From Bispira polyomma (Eukaryota), in the NCBI GenBank assembly GCA_965649765.1, contig OZ287755.1, forward strand, positions 43,028,001-43,092,000: a stretch of DNA of 64,000 bases, read 5' to 3'. The translations under genes were made by a program, and so were the position numbers. A model generated the notes under the pieces. It did not search any database. It saw nothing but the letters and a program-made list of their open reading frames with translations, and was not told the DNA's origin. Shown here one piece after another: positions 1 through 64,000 of the stretch; positions within the stretch are counted from its first letter, which is position 1, and every line of letters begins with the position of its first letter.

Positions 1-126
1 TAAAGAGGCCATTTTTTTTTTTCTTAAATAGGTTTGTTAACCTTATCTTGTATAAACCTATACTGGTAACACTTTAAACTGTAACAAATGGCGACTAAAA
101 AGAAGATTAATGAGACAGACACATAC

Positions 127-274
127 TTTTTTGGTGGAACAGATCTGGATCTGTGTTTAGAGTTTTCCGTACTGGATGAGCCTGAATCACTTCCTGGGTT
201 GTTCTTCTTACTGGCCCTCTTTGCTTTGGTTGGCTTTCCAGGCTTTGGTGGTCTCCTTGTGGATGTCTTGACCT
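127..274 (-). CDS. Unidentified host gene, internal exon (VKTSTRRPPKPGKPTKAKRASKKN...RSRSVPPK); gene runs off the window
   Basis: tatttcAG acceptor, GTATGT donor, in-frame join with the previous exon, basic NLS-like content. Confidence 0.7.
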
Positions 275-883
275 CTGAAATAGGGTTATAGGGTATTCAT
301 AGTCAAGTGTATACCAGCACAAGTTTTGACTTTATCTGGTATTAAAAGAGCTATTACAGTAAGGAATAGTATATTCGCACCCAGAAACACACTCAGAATA
401 TGTTGTGTTTTTAGTAGAATTCAGAATTGTTGATTATATTTGGTCAAACTTAGATTTTTGTGACTATTCTGCCTTACATGCCTAAATTCCAGTTATTTTT
501 TGTCATGTTTTATTGATTTGGCTTTAATTTTAGGGGTGCAGAATTTCAGATAGAGTAAGGTTAATTCCTTACTCTAGCAGTTCACCAACTGTCCAAGTAC
601 AGCCAACCAAAACCAGTAATTGTCCCTAACTGAAGGCTGAGCCTTTAGGATGACACCATTCATCAACGTCCCCAATGGTCTTCAGTCTGTGACAGGGGAT
701 AGAACCCAATGACAGAGGGAAAAGTCATTTTAAAGTGGCCACTCAAACCACGTAGTATCTATGTGTACCGCGAGAGCACCAGGTTGCCATCAAACTAAGG
801 TCCTTTCTGATCATATATGAGTGTGTTACTCACTACACAACAATATTGAATCATACAATTTCAAATTTTCTAATAGTGCTAAC

Positions 884-1216
884 CTGTGTTTTGACTTTGT
901 GCTGTGACTTCACACCTGACTAGTTTAGCTTTGGTAGGCTTAGGACTGTCTAGAACACTGTCAGAATTTGACCTACACAGTGACCTCATGACCTCACGCG
1001 GTTGTCCTTGGCCTTCAGTCTCTGAGGTCACCTCACTGCTATCCTCACTACTCCCACTGTCCTGAGACAGTTGATTAAAGTGTAGGGCCTTTTGGCGGGT
1101 TTTCCTTTGGTTTTTTGGCTGAACAATTGTGTGGTGACATGGAGTGTGAGTGGTGGTAGTGTCTTCGTCCTTGACAGGTGTGTGCTCAGGGGTAAGTAAC
1201 ACAGAGGGAGGCTCCT
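884..1216 (-). CDS. Unidentified host gene, internal exon, Ser/Thr/Pro-rich disordered region
   Basis: tttatacAG acceptor, GT donor at 883, 333 nt open (part of ORF 879-1283), phase compatible with both neighbouring exons. Confidence 0.75.
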
Positions 1217-1454
1217 CTGTATAAAACAAACAACGGAAGAGATTAATCAAATGCAATAAAACTATGCTTATATGTGTAAACATGAATCAGAATAATCATT
1301 TCTAGAGTCAATTATCACTGGCCTACAGCACTCACAACCTATTAAACATACTCTGATATTATAGATAACTTTTTTAAAACTAGCGTTTTATTTTAGTACC
1401 TTCTCAAAAATTGGTTTTACATACATATAGGAATGCCATTAAAGAGGCCTTTCT

Positions 1455-1650
1455 AATCTAATCTTTATAGCACTTATCTTTGCGCTAGCAGATTCTAAGG
1501 CGTAGGAGAGAAAAAATCATTTTGACAATTTTATATAGCCATTAGACGTACAGGGGTCATGACTATGGAGACGCCGGAAAGGTAAGGATGCTAAGGTAGA
1601 AAAGCCTTGCTGAATAGGTAGGTTTTGAGCTTTCGCCTAAAACAGGTAAG
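1455..1650 (-). mobile_element. L2/CR1-like LINE 3' remnant
   Basis: Minus strand reads FRRKLKTYLFSKAFLP*, matching the C-terminus of the LINE ORF at 60835-61392, followed by a 3' UTR. Confidence 0.65.
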
Positions 1651-2582
1651 TAAGGAGGCAGGGCAAATATAAAAAACTATTGTTAAAATGTCATTTAGGG
1701 ACACTTAAGGCATCTGCGCCTTGTATTGCATCGACACGTATTGAGAGAAATAAATATAAAATAGAACCTGCTGTTAATTGAAGTTGAGAAGCTATTGAAT
1801 GGCAAAGAAAACAAACAAGACAGACGTATGTAATAAAATATTACATTCAGTCTCACTACTAGTTCCAAACAATATAGCATAAAAACACAACGACACGTGA
1901 ACACTTACTAAAACACAAGAGACGTACAAAATTCAGATATTGTTTCAAGCTCTACATAAATTACAACCCACAGCATCTCTTTACATGTTAGAAAGGTCCC
2001 AGCTTGATATCCAATGTAGCAATGTTTGATTTAAATTCAACGGGTAGCAATGCTTGATCTAACCTAAATGGTAGTACTGCGAGTTCAGTGCAATAAAGGA
2101 ATTCAGTGTTCGGTACATTCCAAACTTAGTTCGGTTTGTGATAGAATTTTTATGTCAAATCTGTGGTGAACTCAAATATCTTCAAAAAGTTATAAAAAAC
2201 TCTCCAGTTGACTTTATATTAATGCATTTCATCATAATTCACCTAAAAACGATTTAGATACTTTTAATTCTGCACAACATACATCAAAACATCAGATATT
2301 TATAACTCCTCTATTTGTAAAGAACTAGGGCCATATTGGCGACCACAAAGACTAAATCCATTAAAACTTAAAAGTATAGCTAGCTATTGTTTTTCTTTGT
2401 ATAAAGAACGGAATGGCGCTAACAATTTTTTTAATAAATTGTTTTACACTTAATTTTGCGTTAAAAGCTCATAAAAATGAAGATCGTCACAGCACTAATA
2501 AACGGGTAACAATGCTTGATCTTACCCAGACAGGTAGCAATGAGTGATCTCACCTAAACAGGTAACAATGCAAAACACAAAC

Positions 2583-2661
2583 CTTGGCCGTTTGTTTTTA
2601 CATCTGTATGTATTCTTTTGGGACTCCTGCTGAAGTATTGCCGCAACTGTGCTTCAGCCAT
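2583..2661 (-). CDS. Unidentified host gene, probable first coding exon (MAEAQLRQYFSRSPKRIHTDVKTNGQ)
   Basis: ATG in caagATGG context, open frame, GT donor at 2582; the phase-1 end joins in frame with exon 884-1216. Confidence 0.6.
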
Positions 2662-2761
2662 CTTGAGATCTTTAATACAAATGTAATGTTAACCGTATAG
2701 ACAGGTGATGAGTCTTCAAAAGGACTACACCATTTTGAAATAGAATAAACATAATGACTGA

Positions 2762-3386
2762 ACTGTAGAATCCCACTGACGGAAGTGGAAATATTATAAT
2801 TAATAGTTAATTACCATAAAATAGCAAATATTTAATAATTTATTTGCATGAATTAATATAAGTAATAATTAAGAGAAAAAAACTGAACAATGAAACTTAC
2901 TATAAATGTTATAGGTGGACAAGGTTGACAAAATCTTAAATCAGATATTTGCTAAATAATTTTTTTTTATATATTTTTTTTTTTTTGGTAGATAAGGTCG
3001 ACCAAATATTACTACAAAAAAAAAAAATTTTTGTCGACCTTGTTACCTCAACTTTGTTACCAACTTTGTTGGCCTTGTCGACCTTATCAACCTATCTACC
3101 TCAGGTTTCACAAATACTTATATAAACATTTATTACAAAATTAAAATAAATTGTCTGCCTTGTCAACCTGTCGACTTTGTCTACCTATCTACCTCATAAA
3201 CTCCATATGTATAACTTTGTTTTGTCAACCTTGTATACCTTGTATACAGCGCAAACTCATTATTTCTATATTATCTTGTCAACCTGTAACCATCCTCTGC
3301 CATATTAACTATATAATTTATGCACATTAATTGAATAAATGAAATTAATTATAATATTTCCACTTCCGTCAGGGGGATTCTACAGT
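2762..3386. mobile_element. MITE with about 40-bp terminal inverted repeats
   Basis: actgtagaatcccactgacggaagtggaaatattataattaat ... attaattataatatttccacttccgtcagggggattctacagt; the interior has gtcgacc/gtcaacc inverted subrepeats. Confidence 0.75.
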
Positions 3387-3678
3387 CGATCCAACATAAC
3401 AACTAAACCATAAAACGAAGTAAATTTTAAATTAAATAGGAAAAACAACCTATTTTTTTGGTCATCGACTTTAGGGAGCCATATGTAAAATAACATAAAA
3501 ATAATAAATTCGTAAAAATAACAAGTTCCTCGGTCAAACATGGAATATTTTCATTATTTGCAGATAAAAATAGAAATTTTGTGATAATTAATAATTAGGA
3601 GCATTGTAAACAGATTGGCATAATAAAAAGGTTATATTTATTGGTGTGAAGAAACTTATTTATTTTTGATATTTAGTA

Positions 3679-4290
3679 CGACGAAACTATTTCCCCGTGT
3701 AACGGGGAATTAGTATTCAGTTCTAATTCCCCGTTCCATGATAAATTAATGCAAGTATTAATGCAAATTAGTACTACAAGTATTTAATATACGTTGGGTC
3801 CACAATATATATTCTAAACTCACATATCTGCAGACCTTGTTTTTATTACTTTTTTTTTATTAAGTCTGTGGTTGATGTATACCTCGGAAGTGAAGCACAT
3901 GTATGAGCGACAATGGCAGAATTTAATGCAAATGAAGCAATCTATCATCATGGAGATCACCCAGAAGCCCTGACTTCTATATAAGGATATTTAACTATCT
4001 CTGACCATTGACTCGGCAAGAACCGCTAACATATATTATACCTTATATTTACACATATTTAACCTGGAAGGAAGTAATTAATGGAAGTCCCTGACAGTAG
4101 CTATATTTATTTCTAGCAAATATGTGTACATACTTACATAAGTTGATGAAATAAATTTACACATTTAACCAATCAATATTTTATTACTTGTTTTTTTTTG
4201 GTGCTGTGGAAGTATAGTAATTATTTACCGTGGAACGGGGAACTAGAATACAAAACTAAATCCCTGTTACATGGGGATAAAGCCACTCCG
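3679..4290. mobile_element. MULE-like MITE
   Basis: Imperfect TIRs (ttccccgt/acggggaa blocks), 9-bp flanking duplication tatttagta/tatttatta; core shared with 44600-45115. Confidence 0.65.
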
Positions 4291-4474
4291 TATTTATTAT
4301 GTGGTTACTTACGCCATTGACTTACGGGACAGCGAAGATATTAGTCATTTAAAAACGTTAAGGTACAATTTGTTAAGGGAGATGTTAAAATATTATTTTG
4401 TAATATAAATGTATAAAAATGGCGAATATCAAATTTAGAAAGTCTTATTAAGTCAACAAGACCCAACTATATAA

Positions 4475-4838
4475 GCCAATTCAGCATTTCGAGTGTGCAT
4501 CGTCTGCGCAGATATTGTCAGGATAAATAAAGCCACGTGTGAGCGATAACGACAGAGTATTTAAAAATGTCGGCAATTTCTTTCCACTTCAACTTTTAGA
4601 AACAATAAAAACAATTAATATAAAGCATTAATATAGGCAATTTTGGTCTCTAGAGAAAGGTTTTGATGAGGGCTTCCTGATTTTAAGTTCAGTTTTTGAA
4701 TAATTGTACGTTATAACATTTAATTTTAGAAAATGTAAATACGTGATCAGTTTCAGTTAGCTTTCGATGGTTTGTTTATCCCGAACCGGAAGTGTCTGCT
4801 TTAATGTTGCACATGCGCTCTCGAAATGCTGAATTGGC
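4475..4838. mobile_element. PIF/Harbinger-like MITE
   Basis: TIRs gccaattcagcatttcgag / ctcgaaatgctgaattggc flanked by TAA and TTA. Confidence 0.6.
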
Positions 4839-5542
4839 TTATTGTTAAAGTAGAAACTATCCCCATCCTCCTAAAAAATCATGCTCCAAAAACCAATGAC
4901 ATCAGAGAAGCAAAGCAAGTAGTCTCAAAAATACAGCAGAAATGAAGAATAACCAGAATTTCATCACACACCCCAGGTTGGGGGTCCTAATATACTATTA
5001 TCACCCACTTAAAGTGTCAGAAAAACTTTTTAGGAAAATACATGGTATCAAAAAGTACATATTAAGTACATCCCCACCTAGACAAATACATACTACAAAA
5101 AAGATACAACTTACTTGCCGAGTAACTAAACTTACGCGGTTTAAAAATTTATAATTGTTTACTTTTGTCCATTTAAATTTTAGATTTATTTGATTGGTCG
5201 CTTTCTTTCGCTTCGTTGTTCGAGGTAGCAACTAACTATCGTAGGCTTAGGAGAATATTGGTAGGTATTATCTTCCCCGGAATGGCCAAATCTGACATTT
5301 TAAAATATGTTTTGTCTCACAAGGGGAAGAAAATCATTTTCTCTAGCACTGCTTTTAATTGATTAATACATATTTTTGGACAACAAGATCAGAAAAAAAC
5401 TCTGTAGAAGCAAGGTCACAAACCCCCCCATTTTTATCACATTTTTTTTTAATGTCAAAGCTCATACTTTTTACATGATGTAACTAAATGTAAACTGTTT
5501 TTTTCATAATTATTATGAAGTAATATTTTAATGTATCTGACT

Positions 5543-5707
5543 TGTTAAGTTTTATGCAATACCTTTAACCAGCTTTCAGTTGTTGGGCGGACTAAGAATT
5601 TTCCTCAAATATCGGATGACCTGTGAGTACCCTTGAAGAAGAGAAATAAACTTTGTTATGTTTTTTTCCTGTGTTTTAGCGAAACCTAACCATAACAGAA
5701 CAGAACA
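5543..5707 (+). repeat. 5' LTR
   Basis: TG...CA ends, homologous to 30135-30294 (tgttgggcggactaagaat...gatgacctgtgagt...aacagaaca). The 5' boundary is approximate. Confidence 0.8.
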
Positions 5708-5720
5708 TGGTGTCAGATGT
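5708..5720 (+). promoter_or_regulatory. Primer-binding site (tRNA-Leu type)
   Basis: TGGTGTCAGATGT directly after the LTR, close to the TGGTGTCAGAAGT Leu PBS of Mag-like elements. Confidence 0.7.
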
Positions 5721-5894
5721 GTTCACTAAACCTATAGTTGTGCTTGTACTATGTGCTTGTAGCACTTATACATGCTTGTGTACTTCTTCTGTGGGGTGTT
5801 GAGGTATCCTGAATCCTGTGCCTAAGTGAACCTGGTAACTGTGTACTTTTCCATTGTGGTGTTGAGTGATACTCAATCCTGTCCTAAGTGAACC

Positions 5895-6443
5895 ATGGAA
5901 AACATACAGCCCCCTCAATCTATGGACTCTACAGCCCATGCAAATTTGGTTGACAGTTGGCAAAGTTTTAAAGACAGATTTAAATTATATTTACAAGCTT
6001 CTGGTGCAGGTAAGAAGGAATCAATCCAGGTGGCTATTCTTTTGCACACCATGGGAGAGCAGGTGATCGAAACTTTCCGCTCGTTCACATTTGACCCTTC
6101 AGAAAATAAGGAAAAGTTATCGCCAGTGATTGAAAAAATTGAGGCCTATTTTACACCAAAGACTAATGTAGTGTTACAGAGGTTCAACTTCAACAAGGCC
6201 ACCCAGGCTGAAGGAGAGCACACTGAAAGCTATCTGGCTCGTCTGAGGACATTGATCAAAACTTGTGAGTATAGTGATTTTGCAGATTCCCTGATCAGGG
6301 ATAAGATTGTTGTTACCACAACCAATAAAGGTTTAAAGGAAAGATTACTGAGGGAAGCAGATTTGACTTTGGGAAAATGTATCGATCTCTGTAAAACAGC
6401 AGAGGCAAAAAGACGCCATATTGAGCAGCTTCAACAGGGTACT
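5895..6443 (+). pseudogene. gag: Gypsy gag, 5' part
   Basis: W..FK.RF..YL.ASG and LIRDKIV...LKERLLREADLTL motifs; cut off at the Maverick TSD. Confidence 0.9.
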
Positions 6444-6622
6444 AGTAGTAGTAGGGGGAGTGATTCACGCTGATGATTAGTGCCCAATTTGTGCCCAATC
6501 CCATATACTTGTGCACAAAATGAAAAAAGCCCGTGACCTTGAGTCTTTTTGCCCTCTTATAGATTTTTTACTTTGATTGAATACATTATGATTTTGCTAC
6601 CTCCACATACTACCACCTTCTT

Positions 6623-7087
6623 CTAAAAACCTCCAAGTTGGAACATGGGTTCTAATTTAGGTGCTACTTTTAGTACAGCATTCTTGTAACAGAAGCTTTC
6701 TGTCCTTTCTACTCTCTTCCACATTTTAACTATTTGTCGCCAATCACTTACAGTTAAAGAGAATTCTCTCCCTCCACTGAATATTGAAAGGTATATTATA
6801 TCCCTCGGAAACTTTCTGAATTTGCCCATTTTATTATAGGAGAGTTCTTTCGTTATTCTAATTTTTTCAGATTCACTAATAGGAATTGACATCTTTGTAT
6901 TTTCTCTCCTTATCGCCTTGTTGATAGTGGGTATACTTCTGAATAATTTTTTGTAGCTTTCATCTCTTATTGTTATGTTGTTGAAACCAAAATATTTATT
7001 TCTTTCACTGAAAGATTTTCTTTTAATATTCAATGTTCTTCCCAATATGTCTTTTCCAATATCTACCGCAGTCTTTATTTGAGCCAT
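6623..7087 (-). CDS. Maverick hypothetical protein, possibly tandem PC4-like ssDNA-binding domains (intact copy)
   Basis: 154-aa ORF; ITIRDESYKKLFRSIPTINKAI and FSLTVSDWRQIVKMWKRVE resemble the PC4 ISL..EQW..L helix motif. Confidence 0.6.
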   Translation of the reverse strand: MAQIKTAVDIGKDILGRTLNIKRKSFSERNKYFGFNNITIRDESYKKLFRSIPTINKAIRRENTKMSIPISESEKIRITKELSYNKMGKFRKFPRDIIYLSIFSGGREFSLTVSDWRQIVKMWKRVERTESFCYKNAVLKVAPKLEPMFQLGGF

Positions 7088-7155
7088 TTTTACAAATGAA
7101 TGAAATTTTTATGAAGTCTACCTCCCTCTTATACCTTATTACTTTATTTGTATAG

Positions 7156-7503
7156 TCAAGTAACCTTTTTTTCAAATTTTAATCTCACCGCATTCAAACC
7201 TTTTGTTCTTTTTATGCTAAAGTGGTAGCTGCTGTCTGTGTCATATAATTTAATGAATAGTTCTTTCATTGTTAATTCTTTTATTTCAAAACATAAATGA
7301 ATTCTTTCACTTATGTTTATTTTATGTAACAAAACCAAATGTGTAGTTCTTTGACATATACTCTTGTAAAAGATTTGGTTCTTATAGAACTCTGTTAAAT
7401 CTCTTAGTTCTAAAGCATTTTGAAATCCTTCACCTTCTTTCTTCCAACTCATAATGGCTTTTGAATCACAATCTGGATTGTTTATTGTCAATAAATGTGA
7501 CAT
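7156..7503 (-). CDS. Maverick hypothetical protein (115 aa)
   Basis: ATG-initiated ORF with identical translation in both arms. Confidence 0.7.
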   Translation of the reverse strand: MSHLLTINNPDCDSKAIMSWKKEGEGFQNALELRDLTEFYKNQIFYKSICQRTTHLVLLHKINISERIHLCFEIKELTMKELFIKLYDTDSSYHFSIKRTKGLNAVRLKFEKKVT

Positions 7504-7616
7504 TTTAAAATTACTGTGTTTGTGTTGTTGTTGTTTTTTTTCCTATTCTTTAAAGGTGAAATGAGAACAACTATTTTTTTCTAAACTACCTTTATTTTCA
7601 ATATTATTTACACGAA

Positions 7617-7619
<3 letters not shown>

Positions 7620-7655
<36 letters not shown>
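7620..7655. repeat. (TA)n microsatellite, mirrored at about 25342-25377
   Basis: Read directly from the sequence. Confidence 0.9.
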
Positions 7656-7658
<3 letters not shown>

Positions 7659-7730
7659 CAAAATAAAATACACAAATCACCATACATATAATATTATTTA
7701 CAACACACTATGAACATATTTCTAAACTAT

Positions 7731-8408
7731 TTAGTCATCTAACAGAATCATTTTTATGTAACCACAGTCTTTTGAATGTCTTTGATGTTCGGCTAAGGGC
7801 TCGTCCAGGTACTCCCAGGAATGAAGAATTATAGAACACCAGAGGCACTGACATCTGTCCCCTAAACCAGTGTACATCAATCCAGCTCTGGCTAACTTTT
7901 CTGGTTTTACTATCTTGCCATCGCTCCACCCTCTGTAGCTTTCCAGACGATTTTGATACAACTTATAATTACCTCTTTCAATTTTTGTCAATTCACTAGG
8001 GAATACAGTTTGCACGTATTCGCAATTCGGGTTGAGTTTGGAGTGCATTTTCAACGGTTCATCAAAGTAATTCCAGTTCTTCACCTGCATGTAACACCAC
8101 GGACATACACAACTGTCACCATAACCAGTGTATCGAAATCCCCCCCTGGCTGCATCCTCTCCACTCACTCCAGTACTTTTTGGCCAACCTCTGAAACTTT
8201 CTAATCTGTTTTTGAAGATTTTGTAATCTAGCCAATCCCTAGTCATAGCCAGTGATTCTTCCTCACATTGGAAATTGCGGAACTTTTTTGTCAGTTCACT
8301 TATTCTGTCTTGCATATCTATTCTTCTTCTATAACTAGATGCAGAGGCTGCAACAACACAGTCAGTCTCATCTTCCCTTGCTCTCCTTTGAGTTGTATTC
8401 TCTGCCAT
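7731..8408 (-). CDS. IAP-like protein with two BIR domains and no RING (intact, intronless)
   Basis: Two RLESF/Y..W...LA.AG/GF.YTG.GD.C.C.WC...H...C motifs; likely ATG at 8408 downstream of a TATAAA box. Confidence 0.92.
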   Translation of the reverse strand: MAENTTQRRAREDETDCVVAASASSYRRRIDMQDRISELTKKFRNFQCEEESLAMTRDWLDYKIFKNRLESFRGWPKSTGVSGEDAARGGFRYTGYGDSCVCPWCYMQVKNWNYFDEPLKMHSKLNPNCEYVQTVFPSELTKIERGNYKLYQNRLESYRGWSDGKIVKPEKLARAGLMYTGLGDRCQCLWCSIILHSWEYLDEPLAEHQRHSKDCGYIKMILLDD

Positions 8409-8519
8409 CTTGTTTCCTTTCTGACTGCAATGTGGTTGCTTTCCCAATTTATATCCTTTTTTTAATATTGAGTCATTTTCTTTTATTTCACTAAAACATT
8501 ACTCACAATTCATAATTTA

Positions 8520-8800
8520 TTCATCAATTACATCATCACTATTTACCTTGTCAGCATTGTTTAACCAATTACCTCATCATTATTTACTTTGACTATTTAT
8601 CCAAATACTCTGTCATTATTTACTTTGACAGCTTTGTTTAACCAACAACCTCATCATTATTTACTTTGACAACTTGACCAAATAATGTCTCACTATTTAC
8701 TTTGACAGCTTTGTTTATCCAATTACCTCATCATTATTTACTTTGTTCATTTAACCAAATAATGTGTCAATATTTACTTTGACAGCATTGATTTATCTAC
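8520..8800 (-). repeat. Array of about 36-41-bp degenerate repeats upstream of the IAP (mirrored at about 24200-24470)
   Basis: Recurrent (TG)TCAAAGTAAATA units. Confidence 0.85.
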
Positions 8801-8839
8801 TTTGATGGTAATTGATTAAAAGGTTAAACCATTGGCATT

Positions 8840-9286
8840 TTAAATGAACTTTGAAATATAAAATGATTTTATATTCACATCATTAACTTTATAATCTTTA
8901 TCGAAAGTCTTTAAGATATCAGTATAGCTCTTTCCCCTACATTTATGGTAAGCGTAATATAGACAATATTCCCCACATAACATGCTCTTGTAACTTTGTA
9001 CTCTTGCGTTATTTTTGCTATAACTATCCTGATGTCTCAACACAAAATTTTCAAAACTTTTCGGAGCTAAATCACCTAAAGAATCAAAATATTCCGCCTC
9101 TTGTTTATTTACATACATTGCTACCCAATGTTCCCCTTCATGAGGGTAAGGTTTTGTGTTTACAATCAGAATTTTAGGTAAATTTTGAAATTTTACTGGT
9201 AATTCATTTGCTGCATATACACCGCCATAATATTTGCTGATGAATCTATCATTCAACATTTTTTCTTTTATCTCAGAAATATTCAT
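8840..9286 (-). CDS. Adenain-like cysteine protease (left copy, intact)
   Basis: IVNT...GEHWVA...EYFDSLG...VQ.....LCGEYC, giving the His-Asp-Gln-Cys catalytic set. Confidence 0.93.
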   Translation of the reverse strand: MNISEIKEKMLNDRFISKYYGGVYAANELPVKFQNLPKILIVNTKPYPHEGEHWVAMYVNKQEAEYFDSLGDLAPKSFENFVLRHQDSYSKNNARVQSYKSMLCGEYCLYYAYHKCRGKSYTDILKTFDKDYKVNDVNIKSFYISKFI

Positions 9287-10381
9287 TGTTCTACAACTCT
9301 TGCCTCATCAATAGTTAACATAGATGGGAAACGAGCATATAATATTGCAGTCACACTTTCTACTAAAGCTTTTCCAAAATTTACAGTTATTCTTGTGTGA
9401 CCCTTTTTACGTTCTGATTTAAGTTCACCACTCACATTACTGTCTATATTAAACACATAAAGACAATATCCATTCGGATAATCTGTATATTTAATAAGAT
9501 TGTTCTCATTTTCACCATATCTCCCATAAAACAAGCTATTATATGCTTCTGCGTATTATCCTCCAGTAAAAGTAGGTCTGTTAGACAAATATCCTTCTTT
9601 ATAATTTGGTCGAAGTGGTCTGCATGGAACGGGCACACCATCTACACTGAATTCCAAGTAATTTAAATGGTAGTGATGAAATTTAAATGGATTTACAGTA
9701 TAGCTACCGCTATAACCTTCTCCTGGAACAAAACCCACAATTAATTTGCTAGGAACCTCTCCATGAAAAATTCCATCATCACTCCACATCATATTACCTT
9801 TTGGTATGGTAAAAGTCTTAAATTCGCTTTGCCAGAAAGGGTATAATGCTGGTCCCATCTTCAAAGCCTTTGCATGAGCTAGTACGAGCTCGGGACTTAA
9901 TTTTACCTGACAGATCTTTAAAGCGGCATTAATAATTTCTATCTTATACTCCTTATCTCCATCCTTTGCCATTAATCTGAATCTATCAGTGCTGGGATAT
10001 AATTTTAGATTGATCTGCACTCCGTTTACAATGAGTCTATCTTGATCGGCAATATCCACATGTAAGGGGCCGTATAAGTCCACTACTGTGCTTGCTGCAC
10101 ATCTGTCTTGTCTAGTAGCAAACCCTATATTGTCATCTCCAGTTACATCATTATGAGTAGCAGCTGTGTCATTTGCAACCAATTCATTTTCCAACTGTCC
10201 CTGCTGACTCACAAAACTATTATGTAACCATACATCTATCAAACTTTTGTATGGATAGTTAATTCCAACACCTGGTGAAATATTGATTTGCTGTAGAGTT
10301 AGATCTGCCTGACGAAAGAGAGAATGTAATGTTAAATTGACGGGACCAACTATAGCAGTCGACCCTAAGTCACTTCCATTA
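9283..10381 (-). pseudogene. Major capsid protein, C-terminal two-thirds (left copy; N-terminus missing, TAA at 9556-9558)
   Basis: VGPVNLTLHSLFRQ, GPLHVDIADQDRLIVNGV and NPFKFHHY motifs typical of Polinton major capsid proteins. Confidence 0.9.
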
Positions 10382-10666
10382 GGCTTCTGTCAATCTCTGT
10401 GTTAATGAATTCACTACCCCAAAGTTATACATACTATCATCTTTAACCATACATTATAAAATAACTTTACTTGTAACTTACTCATAACACCACTGTCCTA
10501 AACATAATATAATTTGAAATTCAAATAATAGAGACTGTAGCTGGAGGTAAAAGAATAATATCATATATAAAGAAATTTGGAAACCCAGAACATTCTAATA
10601 AGGCATACTAATAAAATTTAAAACTCATCTTCCTCTTGTCATATTCCTTAATTTACCCAAATTAAT

Positions 10667-11148
10667 TTAGAATTCATCCTCCTCTGTTTCTTTCCTAGAT
10701 AATGACCTGGTCACCATCCTGTTTGCACCCTTACCTTTACCCCCTTCCTTGTCTACCTTAGTTTTAACCTGAGTTTCAGAATTTACTGGGGAGGGCCTTA
10801 TAAACAATGTGGTTTCTTCCTCGTCATTTTGTTCAACTTCCCCCATATCAAATGCTGGTACCCTAAACATAACACCCTGTCCCCTACACCTTTTACATCT
10901 AACCAAAATAAATATAATCACTGTGGGAATACCTCCAGCTACAGCCCCTATCAGTAAACTTATTTCAACAATGTGTATTGTTTCTCTCTTGTTTTCCTCT
11001 GCTTCATCATCACCCTCCTGTCCATTCCTCTCCTCTTCCTTCACTTCCACCCTCCCCTCTTCCTTCACTTCCTCCCTCTCCTCTTCCTTCACTTTCACCC
11101 TATCCTCCTCCTTCTCCTCCTCTTCCCCTTCATCCTCGCCTGGTTCAT
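10667..11148 (-). CDS. Glu-rich single-pass membrane protein fragment or exon
   Basis: Acidic tract, hydrophobic ISLLIGAVAGGIPTVIIFILV followed by RCKRCR stop-transfer; preceded by an acceptor-like tattgtAG and no good ATG. Confidence 0.55.
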
Positions 11149-11200
11149 CTACAATATAAAATACATATACCACTTATTAATATTTTTTTACTCTATTTAG

Positions 11201-12016
11201 CAACCAGCATGGGTGATCTCCATTACTGCCCAGCAACCAAAACAGCAGTCTCAGCGACACCTTCAACTCTTACTACCTCCTCGCCAGCAGCCACAACAAC
11301 AGGCTGTTCACCCTCAACAGCAGCACCTACAACAGGCTGATCAGTCTCAACAACAGGCTCTTCACCCTCAACAGCAGCACCTACAACAGGCTGACCAGCC
11401 TCAACAACAGGCTCTTCACCCTCAACAGCAGCACCTACAACAGGCTGACCAGTCTCAACAACAGGCTCTTCAACCTCAACAGCAGCACCTACAACAGGCT
11501 GATCAGCCTCAACAACAGGCTCTTCACCCTCAACAGCAGCACCTACAACAGGCTGATCAGTCTCAACAACAGGCTCTTCACCCTCAACAGCAGCACCTAC
11601 AACAGGCTGATCAGCCTCAACAACAGGCTGTTCACCCTCAACAGCAGCACCTACAACAGGCTGATCAGTCTCAACAACAGGCTCTTCACCCTCAACAGCT
11701 GCCACAACATCAGGCTGGACAGCCTCAACAGCAGCACCTACAACAGGCTATTCGGTCTCAACAGCTGCCACAACATCAGGCTGATCACCCTCAACAGCAG
11801 CTCCTACAACAGGCTCTTCGGCCTCAACAGCTGCCACAACATCAGGCTGATCAGCCTCAACAGCAGCTCCTACAACAGGCTCAGCATCCTCAACTACATG
11901 ACCTACAACAGGCTGAGTACCAATTTCAAGAGTTACCTCTACTCAGTCTTCAAGATTTAGATGATTTTGAAGATTTTTTTGAGAGGGGAGACAATGAATT
12001 CCTCTATGGAGGTTAA
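11201..12016 (+). CDS. Gln-rich repeat protein fragment with acidic C-terminal tail
   Basis: Frame open from 11201 after an acceptor-like ctctatttAG; (QQQALHPQQQHLQQADQS/P)n, then LQDLDDFEDFFERGDNEFLYGG. Confidence 0.5.
   Translation, partial: QPAWVISITAQQPKQQSQRHLQLLLPPRQQPQQQAVHPQQQHLQQADQSQQQALHPQQQHLQQADQPQQQALHPQQQHLQQADQSQQQALQPQQQHLQQADQPQQQALHPQQQHLQQADQSQQQALHPQQQHLQQADQPQQQAVHPQQQHLQQADQSQQQALHPQQLPQHQAGQPQQQHLQQAIRSQQLPQHQADHPQQQLLQQALRPQQLPQHQADQPQQQLLQQAQHPQLHDLQQAEYQFQELPLLSLQDLDDFEDFFERGDNEFLYGG
11294..11915. repeat. 54-bp minisatellite (about 8 units plus degenerate longer units)
   Basis: caacaacaggctcttcaccctcaacagcagcacctacaacaggctgatcagtct repeated. Confidence 0.92.
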
Positions 12017-12054
12017 TGTTGACTCCTCTAGTGAGGATGAAGTTTACTACTGAT

Positions 12055-12360
12055 GTAGATTTTGAAGAAGTATCTTATTATCACTCAGTAGTAGATTTTG
12101 TAGACATATCTTAATATCATTTTTTTATTTCTTTTATTAACTCAGTAGTAGATTTTGTAGAAGTATCTTATTATCACCTTTTTTATTTCTTTTTTTAATT
12201 AAATCTTTTAAAAACTTCTCTTCCAAAGTCTCTTATTTCTATCAACACAGAACAATAATCATTTATCACAAATTTGTTATTGAAGTGTATTACTGAATCC
12301 TTTTTTATACAACTATGTAGATTTTCTAGAACTATCTTAATGATACCTTTTTATTTATTT
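12055..12360. repeat. Short degenerate direct repeats
   Basis: gtagattttgtagaagtatcttattatcac-like unit occurs four times. Confidence 0.7.
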
Positions 12361-13707
12361 TTTAAAATGAATATTAAATGTATATTAAATGTTTTGACAA
12401 CTTCACCTCCAAAGTCTATTTTTTCTAACAATAAAGAACAATAATCATTTCACACAACTGTGATATTTTTATTTGATTTGTTTTCACAATAACTACACCA
12501 CCTCCTCAAACAAATAATTCTACCACCACCACCTTAAAGAGTTCTACATCTTAACTAGCTTCTAATACCATTTGTCAATTCAGTACATCCTTTGACTGTC
12601 AGCTCAGGTATGGGATAATAGGTACAGTCAACTTGGCTACGGACAGTCAGGAGCACCATTTTAGGAATATTTTCCTTTAAAAGGAAAGTGTCTATCTGAG
12701 TGATCTTGCTCTCGTATATAATCAAAGTACTGATTTTATCATCCGAGATTTTGTAAATGTTTGCATTTGTCACAAGCCTGCAATACAGCTTCCCCCCCCC
12801 CCCCCCCCCTCAGAAAACGACATTCCTGTGCTTCTCCCAACCCCATCCAACAAACTAAAATAGTGCTCAATATTAAACACCTCATATTTATCACGTACAA
12901 ACAAAAAAAGAAATCTATGAGATATGGATATAGTCATTTGAGAGACAAAACAATTAATCTCTCATCCCGTTTTACGAGGTCTTGAATTAAAAGAATAAGC
13001 TAACTACTTGATTTGCTTGGGGCTAAACTTCATCCGTCTGCTGAGAAATTTTTCCTAGAAATACCCATAAGATGCAACAACATTCAAAATTAAACCACCA
13101 TTTAATTCTAAAAACCATAGAAATGCAAGAAATAGATTAATTTTATAGTAGAATTTCGTTTATAGTAACTGGACGAATTGTCTGTCCCTGACCGAATAAG
13201 GTGTCCGTGCAAATTGCCTGCTGCTTGTGTTTATAATTTGATTGCCTGACATAAATCGGACACCAAATAATAAATGTGTCATAACTTCAAATTAAATAAC
13301 TTTATTGACCTAACAATACTGTACTTCCTTGAATATTGGTACTGTAATTGTTTCATATGAAACTCGTGGTCCATTTTCTACCTAGATTATTATTTAAAAT
13401 TTGACAGTCGATTTACAACTGGCGGACGAATTATAACCAGAGGCAATACATTAAACTGTCAGGTGACATTAATAACACCCTCCGCCAATTAAGATCAGCC
13501 ACCAATATACAACGGTCTGTCAGCCCCGTGTCAGTCAAATCCGAGCGGTTACAAACTGTATATTATGATCGGATGATTTACAACTAGCGGGCGAATTTTA
13601 AACACAGGCAGTATAACCACATAACGCTGTGTAACCCTTTAATGCATATTTTATATTTTTCTCACCTCAAATCTTTCTCAAAACTGAAATAATCAGAGAT
13701 TAAAAAT

Positions 13708-14030
13708 ATGTTCACATCTTGCACAAGTATGTTATCCCACCAAATGAAACTAGTGGTCGGTACTAGGAATAGAACACTGGAGCTTCTTTCTGATAATCTG
13801 ATCAAAACACTAACCACTAAAAGATGGGAGATCATGTAATGGATAAAATGTTACAGCCAGCACACAGAAGCAATATAACAGATAGGAGCACTTAGTATTT
13901 AGCTTGTTTGTTGCACTGTATGTGAACAGACATCATTGTAGAAGTGTTCTCCCCCCATTTAAAATTTACAAACATAAAAAACAACTGATAGAGTAAAGGC
14001 TTCGGGAAACCTCACTCTCTGCTGTTGATA
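13708..14030. repeat. About 320-bp diverged direct repeat, copy 1 (begins with a minus-strand SINE head)
   Basis: Similar to 16163-16487; the first 110 bp also resemble 49708-49825. Confidence 0.8.
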
Positions 14031-16162
14031 ATTTGTCGCATCTCACAGGATGCGTTTTTACAAATGAAACCAGAACAAAGACATAGAACAACCATTCATA
14101 TATATGTGTCTAGAAACTTAACAAAACTCCTGCACAGAAATATTAGATTTAGGTCTTTGAGAAAACCAATTTTTTTTTTGGGGTGCAAAATTATTTAAAA
14201 TAAGGCATAAAAAAGGACACTGAAATATTAAAACAAAACAACAACAGAACCAATTAACAAAATTTACACATTATACAAATTGATAGATTTATCCTTTCTA
14301 TCCACTTTTATTTTTTTTCTAACTTGAAATGGCAAACTATGGGTCTTGTTACATTATCAATGCCTAACAGTCATTGTAGAGGTTCAAATGTTTGTGCTTG
14401 AACCATACACAGAGAGGCAGTAGTAAGTTTTAAGCCTGGCTGGCCAATAGGACAATAGATGGTCTGGCGTCCTCCGAGTAATGCTATTAATGCCTCCAAC
14501 TTCCTGTTTCTGTATGAAAAGATCTTGTTACCTATGATACTTTTACTGTTATAAAAGTTTTGGCATAGGTGTCACCTGGTTCTCATAAACCGCATGGTCT
14601 GTTGTTTTTTGTTTTTTTTCATTTATGTATTTAGTTGCCAGACATGTATGTGATAAGTTGGACTTGTCATAAGACAAGCACTAATTCCCGTTCATTTGCA
14701 TAGGGTGATTGCAAACTATAGATCACATTATAAATAGCCTGTGAAAGTGACTAGATGAACATAAAGCTTTGATAAAAAGAATACAATTTATTGCTTTGGG
14801 GCTCAAAATGTTTTTGTGATTGGTATAAATTTTTCGGTTAATTGTTGTTAACAGTAGGGCATATAAGTGTTCTGTTTAGGTTAATTGGGTAATGTGACAC
14901 TTCTATCAATGTCAGCTTCACTACATTCCGTCAACTAAAAATGTAAGCCCAGTGTTTAGATTCCTGAGAAACATTTATTCGTATTTACTGACACATGTGA
15001 TATTGCAAGGTAACAAATGGCAGGTTGCGAAACTTAGTCTTATTTGAATGAAGGAGGATTTTTGATATTTTTTGCGCACTTTGAGGCTGCTCGAGACGTC
15101 TTGAGACTTGCAGGAATGTTACAGCTCTGGAGTACGAATGTGCCATGTATTATTGTCATGTGTTACAAATATTTACCATAGAAATTGCCTGGCCACAATA
15201 CACACAGTTAAGGAGTTTAAATGTCAACACAAAGTAATAATTTTTTACATTAACGAACCAGTGCTACTGGCATGTTCTATTTGCAGGCAATAAAGGCAAA
15301 CATGAGTCTACAGTGGCAGATTCGAAGCAGGTTAGAGCATTGTTACATATGTACATTTATGTTTATCATTGCAAATGGTGTTATAATGCCATAGTAATTG
15401 GTATAGAATGTAATGCTGGAAAATATGCCTTGACAATTGTAAGACAAGTGTCCACAGTGATATTTGAGGGATAAATCAAGCTTTGGACTTTAGTAGTTAC
15501 AAAAAATGAAAGAAAAACATTATTTTCATTTACAATACAGTATTGTCAGTTACAAGCTTATTTTCGCTTCAGTACAGTATTGTCAGTTACAAGCTAAAAG
15601 TTGTGTGAGTGTGAGTTCGAATTTTAAGGCTGTTTTAATTTTAGAATTATAGTACAATACATTGCATGGTCTTTAAAGATGCTGCTTTTGTTGATATTCT
15701 TACTATATCTCTACACCCATCAGACATAATTCATTTAAAATCATCATCACAGATACTTTTTGTTATATCAGTGGTATTGTGTTACAATTGCCTAGTACCT
15801 CTAAAATGGTAAACGCTATAAGGAAACGACCTGTCCTAAAAATGGGCCTAGTCCCAAAAAATGACGAAAATATTCTTCAAACCTCCCATTGGAATGTAGT
15901 AGGCGAGGTCCATTCTTAAAGCGCGGCTTTTATTTCGAAACACCCACTTAAACAAAAACCTGCTGAGGAATGCAGTAAAGTGTCTATTGTCTTTGCAGTG
16001 ATGACTCCTTGGAATACTTTACGCAAATTAATTACATGTATTAATATATTTCATTTAATTGATCTTACTTTTGTAAAACTTAGATTGTACCAAGAAAAAA
16101 TACAGAAATATCAAATATTGAGAATACTATAATAATTGGTCATCTAAGCCACCAGTCAAACT

Positions 16163-16487
16163 TGTGTTCACACCTTGCACAAGCATGTTATCCCACCAAA
16201 TGAAACTATCGGCCAGTACCAAGAGTAGAACACAGACCCTTCTGATAATCAGATCAACACATTAACCACTAGATGATGGGGGATTGTGTAATAAAAATAA
16301 TGTTACAGCCAGCACACAGAAGCAATAACAGATAGGAGCACTTAGGATTTAGCTTGTTTGTTCCACTATGTGAACGGAAATCATTGTAAAGGTGTTTTCC
16401 CCATTTAAAATTTTACAAACACACAAAAATAACAGATAGGGTAAAGTGACTAAAGTGGTTGGGAAACCTCTCTCTGTGGTGTTGACA
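16163..16487. repeat. About 320-bp diverged direct repeat, copy 2
   Basis: Shared atgttatcccaccaaatgaaacta and gttacagccagcacacagaagcaata...gataggagcacttag blocks. Confidence 0.8.
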
Positions 16488-16700
16488 CCAACTCCCTCTT
16501 AAATATTGAGAATACTATATTAATGCAGATCAGATCGCCATTTATTTATTTATTTATCACCATGAAAAATTTAAAAAATGAGCCATTTATATAGTTCAGG
16601 CAACAAATTTAACTGTGTAGATATCTGTACATTTATTTATTATTCCCATAATTAAAATGCCCTTTGTCTTAAAGTACATTTTCAAAATTGAAATGAAATA

Positions 16701-17010
16701 GTGGTCTTTGTGGCCTAGCGGCCAGAGCATTTAACTTTGAATCAGAGGGTCCGAGAGGGTCACAGGTTTGATCCTTGCTGCAGGTCTGAAGATTGTACCC
16801 TTGGACAAGGTACTTTACACTAAGTTGTCCCTTTCCATCCAAGCGTATAAATGGGTATCTGGCTGCTAATGGGTGTTTAATCTCTGCACTGTATGTGGCA
16901 GAATAGCTAGCATATGCTCCCTTGGGGAGCTGAGTTGAACAATTGGTTGACAAGTGAAAGAACACAAATACACTCTAATTAACGTAATCTATTATATAAA
17001 GCACTTTCTG
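16701..17010 (+). mobile_element. tRNA-derived SINE with CORE-like central domain
   Basis: A-box tggcctagcgg, B-box-like ggtttgatcc, cccttggacaaggtactt core, tataaatgggta block. Confidence 0.75.
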
Positions 17011-17869
17011 TAAGAACCACTGTTTGCACAGATATATTTATCAGCTTTCTGAAACGTGTGGCTAATTTCACAATAATGTATTACCAGTATAATATTAAAC
17101 TTATAGGTCTCATATCAAGTTTTTAATATGCATGCAGTAAGATAACAGAACAAGCATAAACCTATATATATTTAACCTTTAATTGAGCTGTATGAGAGAA
17201 AGAAGACCATCTTTTTAAATAAAGATTGTGTACAGATACGACAGCTAAGAATAGCATATATAGGTTGTTAAAGTCCTAATGAGAAAAGAAAATACTAAAG
17301 TAAAGACAAATACATTGAAGTGGTTTTCTAGTGATAAGTAGTTACTTTAATTTGAAATGTATTATTTATTACTTTGTAACTTATACTGTCGTTCTCTAGT
17401 CTCAGTGTTTTTGATTGGAACTTAAAATGACAAATAAGCTGTCTCATGTTTTCACTGTACATTAAATGAATGAAGACATTTCAAGTTCATGAAGATCCAT
17501 TTCTCATGTCAGTTAAGTTACCAGTGTATTAATCAGTTGTGGAAGCTATAAATACCAATGATATAACAAACAAAATTGGGACAATATAGGACCAAAGTTT
17601 ACAGGTGGTATGTACTCATCATCAGGCCTGTGTCACATGCACACAGTTTGCAAGTTTATAGGTTTGCAATAATTATCAAATGATTTGATATGTGGTATAA
17701 AGACTATATATCTAAAATGTGTATATAGAAATAAATAAATCATATTTAAAACTTGTACCTTTACCAATAATAAACTCTTACTGTCATATACAGGACATGA
17801 TGTAAAATCGCAGATTTATGCATATCAATACATTGGTCAAAATTTGAATGATGTCAGTCCCTTGGTAAT

Positions 17870-18125
17870 CAGTTTAATGTTAATGTTTTACTCCTATAGT
17901 GCCACAATTTATGACCAGGCCTCCTCTGTGACACTTATCCAAATCAGTAGAATGAAAAGTTCGATAGGGGAATAGGTTCGTGATCAGAGTACAGTCGTGA
18001 CCAGGAGACAAAAGTTAAGACAGAAAAGCGAGTTGATACACATGTGTTCTGAGCTTTTCCCTGAAGCCTGTAATCCTTGTCTCATTGTTAAAGACAAGTA
18101 GGGAGACTATTCTACTCAGCAGCTG
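17870..18125 (-). mobile_element. L2-like LINE 3' remnant inside the Maverick
   Basis: NETRITGFREKLRTHVYQLAF*; clearly diverged homolog of 30433-30690. Confidence 0.75.
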
Positions 18126-18836
18126 TTTGTCCCTCTGTCCCAAAATACAAGGCTGGTTACAAGTGCACTGTTTTGGGCTCAATTTACTTGCATGGAACTG
18201 CACGAGTTCCAAGATGAGTCTGATAAAAATTTTTGTAAAGGCATATCAAAGTCAAGTCTCAATAATGCCATGGAGTTGTTTGAAAGTGTGCTTCATAACC
18301 AAATACCACTTTCTTCAACCAATATCGGTTTTAGAGCAAAAAACAATACAATTTTTACTTACATGCAGGATAGAGCAGGCTTCTCGTACTATTATATCAA
18401 AAAGGAGGTTTTGGATGACGGAATTCGTACCAAACCATTAAACATGGTTTTGAAACCATGGAAACAAAAAATTGTTATAGTTGAAAATGCTCTTGACCTT
18501 CTATCAAACGGTTTTTGCTTTGAGTTGAAAGTCGATGGAAAGACGTATTCAAGTGTTGAAGAATACTTTCAAGAAAGGGAACATGATTTCAATCCAAATG
18601 CAAACACTAGTTTGGAGGAGAATTGGGAGTGGTTTCAAGAAAGAGACAAGATTATGCAAGAAATTTTAAAAGTAAAACAGTGTTGTAATTTTGCTCAGGT
18701 CTTAAAAAATACTCGGAATTCTTATATATGTTACAATGTTTCAGATAATTTGTATTGGAATGTGGGTTTACCGCAGAGACTAGTGAAGGTTATAAATATT
18801 CTCATCCAGGTCAAAATCAAATGGGAGAGATATTGA
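18126..18836 (+). CDS. Maverick hypothetical protein, probably 5'-truncated
   Basis: The 214-aa ORF from 18192 stays open upstream to the LINE junction and lies in tandem with the ATPase. Confidence 0.6.
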   Translation, partial: FVPLSQNTRLVTSALFWAQFTCMELHEFQDESDKNFCKGISKSSLNNAMELFESVLHNQIPLSSTNIGFRAKNNTIFTYMQDRAGFSYYYIKKEVLDDGIRTKPLNMVLKPWKQKIVIVENALDLLSNGFCFELKVDGKTYSSVEEYFQEREHDFNPNANTSLEENWEWFQERDKIMQEILKVKQCCNFAQVLKNTRNSYICYNVSDNLYWNVGLPQRLVKVINILIQVKIKWERY

Positions 18837-18861
18837 TGAAAGTTAGAGAAACATTATAAAA

Positions 18862-19494
18862 ATGTCCATAAAATTTGAAGATCCAGCAAGTATACTTATT
18901 GCTGGTTGTAGTAATTCTGGTAAAACCACTTTTCTGTATCAGTTGTTAAAGTGTAAGGATGCAATGTTCCAGAAACCTGTATGTAAAATACTATACTGCT
19001 ATTCTGTTTGGCAAAATATTTTTGATAAATTACAAGATGAAATAAATATTAAGTTCATTAAGGGTCTGCCTGAGGAGATAGAGATAGATAGCATGAATGA
19101 CGGGAATCATAATATTTGTATAATAGACGATTTGCAGGAAGAAGTGTCTGGAAATAAATTTATTGAAAAATTATACACAACCCTCTGTCATCATTATTAC
19201 CTCACAGTAATAACTATTTTACAAAATTTATTTTATCAAGGTAAAAGCTTAAGAACAATCAATTTAAATAGTCATTATTTGATATTATTTAAAAACCCCC
19301 GAGATATAAATCAAATAAAGTATTTAGGAAACCAAACTGGGTTAAAGAAGACTTTAGAAGAAGCATATAAAAATGTAACAGACGAAAGCTACAATTATCT
19401 TTTAGTTGATCTCTCTCCGCACTCATCTACCCAATATAAATTAAGAAGTCATATTTTGCCGAAAGAAGATACTGTGGTATATCTTAGAAAGTAA
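18862..19494 (+). CDS. Packaging ATPase (A32/FtsK-like)
   Basis: Walker A GCSNSGKT, Walker B ICIIDD, ILQNLF...RTINLNSHYLILFKNPRD. Confidence 0.95.
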   Translation: MSIKFEDPASILIAGCSNSGKTTFLYQLLKCKDAMFQKPVCKILYCYSVWQNIFDKLQDEINIKFIKGLPEEIEIDSMNDGNHNICIIDDLQEEVSGNKFIEKLYTTLCHHYYLTVITILQNLFYQGKSLRTINLNSHYLILFKNPRDINQIKYLGNQTGLKKTLEEAYKNVTDESYNYLLVDLSPHSSTQYKLRSHILPKEDTVVYLRK

Positions 19495-19513
19495 GTCTAT
19501 AAGTATTATAAAT

Positions 19514-19834
19514 ATGAAGGGTAGGCTTAAAATGAATGGAGATTTTGTAAGGTTTTTATTAAGCACACACATCAAACAAAGATATGCAATAATAAAAACA
19601 TTAAATGAAAGACAGACTGGAGTAATTTTGGAAATAATTCTCAATATTCTGAGATTGGTTAATTTGAAAAAGTACAAAACAAAAATCAGTAAAAATTTTA
19701 GACTTTGGAAGAAAATAACCAATAAAAAATTAAAAAGAAAGGAAAAGATTAAACTCCTAAAAAACAATGACAAAAAAATAATAAGTCTCTTAGATTTGTT
19801 TAGGAATGATCTATTAAATTTAATAACAGAATGA
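19514..19834 (+). CDS. Basic Maverick hypothetical protein
   Basis: KQRYAII...ILEIILNIL...KYK pattern, typical position after the ATPase, ATGA overlap with the next gene. Confidence 0.7.
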   Translation: MKGRLKMNGDFVRFLLSTHIKQRYAIIKTLNERQTGVILEIILNILRLVNLKKYKTKISKNFRLWKKITNKKLKRKEKIKLLKNNDKKIISLLDLFRNDLLNLITE

Positions 19835-20244
19835 ATAAATTTGTGTTGATACCTTATGATCGATACAGAATGTTATTAGAATCAAAGGAATACAGTAGTG
19901 GAGATAATCCAAATCCTAAAAATATGATAACTGATACAATATCAAAAGAAACTGAAGAAAAGAAAACAAAGGAAAATGAAGAAATAGAAAAAAACAATTC
20001 TAACGATTTCATTGAAAGTAAAGAGGGAAAAAAAGAGGAATTGGTACAGCATATGACAACAGATAAATTAGATGAGAACTTGAAAAACAAGAAAGAACTA
20101 AATGAAGAGGTAAACCAAAGGGGTTTGGGACTAAAAGAAATTAAAATACCCCCACCCGGATTACCACCAAATAAAGACAAAAAGAAAACAGAAAAGGAGA
20201 ATAGTGCATACAAACACTGGGTAAAAAAATGGGATAAATATTAA
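19831..20244 (+). CDS. Maverick hypothetical protein
   Basis: N-terminal KFVLIP...Y..L, QRGLG and PPPGLP motifs; compact gene order. Confidence 0.7.
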   Translation: MNKFVLIPYDRYRMLLESKEYSSGDNPNPKNMITDTISKETEEKKTKENEEIEKNNSNDFIESKEGKKEELVQHMTTDKLDENLKNKKELNEEVNQRGLGLKEIKIPPPGLPPNKDKKKTEKENSAYKHWVKKWDKY

Positions 20245-20293
20245 TATAAAAAGAGAAAAAAAGCCACAATATGCTTGGACTTTTAAATAGACA

Positions 20294-21220
20294 ATGGACG
20301 AAAATCAGGAAAAATATCTACACGACCTTTATTACAATCCAAAAAATGCAGTGTCTTATAGCGGTTTCAATAAATTTTATAGCTTCATCCAAAAAAACAG
20401 TCAGCAAAATTTTTCCAAAAAGGATATTAGGGAATGGTTGGGAAAACAAGATGCTTTTGTCTTGCATCGACCTGTGATAAGACATATTAAACGTCCAATT
20501 ACCATTGCAGTGAGAAAAGACCAACGTGAGTACAAGAGCCTAATATTTAGAAATTGGTTAAAAGAAAAAGGAGTTCAACATTTCATGAGCACCAATGAAA
20601 CAAAGGTGGCGATGGCTGAAAGAGTAATAAAAACAATCAAACTAAAACTGTACCGAAGGATGACAGCAGAAAACAATTATAAATGGAATGATGCGCTTGC
20701 TAGTCTCACAGAGTCCTACAACAATTCCTTTCATAGAATGATTAAAACCACTCCTTCAAAGGTGAGGGAAATGGATGATTATGAGTTATGGAAAAATCAG
20801 TATATTAAAGACTACGATGTGAAAAAACCAAAATTAAAGAAAAACAAAAAACCAAGATCAGAAAAATTACCTTATAAATATAAAATAGGAGATATAGTAA
20901 AGGTTGCGTATCTATCCAGACCTTTCGAGAGAGAATACGATGAGAAATATTCTGGTGAAAATTTCACCGTTGCTGATAGAAATATAAATCAGGGTAAGGC
21001 TCAGTACAAATTGAAAGATTTAAATAACGAACTAGTATTGGGAAATTTTTTTAATAAGGAATTGCAAAAGGTTTATGTTTCTAAAGAGACCACATATCGA
21101 ATAGAAAAAATTCTGAAAAGTAGAAAAAGAGGGGGTAAAAAGGAATATTTAGTAAGGTGGGAAAATTATTCCTCAAAATTCGACAGCTGGGTGAAGGAAG
21201 AAGACATTCAGGATATATAA
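20294..21220 (+). pseudogene. Retroviral-like (c-) integrase with C-terminal chromodomain; catalytic core deleted in frame
   Basis: YYNPK..SYSG, WL..QDA..LH, KVAMAERVIKTIK, YNNSFHRMIKTTP, chromodomain YRIEKIL...EYLVRWENY...DSWV; the W.ADL...IDVFS...TD segment is missing at KDQ/REY. Confidence 0.9.
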
Positions 21221-21258
21221 GTTAAATGTAAAACTATGCAAAGTAAAAATAAACCAAA

Positions 21259-21669
21259 ATGAATCAATTATACCTACATATTCATTCCACCAATTCGATA
21301 AATTTTCACCCACAAAATCATGCATGGGAATTTATTGTAGAAATAGTAGAGGGTATAGAACTTGAAGGGAGATGGAAATGTGGTCTAGCAGAAATTAGAT
21401 ATGATAAAGAGGTTGTAGAGGAAATATATGTATATTGTGACATTGTTGATGAAAGTCTGATTGAAGATTTTTGTAGACCTATTTTAAGAGTGGTAGATAA
21501 AGCTGAACATTACAATCAAATCTACTATAAAAGGGTGAACAGAACAAATCTAGAGAGAATTAAGGTATAGAAAACTGGTAAAAACTTAAAAAAACTAAAC
21601 ATTTCAAATACCCCTACTTACGTGGTTTTAAGTCTTCAAAAAGACAATAACAATGGTCAATTGGAATAA
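21259..21669 (+). pseudogene. Minor capsid (penton-like) protein with in-frame TAG at 21568-21570
   Basis: LYLHIHS.NS...P.N...F.V...IELEGRW..GL.EI and IYVYCDIV...ILRVV; the frame continues past the TAG to TYVVLSL. Confidence 0.75.
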
Positions 21670-21940
21670 GGTTTGTGAAAATATGAGGGAGGGGAAATTG
21701 AGAATGGATAGAAAACTATATATAATAGGGGAACAGGCAGGTGGTGGGGGAAATAATGATAACGAACTAGTTAGCATAATTTCTCCTACAGAGCAGCAGG
21801 TTGATATGGCTAGATCAGAACTAAAAAAGAAACACAAAAAGGGAAAAGTAGTTAAAAGAAAAACCAAGAAAGTTGCAAAGAGGAAGAAAATAAAACATAG
21901 AAAGAAAAAACAAGTTAAAAAAACAAAGAAAAGAAAATAG
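21653..21940 (+). CDS. Small basic (core-like) Maverick protein
   Basis: W..V..NM.EGKL, QAGGG, ISPTEQQVDMARSEL, Lys-rich tail. Confidence 0.75.
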   Translation: MVNWNKVCENMREGKLRMDRKLYIIGEQAGGGGNNDNELVSIISPTEQQVDMARSELKKKHKKGKVVKRKTKKVAKRKKIKHRKKKQVKKTKKRK

Positions 21941-22033
21941 TGAATATACCTTGAAAAGTATATATATATATATAGTGTTAGAGTCAAATAATCTTTAGTT
22001 CAATTCTTGCTTTTGAGTGAATAAAAAATTAAA

Positions 22034-23716
22034 ATGAATGTCTTACAGGAAAAGGTGGCTCTATTTCAAAAACCTTTGATAGATCCATCAGTCCATCATA
22101 TTGATTGGGTTGAATACAGACCAACCGGTCAAATTAAAAGTGGAAATGTAATTGAATTTAATGTAACGAGGATGGGGCGGATTATATAGATTTGAAGAAA
22201 AGTAGATTGCATATTTCAATGAAAATTACAAATAGTAATGGAAGTGACAAGGAAGGGGGTAAAGGTAAGGGTGCAAACAGGATGGTGACCAGGTCATTAT
22301 CTAGGAAAGAAACAGAGGAGGATGAATTCTAAATTAATTTGGGTAAATTAAGGAATATGACAAGAGGAAGATGAGTTTTAAATTTTATTAGTATGCCTTA
22401 TTAGAATGTTCTGGGTTTCCAAATTTCTTTATATATGATATTATTCTTTTACCTCCAGCTACAGTCTCTATTATTTGAATTTCAAATTATATTATGTTTA
22501 GGACAGTGGTGTTATGAGTAAGTTACAAGTAAAGTTATTTTATAATGTATGGTTAAAGATGATAGTATGTATAACTTTGGGGTAGTGAATTCATTAACAC
22601 AGAGATTGACAGAAGCCTAATGGAAGTGACTTAGGGTCGACTGCTATAGTTGGTCCCGTCAATTTAACATTACATTCTCTCTTTCGTCAGGCAGATCTAA
22701 CTCTACAGCAAATCAATATTTCACCAGGTGTTGGAATTAACTATCCATACAAAAGTTCGATAGATGTATGGTTACATAATAGTTTTGTGAGTCAGCAGGG
22801 ACAGTTGGAAAATGAATTGTTTGCAAATGACACAGCTGCTACTCATAATGATGTAACTGGAGATGACAATATAGGGTTTGCTACTAGACAAGACAGATGT
22901 GCAGCAAGCACAGTAGTGGACTTATACGGCCCCTTACATGTGGATATTGCCGATCAAGATAGAGTCATTGTAAACGGAGTGCAGATCAATCTAAAATTAT
23001 ATCCCAGCACTGATAGATTCAGATTAATGGCAAAGGATGGAGATAAGGAGTATAAGATAGAAATTATTAATGCCGCTTTAAAGATCTGTCAGGTAAAATT
23101 AAGTCCCGAGCTCATACTAGCTCATGCAAAGGCTTTGAAGGTGGGACCAGCATTATACCCTTTCTGGCAAAGCGAATTTAAGACTTTTACCATACCAAAA
23201 GGTAATATGATGTGGAGTGATGATGGAACTTTTCATGGAGAGGTTCCTAGCAAATTAATTGTGGGTTTTGTTCCAGGAGAAGGTTATAGCGGTAGCTATA
23301 CTGTAAATCCATTTAAATTTCATCACTACCATTTAAATTACTTGGAATTCAGTGTAGATGGTGTGCCCGTTCCATGCAGACCACTTTGACCAAATTATAA
23401 AGAAGGATATTTGTCTAACAGACCTACTTTTACTGGAGAACAATACGCAGAAGCATATAATAGCTTGTTTTATGGGAGATATGGTGAAAATGAGAACAAT
23501 CTTATTAAATATACAGATTATCCGAATGGATATTGTCTTTATGTGTTTAATATAGACAGTAATGTGAGTGGTGAACTTAAATCAGAACGTAAAAAGGGTC
23601 ACACAAGAATAACTGTAAATTTTGGAAAAGCTTTAGTAGAAAGTGTAACTGCAATATTATATGCTCGTTTCCCATCTATGTTAACTATTGATGAGGCAAG
23701 AGTTGTAGAACAATGA
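22034..23716 (+). pseudogene. Major capsid protein (frameshift near 22168, 369-bp insert 22249-22617, TGA at 23387)
   Basis: N-terminus MNVLQEKVALFQKP...WVEYRPTGQI....IEFNV/DYIDLKKSRLHI is not in the ORF track; the gene resumes NGSDLGSTAIVGPVNL after the insert. Confidence 0.9.
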
Positions 23717-24159
23717 ATACTTCTGAGATAAAAGAAAAAATGTTGAATGATAGATTCATCAGCAAATATTATGGCGGTGTATATGCAGCAAATGAATTAC
23801 CAGTAAAATTTCAAAATTTACCTAAAATTCTGATTGTAAACACAAAACCTTACCCTCACGAAGGGGAACATTGGGTAGCAATGTATGTAAATAAACAAGA
23901 GGCGGAATATTTTGATTCTTTAGGTGATTTAGCTCCGAAAAGTTTTGAAAATTTTGTGTTGAGACATCAGGATAGTTATAGCAAAAATAACGCAAGAGTA
24001 CAAAGTTACAAGAGCATGTTGTGTGGGGAATATTGTCTATATTACGCTTACCATAAATGTAGGGGAAAGAGCTATACTGATATCTTAAAGACTTTCGATA
24101 AAGATTATAAAGTTAATGATGTGAATATAAAATCATTTTATATTTCGAAGTTCATTTAA
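23713..24159 (+). CDS. Adenain-like cysteine protease (right copy, intact)
   Basis: Same motifs as the left copy; ATGA overlap with the capsid stop. Confidence 0.93.
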   Translation: MNTSEIKEKMLNDRFISKYYGGVYAANELPVKFQNLPKILIVNTKPYPHEGEHWVAMYVNKQEAEYFDSLGDLAPKSFENFVLRHQDSYSKNNARVQSYKSMLCGEYCLYYAYHKCRGKSYTDILKTFDKDYKVNDVNIKSFYISKFI

Positions 24160-24589
24160 AATGCCAATGGTTTAACCTTTTAATCAATAACCATCAAAGT
24201 AGATAAATCAATGCTGTCAAAGTAAATACTGACACATTATTTGGTTAAATGAACAAAGTAAATAATGATGAGGTAATTGGATAAACAAAGCTGTCAAAGT
24301 AAATAGTGAGACATTATTTGGTCAAGTTGTCAAAGTAAATAATGATGAGGTTGTTGGTTAAACAAAGCTGTCAAAGTAAATAATGACAGAGTATTTGGAT
24401 AAATAGTCAAAGTAAATAATGATGAGGTAATTGGTTAAACAATGCTGACAAGGTAAATAGTATAATGTAATTGATGAATAAATTATGAATTGTGAGTAAT
24501 GTTTTAGTGAAATAAAAGAAAATGACTCAATATTAAAAAAAGGATATAAATTGGGAAAGCAACCACATTGCAGTCAGAAAGGAAACAAG

Positions 24590-25266
24590 ATGGCAGAGAA
24601 TACAACTCAAAGGAGAGCAAGGGAAGATGAGACTGACTGTGTTGTTGCAGCCTCTGCATCTAGTTATAGAAGAAGAATAGATATGCAAGACAGAATAAGT
24701 GAACTGACAAAAAAGTTCCGCAATTTCCAATGTGAAGAAGAATCACTGGCTATGACTAGGGATTGGCTAGATTACAAAATCTTCAAAAACAGATTAGAAA
24801 GTTTCAGAGGTTGGCCAAAAAGTACCGGAGTGAGTGGAGAGGATGCAGCCAAGGGGGATTTCGATACACTGGTTATGGTGACAGTTGTGTATGTCCGTGG
24901 TGTTACATGCAGGTGAAGAACTGGAATTACTTTGATGAACCGTTGAAAATGCACTCCAAACTCAACCCGAATTGCGAATACGTGCAAACTGTATTCCCTA
25001 GTGAATTGACAAAAATTGAAAGAGGTAATTATAAGTTGTATCAAAATCGTCTGGAAAGCTACAGAGGGTGGAGCGATGGCAAGATAGTAAAACCAGAAAA
25101 GTTAGCCAGAGCTGGATTGATGTACACTGGTTTAGGGGACAGATGTCAGTGCCTCTGGTGTTCTATAATTCTCCATTCCTGGGAGTACCTGGACGAGCCC
25201 TTAGCCGAACATCAAAGACATTCAAAAGACTGTAGTTACATAAAAATGATTCTGTTAGATGACTAA
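24590..25266 (+). pseudogene. Two-BIR IAP-like gene, right copy, frameshifted near 24851
   Basis: Split over ORFs 24551-24916 and 24763-25266; 1 nt shorter than the left copy in the G run. Confidence 0.9.
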
Positions 25267-25338
25267 ATAGTTTAGAAATATGTTCATAGTGTGTTGTAAA
25301 TAATATTATATGTATGGTGATTTGTGTATTTTATTTTG

Positions 25339-25382
<44 letters not shown>

Positions 25383-25493
25383 TTTGTGTAAATAATATTG
25401 AAAATAAAGGTAGTTTAGAAAAAAATAGTTGTTCTCATTTCACCTTTAAAGAAAAGGGAAAAAAAACAACAACACAAACACAGTAATTTTAAA

Positions 25494-25841
25494 ATGTCAC
25501 ATCTATTGACAATAAACAATCCAGATTGTGATTCAAAAGCCATTATGAGTTGGAAAAAAGAAGGTGAAGGGTTTCAAAATGCTTTAGAACTAAGAGATTT
25601 AACAGAGTTCTATAAGAACCAAATCTTTTACAAGAGTATATGTCAAAGAACTACACATTTGGTTTTGTTACATAAAATAAACATAAGTGAAAGAATTCAT
25701 TTATGTTTTGAAATAAAAGAATTAACAATGAAAGAACTATTCATTAAATTATATGACACAGACAGCAGCTACCACTTTAGCATAAAAAGAACAAAAGGTT
25801 TGAATGCGGTGAGATTAAAATTTGAAAAAAAGGTTACTTGA
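25494..25841 (+). CDS. Maverick hypothetical protein (115 aa), right copy
   Basis: Same translation as 7156-7503. Confidence 0.7.
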   Translation: MSHLLTINNPDCDSKAIMSWKKEGEGFQNALELRDLTEFYKNQIFYKSICQRTTHLVLLHKINISERIHLCFEIKELTMKELFIKLYDTDSSYHFSIKRTKGLNAVRLKFEKKVT

Positions 25842-25909
25842 CTATACAAATAAAGTAATAAGGTATAAGAGGGAGGTAGACTTCATAAAAATTTCATTCA
25901 TTTGTAAAA

Positions 25910-26374
25910 ATGGCTCAAATAAAGACTGAGGTAGATAATGGAAAAGATATATTGGGAAGAATATTGAATATTAAAAGAAAATCTTTCAGTGAAAGAAATA
26001 AATATTTTGGTTTAAACAACATAACAATAAGAGATGAAAGCTACAAAAAATTATTCAGAAGTATACCCACTATCAACAAGGCGATAAGGAGAGAAAATAC
26101 AAAGATGTCAATTCCTATTAGTGAATCTGAAAAAATTAGAATAACAAAAGAACTCTCCTATAATAAGATGGGCAAATTCAGAAAGTTTCCGAGGGATATA
26201 ATATACCTTTCAATATTCAGTGGAGGGAGAGAATTCTCTTTAACTGTAAGTGATTGGTGACAAATAGTTAAAATGTGGAAGAGAGTAGAAAGGACAGAAA
26301 GCTTCTGTTACAAGAATGCTGTACTAAAAGTAGCACCTAAATTGGAACCCATGTTCCAACTTGGAGGTTTTTAG
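25910..26374 (+). pseudogene. Right copy of PC4-like ORF with CGA>TGA stop at 26258-26260
   Basis: Collinear with the intact copy at 6623-7087. Confidence 0.7.
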
Positions 26375-26548
26375 AAGAAGGTGGTAGTATGTGGAGGTAG
26401 CAAAATCATAATGTATTCAATCAAAGTAAAATATCTATAAGAGGGCAAAAAGACTCGAGGTCACGGGCTTTTTTCATTTTGTGCACAAGTACATGGGATT
26501 GGGCACTAATCATCAGCGTGAATCACTCCCCCTACTACTACTGGTACT

Positions 26549-26782
26549 GCCGAAATAGCAGTGGTATCTAGTGAAAGGAGCAGTGATAAGATCTCGAAGT
26601 CCAAACTAAGTAGTAGTGCTGGCAACTGGGGTAAAACGTCAAGAATAATTTGCAGATATTGCGGTACAAACCATCCACCTACGAAATATCCGGCCTATGG
26701 GAAAACGTGCACAAAATGTGGTAGGCAGCATCATTTTAGTGTAATGTGTGGAAATTTAAAAAAAAGATGTACATTCAATTGA
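26549..26782 (+). pseudogene. gag: Gypsy gag, 3' part with zinc knuckles
   Basis: CRYCGTNH...YPAYGKTCTKCGRQHHFSVMC; in frame with 5895-6443 once the Maverick is removed. Confidence 0.9.
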
Positions 26783-26827
26783 CATATCAGCTGATGTAAA
26801 TAGTGTGGTCAGGACAATAATGATGAT

Positions 26828-29621
26828 TTGTTCTTCAATGTCATCAATGTGGATACTGTTGATAATGTTCCTAGCAACTGGACATGCCTGGTTACAATAG
26901 GCAAGTGTGTTATCCCTTTTAAATTGGACACAGGTGCCCAGGCAAAAGTAATCACGGAAGGTGACCTCAAGAGCATAACAGGAGTGAAAATTCATGAAGC
27001 AAAAGAGACACTACGTGGATACACAGGTGGCAGATTGCAGGTTACAGGGAAATGTGTCTTATAGGTGAAATATAATACTAGGAAAACCAAGGCCCTGTTC
27101 TATATTGTGAAGGGAATCCAGCAGAGTTTGCTTGGCCTCAATTTGTGTAAACGTTTGGAATTAGTGCAACTGAATTGTAAAACTGTCACATTTGACTCTA
27201 GTTTATATCCTAGTGTGTCAGTTGTGGAGCAGGATAGCAATGGGTGTTATGCCTGGATAGGCAGCGAGTACAGTGATGTGTTTAAAGGACTAGGAAATGG
27301 ATTCCTCTGTTACCCCAGTAGTATATCCATGCCTCAAAGTGCCCTTTCAACTAAGGGATAAATTTAAGGAAGAACTGGACAAAATAGAAGTAATGGGAGT
27401 TGCTGAGAAAGAAAACTACGCTTTTGCCTTGACCCTCGTGCGTTAAATTCTGCCATAAAACGTGAGAGATATAACTTACCTACAAGAAAGGAAATTCAGT
27501 CAAAATTTGGAAACTGTAAAGTATTTTCACAATTAGATGGCTCAACTGGATTTTGACAGATGTGTCTCGACAAAGAAAGCTCTTATCTCACTGCTTTCTC
27601 TACTCCATATGGCTGATACCGCTACCTTCGTTTGGCATACGGCATCAGTTCAGCTCCTGAAGTGTACCATAAAACAGTCCGTAAATTGTTTAGTCATATC
27701 CCGGGAGTAGATACTTCGATGGATGACATAGTAGTGGCAGCAAGTAACAGAGAAGAACATGACAAAATACTGAGGTAGGTGTTGGACACAGCTAGAAAGA
27801 ACAACTTAAAGCTCAACCAAGACAAGTGCCAGTTTGGTGTACGTGAATTAGTATTTCTGGGCGATGTGGTCGGTGCAGACGGTATGAAATCCAATCATAA
27901 GAAAGTATCTGCAATAGTGAATATGGAAGCCCCAAAGGACAAAGCCGCTGTTTCACGATTCATTGATATGGTCAGCAAGGCAGCACCACTGACAAATTTG
28001 ACTAAGAAGAATGTACACTTTGAATAGGAAAATGAACATGAGAATTCATTCCAGTACTTGAAGCAGTGCCTAAGTAGTGAACCAGTTCTGAGACTTTATA
28101 AACCTGGATGTACGTTAAAACTATCATGTAACGCTAATCAAGATGGACTAGGTTGCTGTTTATTGATGTATGATAATGGAGAGTGGAGGCCACTGGGATA
28201 TTTCTCATGCAAGATGCTTGACTGTGAAACAAGATATGCAATGATAGAAAAGGAACTTCTTGCATTTGCTTTTTGGTGTGCCTGGTGTCACCAGTATATT
28301 TATGGAATTACACTGATGGTCGAAACTGATCATAAGAGTCTGATATCATTGTTTAAGAAGGTATTCCTTAGATGTTCAATACGTGCCAGGAAAAAAACTT
28401 AGTTGTTCCAGATACATTGAGCCGGGCATCTGAGAAGTATGCTTTTCAAACTGATAGAGACTTAGTTTGTGAGGTAAAGTTGTATGTTGACACTGTGGTT
28501 AAAACATTACCCTTTTCAGATATTCGCCTAGAACAGGTCAGGCAGGAAACTTCAAAAGATTTGAGATCTCATGCACACAGTTATGTATGGATGGCCCGAC
28601 TGCCAGGAGAAGTGTTTTCCTCTGAGCCTCTCATTTTGGAATATCCGAGCAGAATTAAGTGTAGCAGATGGAGTTATGTTTAAGGGAAACAAGGTTTTGA
28701 TACCAACATCTATGCGCCCAGATATGCTGAAGAAAATTCATCAAGGTCATATGGAAGTAGTCAAGTCAAAAGCCATGCTCATGAGATAATGTATTGGCCA
28801 GGCATGTCGAGTGATATTGACCAGTTGACCTCAAACTGTTCATCGTACATGAAATTCTCATCAAAGCTTCAGCATGAACCACTTCAGCCCCATCAAGTAC
28901 ACTTGCGCCCTTGGATAAGGGTGGGCACAGACTTGTTCCAGTATCAAGGGGTTAATTACCTTATCCTGGTTGAATATTATTCAAATTATCCAGAGTTGGT
29001 AACCTTACAAGACATTTCTGCAAACTCAGTCATCAATGGCACTAAGTCCATCATAGCGAGACATGGCATAACTGATGAGATAATTTCTGATGGTGGAGAG
29101 TGTTACGCATCAGCTAGATATAAGGCATTTACTGAGGATTGGGACATCAAGCACGTATGTCATTACATCCAGCTACATGAGCAACAGCAACGGGCAGGCA
29201 GAGTCTTGTGTTAAGGTAGTCAAAATTCAGGTCAACACTGCCAATGCATTGGTTACTCCTGTCAACAGCCACTGATGCAGCCATTGAAAATAAAAGCGCA
29301 GACAAGCTGATGCAAGCATATTACTATAATCGTGGTTCAAAACCACTTCAAGACTTTGAAGTCGGTTCTGATGTGCTGGTCTATAATTGCAGAAATGATC
29401 AGCGGGATACTCAAGGACATATTGTAAAGAAGATCAGGGATCGTACCTACCAAGTTAAACTGAGTTCAGGCCCAGTCATCACCAGAAACCGTAGGTTTTT
29501 GAAGAAATTTACACTGGACAGAGATATTCCTCTGAAATCACAGCTTCTAGTGTTGCCTGAAATGGGTGGGAGCGACAAAACTGAGACAAGTGAAAAAGAA
29601 AGTCCGTCTGTAAAAAGGTGA
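26828..29621 (+). pseudogene. pol: Gypsy pol remnant (protease, RT, RNase H, integrase)
   Basis: LDTGAQAKVI; YRYLRLAYGISSAPEVY...SMDDIVV; RYAMIEKELLA...VETDHKSL; IHQGH...YWPGM; VGTDLF; IISDGG; SNGQAE. Many stops and frameshifts. Confidence 0.92.
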
Positions 29622-30122
29622 TTGTCACTTGGCCAGAATGTGAACAAGAAATAAGGAATGTTCCAGGGGAGTGTCAACAGAGCATGGTTCAAACAGACAC
29701 AACCACAGAATTACAACCAGTGGCGTCCTCATCCCCAGAAACTCGCAAGTCCTCCAGAACAGTGAGGCCACCAAAACGTTATGGATATGAGTAACAGTAA
29801 TTGTAAACATTAATTCACTTTAGGGAACAGAATGGTAAAGATTCAGTCAGGGAGTGACTGTGCTAGTAACCTCTCCTCCCAAGTTAATGAACTTTTATCA
29901 TGTTAAACCATTTGGGAAAAGTTAGTTGGAAATTAATTTTTAGTTAAGAGCATTTATTTGTTTAACACTGTAATGTGACACAAGGATACTACAAAAATAA
30001 AGCTGTAAACTTTTAAACTAGATACAGGATGATGAAGGACTTATTATTAAAACATATAGTATCTATATATTATTTAATAGTTTAATTAAGTTTAAAGAAA
30101 AAAACATTGAATCTTTTTTTTT

Positions 30123-30134
30123 GGAGAAAGGAAA
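30123..30134 (+). promoter_or_regulatory. Polypurine tract
   Basis: GGAGAAAGGAAA directly before the TG of the 3' LTR. Confidence 0.8.
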
Positions 30135-30294
30135 TGTTGTATATGTGTTTTTTAGTATACACAAGCTTTCTTTTGTTGGGCGGACTAAGAATGTACACAA
30201 ATGTTGGATGACCTGTGAGTGCCCTTGAAGAAGAGAAACTTTATTATGTTATTTCCTGTGTTTTAGTGAAACCTAACAATAACAGAACATAACA
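30135..30294 (+). repeat. 3' LTR
   Basis: TGTT...AACA, homologous to 5543-5707. Confidence 0.85.
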
Positions 30295-30432
30295 GTTTCT
30301 AGTTCTAATAATCTATATATAGTCCTGGATTGACCTAAAAATATATAATGTAGCATTTTCTCTCTACTTTAGGATTTAATTTTTTAATTTAAATTAGAAT
30401 AAATCAGGAAGGAAATGTTTAGTTGAAACAAA

Positions 30433-31010
30433 TGTTTAATATTTTTACTTCTATAGCGCCACAATCGATGACCAAGCATCCACTGCAGTGCACTTCCAAA
30501 TCAGTAAGCAAAAGTCTGATATGAGAAAAGGTTTATGATCAGAGTTCAGTCATGATCAGGAGACAAAAGTTAAGGTGTAAAAGCGAGTTGATACAAATGT
30601 ATTTTGAGCTTTTTCCTGAAGCCAGTAATCCTTGTCTCATTGGAAATACTAGTAGGGAAACTATTCCACTCAGCAGGTACTGCAATTTTAGATGATATAT
30701 ATTTTGTATCAGCTAGTGTTGGGGTAACAAACCAAGGCTGAAAAAATAGATGATAAATAGGCTGCTGTACCTGCACTGTCTTTAAAATGAGAACAATTAC
30801 CTTATAAATAAGTTTAATACAGAATTCAATAGGTAGCCAGTGCAATTTTTGAAGCAGATGTGTTGTGTGTCAGCGGAGACCAGCATGGCATACAATTCTG
30901 CATAGATTGTTTTGAATTTTCTGCAGCTTGTTTATTTGCACAATATTAAGGTGTAGTAATTAAGTCGATTTGCAACCAGGGCATTTGCAACTGCAACAGT
31001 ATTTTTTAAG
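30433..31010 (-). mobile_element. L2-like LINE 3' remnant
   Basis: LHWLPI...IYKV...WNSFP...FRKKLKIHLYQLAF; upstream AVANALVA.RL motif. Confidence 0.8.
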
Positions 31011-31544
31011 CCAGAAATATATTCATGGAAAACAAGTGAAGTTGATCATGTATTCAAACTCTAGATATTTAAACTTAAAAAAATGTAATATATTTTAGGT
31101 TAATTATCCATATATTAAAAAATCAAGTAAAATGTGGAAATAAATGTATGGTTAAAAAGAAAGTACTGGGACGGAAATTTTTCTAGCAGAAAGTTCCCAT
31201 CTTAAACTGTAATTATAAAGCAAGTTCAAAATTTAGACCACACATTTTTCAATTCAGCATAAATTAGTCTATAACAAACAACCAAGCACTGATTTGACCA
31301 TTCCAGGGTATATAAACATGTGAACTTTGCTTTTGATCTAATTAAATTAAAACCAGAGAAAAAGGGAATATCATATTTTTTCATTTCGATTTAAATGCTC
31401 ATTTTGAAAAAAGATGGCCATCACAGGCGTTTCTTTGAAAATAATCAGGCTTTTAACTGTGTCTGTTTCTCAGCTGTAGAAGGTTCAATCTCTTTACGGG
31501 TGATATGTTTAACGGATATATATGTCCTTCATAAGCATGCAGAC

Positions 31545-32400
31545 ATTTGACCTTAAATCTCCTCATTCAAGGTCATTGACAGAGTACCAAAGTACCCCAA
31601 GTGACAGAATTTGGCCAAACTTTCCCTAGTGCCTATATCTCGCTTAATATTGGTCCTACAGGTTTGGGATCTGAAACAAACCTATAGGAAATCATGGGCT
31701 GGGAATTTTTCATGTTGTCCGATTTGACATTGGGCCCCTCATTCAAGGTCAAATGCAGATGGCCAAACTTAAAGGTCCCTATATCTCCCTTATTATTGGT
31801 CCCAGAGGTTTGGAGTGCCAAACCAACCTGTAGAAAATCATGGGCTGGGAATCTTTTGATGTACTCAGATTTGACCTTGGGCCTCTCGTTCAAGTTCAAA
31901 TGTGGATGGCCAAACTTAAAAGTGCCTATATCTCGCTTATTATTGGTCCGACAGGTTTGGAGTGCCAAACCAACCTGTAGAAAATCATGGGCTGGGAATC
32001 TTTTCATGTACTCAGATTTGACCTTGGGCCCCTCATTCAAGATCAAATGCAGATGGCAAAACTTAAAAGTACCTAAATCTAGCTTATTATTGGTCCTACA
32101 GATTTGGAATATGAAACCAACCTGTAGGAAATCCAGGCTTGGGAATCTTTTGATGTGGTCCGATTTGACCTTTGGCCCCTCATTCAAAGTCAGTCTTGGT
32201 CAATCTTAAAAGTGCCTATATCTCGCTTATTATTGGTCGTACAGGTTTGGGATGTGAAACTAAAATATAGGAAATCATGGGTTGCTAATCTTTTGCTGTG
32301 GTCAGATTTGATATTGGATTCCTTGTGCAAGGTCAAACAGATAGGCCAAACTTTAAAGTGCCTATCTCACACTTAGTAGTCCAACATGTTTGCAATGTGA
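31545..32400. repeat. Tandem array of about 146-bp units (about 6 copies), probably internal to a Helentron-like non-autonomous element
   Basis: gtgcctatatctcgcttattattggtcc recurs near 31629, 31775, 31921, 32068, 32211 and 32357; tttgacctt/aaggtcaaa palindromic motifs. Confidence 0.85.
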
Positions 32401-33854
32401 AACCCACTTATGCAATTTAAGGCTTTAGAATAAATGCCCTATAGAAAATTATAGGCTCCTAGCTTGGGTGCTAGCTAGGGTGCTTGCTACCTAGAGTGCT
32501 TTGTCTTTCTGGTGGATACAAATATGCATCGGTTCTCAGATGCGCTAGGTATAGTTTTGATTGAATTACATTTTTGAATAGGTTTCCTTATTTTATATAA
32601 AAGAAGAACAGAAAAGACTCCTCCTTTTAGGAAATGGTAACTTTTACAGTTTTCTAGAATAGACCCAGTTTTTGTATTTTATTTGAAAAAAAATCATTCA
32701 AAATAAAGTTTAAGTTTTTCTTTCTCTGGTAATGTACAATAATTCCATATTAATTCCTTCTTGTGTGTGAATTGTGTCGCGTTTGTGAACCATGTACTTA
32801 CAAATATTAACCATTTTTTTTCAATTGATACACACTGTCATATATATTATATGTCCCAAAATATATATTAAAGTGACCTGTGAAATTTATAAATTAGCAT
32901 ATAATTAAAATACACGTATATGTTGTTTTTTATTATTTCTACTTATGACAAGATGACAATTGCGACCAATAATTGGTAGCATAATTAGGTAGGGCTCTGA
33001 CTTGGGACAGACAAAGATGTATTTTTTGTATAGCTACCTATCAGTATATATTCGTCTTCAGTGGGTGAAAAAATACGATAAAAGTACCAGAGTTTGCAAT
33101 CTGAATGTGTGTATTTGAACATGAGCGAAACGTCTGATAAAAAAACGGCCCAAAAATAATGAACAATCAGTAAAATCAAAGGGGTGTTAAAAATGGTACA
33201 GTGTCTAGTATCTTCTATTTTCGCTTACGCTGTATGAAAATGCTAAGGCTGCAAAAATCTCACCCTAACCAGAAATTTTTGCAAATCAGTTATTTAAGGA
33301 AATCGCTCCAAACCTTCTGCGTAGCATGCTTTGTTATATATTGCCCGTTTTTTAAAATATATTTTGAACTTTAATCACTGTGGCAGATCTTAGCTCATTT
33401 TCATTGACTGTCTTCGTGACAATAAAAAAATGCAGAGCGAAAAAATTGTGAAAATCAGATTTTAAAATGTGTACATCTCAGCGAGTATAGGACGGAACCT
33501 AATTTTGTAAAAAGTGTTAAAAGTGTATCAATTACTCTCTATAGTCATATGAATCTTAACACTTTAGGTTTGCTAGTAACTCTATTAGAAACAAAACTGT
33601 GGCTTGTCGAGATATGATTTTGAAGTTTCGACTCGTTTTTAAAAAATTATCTAATATCTGCACACTTCAGCTTCAATAAATATAATAATAATGATATCTT
33701 TCACTGATGTCATTTGTCTGGAAATCACCAGATTTTCAGCCAATCTTGTCTCGCCTACAACTATATGCCGATATGGGCCTGTTTTTGTTGAGAGTGAGCT
33801 ACTTTCATTTACGTTTTCCTTAGAAATCTATGAATATTCATTAAATGAAGAAAG

Positions 33855-47258: not shown

Positions 47259-49629
47259 TTAATTATGTCACAGGCCAAATTAACCCATTCTTATGCTCAC
47301 ATTTTAGTAGCTTACTTATTTCACAGTTCAAAATTTACCATTTTTGCTTATATAGCTTACATCTACAGGGGGACAGTGATTCGTAGTGGACAGCATTTCA
47401 CCGTAAATATTTATTTTTTTTAGAAGATAGATTTTTATTACCCAACTTGTTTATGCAAAACATCTTATATTTTTTCTTACAGCTTTTACTTCACGAAATA
47501 TATATTATCTTAATTAAATTTTGATTAATAATTGCGACAAATCATATTTTATATCTTTTGGTACCTCACAGAATTTACCTACAACTCCTTATTGGTTGTT
47601 GATGGTCAATGTCTCGCTGTAGAAAATTTTATTTAAAGGAAATTATATACACAATGTAATCTACATATAACATAAAAATGCCTAAAATACAAATATATAG
47701 AGTATTATCTGTTAAAAGAATTGTTACCCTTTCTACCAGGCTTATTATATTTCCCGGGATATACTATATTTCTAAAGACACTGGAAATACCGAGAACTAC
47801 TGCTAAATACCAGGAAATATTGGGCAGCAGGGCTGTTTATTTATTATACTGCTTTACAAAATACAGACGGTATTCAATCAACACAGAGTAATGGGTCCAC
47901 ATAGAAATCTTAATATTATTATCTACTTGGCAATGAACTACAGCGATTTGGTGATTGTTATTAAATCAACACAGATTAATAGCTCCAGATTTTGGTAATA
48001 TCTCAACATTTTAAAAATCTTTAATTTTATTATCTACTTGGAAATGAAATAAAGCGATTTGGTGCTTGATATGGGCCAGGTGATATAATGAACTGCATCA
48101 CCCAGCACCCATGAATTTGAATATGAAAACTGTAGCACACGGGCGGTCACAATTAGCCATTTCATACTGATTTTTGACGCATATTTAAATATATAAAACA
48201 GAGATTTTTAAAAAAAATATATATATTATTCTGTACGATAATTTATAGGCATCAAGTAGCATTTTCTTTTTCAATATTAATTTCTGTCGGTAATTTCTTT
48301 AAAAATGCCTCAGACATCTTTCTTTTTATTGTCATATTTATAGAATATTTTAGACAGAAATTTATTTTAAAATATGGCTAACATAAAATATAAACCTTCA
48401 ACAACATAATCTTATATTAAACTCGATTTTTAATGCTTTATAAATACAAATTTGAGGCTAATTCTTTTTGGTAACAACTCTGCACTTGTTGCTTTACACT
48501 GCTGCTGTGACGTCATTTGTTTGTGACGTAAGAACGACTTTTTCAAACTAGAGACTTTTTCTATTTTTTTAGTACTTTTAATATGGCCATAGTAAACAAT
48601 TTAATCCATAAATGTTATTAAACTTTTCACATATGCAAAATATAAGCATTATACAATCTTATTGCATACAAAACTCGATTTTTAGTGCGGTATAATTTTT
48701 TATTTGAAGCTACTTCTTTAAGGTACCAAGTCATTACTTTTTGTTTGTATTGTATAATTTTCTGATAATTTTCAATATTTTGATTTTTCTGACTGTTCTT
48801 TTATGAATTTTCAATATTTTGATTTTTTGACTGTTTTCTCTTATATTTTCACCTTTATGAGCATATTAATAACATTTTACAAGTGGAGTGGATAATAAAA
48901 TCAAAACAACCCTTGTGCTGTATATTAAAAAAATATATGGTGAAAGAAGATAATTAGTACAATATGAGCCTGTTATTTTTTAAATGTATTTCAATGATCA
49001 TTTTTGATTTTCTTTTTTTTACAGGAATTCCTTTGAATAATACTGATCAGTTTCATTTGTAACTTGTAAAATAAAGAACATACATTTTTTTTCTTGACAT
49101 ATACACTATTTCTCTTTTGACCTTTAAATTCTGACTTATTTTCCTCAGTCACACTATAGAAGCTATCATGGTAACATCTTGACCCATTACAAAAGATTTT
49201 GATATATTTCTCCACAATGAGTATACATTATTCATTTTTTACTTTCAATTTGATTTAAATTTTCTTTTATCTTGCTTTTAAAACATTGTATAGCTCATAC
49301 AATGACCAGCATTTTTACTGCTGGAGGACAGCAGTGCATAACTTGCTTGGTACTGATTTTGGGCCCTTTCAAACACAAGATGGGCAGCACTGACTGGCAA
49401 AATCATAAAAACTTTTGTTGCTTATTTTAGAATTATTGCAGATGTCTTCACCAAATTTTAGATGGAGGTTTATTAGATCAGTAGCTTGCGTGCTAATGAT
49501 TTTGAGACCCTTTAAAAAGAAATGGCTGCCATGGATAATTACTTGCTTCTAAACATGATTTAATGGCAAATATCTGTTATAGCCAAAATATAAACTTTTG
49601 ACCTAAGCAGCATTCCATCAAAACTAATG

Positions 49630-49825
49630 TTGAGCTTTTGCCCAAGAATCTGTCCTTGGAGATTGTCCTCATTGACAGAGTATGGTCATCCAAGCCACAA
49701 GGCAAACTTGTGTTCACATCTGGCCCAAGGAGCTTATCTCACCAAATGAAACTAGAGTTCTGTAGTGGGAATAGAACCTGGAACCTTCTGATCATTAGAC
49801 CAACTCCATAACCACTAGACCATCT
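49630..49825 (-). mobile_element. tRNA-derived SINE (degenerate)
   Basis: Minus strand has tggtctagtgg A-box, ggttctattcc B-box and ccttgggccag core. Confidence 0.55.
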
Positions 49826-52800
49826 GCTATTGAGTAATTGTTAATTTATTGGAACTAAGATATTGATGAACATTCTATATAGTTGCTTCTATTACTTGCT
49901 ATTATTAAATGTCAAATACCTTCTAGCCAAAATAAAAAGTCTTGACCTATTACGGGCAAGCAGCATTACATCATTAGGTCTATATTCCAAGTGATATGAT
50001 CTGTGCAGGCAACATATATTGACCTTCTCGAGATTATATTGCATTAGATCTGGATTTTGCGGGTGTATATGTTGCACTAGATCTTGACTTTGCAGTTGTA
50101 GTCCAACTATTATATTGCATTATGTCTGACTTTGCTCCTATATTCAAACTTTTACCAGCTTGGCATGATTAAGAGGGGACAAAGCCAGGATCGATCACAC
50201 TTGGTCATTAAAAACACAGACTGAATTCAGAGCCAGAAGTCATTTATTTTCGAACTTCCATTAGCAGGCATTTGAAATGTACATACATATTACTTTAATA
50301 CAACCCACAAAGTATATGCTCTCTTTTAATACTCCAGAGCTTCCACCTTTATAATAATTACTGTATTTACAACTATTACCATTTACTACTATTGTATGGT
50401 TTATTCTTTTTTGTATATATGAATCTGACCACTACCCAAATCCTACTTTCTAATTAAACACATTACACCAGACTGCTTCAGAAACCAATTTGATGAAACT
50501 TGCTTTCAGAGCATGATATACTTAGAACTCACCACTTTAACAACGCACTATCTCTGCTTACACTTTTTAATAGTCCTAAACACTAAATGAATTGATTAAT
50601 TCCTTTCATATATGTATATATATCAATTTTATATTTAATTTTCACTAAAACACTTTCATTCCATTTCCTTGAACAGGATATTATTTTAGAAATGGCCGAG
50701 AAAACACCTTCTTTTAGAAAAACCAAAGCGATAAATGATAAATAAAATAAAAGCTAAGACTAGTTATACTGATAGAAATTCATTATCTTGTGTTGCAAAA
50801 ACCTGGTAATTTGGCCCTATGGCAAGTAATATATATTTGTTTATCTTTTTCAGGAAAATCAACACAAGAAGTATGCGTGGACCGGCTATCCTTTTATGCA
50901 TACCTTAAATCCCGGGAAACCGTGCTAAAATGTTTTAGAAGCCGGTAAACACTATAACTGGATAAAAACCCGGGTCTTGACAAAACTAATTTACATATTT
51001 AAACCACAATAATGACAGTCCTAATCAGACTATCCATTAAAAATATATAAGAAACACTATATAACAGTGCTGATTGTAAAGAATACTGACTGCATTAGAA
51101 CTCATCACTTACCAACCCAGCCTTACAATACGCACCTTGGGATTTTTCTTATAGAGAAACAATACAATATCATAACTTAAAGACAACACTCTATTATAAC
51201 AAAACAAGCATTCACTGGACGCTGACAAGCGGTCTCATATCTCTTGGTCAACAGACCAAAATAAAAATATAACCTTGTAGCTGCCATTATTATCTTACAA
51301 ACGCCACCTCTTCACAGATGCTCCCAGGTGGGACATTCAATTGAAAATATTTTTATTCAATTTTAGGGTAAAATATTTCCTATAGACAATTTTATTAAGT
51401 TCCATCAGAGACCACGATTTAGATCATTAAAACATATATATATATTTTGGAAGTTTTTGTTATATAGCTGACCACGATTACGGTAATTGGAAAAATTAAC
51501 AAAGCCATAATTGAGAAAGCATGAGAAACAGTATTAATATCTCCTTCGAGAGTCAAAAAAAAAAGGACATATAATATTGAATTAAAAATGTCAAAAACGC
51601 TGGATGGTCCTGCCATCGATTTGCCCCAAATCTTAAATTCCGACTTTCATATCCGTGTTTTTAATAGATGTATATGCTGGCCAGTCATTGCTCCATTAAA
51701 CAATATATGTTAATGAGCAGTTCACGGAAACTGGCGAAGAGAGCGTCAACCCCGTCTACATTAACATAATATATGTATGACAAAAGTGGCTTCAATTTTA
51801 TTAATAAAGTTCACGGAAACTGACGAAAGCAGCTTTATTTATTACTTTATTGTTTATCTTCAATGTATTAACACAAAACCATATATTTGGGTATTGTTAA
51901 ATCAAGGGTCTTGTAAATTCGATATTTAGCGTCTTTCTTTAATAATCAAATGTTTTATATCTCTTACATTACAAAAATAATATTTTGACATCTCTAGATT
52001 AAAATACAGCTCCAATTTTCGCCAAGAACGATCTTTTTTAATGTCAAATAAGCCCATAAAGAAATGGTTAAAACTCGTGAATCTACGAGACACAAGGCTA
52101 TATATGCCATTATATTGATTTATTTGCGGTGTCGTGACTCAATGTTTTTGTGTTAACTCACGACATCGTGAATTAAAAGTAAATTTTGTGGTTCAAGTCA
52201 CAGCAAATTTAAAACGTTAAAAAGCTTCATGGTATACTCGTATTGATTTGCGGCAAATCTTAAATATTTCAACTTTTTTATCGGCCATTTTTTCGCTAGC
52301 ATTGACACTTTATTAATTCGACGTAATGGAGAAAACCTATAATGTATGAAATTAAAGTCTTGTATTACACATATTTTTTTAATAAATATCTTTCATGTAC
52401 GCATATATACATGTCTATAAATTTTAATGATGAAATGCTGCCTTATATGAGCACATATTGTCGACTTTCCAAAGCACTCATCAGATGGCGGGAAATACGA
52501 AAAAGAGAAAGTAAATAAACAAATATAAAAATGGCTACTCGTATTTAAACTTAAATATCTCAGTCATTTCTGAACGGATTTTGATGCAACAAAAAGCACA
52601 TTAATCGCATAAAATAAGCTTTCCCATCATAATTTTAGTAATTTATGAGTTATCAATAGATTATCAGCAATTTAGTTTTATACGTCAAAGTTATATATGC
52701 GTCGAAATAACATCATATAACCCTACTTAAAAAAATACGTTTATCGTAAAATATGTACAAAGTAAATACGGTATGTCGAAAACTCCATTGCGTTGAAAAC

Positions 52801-53582
52801 ATGATGAACGACTATATACGCACGGATCTGTGTTTATTAAAAAAAATTATCGTTGTTTTATGTAACTTCGGCGCATATATAACTTCGCCGCAACTAGCTG
52901 TGTAATCATTATAGTTATACATATTACTAAATGTTTTATTGTTCATAAATTAATCTTGACTACTTAAGGTCATTGTTGAATTGACTGTTTGATTTGAATA
53001 AGTCACTTAAGGCCAACACTAGTTAAACACATACCCAAAACTATTTAAGATCTCAAGGAGAAATACACATGTAATGGACAATACAAACACATTCATTGGG
53101 CACTTCATAAGTATATAGACTGCACAACTATCTGTCTTTATAGATGTTGGAGAGATACTACACACTTCATAAGTATATATGCTGCATAACAATCTGTCTA
53201 TATAGCAATTAGAGAGAGACTACATCACTTCAGAGACAACTGAACTTAGATAGTCATATCTACAACGTGAGAAATACAAAAATTTATGTTAAACGTCTGT
53301 CAGCAATACTGAATAATTTTCGTTAATTTTGCACCATTCTGTACGAAATGCATAAAAAAAACCCAAAAAATCAACAAAAATAAAGAACAATGTTTATTTA
53401 ACACACTTGCCTGTTAATTTATTCTCACGAAGACGCAAAAAGTAAAGACAGCAATTTTATAGCAAATGCAGATATCTTTCACGACTTGATGGCAGTGAAA
53501 ATGAACTTGTAAATAAAATTAGAAATAAAATATATTATTTGAGGAAATCGCTTTGAATTGTCACAATCTTGTAAGATCGTCA

Positions 53583-54560
53583 TTATTATGTCCACCCCAG
53601 TGGGGGGTGGACATATTATTTTTGCTTTTTTCGGCGTCCATCGTCCGTCAGGCTTGGTTTCTGGTCATTTCAAGGAAAAGCATTTATCCTATGTTTACCA
53701 AATTTGGTATGGGTGTTTATTGGGTTAATAGCTTGCATGGGATTGCTTTTGGTGAAGATAGGTCTATAGCTAACTGAGTAATAGCTACTTACTTACTTTT
53801 ATGTACTTCTTTGGTTTCCGGGCATTTTAAGGAAAAATATTTGACATATGTTTACCAAATTTGGTATGACCAATAGTTCGGTCAATAGCTTGCTTGGGAT
53901 TGCTTTTAGTGGTTATAGCTATATAACTCACTCAGTAATAGCTACTTTTAGTAGCTTTTTCATTTTAAAATAAAAGTATTTAACCTATGTTCAGGAAAAG
54001 TATTTATCCTATCTTTACCAAATTTGGTATGGGCGTTTATTGGGTTAATAGCTTTCATGGGATTGCTTTTGGTGAAGATAGCTCTATAGCTAACTGGGTA
54101 ATAGCTACTTAGCTACTTTTGTATCTAGGCATTTTAAGAAAAAATATTTGACACATTTTTACCAAATTTGGCATGACCAATAGTTAGGTCAATAGCTTGC
54201 TTGGGATTGCTTTTAGTGATAATAGCTATAACTGACTGAGTAATAGCTACTTAGCTACTTTTAGTAGCTTTTTTATTTTAAGCATTTTAAAGGAAAAGTA
54301 TTTCACCTATGTTCACAAAATTTGGGATGGAGGATTATTGGATCAGTAGCTTGCTTGGGATTGCTTTTGGTGGTAATACCTTTATAGCCAACTGAGTAAT
54401 AGCTTCTGTGCTATGTAGCTATTATGCTATTTTGAGTTGACCTTTTTTCTAGACATTTTAATGAAACAATGTTTTCTATTTTCACAAAACTTTATATGAA
54501 GGATAATTGTGTCAATAGTTTGGTCAGGATAGCTTTTGGTCGATGATAGTGTAGTAATGC
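53583..54560. mobile_element. Helentron/HINE-like element with about 150-bp tandem array
   Basis: Hairpin tatgtccacccc-agtgg-ggggtggacata, (CGTC)-type microsatellite, then about 6 units containing tttaccaaatttggtatg...gggattgctttt. Confidence 0.7.
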
Positions 54561-57500
54561 TTATATAATAAAAATTCTATTTGAAATGTATGATCACTTG
54601 TTATACTACTTCAATAATTTCTTGTGTTTTATAAGTCTGGCATTTCCCCCCTTGCTAATAATATCCCAATGTGTAACTTTGACTACAAATTTGTGTCCAG
54701 AAATGCAAAATTCATAAATGTTTGTTTGGGGAAGTAATTTTCAGTCAAATTTGTCTGTGGAAATTATTTATTAATAACTCATTTTATTGTGATTTTTGTA
54801 GTTTTTGTTTCATCATACCATCGATAACCAATTACAAAATGATACTGCATAGTTATGGATGATTTCGGAACCACTCGCACTGTATAAGCTAGTTCAGCAT
54901 TTCCAACTCAGGATAAATAAGCAAATACACAAAATAGTGATTCCACCAATTCTAATCTTTCACCCAATGTCTCTGAATCTAATATCACATTAGCATCCAG
55001 TGACACTTGTCATAAAAATCAGATTTATTATCCTGTGGTTAATTATAGGGACTTATCCAACCCTATTTGCAAGAGTCAGAATAAAAATAATCCCTACAAC
55101 TCAAACCAAGCCATATCCACAAATTTCTCCAAACATATAATTAATAAAATGAAATTGTGTCTTTTCAGACTGACACCTCAGTCTTCAATGTTTGAGATGA
55201 TGCCATGAAACTCTGGAGTCACACACACGAAGTACAATCTGCTGCTGAGAAGGCTAAACTCGGAGGCAGTTTCCTCTCTAAACAAGTCCAACAGGACAAA
55301 CTCTGTGCCCATGCTCACTGAGGTTAGAACCAGTCCCTCCACCTAATTCCATAGCCGATGAACTAAATACCAAACACCTAAAGGATATGGCCATTGGTAA
55401 TGCCCCAATGCGTTCTGTTGAGCATGTTCACAGGACTGATAAGGAGGGAACCAACCAGGCCCTAACTTTTCTGATCAGCAAAGACAGAGACAGCACGCGC
55501 CAGTTGCTTTCCAAGAAACTACGAGATATAGATGAGTCGGCCACTACTGATTGCGCCATCTCCGACAAGTGGTTCTTAGTTCCAGGGAAGACCTCAAATA
55601 AACCAAGGTGTCTTTGCAGGACCTGATTCAGAGGACGCCAGGAAAACAGGCCAAACAAGGCCTGCCACAGTCCTTCAAAAACAAACAACACACAGGACCA
55701 GGGCGGTCCTGTGTCCTGTTCTCCCAACTCCAGGCCTACCAAAACCAGGCCTAATAGAAGCCACCCTACTGGCACGAGAGATGTCAGACTGCAACAGCAA
55801 ATTAAACTGACATCCAGAGAGGAGGCTCTTATCAGAGCTTACAGAGACTAAAGTATTTAATACTAATACTGTATATAACTCGCCATTCATAGACAATTCC
55901 AGTTTTATGGTAGTTGATGTTAAGTTTAATCCTTGCACTGTTCTGTATTTATGTCATAATAAATACCTATTATTTTATCCCTTTGTACACCCCATCCGAC
56001 ACACTATGATGCAAACCTGTTGTTGACTGATTAATATTTTGAACAGTAACCTGAACAATAATCAAGGCTGTTTTGTCACATCAACAGTCAGATGGCCGCC
56101 AAAACTGTTAGTGCTAATAATTTAGCAATAATAACCACAATCAAGACAGTTTTTGTCACACCCACAAACAGTCGGATGGCTGCTTCTGACGTAAGTGTTG
56201 TTAATCTTTCTAACACATCAATAACTCAGCCATAATTAAGTCTCCTTTGTGAAGGTTTCACTTCTATCCCAACGTGTACGGACACGGACAGCACGGATCA
56301 CATACGATAATAGTTACGTAGAGGTGTATTTCAAATAAGAGAATATATAACAATCTATATTTCATGCTCACGGACCCGTGTACTGATCGTGCCATATCGC
56401 AGAGGTGTATTTCCTACTTAACCTCGGACTACTCTTACAGACACAAATTATTTCCATGCGTATTACCTTTTTTTTTATACACAGGGACCTGTGCGTATAT
56501 AACCACTGTAAAAATAAATACATTCCCTCTACTCTAATACCTCTCCTTTCAGAAACATCCAAAGGAGCATCTGCTGATGTGGCCCCTTGGGCCACTCTTA
56601 TTTTGTTTTACTGTAGACAGCACTTTCTACCAGTTTCGTCCATTATTTTAATTCATTATTGGGCATTTAAATGTGGTTGGTACCAAGGAAGAGTCGGAAG
56701 CATTAATATATCTATTTATTTTGTTTGTAAAATAACATTTTACCTTTGACCTCACAATTACCGCATATTTTGTTATTTAAATTTTCCGTGGGGCGAGTCA
56801 GATTCTTAGGTTTCAATAGGTATATATATATATATATATGACAAAGACTAGGATTGTGAATATATATACGAAGTATATAGATCCATAGTGACCGGATGTA
56901 TCTATTTCTTCTAAATTGCTATAACACACACCTTCTAACTTTGGTTTCGACCGCTAGATGGCACCACACTACAGTGTGTTTTTTATAAACAAGAAGACCT
57001 CAAACAGAAGATTAATACCATTTTTTAAAGCATGGGTAAGAAGTGGCGAATAAAAACCAAATTGCCTTTATTCGATAAAAATTTTGATATTATATAAAAC
57101 TTTGACAAAATATCACCTTATATGCACATATAGTTGCTTTAATCCATAAAAATTTCTTTAGTTTGTGAATAATTTGTGGTACATAAATATATTTGTACGC
57201 TGATGACCAAAGATGGCCACCGACCTAATTGTATCATGCAAGACAGTCATTGGCTCAAAATCTGGGCCGTTTCCAATGCGCGTGCGCAGTAACTTAAGCA
57301 TATTGGGTCAAAGGTTAGACCAATTTAAACAAGAATAATTAATATAGAATAGTTTGGTCCGTCCGCCAGGGGTCGGCATACATAATTGATCTTGGGCGAT
57401 AAGGGATTGGCTGGAAATTAGGTCTGTAGACCAACTTCTATAAAAGCATGAGGATTTCTCACCAAAAACAACAACTTTATGGCGGCGAACACAAAAGAAA

Positions 57501-59536
57501 TAAAGTATGGTATTTAAGGAAATTACATCGAATTTCAAAGCCACAATTTCTGGTGAATTATTAAAAAAAAGAGATTTGCAAAGTATAGTTTCTAGTTATA
57601 TAGTATTGTTACCAATATAGTCAGCATTACAGTCACTTCGTTTTCATAGCATGAGCGAAAATAGAAGATGCTAATTTGGTAGCCAGATGTCTTTATGTCT
57701 ATACGGCAGAATTTTTCTGGAGGGAAATTATTAGTTCAGTCATAAGTGATAAATAAGTTCCCCATCAATGTTTTATATATATAATAAATATTTTCAATTT
57801 TTTTATAGACACATCGACAGAGAGACAGAATCTTTTTTTTAATTTTTTTTTTTAAATTTTTTTATTTTTTAAGACACATTGACAGTATTTTTTTTTTGGT
57901 CCATGTCTCTAAAATTATTTAAAAAAAAAATATTCTGTCGATGTTCTAAAAAAAAAAAGAAATTGTTCGGTCGATCTGTTATTTTGTTGTATCTTATACG
58001 TTGACAGATAGATAATATTGGTTTACTTTTAGGTAGACAGCTTGACAAATAGATAGATTTCTCCGAGATTTGTGACCACAAGGTCACTGTTCTCTTGTTA
58101 ATATTATAAAGTGTTATCTTTTAGTTAGGATATGGTATTTAATCTCTTGGCCAGAGATGTTAGGTTTTGTTAAAATTGTGTAGAGATTTTGATCACTGCT
58201 AATTCCCTGTGGCCCGGAGCCATCGCTTTATGGGATGGGCCACTTCCTTTCAAATTCCGATGGCCCGTTTGGCCAAATTATTTCCAGACTTCCATTTATT
58301 TTTTACTCGCACTGCTGTTAACTTTAGGTAGCAGACTGTTCCAGTTTCTTCAGCGTACATGCGGAGACAAAATTTGATGTGAAAGTTTTTTATTTTATTA
58401 AATAGCAAGGCTATGGGTCAAAATTCTTCTTATTGTTAAATAAAAAAAAAAGATTTTATATATTTCTGAGTAGTTTTGTATGTTATCTTCATATAGCAAA
58501 TTTTACGCATATTTTACTAACTTCATGTATTATCGCCTATTGCTCTCACTGCTAACCGACTAGCCTCGTCTTTGCTAGTGCTTTAATTTTCGAATTTTTT
58601 AACCCATCTTCTGGCCCTTTCTTTGGCTTTAAATAGCTGGGCTTGCTTCAATTGAAAATTTTGATTTCAGTGCCAATTCTGTATTTTAGAATAAAATCAA
58701 TTCCTTTTACCCCTCATTCGAAATAAATAAGAGGGGCCGATATATTTTCAGCCCATCTTCTGGCTCTCGAAAATTTTCAGTCCATTTTTTTAAAAATTAC
58801 CCAATATATATTTTATTAATTTAATTATTGAGCTATCTGATTCTAATGCCACCAATCTATAGAATCAATTATTCCTTGAAGTTCAGACACTAAGTTTGAT
58901 AGCTTTAGTAATTTTGAAAAACCATCGATCCCTTCCTCGGAACTGTGATCTTATAGTTAAATGGGACCGTGCTCCAACCAGCGAGTGCACTAGGAAGTAA
59001 GAGTCAAAAAAAATTTTATCATGGTTTTCAGAAAATTTTACTAAGAGTATATTCTTAATATTTTATTTACTACATATTAAAATAGCTGTGTGTATGACAG
59101 AAATCGACGAAAGTTCAGTATTAATCAAATTTTTCTTCTGTTCAGGTTGAAATGTCTAGTTTACTTGATAGTACATTTCATTATTTAGAGGTAATCGTGC
59201 AGTTGCTAGGTGGAGCTGCGGTCGCATTCAATGGCCATGTAAATAGTCGGTCGCAAAAATGGGACATTTTAATTAAATTCATCGTTGTGTTAGATTTGTG
59301 CGTTTGCATCACTGTGATGCATATTAAAGCGAGTATTGGCATACATTTGCTCTATAGTATTATTTTGTATATCATGCAGGATTGCTGTTCCTAGCCTTCC
59401 ATTTGTACATAGACGCTCATTATATACCACAATACAAGTTGGTTCCTATTTTTCTACGTTTAAGTGAGTGAAAATTGAAGAATTCTGCAGTCATTGGCAG
59501 AATTTACCTCTTTTTTTGGTGAAATCAAATAGGATT

Positions 59537-59665
59537 TATATGTCCTTATATTTTCTGACTCCTGAAAGAGATATTAATATTATATGTCCTTATATTTTTT
59601 GACTCCTGAAAGAGATATTAATATTATATGTCCTTATATTTTTTGACTCCTGAAAGAGATATTCA
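59537..59665. repeat. About 44-bp tandem repeat, three copies
   Basis: tatatgtccttatattttttgactcctgaaagagatattaatat repeated. Confidence 0.85.
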
Positions 59666-59766
59666 ATATATTAATAGGAAAACGGACATTCAATGAAAAA
59701 TATTTTATTTAATTAAATTGGTTTCAATGACGATGTAAACATTTAATAATGAGTGGAAATGTGATA

Positions 59767-60832
59767 CACGGGCGGTCACAATACCGGTCGGTCACAATAC
59801 CGTCCGTTGCATTTTTAAATACTTTACCGACGAAAATTAATATTGAAAACATGTGCTATGGTTGTGCAATGTTATTTCGACGTATTACACTAATTTACGG
59901 CACATCTAATTTTGGCTCATTATTGAACAATAATATCGTCATAAAAGCCCTTTTAAATAAATATTTTTCATTGAATGTCCGTTTGCATATTAAAATCGTA
60001 AATTTAAAATGTCAAAAACGCTGGATGGGTACGTACTCCCATTGATTTGCGCCAATTCTTAAATGCCAACTTTTATATCGGCCATTTTGTTGTTTATACA
60101 GTCACTTTATTGATTCAACGTAACGGAGGAAACCTATAATTTATGAAGTCATAGTCTTATGTCACCCATATTTTTTTTTAATAAATATCTTACATGTATG
60201 GTTGTATGATGTTATTTCGACACATATATAATTTCGACGTATAAAACTAAATTGCCGATAATTGATTAATAACTCAGAATTTACTAAAACTAAAGTTTTG
60301 TCAGAAATATTGTGAGAAAGTTTATTTTATTGCGATTATTGTGCTTTTTGTTGCATCTAAATCCGTTAACAACTTACAGAGATATTTAAGTTTAAATACG
60401 GGTAGCCATTTTTATATTTGTCTATTTACATTCAAATTTTTGCCGAGTGCTGCTATCTAGCGAGTGCTTTGGAACTAGTCAACATGTGCTCATGTAAGAC
60501 AATATTAGATCGTTAAAATTGACAGAAAAGAATATATACTTATATATAACATATGTAATAAAACAAATGTGTTTAATATAAGACTATAACTTCATATATT
60601 ATCTTTTTTCTCTATTACGTTGAATCAATACAGTGTCAGTATGAACAACAAAATGGCGGATAAAAAAGTTAAAAATTTAAGATTTGCCGCAAATAGATGC
60701 AAGTACCATTAACAGTTTTTAACATTTTAAATTTACCACGATAATACGCAAACGGACATTCAATGAAATATATTTAATTTAATTAAAAGGGCTTTAATGA
60801 CAATGTTCCGACCGGTATTGTGATCGCCCGTG
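59767..60832. mobile_element. TA-flanked non-autonomous DNA transposon; related fragments at about 48139, 51570-52900 and 59660-59750
   Basis: TA|cacgggcggtcacaataccggtcgg ... ccgaccggtattgtgatcgcccgtg|TA plus internal inverted blocks. Confidence 0.75.
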
Positions 60833-60834
60833 TA

Positions 60835-61540
60835 TGCCTCCGTGATTTCAGGCGGATTCGACGCTATCTTTCCAAATCCACTGCAGTCACTATTGCCAAT
60901 GCTTTGGTCAGCAGCAGGCTTGATTACTGCAACTCTCTGTTCCGTTCCTTATCTCGTAGTGATCTCAGACGCCTTCAGAATATCCAACACTCATTGGCAC
61001 GTATTGTGACCAAAACATCTAAATTTTCCCACATTACTCCTGTACTCAAGTCACTGCACTGGCTCCCAATAAAATATCGTGTTGCTTTCAAAACAGCAAC
61101 AATAATATATAAATTTCTAAATTCTGGATTACCCACTTATTTTAGCCCCCATTTATCCAAATATACATGCTCAGTCAGGACTAGGCGCAGTAACCCTGAT
61201 AAATTATACCTTAACATTCCCACCTTCGACCCTCGCATCCACAAATCCAAAGTTCAGTTCAATCACTGCCTAGCTCATGATGGCCCCCTCATTTGGAACA
61301 GCCTACCTGATCATGTTCGCCTGGCTCAAACTTTCTCCTCTTTCAGGAGTAAGCTGAAGGCCTATCTTTTTGAACAGGCTTTTCCACCTTAGCCGTCGCA
61401 ACCATCTACGGTAGTCTCCCTGGTTACGACTTCCATCCGCCCACTATTTTTGATTTGCGATTAACGTTTTGGGTTTGTTGCGCCTTAGAATTTGTTGTAC
61501 AAAGATTAAGCGCTATAAAAGTACGACTAGATTAGATTAT
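60835..61540 (+). mobile_element. 5'-truncated L2-clade LINE (ORF2 C-terminus, 3' UTR, tagat-repeat tail)
   Basis: ANALVSSRLDYCNSL, SHITPVLKSLHWLPI, WNSLP, FRSKLKAYLF; the open frame suggests a fairly young copy. Confidence 0.9.
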
Positions 61541-62350
61541 GCCGTAAATAACATGGACCTTTCCATGCTGTCAATCAAACCATGGGCGACAGCCAATGAA
61601 ATCGCGGTTTTTTTACAGTTCAAAACGGCCGCCATTTTGTCTGACAAACAAACAATGGGAGCCGTGAAATGTCAATACATATATTTGTAAAATAAAAGTT
61701 ATTGGAGAATATATAATTTTTGTTATATTTATTTTCTATTAATTATGTGAAATATAATGTGATAGATTTTTATAAGTGACAGCATGTTTTATATCTTGAA
61801 TAGTGTTTGTTTACATTCGAAATCTACTTCCTGGTTTGGGGGTAGTTAATTTTCTTTTAATTATTTTTTTTATGGAAAATGGATAAAATAAATACATCTG
61901 TATTTTATTGAATTCTACACAAAATTAGGTTTTTTTCAATACCTATGTTGCCTGGGTACATGGATCAATCATATCATGAAAATTGGCCGTAATTTACTTG
62001 TACACTACTGGATATGTGAACTACTGTATTTACTGGATTAATTACAAAATATAAGAATATAATTTATATAACAATACAAATGAAAGAGACAAAAATAAAT
62101 TGTGTGAATTGTGTGTGAATTTACTTTGGTCAAGCTTTTAGCTCTGGTTAAAAAATTAAATATGCCAGATCTATTTGCTGTGACTCAAGGCAATCAGTTC
62201 TTCAAGTACATTTGTACAGTACATGTTACACTTACTGTTCAAATACAATGTGGATAATCTCAATAAAATTGAATGGATGCAACAGAGGTACTGCACGATC
62301 TTGCTGATGAGTTTCAATAGAAAACATTTTTATTGATAAATATAGTTTAT

Positions 62351-62391
62351 TGCGATTTAGAACCGTGAGCGCGTGACGGTTCTAAATCGCA
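62351..62391. other. Perfect 16-bp-stem hairpin, probably a Helentron-like terminus
   Basis: tgcgatttagaaccgt-gagcgcgtg-acggttctaaatcgca. Confidence 0.5.
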
Positions 62392-62866
62392 TTGTTTTCC
62401 GAACCGCCTATGACTATTCCGAAACCTCAGCGTAAAAAATTATGTGTCGAAAAATCGTTAGGAAGTATTTTTTTAGTACTCACCTATAATTCTCCCAAAA
62501 AGCTCAAATGTGATAGATGTTGGACCTACTACATGTGATAGGCCAACCTATACTCATACAGCCTTCTATTTTATATTAATTGATGTCTGCATGAAATAAG
62601 ATAAAATCGGCTAATATATTATATATAAGGAATGACAGAATATTTTTATTTTTACCAGATTCTATCTCTATATATACCGATTGGGATTTACAATGTTTAT
62701 TCGGTCTAGAGGGACGGATTCTTTGATTCAATCCTGAAAAATTATTTTTTCTTACTGTGACATTTCCTTTGCTTAAGAGCCAAAAAGTACATAAATTACA
62801 GGACTATACGGAATTCATACTTTAACACCTTGTTAGTAACCAATTAGCCCATGTTAATTTTTTTAA

Positions 62867-62963
62867 CCCTTTTGATGCCAACAGAAAACTATCACATAGA
62901 ACTTAAGTTCTGGTGGTAACAAATGTGCTTGACTGCCAGTCGTCAACCTAGGGATCGAAAAGG
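62867..62963. mobile_element. Possible tiny piggyBac-like MITE
   Basis: TTAA|cccttttgatgcc ... gggatcgaaaagg|TTAA. Confidence 0.35.
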
Positions 62964-64000
62964 TTAATTACGTAAATATTATTTTGCATCAAATCAAAAC
63001 CTTTGCCGTAATATCACAGCAGGCAGTTAACTTAAGGTTTTCTGTTTGTTACCACTACACCAGCGAAGCCCCTATTTTGATTTAAACTACCAATGTATTT
63101 TCTTTTGACTGACAAGTTAATCATAACTAAACAAAAGTTTCAATTTATATGACGAATATATGTTGCTCTTAAAAGCTATTGATAAAACCCTGCTGGCAAT
63201 TGAACCCAGAGTTCAAAGACCTGAGATTAAAGTAATATTGAGAGTAATCTACCCTGGAATTTGAACCTAGATAACATTATCCTCCGGACACTTTCTGGCG
63301 TAACAACTGTCAAGACATATTCAATGAAGTTTCAACTTTCCACCATGACATATACATATTGGTATAAAACAATAATATTTACATAAACATAGTATTTCTT
63401 TATTGTGGGATTTAAATTGAATTCAAATTGCATCAACTAAGAGATTGACTAAATGAAGTGACAATATGTTCCAAAATAATTTAAATGATTTTAACTGTAT
63501 TATTATCATTTGATTAAGTAATTATGTTCTAGATGTGTGGATAATTTTTGGAATATAAAGATAGCCTAGATATATAATAAATTAATGGTATTTCTGTAAT
63601 TTAGACTTTCCTGGTCTCCAAATACTTGTAAGTATTTTATTAACCACTCAAAGGTGGGGGTATCATGAAGGAAGTCCAACCTTCACTCATTGTCGCCAGG
63701 ATGAAATAAATACACCATCTTTGCAGGAATTGGTATGATTTAATAAAATTTATATTATTTTTACCGATGTCGACACAGCATAAAACTAACACTGTTATCG
63801 ATACAGTATTTATATGTTCACTACTGCTAATAATACAGTGATCTATCGACTTTGTTTACATATAACCATGGAGGCGGCTCTTGCGACCTCACATAATCTC
63901 AATAGAAGAAATTATTTTATAATTTATTTTACACTACTAAATGTCTTCTTACTAAAAAGAGTGACAAAATATATAATAAATCATGAATTAAATGTATAAA

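What the first reader, a model, noticed from the sequence alone, without database searches (positions are those of the whole stretch)
6444..26542. Polymerase-less Maverick built from two copies of the same end: about 4.3-kb gene-bearing inverted repeats
Seen: 6444-10753 is the reverse complement of 22246-26542 (about 99% identical by eye). Each arm carries a capsid C-terminus, adenain, IAP and two more ORFs. The unit is bounded by AGTAGTAGT termini and one perfect 6-bp TSD, so it integrated as a single piece. No pPolB ORF or remnant is recognisable. Known: Maverick TIRs are usually well under about 1.5 kb and non-coding, and pPolB is a hallmark gene. Inference: this is either a copy-back/defective-interfering genome whose polymerase end was replaced by a copy of the other end, or a composite transposon of two inverted Maverick ends. 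At 20.1 kb it stays within normal Maverick length, consistent with packaging or mobilisation by a helper.
Basis: partly seen in the sequence, partly recalled or inferred. Interest (0 to 1): 0.9.

Follow-up and report, generated by a model that had tools for sequence, protein, structure and literature searches.

The report
Two-ended Maverick carrying stolen host DNA
A virus-like jumping element in an animal genome has one end replaced by a mirror copy of its other end and most of its DNA-polymerase gene replaced by 4.5 kb of ordinary DNA from another chromosome, yet it sits at two separate insertion sites, so it likely spread by borrowing the polymerase of its relatives.

Summary
The 20.1-kb element has 4.3-kb inverted arms (98.7%), AGT termini and a 6-bp TSD inside an LTR retroelement. 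Its parent family is in the same genome: eight copies with both ends and 6-bp TSDs, ~150-170-bp TIRs where measured (seven), polymerase in the MIDDLE. Comparison shows separate events: (1) the parent's left 3-3.9 kb replaced by an inverted copy of its right 3.94 kb; (2) ~7 kb including the polymerase core replaced by 4.5 kb of host DNA whose donor lies on another chromosome (a 218-codon polymerase tail remains); (3) in this copy only, a late 372-bp extension of the repeat that splits the capsid gene. A second copy with the same junctions for (1) and (2) and a different TSD shows spread after polymerase loss, likely via a helper. Arms group by element, not by side. A second lineage independently swapped its polymerase for host DNA. 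Gene-bearing 2-kb TIRs and mobile polB-less polintons are already in a preprint; this scan noted a palindromic Polinton family elsewhere (e1-8072377, unchecked). New variant of a known kind.

The parts
6438..6443 (+). Left copy of the 6-bp target-site duplication (GGTACT), inside the gag-like ORF of an LTR retroelement
6444..10381 (-). New left arm: inverted copy of the parent's right 3.94 kb, starting at the (AGT)n terminus; replaces 3.0-3.9 kb of the parent's left end
6623..7087 (-). Unknown 154-aa ORF (arm gene; right-arm copy has a stop)
7156..7503 (-). Unknown 115-aa ORF (arm gene)
7731..8408 (-). IAP-like gene, two BIR domains (right-arm copy frameshifted)
   Evidence: Pfam BIR E 8e-36
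8840..9286 (-). Adenain-like cysteine protease
   Evidence: best PDB sequence match is protease S273R, weak (E 0.017); position in gene order
9286..10380 (-). Major capsid gene, codons 75-439 only, with a stop
   Evidence: parent protein folds as a double jelly-roll
10381..10382 (.). Junction J1 (arm replacement), 1-nt microhomology; found only here (twice) and in the C1 copy
10382..13704 (+). Parent's left-internal accessory region in parent orientation (membrane-type ORF 10667-11173 minus strand, 54-bp repeat ORF region 11288-11916)
13705..18211 (.). Captured host chromosomal DNA, 97.0% to G000:C12:16846661-16842156; replaces ~7 kb of the parent including the polymerase core; junctions J3 (3-nt microhomology) and J4 (0-1 nt)
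18214..18856 (+). pPolB remnant: last ~218 codons, ending in the NADAR-like tail; frameshifted near its end
18862..19494 (+). Packaging-type ATPase, open frame
   Evidence: Pox_A32 E 0.0016 (below cut-off)
20294..21220 (+). rve integrase with C-terminal chromodomain; codons 80-146 missing in this copy
21259..21657 (+). ORF between integrase and capsid, possibly the minor capsid gene (position only, not tested); has a stop
22034..22248 (+). N-terminal part of the major capsid gene, frameshifted
22246..22617 (-). 372-bp copy of 10382-10753, 0 differences, inserted into the capsid gene with a 13-bp duplication (junction J2, 3-nt microhomology); absent from the C1 copy
22618..26542 (+). Original right arm: capsid C-part, protease, IAP, two ORFs, (ACT)n terminus
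26543..26548 (+). Right copy of the TSD; the interrupted retroelement continues (RNase H, integrase fragments to ~29600)

Best explanation
This is a defective Maverick (Polinton) derived from a short-TIR family in the same genome: its left end is an inverted copy of its right end, its polymerase core is replaced by host DNA from another chromosome, and it likely reached its two insertion sites with polymerase supplied in trans by related elements. SHOWN: the parent architecture, the four junctions, the donor locus, two insertions with different TSDs and unrelated flanks, and arms that group by element. INFERRED: (a) both exchanges were break repair or template switching at 0-3-nt microhomologies, most simply with the short TIR as the first anchor for copying the opposite arm inward (order and compartment, chromosomal or free linear DNA, unresolved); (b) the ancestor kept termini, integrase, ATPase, capsid and protease but lost polymerase and the PC4-like ORF, so it needed a helper only for replication; (c) after insertion the two arms kept exchanging sequence near their inner ends, and one late switch lengthened the repeat by 372 bp.
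For: Parents: of 12 other near-identical family members fetched, 8 have both termini, 6-bp TSDs and the polymerase region, with ~150-170-bp TIRs in the 7 measured. Sister copy G000:C1:89032888-89052083: TSD GACGAT, same J1, J3, J4, ~98% throughout. Cargo occurs full-length at exactly 3 places: window, C1, donor; no parent match in 40 kb round the donor except a nested repeat of one copy; 16 of 16 listed variants in other samples' contigs carry the donor letter. The four arms form one clade (100/99) split by element (97/95, 99/96); private variants shared by both arms of one element 5 and 5, across elements 0 in each of 4 pairings (chance 2e-5). Identical tracts at the inner ends: 512 bp here (P 0.005, carrying 3 window-only variants) and 830 bp in C1. 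A second lineage (C1:42583321-42607999 and a truncated C6 copy) shares a different polymerase-to-host-DNA junction, donor on C9.
Against: Only two copies, so amplification was small. No intermediate (arm replacement alone, or cargo alone) was found, so the order is unknown. No helper was identified: the polymerase region is split over several ORFs in 7 of 7 parent copies listed. No independent read or contig was seen to bridge J2, J3 or J4 (contigs only, table cut). How the arms were homogenised is not resolved: divergence between the elements in Maverick-derived single-copy DNA (1.10%) does not differ significantly from within-element arm divergence (0.89%, P 0.25). Cargo shows no recognisable gene.
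Confidence: 0.75

Rival explanations
1. Copy-back defective genome made and corrected outside the chromosome: arm replacement happened on the free linear genome during protein-primed strand-displacement replication, and the 3.9-kb arms were made identical by panhandle pairing before each insertion, as LTRs are identical at integration.
For: 8 of the 10 element-shared variants lie 19-124 bp from unshared differences, not in long converted tracts. Length stays near the parent's (about 19.9 kb against 21.2-22.3 kb for the three least deleted parents). Panhandle replication is described for adenovirus (PMC9863843, passage).
Against: Element-shared coding variants are 7 non-synonymous to 3 synonymous, as expected for decay in a chromosome. 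Single-copy divergence between elements (1.10%) equals cross-element arm divergence (1.10-1.29%), which fits conversion after insertion slightly better. The inner-end tracts show that late chromosomal conversion does occur.
Confidence: 0.35
2. Wholly chromosomal history without helper replication: rearranged in place by gap repair, then moved by its own integrase as a cut-and-paste transposon, with copy number raised by host replication or repair.
For: The ancestor kept an integrase gene (complete but frameshifted in C1); microhomology junctions and ectopic templated capture fit host break repair.
Against: Cut-and-paste movement of a Maverick from chromosomal DNA is not established (own knowledge); no empty source site was looked for or seen; the family's ends carry the short repeats linked to protein-primed replication (PMC8097293, passage).
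Confidence: 0.15
3. Composite transposon: two inverted Maverick ends mobilised together with the host DNA between them.
For: Host DNA does lie between two like ends.
Against: The cargo is bounded on both sides by parent-internal sequence colinear with one parent genome, not by element ends; no Maverick at the donor; the arms are monophyletic and 0.8-1.0% apart, whereas parent copies differ by 1.2-3.0%.
Confidence: 0.04
4. Assembly artefact, wholly or in part (the 372-bp extension and identical inner tracts being the suspect part).
For: The extension is 100% identical to its source; a near-perfect fold-back of a sister family exists on C9; no bridging contig.
Against: Arms differ at 40 sites; perfect TSD and empty-site match; the same J1, J3, J4 recur on another chromosome in the other orientation with another TSD. 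Inner ends abut unique DNA, where mis-polishing is least expected.
Confidence: 0.06

Closest known systems
Polintons/Mavericks (adintoviruses) of animals
   Same: (AGT)n//(ACT)n ends, 6-bp TSD, 13-25 kb, integrase, ATPase, double jelly-roll capsid, protease, IAP accessory gene (PMC8097293 and 10.1101/2023.08.22.554363 passages; PMC8502044 section 3.1 and passages).
   Different: TIR 3.9-4.3 kb and coding, against 46-1,447 bp in intact vertebrate elements; polymerase core absent; 4.5 kb of host DNA inside.
Pieris/Euchloe polintons in the Pannagram preprint (10.1101/2025.02.07.637071, sections 12 and 13 read)
   Same: ~2-kb TIRs holding hexon and adenain, two copies of each; separate groups lacking polB, with LINE or gypsy cargo, that still amplified.
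   Different: There the long-TIR elements are called full-length and no origin is given in the text; cargo is a transposon. Here both traits are in one element, the short-TIR parent gives exact breakpoints, and the cargo is a traceable single-copy chromosomal stretch. Their figures and extended data were not seen.
Chromosomal arm replacement in Streptomyces (PMC2920896, passages)
   Same: One end of a protein-capped linear replicon deleted and replaced by a duplicate of the other end at a few bases of overlap, creating long new TIRs.
   Different: Bacterial chromosome, 88-kb scale, not an integrating element; an analogy, not kinship.
Nematode Maverick cargo (10.1101/2022.07.12.499685, passages)
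   Same: Mavericks carry 2-5 kb of host-derived DNA.
   Different: There cargo genes ride in largely complete elements and donors are remote; here cargo displaces the polymerase and the donor is 97% identical in the same genome.
Adenovirus defective or helper-dependent genomes; non-autonomous Polintons of Kapitonov and Jurka 2006 (both recalled; the paper is not held)
   Same: Ends kept, replication gene lost, helper needed.
   Different: Recalled, not tested; interference with a helper and packaging are not shown here.

Membership tests
Polinton/Maverick | (AGT)n//(ACT)n termini and 6-bp TSD | tested here: met
Polinton/Maverick | Protein-primed family-B polymerase | tested here: not met
   Only codons ~1039-1256 remain; motifs A, B, C absent. 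The parent ORF qualifies through relatives: 19 of 120 listed homologues carry PF03175; no direct Pfam polymerase hit.
Polinton/Maverick | Short non-coding TIRs (about 50-1,500 bp) | tested here: not met
   3.94-4.3 kb and coding here; met by the parents, ~150-170 bp (range)
Polinton/Maverick | rve integrase | tested here: met
   Parent rve E 1.4e-8; present here but missing codons 80-146
Polinton/Maverick | Double jelly-roll major capsid protein | tested here: met
   Parent protein model pLDDT 92, matches PBCV-1, iridovirus, Sputnik and mavirus capsids at E 1e-12 to 1e-15; gene split or truncated in the window
Polinton/Maverick | Packaging ATPase and cysteine protease | tested here: inconclusive
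   Only weak matches (Pox_A32 E 0.0016; S273R E 0.017); gene order agrees
Polinton/Maverick | Minor capsid protein | not tested
   Candidate by position only (21259-21657)
Alpha/Beta adintovirus | PolB class (pfam03175 or divergent) with N-terminal OTU domain | tested here: inconclusive
   No PF03175 or OTU hit on the parent ORFs; some homologues carry PF03175; definition
Copy-back / defective-interfering genome | One end replaced by the complement of the other at a non-homologous switch | tested here: met
   J1, 1-nt microhomology
Copy-back / defective-interfering genome | Propagation without its own polymerase | tested here: met
   Two insertions with different TSDs share the polymerase-deleting junctions
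Copy-back / defective-interfering genome | Made during viral replication; packaged; interferes with the helper | not testable with these tools
   Divergence tests did not separate chromosomal from extrachromosomal origin
Composite transposon | Two element copies flanking formerly adjacent host DNA | tested here: not met
   Interior colinear with one parent; no Maverick at the donor

The most novel reading that the evidence does not exclude
Mavericks routinely throw off helper-dependent transducing genomes: they trade the replication module for several kilobases of arbitrary host chromosome, rebuild an end by copying the other, stay near packageable length, and are replicated, arm-corrected and re-integrated by helpers. 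This would be the missing first step by which Mavericks pick up cargo for horizontal transfer, caught twice in one family with donors still traceable.
Probability: 0.35. Interest if true: 0.8.

Novelty: new variant of a known kind. Interest (0 to 1): 0.6.

Why it matters
How Mavericks replicate, acquire host cargo and keep moving without a polymerase is open; a recent preprint raises the last question outright. Here parent, donor, breakpoints and two insertions lie in one genome, so the route from a short-TIR element to a long-TIR, polymerase-less, host-DNA-carrying element can be read at base resolution, and capture happened twice in one family. It gives a concrete origin for gene-bearing Polinton TIRs (arm replacement), shows TIR length is not fixed, warns that arm divergence is blurred by arm-to-arm copying when used for dating, and supplies junction markers for finding free or packaged forms. 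It is a small (two-copy), decayed lineage with no sign of host function.

Tried and rejected
Pfam, NCBIfam and PDB sequence searches gave no direct polymerase or capsid hit; identity came from homologues, motifs and a fold search. Read check: 3 runs (at most 2 samples, 1 study, contigs only) hold the cargo with donor letters; none of the listed pieces bridges J2, J3 or J4, which is no evidence either way; no RNA holder listed. An inverted pair of capsid hits on C9 looked like a second arm-replacement element but is a palindrome that runs into the flanks without a TSD: rejected. Segmental duplication of the C8 and C1 copies: rejected, since similarity stops at the termini and TSDs differ. A chimeric ORF from a cargo ATG into the polymerase tail (18192-18836) is treated as chance. 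The test of single-copy against arm divergence was not decisive (P 0.25 without cargo, 0.013 with). A first variant count that required all four arms (4 and 6 shared) skipped a 664-bp gap in C1 and was redone pairwise with a stricter rule (5 and 5). Paper searches found no description of arm replacement or of a traced chromosomal donor in a Polinton; the library lacks most subscription journals, Repbase and Kapitonov and Jurka 2006.
Full report
Observation. Self-BLAST of the window gives one large inverted repeat, 6444-10753 against 22246-26542, 98.66% over 4317 columns. The ends read (AGT)n and (ACT)n and are flanked by GGTACT on both sides. The element interrupts an LTR retroelement: the left flank is a gag-like ORF, the right flank carries RNase H and integrase fragments, and each flank searched alone meets the other with a 6-bp overlap in 3 of 3 uninterrupted copies. 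So 20,099 bp inserted as one unit. The window is G000:C8:43028001-43092000 of a 1.04-Gb, 75-contig assembly; the nearest named polymerase relatives are from molluscs at 41-45% identity.

Parent family. A search with the terminus found 12 other members at 96% or more (40 of 54 candidates scored), all fetched. Eight have both termini, a 6-bp TSD and the polymerase region; TIRs are about 150-170 bp in the seven measured. One more keeps the polymerase region but no left terminus was found. Gene order is: left TIR, PC4-like ORF, Cys/His-rich ORF, accessory region, 318-aa ORF, pPolB, ATPase, integrase-chromo, small ORF, major capsid, protease, IAP, two ORFs, right TIR. The polymerase assignment rests on homologues (19 of 120 listed carry PF03175) and motifs A, B, C at 538, 854, 953 (motif patterns recalled), not on a direct Pfam hit. 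The capsid assignment rests on a model (pLDDT 92) matching double jelly-roll capsids. The polymerase region is split over several ORFs in 7 of 7 parents listed.

Event 1, arm replacement. Window 6444-10381 is the inverted right 3.94 kb of the parent, joined at J1 with one shared base to a point 3.0-3.9 kb inside the parent's left end (five of six measured parents; the sixth has a deletion). What was lost is the PC4-like and Cys/His-rich ORFs, not the polymerase.

Event 2, host DNA for polymerase. Between 13704 and 18214 the parents have 6.8-7.2 kb; the window has 4.5 kb that matches G000:C12:16846661-16842156 in one piece at 97.0%, with no Maverick in the 40 kb around it. It occurs full-length at three places only: window, C1 copy, donor. 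In contigs of other samples 16 of 16 listed variants in this stretch carry the donor letter, 5 of them donor-only, so the donor is an ordinary locus. Junctions show 3 and 0-1 shared bases. No gene was recognised in the cargo.

Spread. G000:C1:89032888-89052083 (19,196 bp, TSD GACGAT, opposite orientation) has the same J1, J3 and J4 and is about 98% identical throughout. A J1 search found the junction only there and twice in the window, with the list running down to 77% hits. Similarity stops at the termini, so this is transposition after polymerase loss, not segmental duplication. Both copies have since decayed differently. No intermediate with only one of the two events was found.

Arm behaviour. 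The four arms form one clade and split by element. Private variants shared by two arms: 5 in the window, 5 in C1, 0 in each of the four cross-element pairings (2e-5 if pairings were equally likely). Both elements have an identical tract at the inner end (512 and 830 bp). In the window that tract includes 372 bp of interior sequence copied into the right arm, 13 bp from the arm base, splitting the capsid gene; it has no differences from its source and carries window-only variants, so it is late, most likely chromosomal, unless it is an assembly error. The other 8 shared variants lie close to unshared ones, which suits correction before insertion; but their 7:3 non-synonymous ratio (counted on the and 37 variants) and the divergence comparison (single-copy 1.10%, cross-arm 1.10-1.29%, within-arm 0.89%, P 0.25) suit conversion after insertion as well or slightly better. 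I leave this open, leaning to chromosomal conversion.

Recurrence. Two further members (C1:42583321-42607999, TSD CCTGAT, short TIRs; and a left-truncated copy on C6) share another junction at polymerase codon ~1084 to host DNA that matches C9 near 15.635-15.648 Mb, where no Maverick core sequence was found. So 4 of 13 family members belong to two independent lineages that swapped polymerase for host DNA.

Mechanism. Most likely a Maverick was repaired or switched template twice at microhomologies, giving a genome with both ends, integrase and virion genes but no polymerase; a helper of the same family then replicated it and it integrated at least twice. Helper dependence, compartment and order are inferred. 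Length stayed near 19.9 kb against 21.2-22.3 kb for the least deleted parents, compatible with, but weak evidence for, a packaging limit.

Comparison. Intact vertebrate Mavericks have 46-1,447-bp TIRs (PMC8097293, passages); a general range of 100-1,500 bp is given in 10.1101/2023.08.22.554363 (passages). The Pannagram preprint (sections 12 and 13 read; figures and extended data not seen and may bear on novelty) already reports ~2-kb TIRs holding hexon and adenain in butterflies, and polB-less polintons with transposon cargo that still amplified. Host cargo in nematode Mavericks is described in 10.1101/2022.07.12.499685 (passages). Arm replacement is known from Streptomyces (PMC2920896, passages) and panhandle replication from adenovirus (PMC9863843, passage). 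PMC8502044 (section 3.1 and passages), PMC6431247 and 10.1101/2024.01.15.575659 (passages) added background only. Searches did not show a Polinton case with parent breakpoints or a traced chromosomal donor. This scan holds an unchecked note on a palindromic Polinton family in another genome (e1-8072377) and none for this genome.

Verdict. A real, decayed, non-autonomous Maverick derivative; not a member of the autonomous family by the polymerase and TIR tests, but clearly descended from one. Each trait has precedent; their combination with parent, donor, breakpoints, second insertion and an independent repeat of the capture is what is new. New variant of a known kind; interest 0.6.

Noticed in passing
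G000:C1:42583321-42607999 (L010-L012) and C6 ~10044346-10053331 (L024-L025): Second polymerase-less lineage of the same family with short TIRs and rearranged host DNA from C9 ~15.635-15.648 Mb; the C1 copy also has an unexamined 6.8-kb insertion in the ATPase gene.
   Followed up: partly
G000:C9:50385001-50423514 (L045-L048): Palindrome with arms of at least 19 kb (99.0-99.9% in the main blocks) centred in a sister-family Maverick with a 78-bp spacer; runs into flanking DNA, no TSD. Fold-back event or assembly artefact.
   Followed up: partly
L018:1504-5271 and window 18214-18856: The family's polymerase ends in a NADAR-like domain (Pfam E 1e-11); several homologues share this fusion.
   Followed up: no
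L049-L054, L055-L062: At least two sister Maverick families with the same gene order (65-90% protein identity), one copy with 100% identical 208-bp TIRs.
   Followed up: partly
window 5777-6443 and 26543-~30300: The target is an LTR retroelement of a family with about 40 scored matches in the genome; itself decayed.
   Followed up: partly
window 18192-18836: An ATG in the captured host DNA opens a 214-aa frame running into the polymerase tail; probably chance.
   Followed up: no
window 10667-11173 and 11223-11942, minus strand: Accessory ORFs of the family: an acidic protein with a hydrophobic segment and a 54-bp-repeat ORF whose repeat number varies among copies; no Pfam match.
   Followed up: no
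L004:5330-6152, L007:5223-5510, L013:3759-4585: Three parents carry a local duplication or rearrangement of ~288 bp starting at the same position as J1, suggesting a rearrangement-prone spot.
   Followed up: no
window 31628-32404, 34037-34546, 45854-47257, 53672-54404: Tandem arrays with 147-, 146-, 168- and 163-bp units outside the element.
   Followed up: no

What the first reader, a model, noticed from the sequence alone, without database searches (positions are those of the whole stretch)
7731..8408. Maverick-encoded intronless two-BIR inhibitor of apoptosis
Seen: an intact 225-aa ORF with two complete C2HC BIR motifs and no RING, next to the protease and duplicated in the arms. Known: BIR genes are anti-apoptotic genes of baculoviruses, ASFV, iridoviruses and mollusc herpesviruses, and are not core Maverick genes; bivalves have large IAP expansions. 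Inference: a host-derived counter-defence gene that points to a true infectious phase, and a route by which Mavericks could inflate IAP counts in genome annotations.
Basis: partly seen in the sequence, partly recalled or inferred. Interest (0 to 1): 0.75.

Follow-up and report, generated by a model that had tools for sequence, protein, structure and literature searches.

The report
Virus-like transposons carrying cell-death blockers
This intact gene, which resembles the proteins that block cell suicide, rides inside virus-like Maverick transposons throughout this genome and is kept under selection there; it likely protects the cell while the element replicates, and such passengers may make up many of the 'extra' cell-death genes counted in shellfish genomes.

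Summary
Confirmed. 7731-8408 (-) is an intact 225-aa ORF with two C2HC BIR domains and no RING, beside the protease of a 20.1-kb Maverick (6444-26542, 6-bp TSD). The second-arm copy is frameshifted, and the arm duplication is a derived state: three full-length relatives carry one copy. The gene is fixed cargo: 60 of 61 related protease hits have it within 4 kb, and between-family dN/dS is about 0.2, like core genes. The pattern is genome-wide: at least 92 of the 150 best BIR hits are Maverick-linked, many of them single-BIR genes of other families. Maverick BIRs group apart from this genome's own IAPs, with oyster herpesvirus ORF99 among them (weak support). New clue: the leader holds a conserved caspase-type site (DETD|C). 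It occurs in 15 of 25 representative leaders versus 2.1 in shuffles. BIR2 keeps a type II peptide groove. Likely role: RING-less, caspase-sensing apoptosis damper. IAPs in adintoviruses are already mentioned in print. An infectious phase, host origin and expression are not shown. The finding gives a testable alternative to 'retroposition' for intronless bivalve IAPs.

The parts
7731..8408 (-). Two-BIR, RING-less IAP-like ORF, 225 aa, intact
8358..8372 (-). Codons 13-17, DETD|C: predicted effector-caspase site in the N-terminal leader
   Evidence: D16 and C17 invariant in 8 aligned proteins, one from another organism; enrichment test
8013..8207 (-). BIR1 (about aa 68-132), type I-like (M121-H122, L125)
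   Evidence: type definitions from PMC8917759
7755..7949 (-). BIR2 (aa 154-218), type II (E207-H208, H211), aligned to XIAP BIR2
6444..26542 (.). Non-autonomous Maverick/Polinton derivative, 20.1 kb, ends AGTAGT...ACTACT
6438..6443 (+). Left 6-bp target-site duplication
   Evidence: the joined empty site is seen in short-read contigs
26543..26548 (+). Right 6-bp target-site duplication
6444..10753 (.). Left inverted arm: derived inverted copy of the element's right end (TIR, two unknown ORFs, BIR, protease, 3' part of the capsid gene)
22246..26542 (.). Right inverted arm
24590..25266 (+). Second BIR copy, frameshifted near 24855
8840..9286 (-). Adenain-like cysteine protease (second copy at 23713-24159 +)
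   Evidence: Pfam C48 E 0.016 and C5 E 0.064, both under cut-off; His/Asp/Gln/Cys motifs read by eye
9283..10381 (-). 5'-truncated major-capsid-like gene (identity inferred from position and size; no Pfam hit)
7156..7503 (-). Unknown 115-aa ORF, conserved downstream of BIR in many copies
6623..7087 (-). Unknown 154-aa ORF next to the TIR
18102..18836 (+). Remnant of the polymerase gene's 3' end (polymerase-NADAR fusion in relatives); the rest is absent here
18862..19494 (+). Packaging ATPase (Pox_A32-like, E 0.0016, under cut-off)
20294..21220 (+). Integrase-chromodomain gene, about 200 bp shorter than relatives at 20525
5895..6443 (+). gag-like ORF of an LTR retrotransposon interrupted by the Maverick; it resumes after 26548, with protease and integrase remnants at 26807 and 28789

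Best explanation
The gene is a long-standing accessory gene of this genome's Maverick elements, kept by purifying selection, and it likely encodes a RING-less apoptosis damper whose BIR2 groove is predicted to bind IAP antagonists or processed caspases and whose DETD|C leader would be cut by an active effector caspase. Shown: intact C2HC domains, fixed linkage to the capsid and protease genes, dN/dS about 0.2, conserved site. Inferred: expression during element replication; BIR2 acting as a sink that spares host IAPs (without a RING it cannot ubiquitylate); leader cleavage acting as decoy or switch, as at Asp20 of DIAP1; the two BIRs arising by duplication inside the Maverick lineage. Selection acts on the replicating lineage, while inserted copies decay.
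For: 29 of 30 best genome copies have capsid, protease or integrase hits within 1.5 kb. In reverse, 30 of 30 protease-anchored loci and 60 of 61 protease hits at >=49% identity have the BIR gene beside them. Between-family pN/pS is 0.21-0.27 in five pairs (dN/dS 0.19-0.22 where dS is not saturated), against a neutral expectation of 0.63-0.68 at the measured kappa of about 3.3. Protease dN/dS is 0.13-0.22. DxxD plus a small residue occurs in 15 of 25 representative leaders (shuffle mean 2.1, max 8 in 5000), in 6 of 7 two-BIR leaders and in 1 of 69 large-virus IAP leaders. BIR2 has Glu before the zinc-binding His in 24 of 26 domains; BIR1 has it in 0 of 26. The model matches XIAP BIR2, XIAP BIR1 and cIAP BIR1. 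Caspase cleavage of DIAP1 at Asp20 is described in PMC5739542 (passages).
Against: No expression or activity data. The linker between the two BIRs is short, so the XIAP linker mode of caspase-3 inhibition (recalled) is not available. 14 of 26 BIR2 domains have Asn instead of His/Trp at the second type II position. The 25 leaders share ancestry and were hand-picked, so the shuffle test overstates independence; most viral control leaders are short (median 13 aa). 10 of 25 leaders lack the strict motif. The most distant pair tested gave pN/pS 0.38, and within-family singletons gave 0.49. The model is low-confidence (pLDDT 58, pTM 0.35). BIR1/BIR2 sisterhood is only 85/87, and the alternative is not rejected (p-AU 0.31).
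Confidence: 0.62

Rival explanations
1. The protein mainly tunes immune or stress signalling: BIR1 binds TRAF- or TAB1-like partners, or the RING-less protein acts as a dominant negative on host IAP ligases. It may even promote death to release particles.
For: BIR1 is type I-like and scores best with XIAP BIR1 and cIAP BIR1 among single-domain entries. There is no RING.
Against: Most related Maverick genes have one BIR with type II residues only (Glu in 22 of 25, His in 21 of 25). The caspase-type leader is shared by one- and two-BIR forms. In the best tree BIR1 is a duplicate of BIR2, not a host BIR1.
Confidence: 0.2
2. The gene is anti-apoptotic but serves an intracellular, transposon-like stage (surviving linear DNA ends and integrase breaks in germ cells), not infection. 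This rivals the first reader's 'infectious phase', not the biochemistry.
For: Germ-line copies at 92-100% identity lie on at least 8 contigs, and a polymerase-less derivative was itself mobilised. None of 57 viral and 6 metagenome BIR loci carried Maverick genes.
Against: Capsid-like, protease and ATPase genes persist, and the first two are under purifying selection. The gene sits in the capsid-protease block. A herpesvirus BIR falls in the same group (83/85). The collections searched hold few animal Mavericks, so the blanks are weak.
Confidence: 0.35
3. The gene is a recently captured host IAP retrocopy that hitch-hikes without function.
For: GC3 of the two-BIR gene (0.32-0.47) resembles host IAP exons (0.37-0.48) more than the adjacent protease (0.20-0.26).
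Against: It holds the same position across families whose synonymous sites are saturated, dN/dS is about 0.2, no poly(A) tail follows within 230 nt, no host BIR is its near neighbour, and 48%-identical relatives occur in another organism.
Confidence: 0.03

Closest known systems
Adintovirus (capsid-bearing Polinton/Maverick) IAP homologues: PMC8502044 and bioRxiv 10.64898/2026.07.28.741253
   Same: An IAP-like accessory ORF in a Maverick-type element. PMC8502044 says so in one sentence and labels IAP twice in the text of Supplementary Fig. S2; the preprint lists IAP in a figure legend.
   Different: In the passages I saw, neither paper gives architecture, selection, copy number, tree or leader motif. 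Here the gene is near-universal in a family group and accounts for most of the top BIR hits of the genome.
Baculovirus and other large-virus IAPs (two BIR + RING)
   Same: Intronless viral two-BIR anti-death genes.
   Different: Nearly all of the sampled viral ORFs carry a RING and have short leaders; 1 of 69 leaders has the DxxD site. Their BIRs do not group with Maverick BIRs.
Ostreid herpesvirus 1 ORF99
   Same: RING-less BIR protein that falls inside the Maverick group in the best tree. L183 matches the ORF96-101 lengths and the DNA polymerase neighbour given in PMC5994699.
   Different: One BIR and a long C-terminus. The placement is weak: excluding it from the group is not rejected (p-AU 0.42).
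Drosophila DIAP1 N-terminal Asp20 site; human XIAP BIR1-BIR2
   Same: A caspase-type site in the N-terminal leader (PMC5739542); a type I plus type II BIR order.
   Different: No RING, Cys rather than Asn after the site, and a short inter-BIR linker. The tree suggests that the type I/II order arose again by internal duplication (weak).
Intronless single-BIR 'retroposed' IAPs of bivalves (hard clam clade 1, PMC7831173; oysters, PMC8917759)
   Same: Single-exon, BIR-only, dispersed, mostly silent, near DNA transposons. 11 of the first 28 of 49 clade-1 rows are single-exon 408-bp genes on six chromosomes with near-zero FPKM.
   Different: They were explained as retrocopies. 'Maverick' and 'Polinton' do not occur in the main text of these two papers or of PMC13159474. 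Their flanks could not be examined here.

Membership tests
BIR-containing (IAP) proteins | BIR domain with C2HC zinc ligands | tested here: met
   Two PF00653 stretches with all eight ligands; BIR fold matches
BIR-containing (IAP) proteins | Type II peptide-binding groove (E/Q-H, W/H) | tested here: met
   BIR2 has E207-H208 and H211; BIR1 is type I-like
BIR-containing (IAP) proteins | Suppresses apoptosis or binds caspases or antagonists | not testable with these tools
   No assay available
BIR+RING E3-ligase IAPs (baculovirus IAP3, XIAP, DIAP1 type) | C-terminal RING | tested here: not met
   The stop follows BIR2 closely; no RING in this ORF or in the two downstream ORFs
Maverick/Polinton | TIRs beginning AGTAGT and a 6-bp TSD (definition recalled) | tested here: met
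   3 of 3 elements checked: window, C1, C7
Maverick/Polinton | Protein-primed polymerase B | tested here: inconclusive
   Absent from this copy except the 3' remnant. Long ORFs stand at this position in relatives. PF03175 hit only a more distant family's ORF, at E 1e-3 under cut-off; that ORF is 31-42% identical to the family's
Maverick/Polinton | Retroviral-type integrase with chromodomain | tested here: met
   rve + Chromo in the C10 relative; Chromo in the window copy
Maverick/Polinton | Packaging ATPase and adenain-like protease | tested here: met
   Pox_A32 E 0.0016, C48 E 0.016, C5 E 0.064; all under the curated cut-offs
Maverick/Polinton | Double jelly-roll major capsid protein | tested here: inconclusive
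   432-aa conserved ORF at the expected place, no Pfam hit; not folded
Adintovirus as an infectious virus | Virions or an extrachromosomal infectious stage | not testable with these tools
   No BIR-bearing Maverick among 57 viral and 6 metagenome loci; a weak blank
Processed retrocopy of a host IAP | Poly(A) tail, close host parent, independent insertion sites | tested here: not met
   No tail, no near host BIR, fixed Maverick context. A gene-specific TSD was not searched for

The most novel reading that the evidence does not exclude
Mollusc Mavericks carry their own lineage of RING-less IAPs with a caspase-sensing leader, shared with malacoherpesviruses, and a large share of the intronless 'retroposed' IAP expansion reported in bivalves (such as hard clam clade 1) is endogenous-virus cargo rather than host immune innovation.
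Probability: 0.5. Interest if true: 0.8.

Novelty: new variant of a known kind. Interest (0 to 1): 0.62.

Why it matters
Bivalve IAP expansion is cited as an adaptation to stress, and its intronless, dispersed, silent part is put down to retroposition. In this genome at least 92 of the 150 best whole-domain BIR hits are Maverick-linked. That makes a one-afternoon test possible in any mollusc assembly and could cut host IAP counts sharply. It also gives Mavericks a selected, host-directed accessory gene with a concrete biochemical prediction (a caspase site plus a type II groove), and a possible gene-exchange link to oyster herpesvirus.

Tried and rejected
No RNA holder was listed, so there is no evidence on expression. 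The three runs laid are contigs of unrecorded kind from one study, possibly the source sample. The single-protein scan of viral contigs found nothing. The profile scan gave 57 loci, none with Maverick core genes; the metagenome scan gave 6 loci, none with them. Three homologue searches returned 1, 7 and 3 proteins, only one with a source name, so the taxonomic range is poorly known. The context of P0001-P0005 is unseen, apart from P0003, a model that fuses BIR to an integrase-like end with a chromodomain. Atlas hits only say 'BIR', commonest in Mollusca or Arthropoda. Three AU tests rejected nothing: BIR1 with host first BIRs p 0.31; Mavericks without the herpesvirus row p 0.42; Mavericks plus host p 0.22. 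The 68-column tree therefore cannot name a donor, and intron-split host BIRs such as survivin and BIRC6 were not sampled. Ten degenerate Maverick domains were dropped before the tree. GC3 was not raised in four of five single-BIR genes measured in frame; a sixth (L123) was out of frame and ignored. Rejected: arms as the normal TIR; arms as a one-off assembly artefact (the C1 copy has the same breakpoint and its own TSD); the frameshift as a pure long-read error (the same one-base gap appears in contigs of two runs). Earlier-finding look-ups were empty. No complex prediction was run. Literature: nine searches showed no paper linking Mavericks to IAP expansion. The library lacks most subscription journals, bioRxiv supplements are closed, figures are not held, and the PMC8502044 supplement was cut when stored.

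Full report
OBSERVATION. The ORF is as described: 7731-8408 on the minus strand, ATG to stop, 225 aa. Pfam reports two BIR stretches (E 8e-36) and nothing else. All eight zinc ligands are present. It lies between an adenain-like protease (8840-9286) and two unknown ORFs, inside inverted arms of 4.3 kb. The element spans 6444-26542, begins and ends with AGTAGT, has a 6-bp target-site duplication, and interrupts the gag-like ORF of an LTR retrotransposon. The copy in the other arm is frameshifted near 24855.

THE ARMS ARE DERIVED. Twenty stretches around ten copies were fetched. Relatives on C10, C7 and C4 carry long polymerase-position ORFs, ATPase, integrase, a capsid-like gene, protease and one BIR gene; the C7 element has 152-bp TIRs. 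The window's copy has lost the polymerase, and its left end is replaced by an inverted copy of the right end. A copy on C1 has the same breakpoint, about 98% identity and its own TSD, so this derivative was mobilised as such. The duplication says nothing special about the BIR gene.

FIXED CARGO. The genome search listed 152 matches (478 candidates, 150 scored). Of the best 30, 29 have capsid, protease or integrase hits within 1.5 kb, and the thirtieth has the family's accessory ORFs. Anchoring on the protease instead, 30 of 30 loci and 60 of 61 hits at 49% identity or more have the BIR gene beside them (three second halves of split hits were left out). Of 20 more distant BIR loci, 19 lie in Mavericks, including a second gene order (polymerase, BIR, ATPase, integrase) with one- or two-BIR genes.

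SELECTION. Between families, pN/pS is 0.21-0.27 in five pairs (bootstrap upper limits 0.27-0.41) and 0.38 in the most distant pair; dN/dS is 0.19-0.22 where dS is measurable. The protease gives 0.13-0.22. With kappa about 3.3, the neutral expectation of this statistic is 0.63-0.68. Changes private to single copies give 0.49 and include 5 stop codons in 11 copies, as expected for decay after insertion. Selection thus acts on the replicating lineage.

GENOME-WIDE SHARE. A PF00653 search had 537 candidates, of which 150 were scored. I held DNA for 82 of them: 52 with Maverick core genes seen, 13 assigned by sharing kilobases with a family whose extended member had core genes, 1 with accessory genes only, and 16 in long host-type exons. 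Of the 68 not held, 7 look host-type. Of the 61 short ones, 26 have a listed protease hit within 15 kb, against about 0.4% by chance and 0 of 22 host-type loci. So at least 92 of 150 are Maverick-linked. The scan favours BIRs within one exon, and many Maverick copies are broken, so this is not the share of annotated genes.

ORIGIN. In a tree of 115 BIR domains (68 columns, ten degenerate rows dropped), all 29 Maverick representatives group with five homologues from other organisms and one viral row, at 83/85 (not starred). The 22 host and 56 other viral domains lie outside; BIR1 and BIR2 of the two-BIR genes are sister groups at 85/87. The viral row L183 matches ostreid herpesvirus 1 ORF99 by the lengths of ORF96-101 and the polymerase neighbour (table passages of PMC5994699). 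AU tests reject no alternative (p 0.31, 0.42, 0.22). An old Maverick lineage of BIRs is the best reading; a host donor is plausible in principle but not identified. The host is probably a mollusc (inference from atlas taxa and the herpesvirus link).

MECHANISM. By the definitions in section 7 of PMC8917759, BIR2 is type II (E207-H208, H211) and aligns with XIAP BIR2 at these positions. BIR1 is type I-like. Across copies, Glu precedes the zinc-binding His in 24 of 26 BIR2, 0 of 26 BIR1 and 22 of 25 single BIRs. The low-confidence model matches BIR structures at about 1.5-2.5 A for most single-domain hits. The unexpected feature is the leader. D16 and C17 are invariant in 8 two-BIR proteins down to 37% identity, including one from another organism whose leader is otherwise different. 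DxxD followed by a small residue, the effector-caspase consensus (recalled), occurs in 15 of 25 representative leaders versus 2.1 in shuffles, and in 1 of 69 large-virus IAP leaders. The representatives are related and hand-picked, and the viral leaders are mostly short. DIAP1 is cut by caspase at Asp20 and then enters the N-end rule pathway (passages of PMC5739542); Cys after the cut is also a potential N-degron precursor (recalled). I infer a RING-less damper: BIR2 soaks up IAP antagonists or processed caspases, and the leader is a caspase decoy or switch (0.62). Rivals are signalling or dominant-negative action (0.2) and a functionless passenger (0.03). Whether it serves infection or an intracellular stage is open (0.35 for the latter).

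PRIOR KNOWLEDGE. PMC8502044 (passages and supplement search) states that adintovirus homologues of Bcl2 and IAP were observed. A 2026 leafhopper preprint lists IAP in a figure legend (passage and section 21). So an IAP in a Maverick is known in outline. PMC7831173 (passages; Table S11 part 1 and 28 of 49 clade-1 rows) reports 51 of 159 hard clam IAPs as intronless and dispersed, 42 of them in one clade of single-exon BIR genes, mostly untranscribed, with DNA transposons enriched around IAP genes, and ascribes them to retroposition. PMC8917759 (passages) and PMC13159474 (passages and supplement search) make the same inference. None of the three uses the words Maverick or Polinton in the main text. 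PMC11131425 (term search) and bioRxiv 2025.04.19.649669 (passages) do not mention IAPs; the latter reports that bivalves are the richest lineage in polinton-type regions. Nine literature searches showed no paper making the link. I could not examine clam or oyster DNA, so the extension to those species is a prediction.

VERDICT. Real, selected, Maverick-encoded BIR gene; a new variant of a known kind. Interest 0.62, carried by the genome-wide share, the conserved caspase-type leader and the direct test it offers of bivalve IAP expansion.

Noticed in passing
G000:C9:50396001-50413519 (L042, L043): An independent inverted duplication of at least 8.7 kb (99.6% identical) in another BIR-bearing Maverick family, with the junction near the integrase. 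Large fold-back rearrangements recur in these elements.
   Followed up: partly
window 22246-22618: About 370 bp from the left interior (10381-10753) sits inverted inside the right-arm capsid-like gene; the C1 sister copy lacks it.
   Followed up: partly
L041:1-2268; L128:7983-9626; window 18102-18836: The polymerase ORF ends in a NADAR domain in two distant families (PF08719, E 2e-11 and 5e-8).
   Followed up: partly
L085:3602-5512: A Maverick family carries a TATA-binding-protein-like ORF (PF00352, E 5e-12) and a 279-aa unknown ORF next to its single-BIR gene.
   Followed up: partly
L120, L121, L122, L125, L048, L051, L096: Some Mavericks carry two separate BIR genes about 1 kb apart.
   Followed up: no
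window 10667-12016; L031:4812-5765: A minus-strand acidic ORF with a predicted membrane segment and a 54-nt tandem array with mucin-like coding potential; in the C10 relative, a 318-aa ORF that starts like a signal peptide. No Pfam hits.
   Followed up: no
G000 C3:71629, C8:142721, C11:4593, C13:57524, C15:69458, C1:108345327: BIR hits with one identical score (71.3 bits) lie close to contig ends; the C13 one is in a Maverick beside a long tandem repeat. This hints at subtelomeric accumulation.
   Followed up: no
window 24855; C1:42584847, C11:17725892, C11:20765953: The same frameshift near codon 91 occurs in four copies and in contigs of two public runs.
   Followed up: partly
window 7731-9286: BIR has higher GC3 (0.40) and higher synonymous divergence between families than the adjacent protease (0.26), which may mean module exchange between families.
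   Followed up: partly
window 13700-18200: The polymerase region is replaced by about 4.5 kb containing dispersed host-type repeats, shared at 98% with the C1 sister copy.
   Followed up: no
window 45372-47326: An ORF with an emp24/GOLD match (E 9e-6) abuts a satellite of about 335-bp period.
   Followed up: no

Follow-up and report, generated by a model that had tools for sequence, protein, structure and literature searches.

An old host-type segment in the polymerase B position of a young, non-autonomous Maverick

Mavericks (Polintons) that carry genes as cargo, and mobile polintons that lack polymerase B (polB) and carry transposable elements, have both been published. An initial annotation of the locus described here proposed Mavericks as vehicles for segmental transduplication; the carriage of host and transposable element DNA is established already, and novelty is limited to the type of cargo, namely bulk, old, non-coding DNA. 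In butterflies, polintons without polB but with LINE or Gypsy cargo continued to amplify. In the parts of that study on which we draw (10.1101/2025.02.07.637071), gene-containing arms of ~2 kb, on which capsid and protease genes lie, occur among the polintons; the loss of polB coincides with the presence of foreign DNA, as it does here, and in one group the insert replaces polB. The butterfly cargo is a single recognisable transposable element, the LINE sharing 95% identity with an active family, and mobility is evident from several copies; here the cargo is old and composed of unique DNA together with decayed repeats, the arms reach 4.3 kb and the element is seen in one copy. The same study calls it unclear whether insertion or polB loss came first. 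Nematode Mavericks are similar in having a variable, host-derived region of 2-5 kb within their termini; they differ, as far as the portions of the report considered here go, in having intron-bearing cargo genes and in being largely complete elements that cross species (10.1101/2022.07.12.499685), while here no gene was found among the cargo frames scanned at the Pfam curated cut-off, and the element is defective. Pack-MULEs also hold host fragments inside terminal repeats and are moved in trans, but belong to another superfamily and, according to the sections of the source used, are mostly 1-2 kb long and contain gene fragments, none of those reported being longer than 7 kb (PMC6431247). As in such Pack-type elements, host-derived DNA lies between the termini of the single copy in view here.

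The Maverick occupies positions 6444-26542 (20,099 bp) of the window, by which we mean the whole 64-kb stretch of Bispira polyomma DNA that was analysed. It has terminal inverted repeats with the ends AGTAGT...ACTACT and lies within the gag gene of an older Gypsy-type LTR element (5543-30295, plus strand; LTRs 86% identical, K2P 0.11). A 6-bp target-site duplication is present at 6438-6443 and 26543-26548 (both plus strand), and the gag frame resumes at the right copy; the single duplication and the unbroken frame imply that both ends of the Maverick belong to one integration. The end motif (AGT)2//(ACT)2 has been described for Mavericks, and the length of ~20.1 kb falls within the 12.7-24.6 kb of intact vertebrate elements, although the terminal inverted repeats, at 4.3 kb, are longer than the range of 46-1,447 bp in the part of the survey consulted (PMC8097293).

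The left arm (6444-10753, minus strand) contains two unknown ORFs, an IAP gene, a protease-like gene with a weak match to the viral cysteine protease S273R (E 0.017) and the 3' part of a presumed major capsid gene; the right arm (22246-26542, plus strand) is its inverted copy. Between them there are 40 substitutions and five gaps across 4,295 aligned sites (K2P 0.009). The value of ~1% given by the initial annotation is therefore confirmed as a measurement, but it cannot serve as a clean clock, given the surplus of silent changes in the outer arm genes (14 of 21, one of the 14 sites being at an alignment gap, against 6.5 expected; P ~0.001). No such surplus is seen in the capsid part (1/10); the division into capsid and outer parts was chosen post hoc, and the undivided set gives 15/31 silent changes (P 0.024). 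The surplus fits a lineage that had gene-containing arms and replicated under selection, or else an origin of the arms in two sister genomes.

Inward of the left arm is a mostly single-copy, viral-type part (10667-12587, minus strand) with an acidic ORF containing a hydrophobic stretch, a 54/33-bp repeat array and AT-rich repeats. On the right, all on the plus strand, are a putative packaging ATPase in open frame (18862-19494; a weak match to Pox_A32, E 0.002, under the curated cut-off), a putative integrase with a chromodomain (20294-21220) and the 5' part of the presumed capsid gene (22034-22630), with a frameshift near 22170. The integrase has a transposase-family match (E 1e-6) besides the chromodomain but no Pfam rve match, apparently through in-frame loss of a portion of the core, the extent of which we presume from motifs of the family. 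The capsid gene is broken by ~370 bp also found in the left part and flanked by 13-bp copies (22236 and 22618); its assignment to capsid is presumptive, and as a candidate double jelly-roll protein it gave no family match and a single-sequence model with a pLDDT of 29. Seven single-copy viral ORFs (1,155 codons) contain no internal stops, and two frameshifts adjoin them. When decay of 5% per lineage was simulated, three or fewer disablements occurred in none of 300 runs at each of three indel ratios, a test that is partly circular in that the open stretches themselves defined the ORF limits. The viral part of the element is young and its genes nearly intact. The core gene set of an autonomous Maverick is nevertheless not intact: polB is truncated, the capsid-like gene interrupted and the integrase devoid of an rve match. 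The element thus appears defective in polymerase, integrase and capsid, and would require help for all trans functions. Intact relatives with DNA context were confirmed in genome contigs for 0/136 and 0/111 candidate stretches, and no phage match was found.

What is left of polB (18224-18836, plus strand; frameshift near 18800) corresponds to profile positions 1329-1538 of 1560, the last 15% of the gene; we take it to be a protein-primed polymerase from the length of 151 relatives and from characteristic motifs. Homology begins no earlier than 18213-18225. Profile positions 1-1328 are absent across the entire window, in which 18213-18797 is the sole scoring remnant, so that ~85% of the gene (~4 kb) is missing. 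An extension of polB into 18060-18224 was considered and rejected, the best frame there scoring 0.9 bits, against up to 3.6 for controls and at least 57 for true homologues.

In place of the missing part there is a host-like block of ~5.6 kb (12588-18223), the left end of which lies at ~12530-12615 and the right end at ~18198-18226. The initial annotation had recognised the block but placed it at 12780-18125; the change point in composition and the start of polymerase homology now widen it by 200 bp on the left and 100 bp on the right, to ~12590-18223. The left change point falls at 12563-12593 under three of four Markov orders, and at 12848 under order 1. A minus-strand ORF (12558-12791) was considered as a viral gene that would put the left junction at 12790; it has no relatives among 60 candidates and no Pfam match, and its Atlas leads are weak (recognition 1681).

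The block is ORF-poor and host-like, as had been proposed. Over 12810-18210, 5.6% of the sequence falls in ORFs of at least 100 aa; the figure is 6-11% for three host flanks and 81% for the right half of the viral sequence. Whereas the right viral parts have a GC skew of +0.21 to +0.23 and the left ones of -0.11 to -0.36, that of the cargo is 0.006. All ten 500-bp windows of the cargo are host-like in a third-order Markov test, which is weak and chiefly senses coding-strand bias (it called viral 3/33 held-out host windows and 10/16 held-out viral windows). About 20 of the 50 listed frames in the cargo were scanned against Pfam for host genes, giving two weak matches under the curated cut-off, and a search for structured RNA gave one chance match only.

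The repeats in the block are old. An internal duplication (13709-14028 and 16165-16485) is 81% identical (E 1e-81, K2P 0.135), its two minus-strand copies extending over 13700-14030, with a SINE-like head and shared flank, and 16137-16487. The 'two SINE heads' that were originally annotated beside this duplication are present but are not separate features: they lie in the duplicated unit of 320 bp, making up its left third, and heads and duplication are thus one. The head at 16137-16292 also matches 49683-49838 outside the element (minus strand; 76%), and an L2-type 3' tail (17876-18124, minus strand), interrupted by a stop and a frameshift at places that stay open in the outside copy, matches that copy (30431-30678, minus strand) at 82% over 17876-18122 and 30431-30676. 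The recurrence of cargo families outside the Maverick is thus borne out, as is the diverged duplication itself. A decayed CORE-like SINE (16700-16960, plus strand) has no relative in the window. The SINE, CORE and L2 labels are our assumption from motifs typical of such families: no tRNA match was found for the cargo repeats with Rfam or ARAGORN, an A/B-box scan gave a match in the outside copy at 49778 and in no cargo copy, the peptide of the L2-type tail yielded no named relative, and four short repeat motifs were not found in the supplements of two papers. In total, 916 of 5,636 bp of cargo have a relative elsewhere in the window, and the chance of all four repeats falling in this 28% of the element is low (P 0.006). 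Pairs of cargo repeats differ by 13-29% (K2P 0.135-0.285, measured between copies rather than from a family consensus), compared with 0.9% for the arms, which agrees with the annotation's claim that the repeats are far more diverged than the arms.

It is supported by this contrast, and by the nearly intact viral genes, that the cargo entered as one old host-type segment and not repeat by repeat. Two central claims of the initial annotation are therefore upheld: that the repeats did not insert singly, for which the flank shared by the duplicated copies also speaks, and that old host-type DNA sits where the polymerase should be. Its further claim, that the segment travelled with the element, may hold and forms part of our preferred explanation. 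What can be seen directly at this locus is one integration site, young viral genes, an old block and the loss of polB. Our preferred explanation, to which we give roughly an even chance, is that polB gave way to the segment in a Maverick lineage that was non-autonomous and later integrated here by means of helper enzymes. A piece of old host chromosome of ~5.6 kb would have been joined to a Maverick genome in a single step, taking the place of ~4 kb of polB and of DNA upstream of it. This loading would have occurred before the present integration, in an earlier copy that may have been a free replicating genome or a previous insertion, and its outcome would be a non-autonomous element that retained its cis-acting ends. 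A helper Maverick would then have provided polymerase and integrase, and the composite, with its cargo, would have inserted into the Gypsy gag gene. The route of loading may have been a Helitron-type rolling-circle insertion into polB with loss of upstream DNA; alternatively, replication may have switched from one template to another. Neither a second composite copy nor a donor locus is present within the 64-kb window. As the locus is young, its junctions sharp and its cargo neutral, the loading step should be readable directly from the donor. If the composite recurs, the polB position of helper-dependent elements would be a slot able to take arbitrary host DNA; if it does not, the locus is another rearranged Maverick fossil.

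The right junction carries a Helitron-type 3' end (18193-18223, plus strand): a 19-nt palindrome (18193-18211), a spacer of 8 nt, CTGA (18220-18223) and then T, precisely where polymerase homology starts. The palindrome begins 31 nt and stops 12 nt ahead of the end of CTGA, and its folding has a z-score of -2.7 (3/200 shuffles fold as well). This end suits insertion before or after Maverick integration equally. In the passages of the two studies considered, HLE1 elements terminate in a hairpin and CTRR (PMC11417382), and in Helraiser, which inserts before T, a 19-bp palindrome lies at a distance of 11 nt from the end (PMC4778049); the hairpin, CTRR and T, the carriage of host DNA, as in 3' read-through capture, and the lack of a target duplication are shared with the present locus, which differs in that it lacks a RepHel gene, a confirmed 5' end and a second copy, and in that at least 4 kb of target DNA is missing.

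It is conceivable, if rather unlikely, that a discrete HLE1-type Helitron, or a Helitron read-through product with old host DNA, entered polB after integration, a later deletion having removed the 5' portion of polB, perhaps together with the Helitron 5' end, and that the Maverick never moved the cargo. The motif has a low chance of arising in one 30-nt stretch (0.0007-0.009 under five settings with T required, 0.002-0.027 without), but it was noticed before the scan settings were defined, and with both junctions allowed the chance is 0.007-0.08, or 0.017-0.23 without T. An A|TC candidate for the 5' end occurs at 12549 and another at 12588, the latter within the left change-point interval; the motif occurs eight times in 390 nt and hence has little weight, and no relative of either putative end occurs in the window (at best 21/30 and 20/30 bases agree). 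A clean Helitron insertion is precise, with contiguous flanks, and does not delete 4 kb. Since it would leave the target DNA in place, a second event would be needed within a short time to remove the ~4 kb of polB missing upstream of the right junction. The signature is also silent on the order of insertion and integration. A discrete, young transposable element with its own termini and target duplication was what the initial annotation had named as telling against capture: the right terminus is indeed of Helitron type, and no terminal inverted repeats or target duplication were seen around the cargo among the 25 longest of 542 inverted pairs listed (11900-18900). A relay is also imaginable, although we hold it doubtful, in which Helitron-type read-through loaded an old, gene-free 5.6-kb segment, displacing polB, after which the polymerase-less composite, of unit length, would have been copied and integrated by functions supplied in trans. 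If so, Mavericks would serve to duplicate host DNA in bulk within a genome, and the composite, packageable in size, could ferry host DNA between hosts.

Ectopic gap repair in place, which we also regard as unlikely, would require a break in the left half after integration, invasion of a truncated sister Maverick elsewhere by the terminal repeat, synthesis through the right end of the sister into adjoining host DNA, and rejoining within polB. One event would account for the cargo, for the polB loss and for a left arm taken from the sister, and the silent surplus confined to the outer arms would reflect arms of two origins, partly homogenised. The 370-bp capsid-gene piece, the 13-bp duplication and a 3-bp microhomology are within the ranges of repair duplications (PMC2671141), and ectopic rearrangement of a locus in nematodes has been linked to Polinton copies (PMC11414722). 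However, a copy tract of ~12 kb is required, whereas captured pieces in a vertebrate survey average 162-302 bp, the longest being 3,424 bp, with deletions of 1-15 nt (PMC2671141), and the Helitron-type end is left unexplained.

Misjoins are known to arise at long inverted repeats of near-identical sequence, and the 4.3-kb arms, together with sister copies, might have led two loci or haplotypes to be joined in the assembly. We consider such a chimera improbable: the window contains no N, 40 scattered substitutions between the arms argue against collapse, the sequence at both cargo junctions, which are 1.8 kb and 4 kb inward of the arms, is single-copy, and one target duplication is common to both outer ends.

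Insertion of the repeats one at a time into a resident Maverick, the remainder decaying in place, is largely refuted and has next to no chance of being correct: a young copy of another subfamily might appear old when only pairs are compared, but window-shared host repeats make up 0 of 8,319 bp of the right viral part, no trace of polB lies within the cargo, the adjoining viral ORFs are nearly intact, ~80% of the cargo is not recognisable as repeat, and the two copies of the duplication share ~200 bp of flank at a K2P of 0.12.

Within the Maverick/Polinton element (Maverick), a block of host-like DNA sits where protein-primed polymerase B (polB) should be. A polB profile built from 29 long relatives (out of 151 fetched) has its sole match in the window at 18213–18797, equivalent to positions 1329–1538 of 1560, and a motif lying directly upstream in 61 of the 151 relatives is missing here; about 4 kb of polB has therefore been lost, which places the right junction at about 18198–18226. 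The limits first proposed for the block (12780–18125) were not borne out, as the left change point falls at 12563–12593 under Markov orders 2–4 (12848 under order 1). An open frame at 12558–12791, for which relatives were sought and none found, could shift the left junction to 12790. A run of about 18 C residues occupies 12792–12809, near the left limit first proposed. On the other side, the polymerase tail runs on, at 18440–18836, into a further domain that is common to many relatives, resembles NADAR and has no match in Pfam.

The block is poor in open frames: ORFs of at least 100 aa cover 5.6% of it, much like the 6–11% of the host flanks and far from the 81% of the right viral half. Its strand skew falls to zero, and ten of ten windows are host-like in a Markov test, the host and viral controls of which are only moderately separated. 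The internal duplication (13700–14030 and 16137–16487) was confirmed, as were both relatives outside the element, a tail at 30431–30678 and a head at 49683–49838. Both SINE heads described previously belong to the duplicated unit and hence add no evidence of their own. SINE, CORE and L2 are assumed labels, which received no confirmation from Rfam, ARAGORN, a protein search or a motif search of the searchable supplement files of two papers (PMC4758252 among them). The outside tail copy is an open frame closed by a stop; the inside copy is broken. At 13140–13660, CpG is undepleted (o/e about 1, versus 0.1–0.8 elsewhere) and a 39-bp repeat recurs at 165-bp spacing; this is possibly a younger TE fragment without clear termini.

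It is well supported that the block is an old segment. The two copies of the internal duplication stand at K2P 0.135, the two tails at 0.157 and the heads at 0.215–0.285 from their outside relative, compared with 0.009 between the arms, although between-copy distances are not insertion ages and only the duplication, whose copies share 200 bp of flank, puts a date on the block, provided that this flank belongs to no longer repeat. Of the 5,636 bp in the block, 916 are repeats shared with the rest of the window; in the right viral part such repeats take up 0 of 8,319 bp. Piecemeal insertion after integration is rejected, in keeping with the original reading.

The Maverick itself spans 20,099 bp (6444–26542), is flanked by a single 6-bp duplication and breaks the gag reading frame of an LTR element of Gypsy type (5543–30295) whose LTRs are 86% identical (K2P 0.11, 134 sites). 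The gene order of its right half is polymerase tail, ATPase, integrase with chromodomain, presumed capsid, protease-like and inhibitor of apoptosis (IAP), several of these labels being assumed or drawn from weak matches. The two-BIR IAP gene is present in both arms (7731–8498 and 24500–25266; Pfam BIR, E 2e-35), the right copy being frameshifted. A 54/33-bp tandem array at 11201–12016 has two plus-strand open frames, one Gln-rich (271 aa), and an acidic, Val-rich minus-strand frame. AGT repeats open the element and ACT repeats close it, the end motif given for Mavericks (PMC8097293).

The inverted arms (6444–10753 and 22246–26542) differ by 40 substitutions and five gaps in 4,295 sites. At 4.3 kb, these gene-containing arms are about twice as long as the 2-kb ones reported for butterfly polintons (10.1101/2025.02.07.637071). 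They are no clean clock. Silent changes are 15 of the 31 coding differences (9.5 expected, P 0.024); the outer genes account for 14, out of 21 differences there (6.5 expected, P about 0.001), and the capsid part for one out of ten, a division made post hoc and with one site at an alignment gap. Part of the 0.9% divergence is probably older than the loss of selection, which would make the insertion younger. The pattern suggests either that the lineage was replicating with genes in its arms or that the two arms derive from sister genomes. About 370 bp native to the left part interrupts the presumed capsid gene on the right side (22236–22630) between two directly repeated 13-bp copies, with 3-bp microhomology and a join that keeps the reading frame of the left ORF's tail; several template-switch-like events lie in the past of this lineage. 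Evidence of youth independent of the arms comes from seven single-copy ORFs, which lack an internal stop; two frameshifts adjoin them. At 0.5% decay per lineage, 76–96% of simulated runs had three or fewer disablements, and at 5% 0 of 300 did, an upper-bound argument, since the ORF limits were taken from open stretches.

As to how block and Maverick came together, the likeliest course, at an even chance, is a scheme in which the block would have taken the place of polB in an earlier Maverick copy and the composite would then have integrated here using helper enzymes; transport by the Maverick, as originally proposed, is likewise finely balanced. Loading before integration is favoured by the one target duplication, the young genes, a length within the range of a unit (12.7–24.6 kb in vertebrates; PMC8097293) and direct precedent; against it, no feature dates the loading step. 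In nematode Mavericks, host genes ride in a cargo region of 2–5 kb (10.1101/2022.07.12.499685), and polB-less polintons have amplified while bearing LINE or Gypsy cargo (10.1101/2025.02.07.637071); Pack-MULE sizes are given elsewhere (PMC6431247).

Where polymerase homology sets in, the right junction shows a palindrome of 19 nt, a further 8 nt, and CTGA followed by T. Canonical Helitrons (HLE1) terminate in a hairpin and CTRR and go in between an A and a T (PMC11417382); in Helraiser, a palindrome of 19 bp lies 11 nt from the terminus, and flanking DNA is captured through read-through (PMC4778049). Against the window-wide background, the chance of the motif, which was spotted before the scan was set, is 0.0007–0.009 per 30-nt stretch, or 0.007–0.08 allowing both junctions. 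The 5′ TC candidate at the left junction is uninformative, and neither putative end has relatives within the window. A Helitron alone would not remove 4 kb. Helitron-type delivery overall has somewhat less than an even chance, weighted equally before and after integration; its in-place form, a later insertion plus a deletion, is unlikely. Gap repair from an ectopic template, a sister locus, is about as unlikely: Polinton-linked rearrangement is on record (PMC11414722), but the pieces captured during repair in a vertebrate survey are much shorter (PMC2671141). Misassembly is very improbable.

The feature is real. Among the papers listed by our literature search, which covered few subscription journals and no bioRxiv supplements, none describes old non-coding host DNA in bulk, or a Helitron-type end, in the polB position; a case of this kind may exist in those journals or supplements.

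In the flank, a second hairpin with CTGG and then T, at 49309 on the minus strand, is a possible Helitron-type end; a sequence related to the 53650–54400 tandem family lies about 120 bp away. Tandem arrays of 146–168-bp units lie at 31628–32404, 34037–34546, 45854–47257 and 53672–54404, and MITE-like inverted-repeat elements at 2762–3386, 3692–4277, 40001–40725, 44606–45109, 52205–52726 and 59932–60807. A minus-strand frame at 45375–45845 with an emp24/GOLD match (E 9e-6) is probably a host exon.
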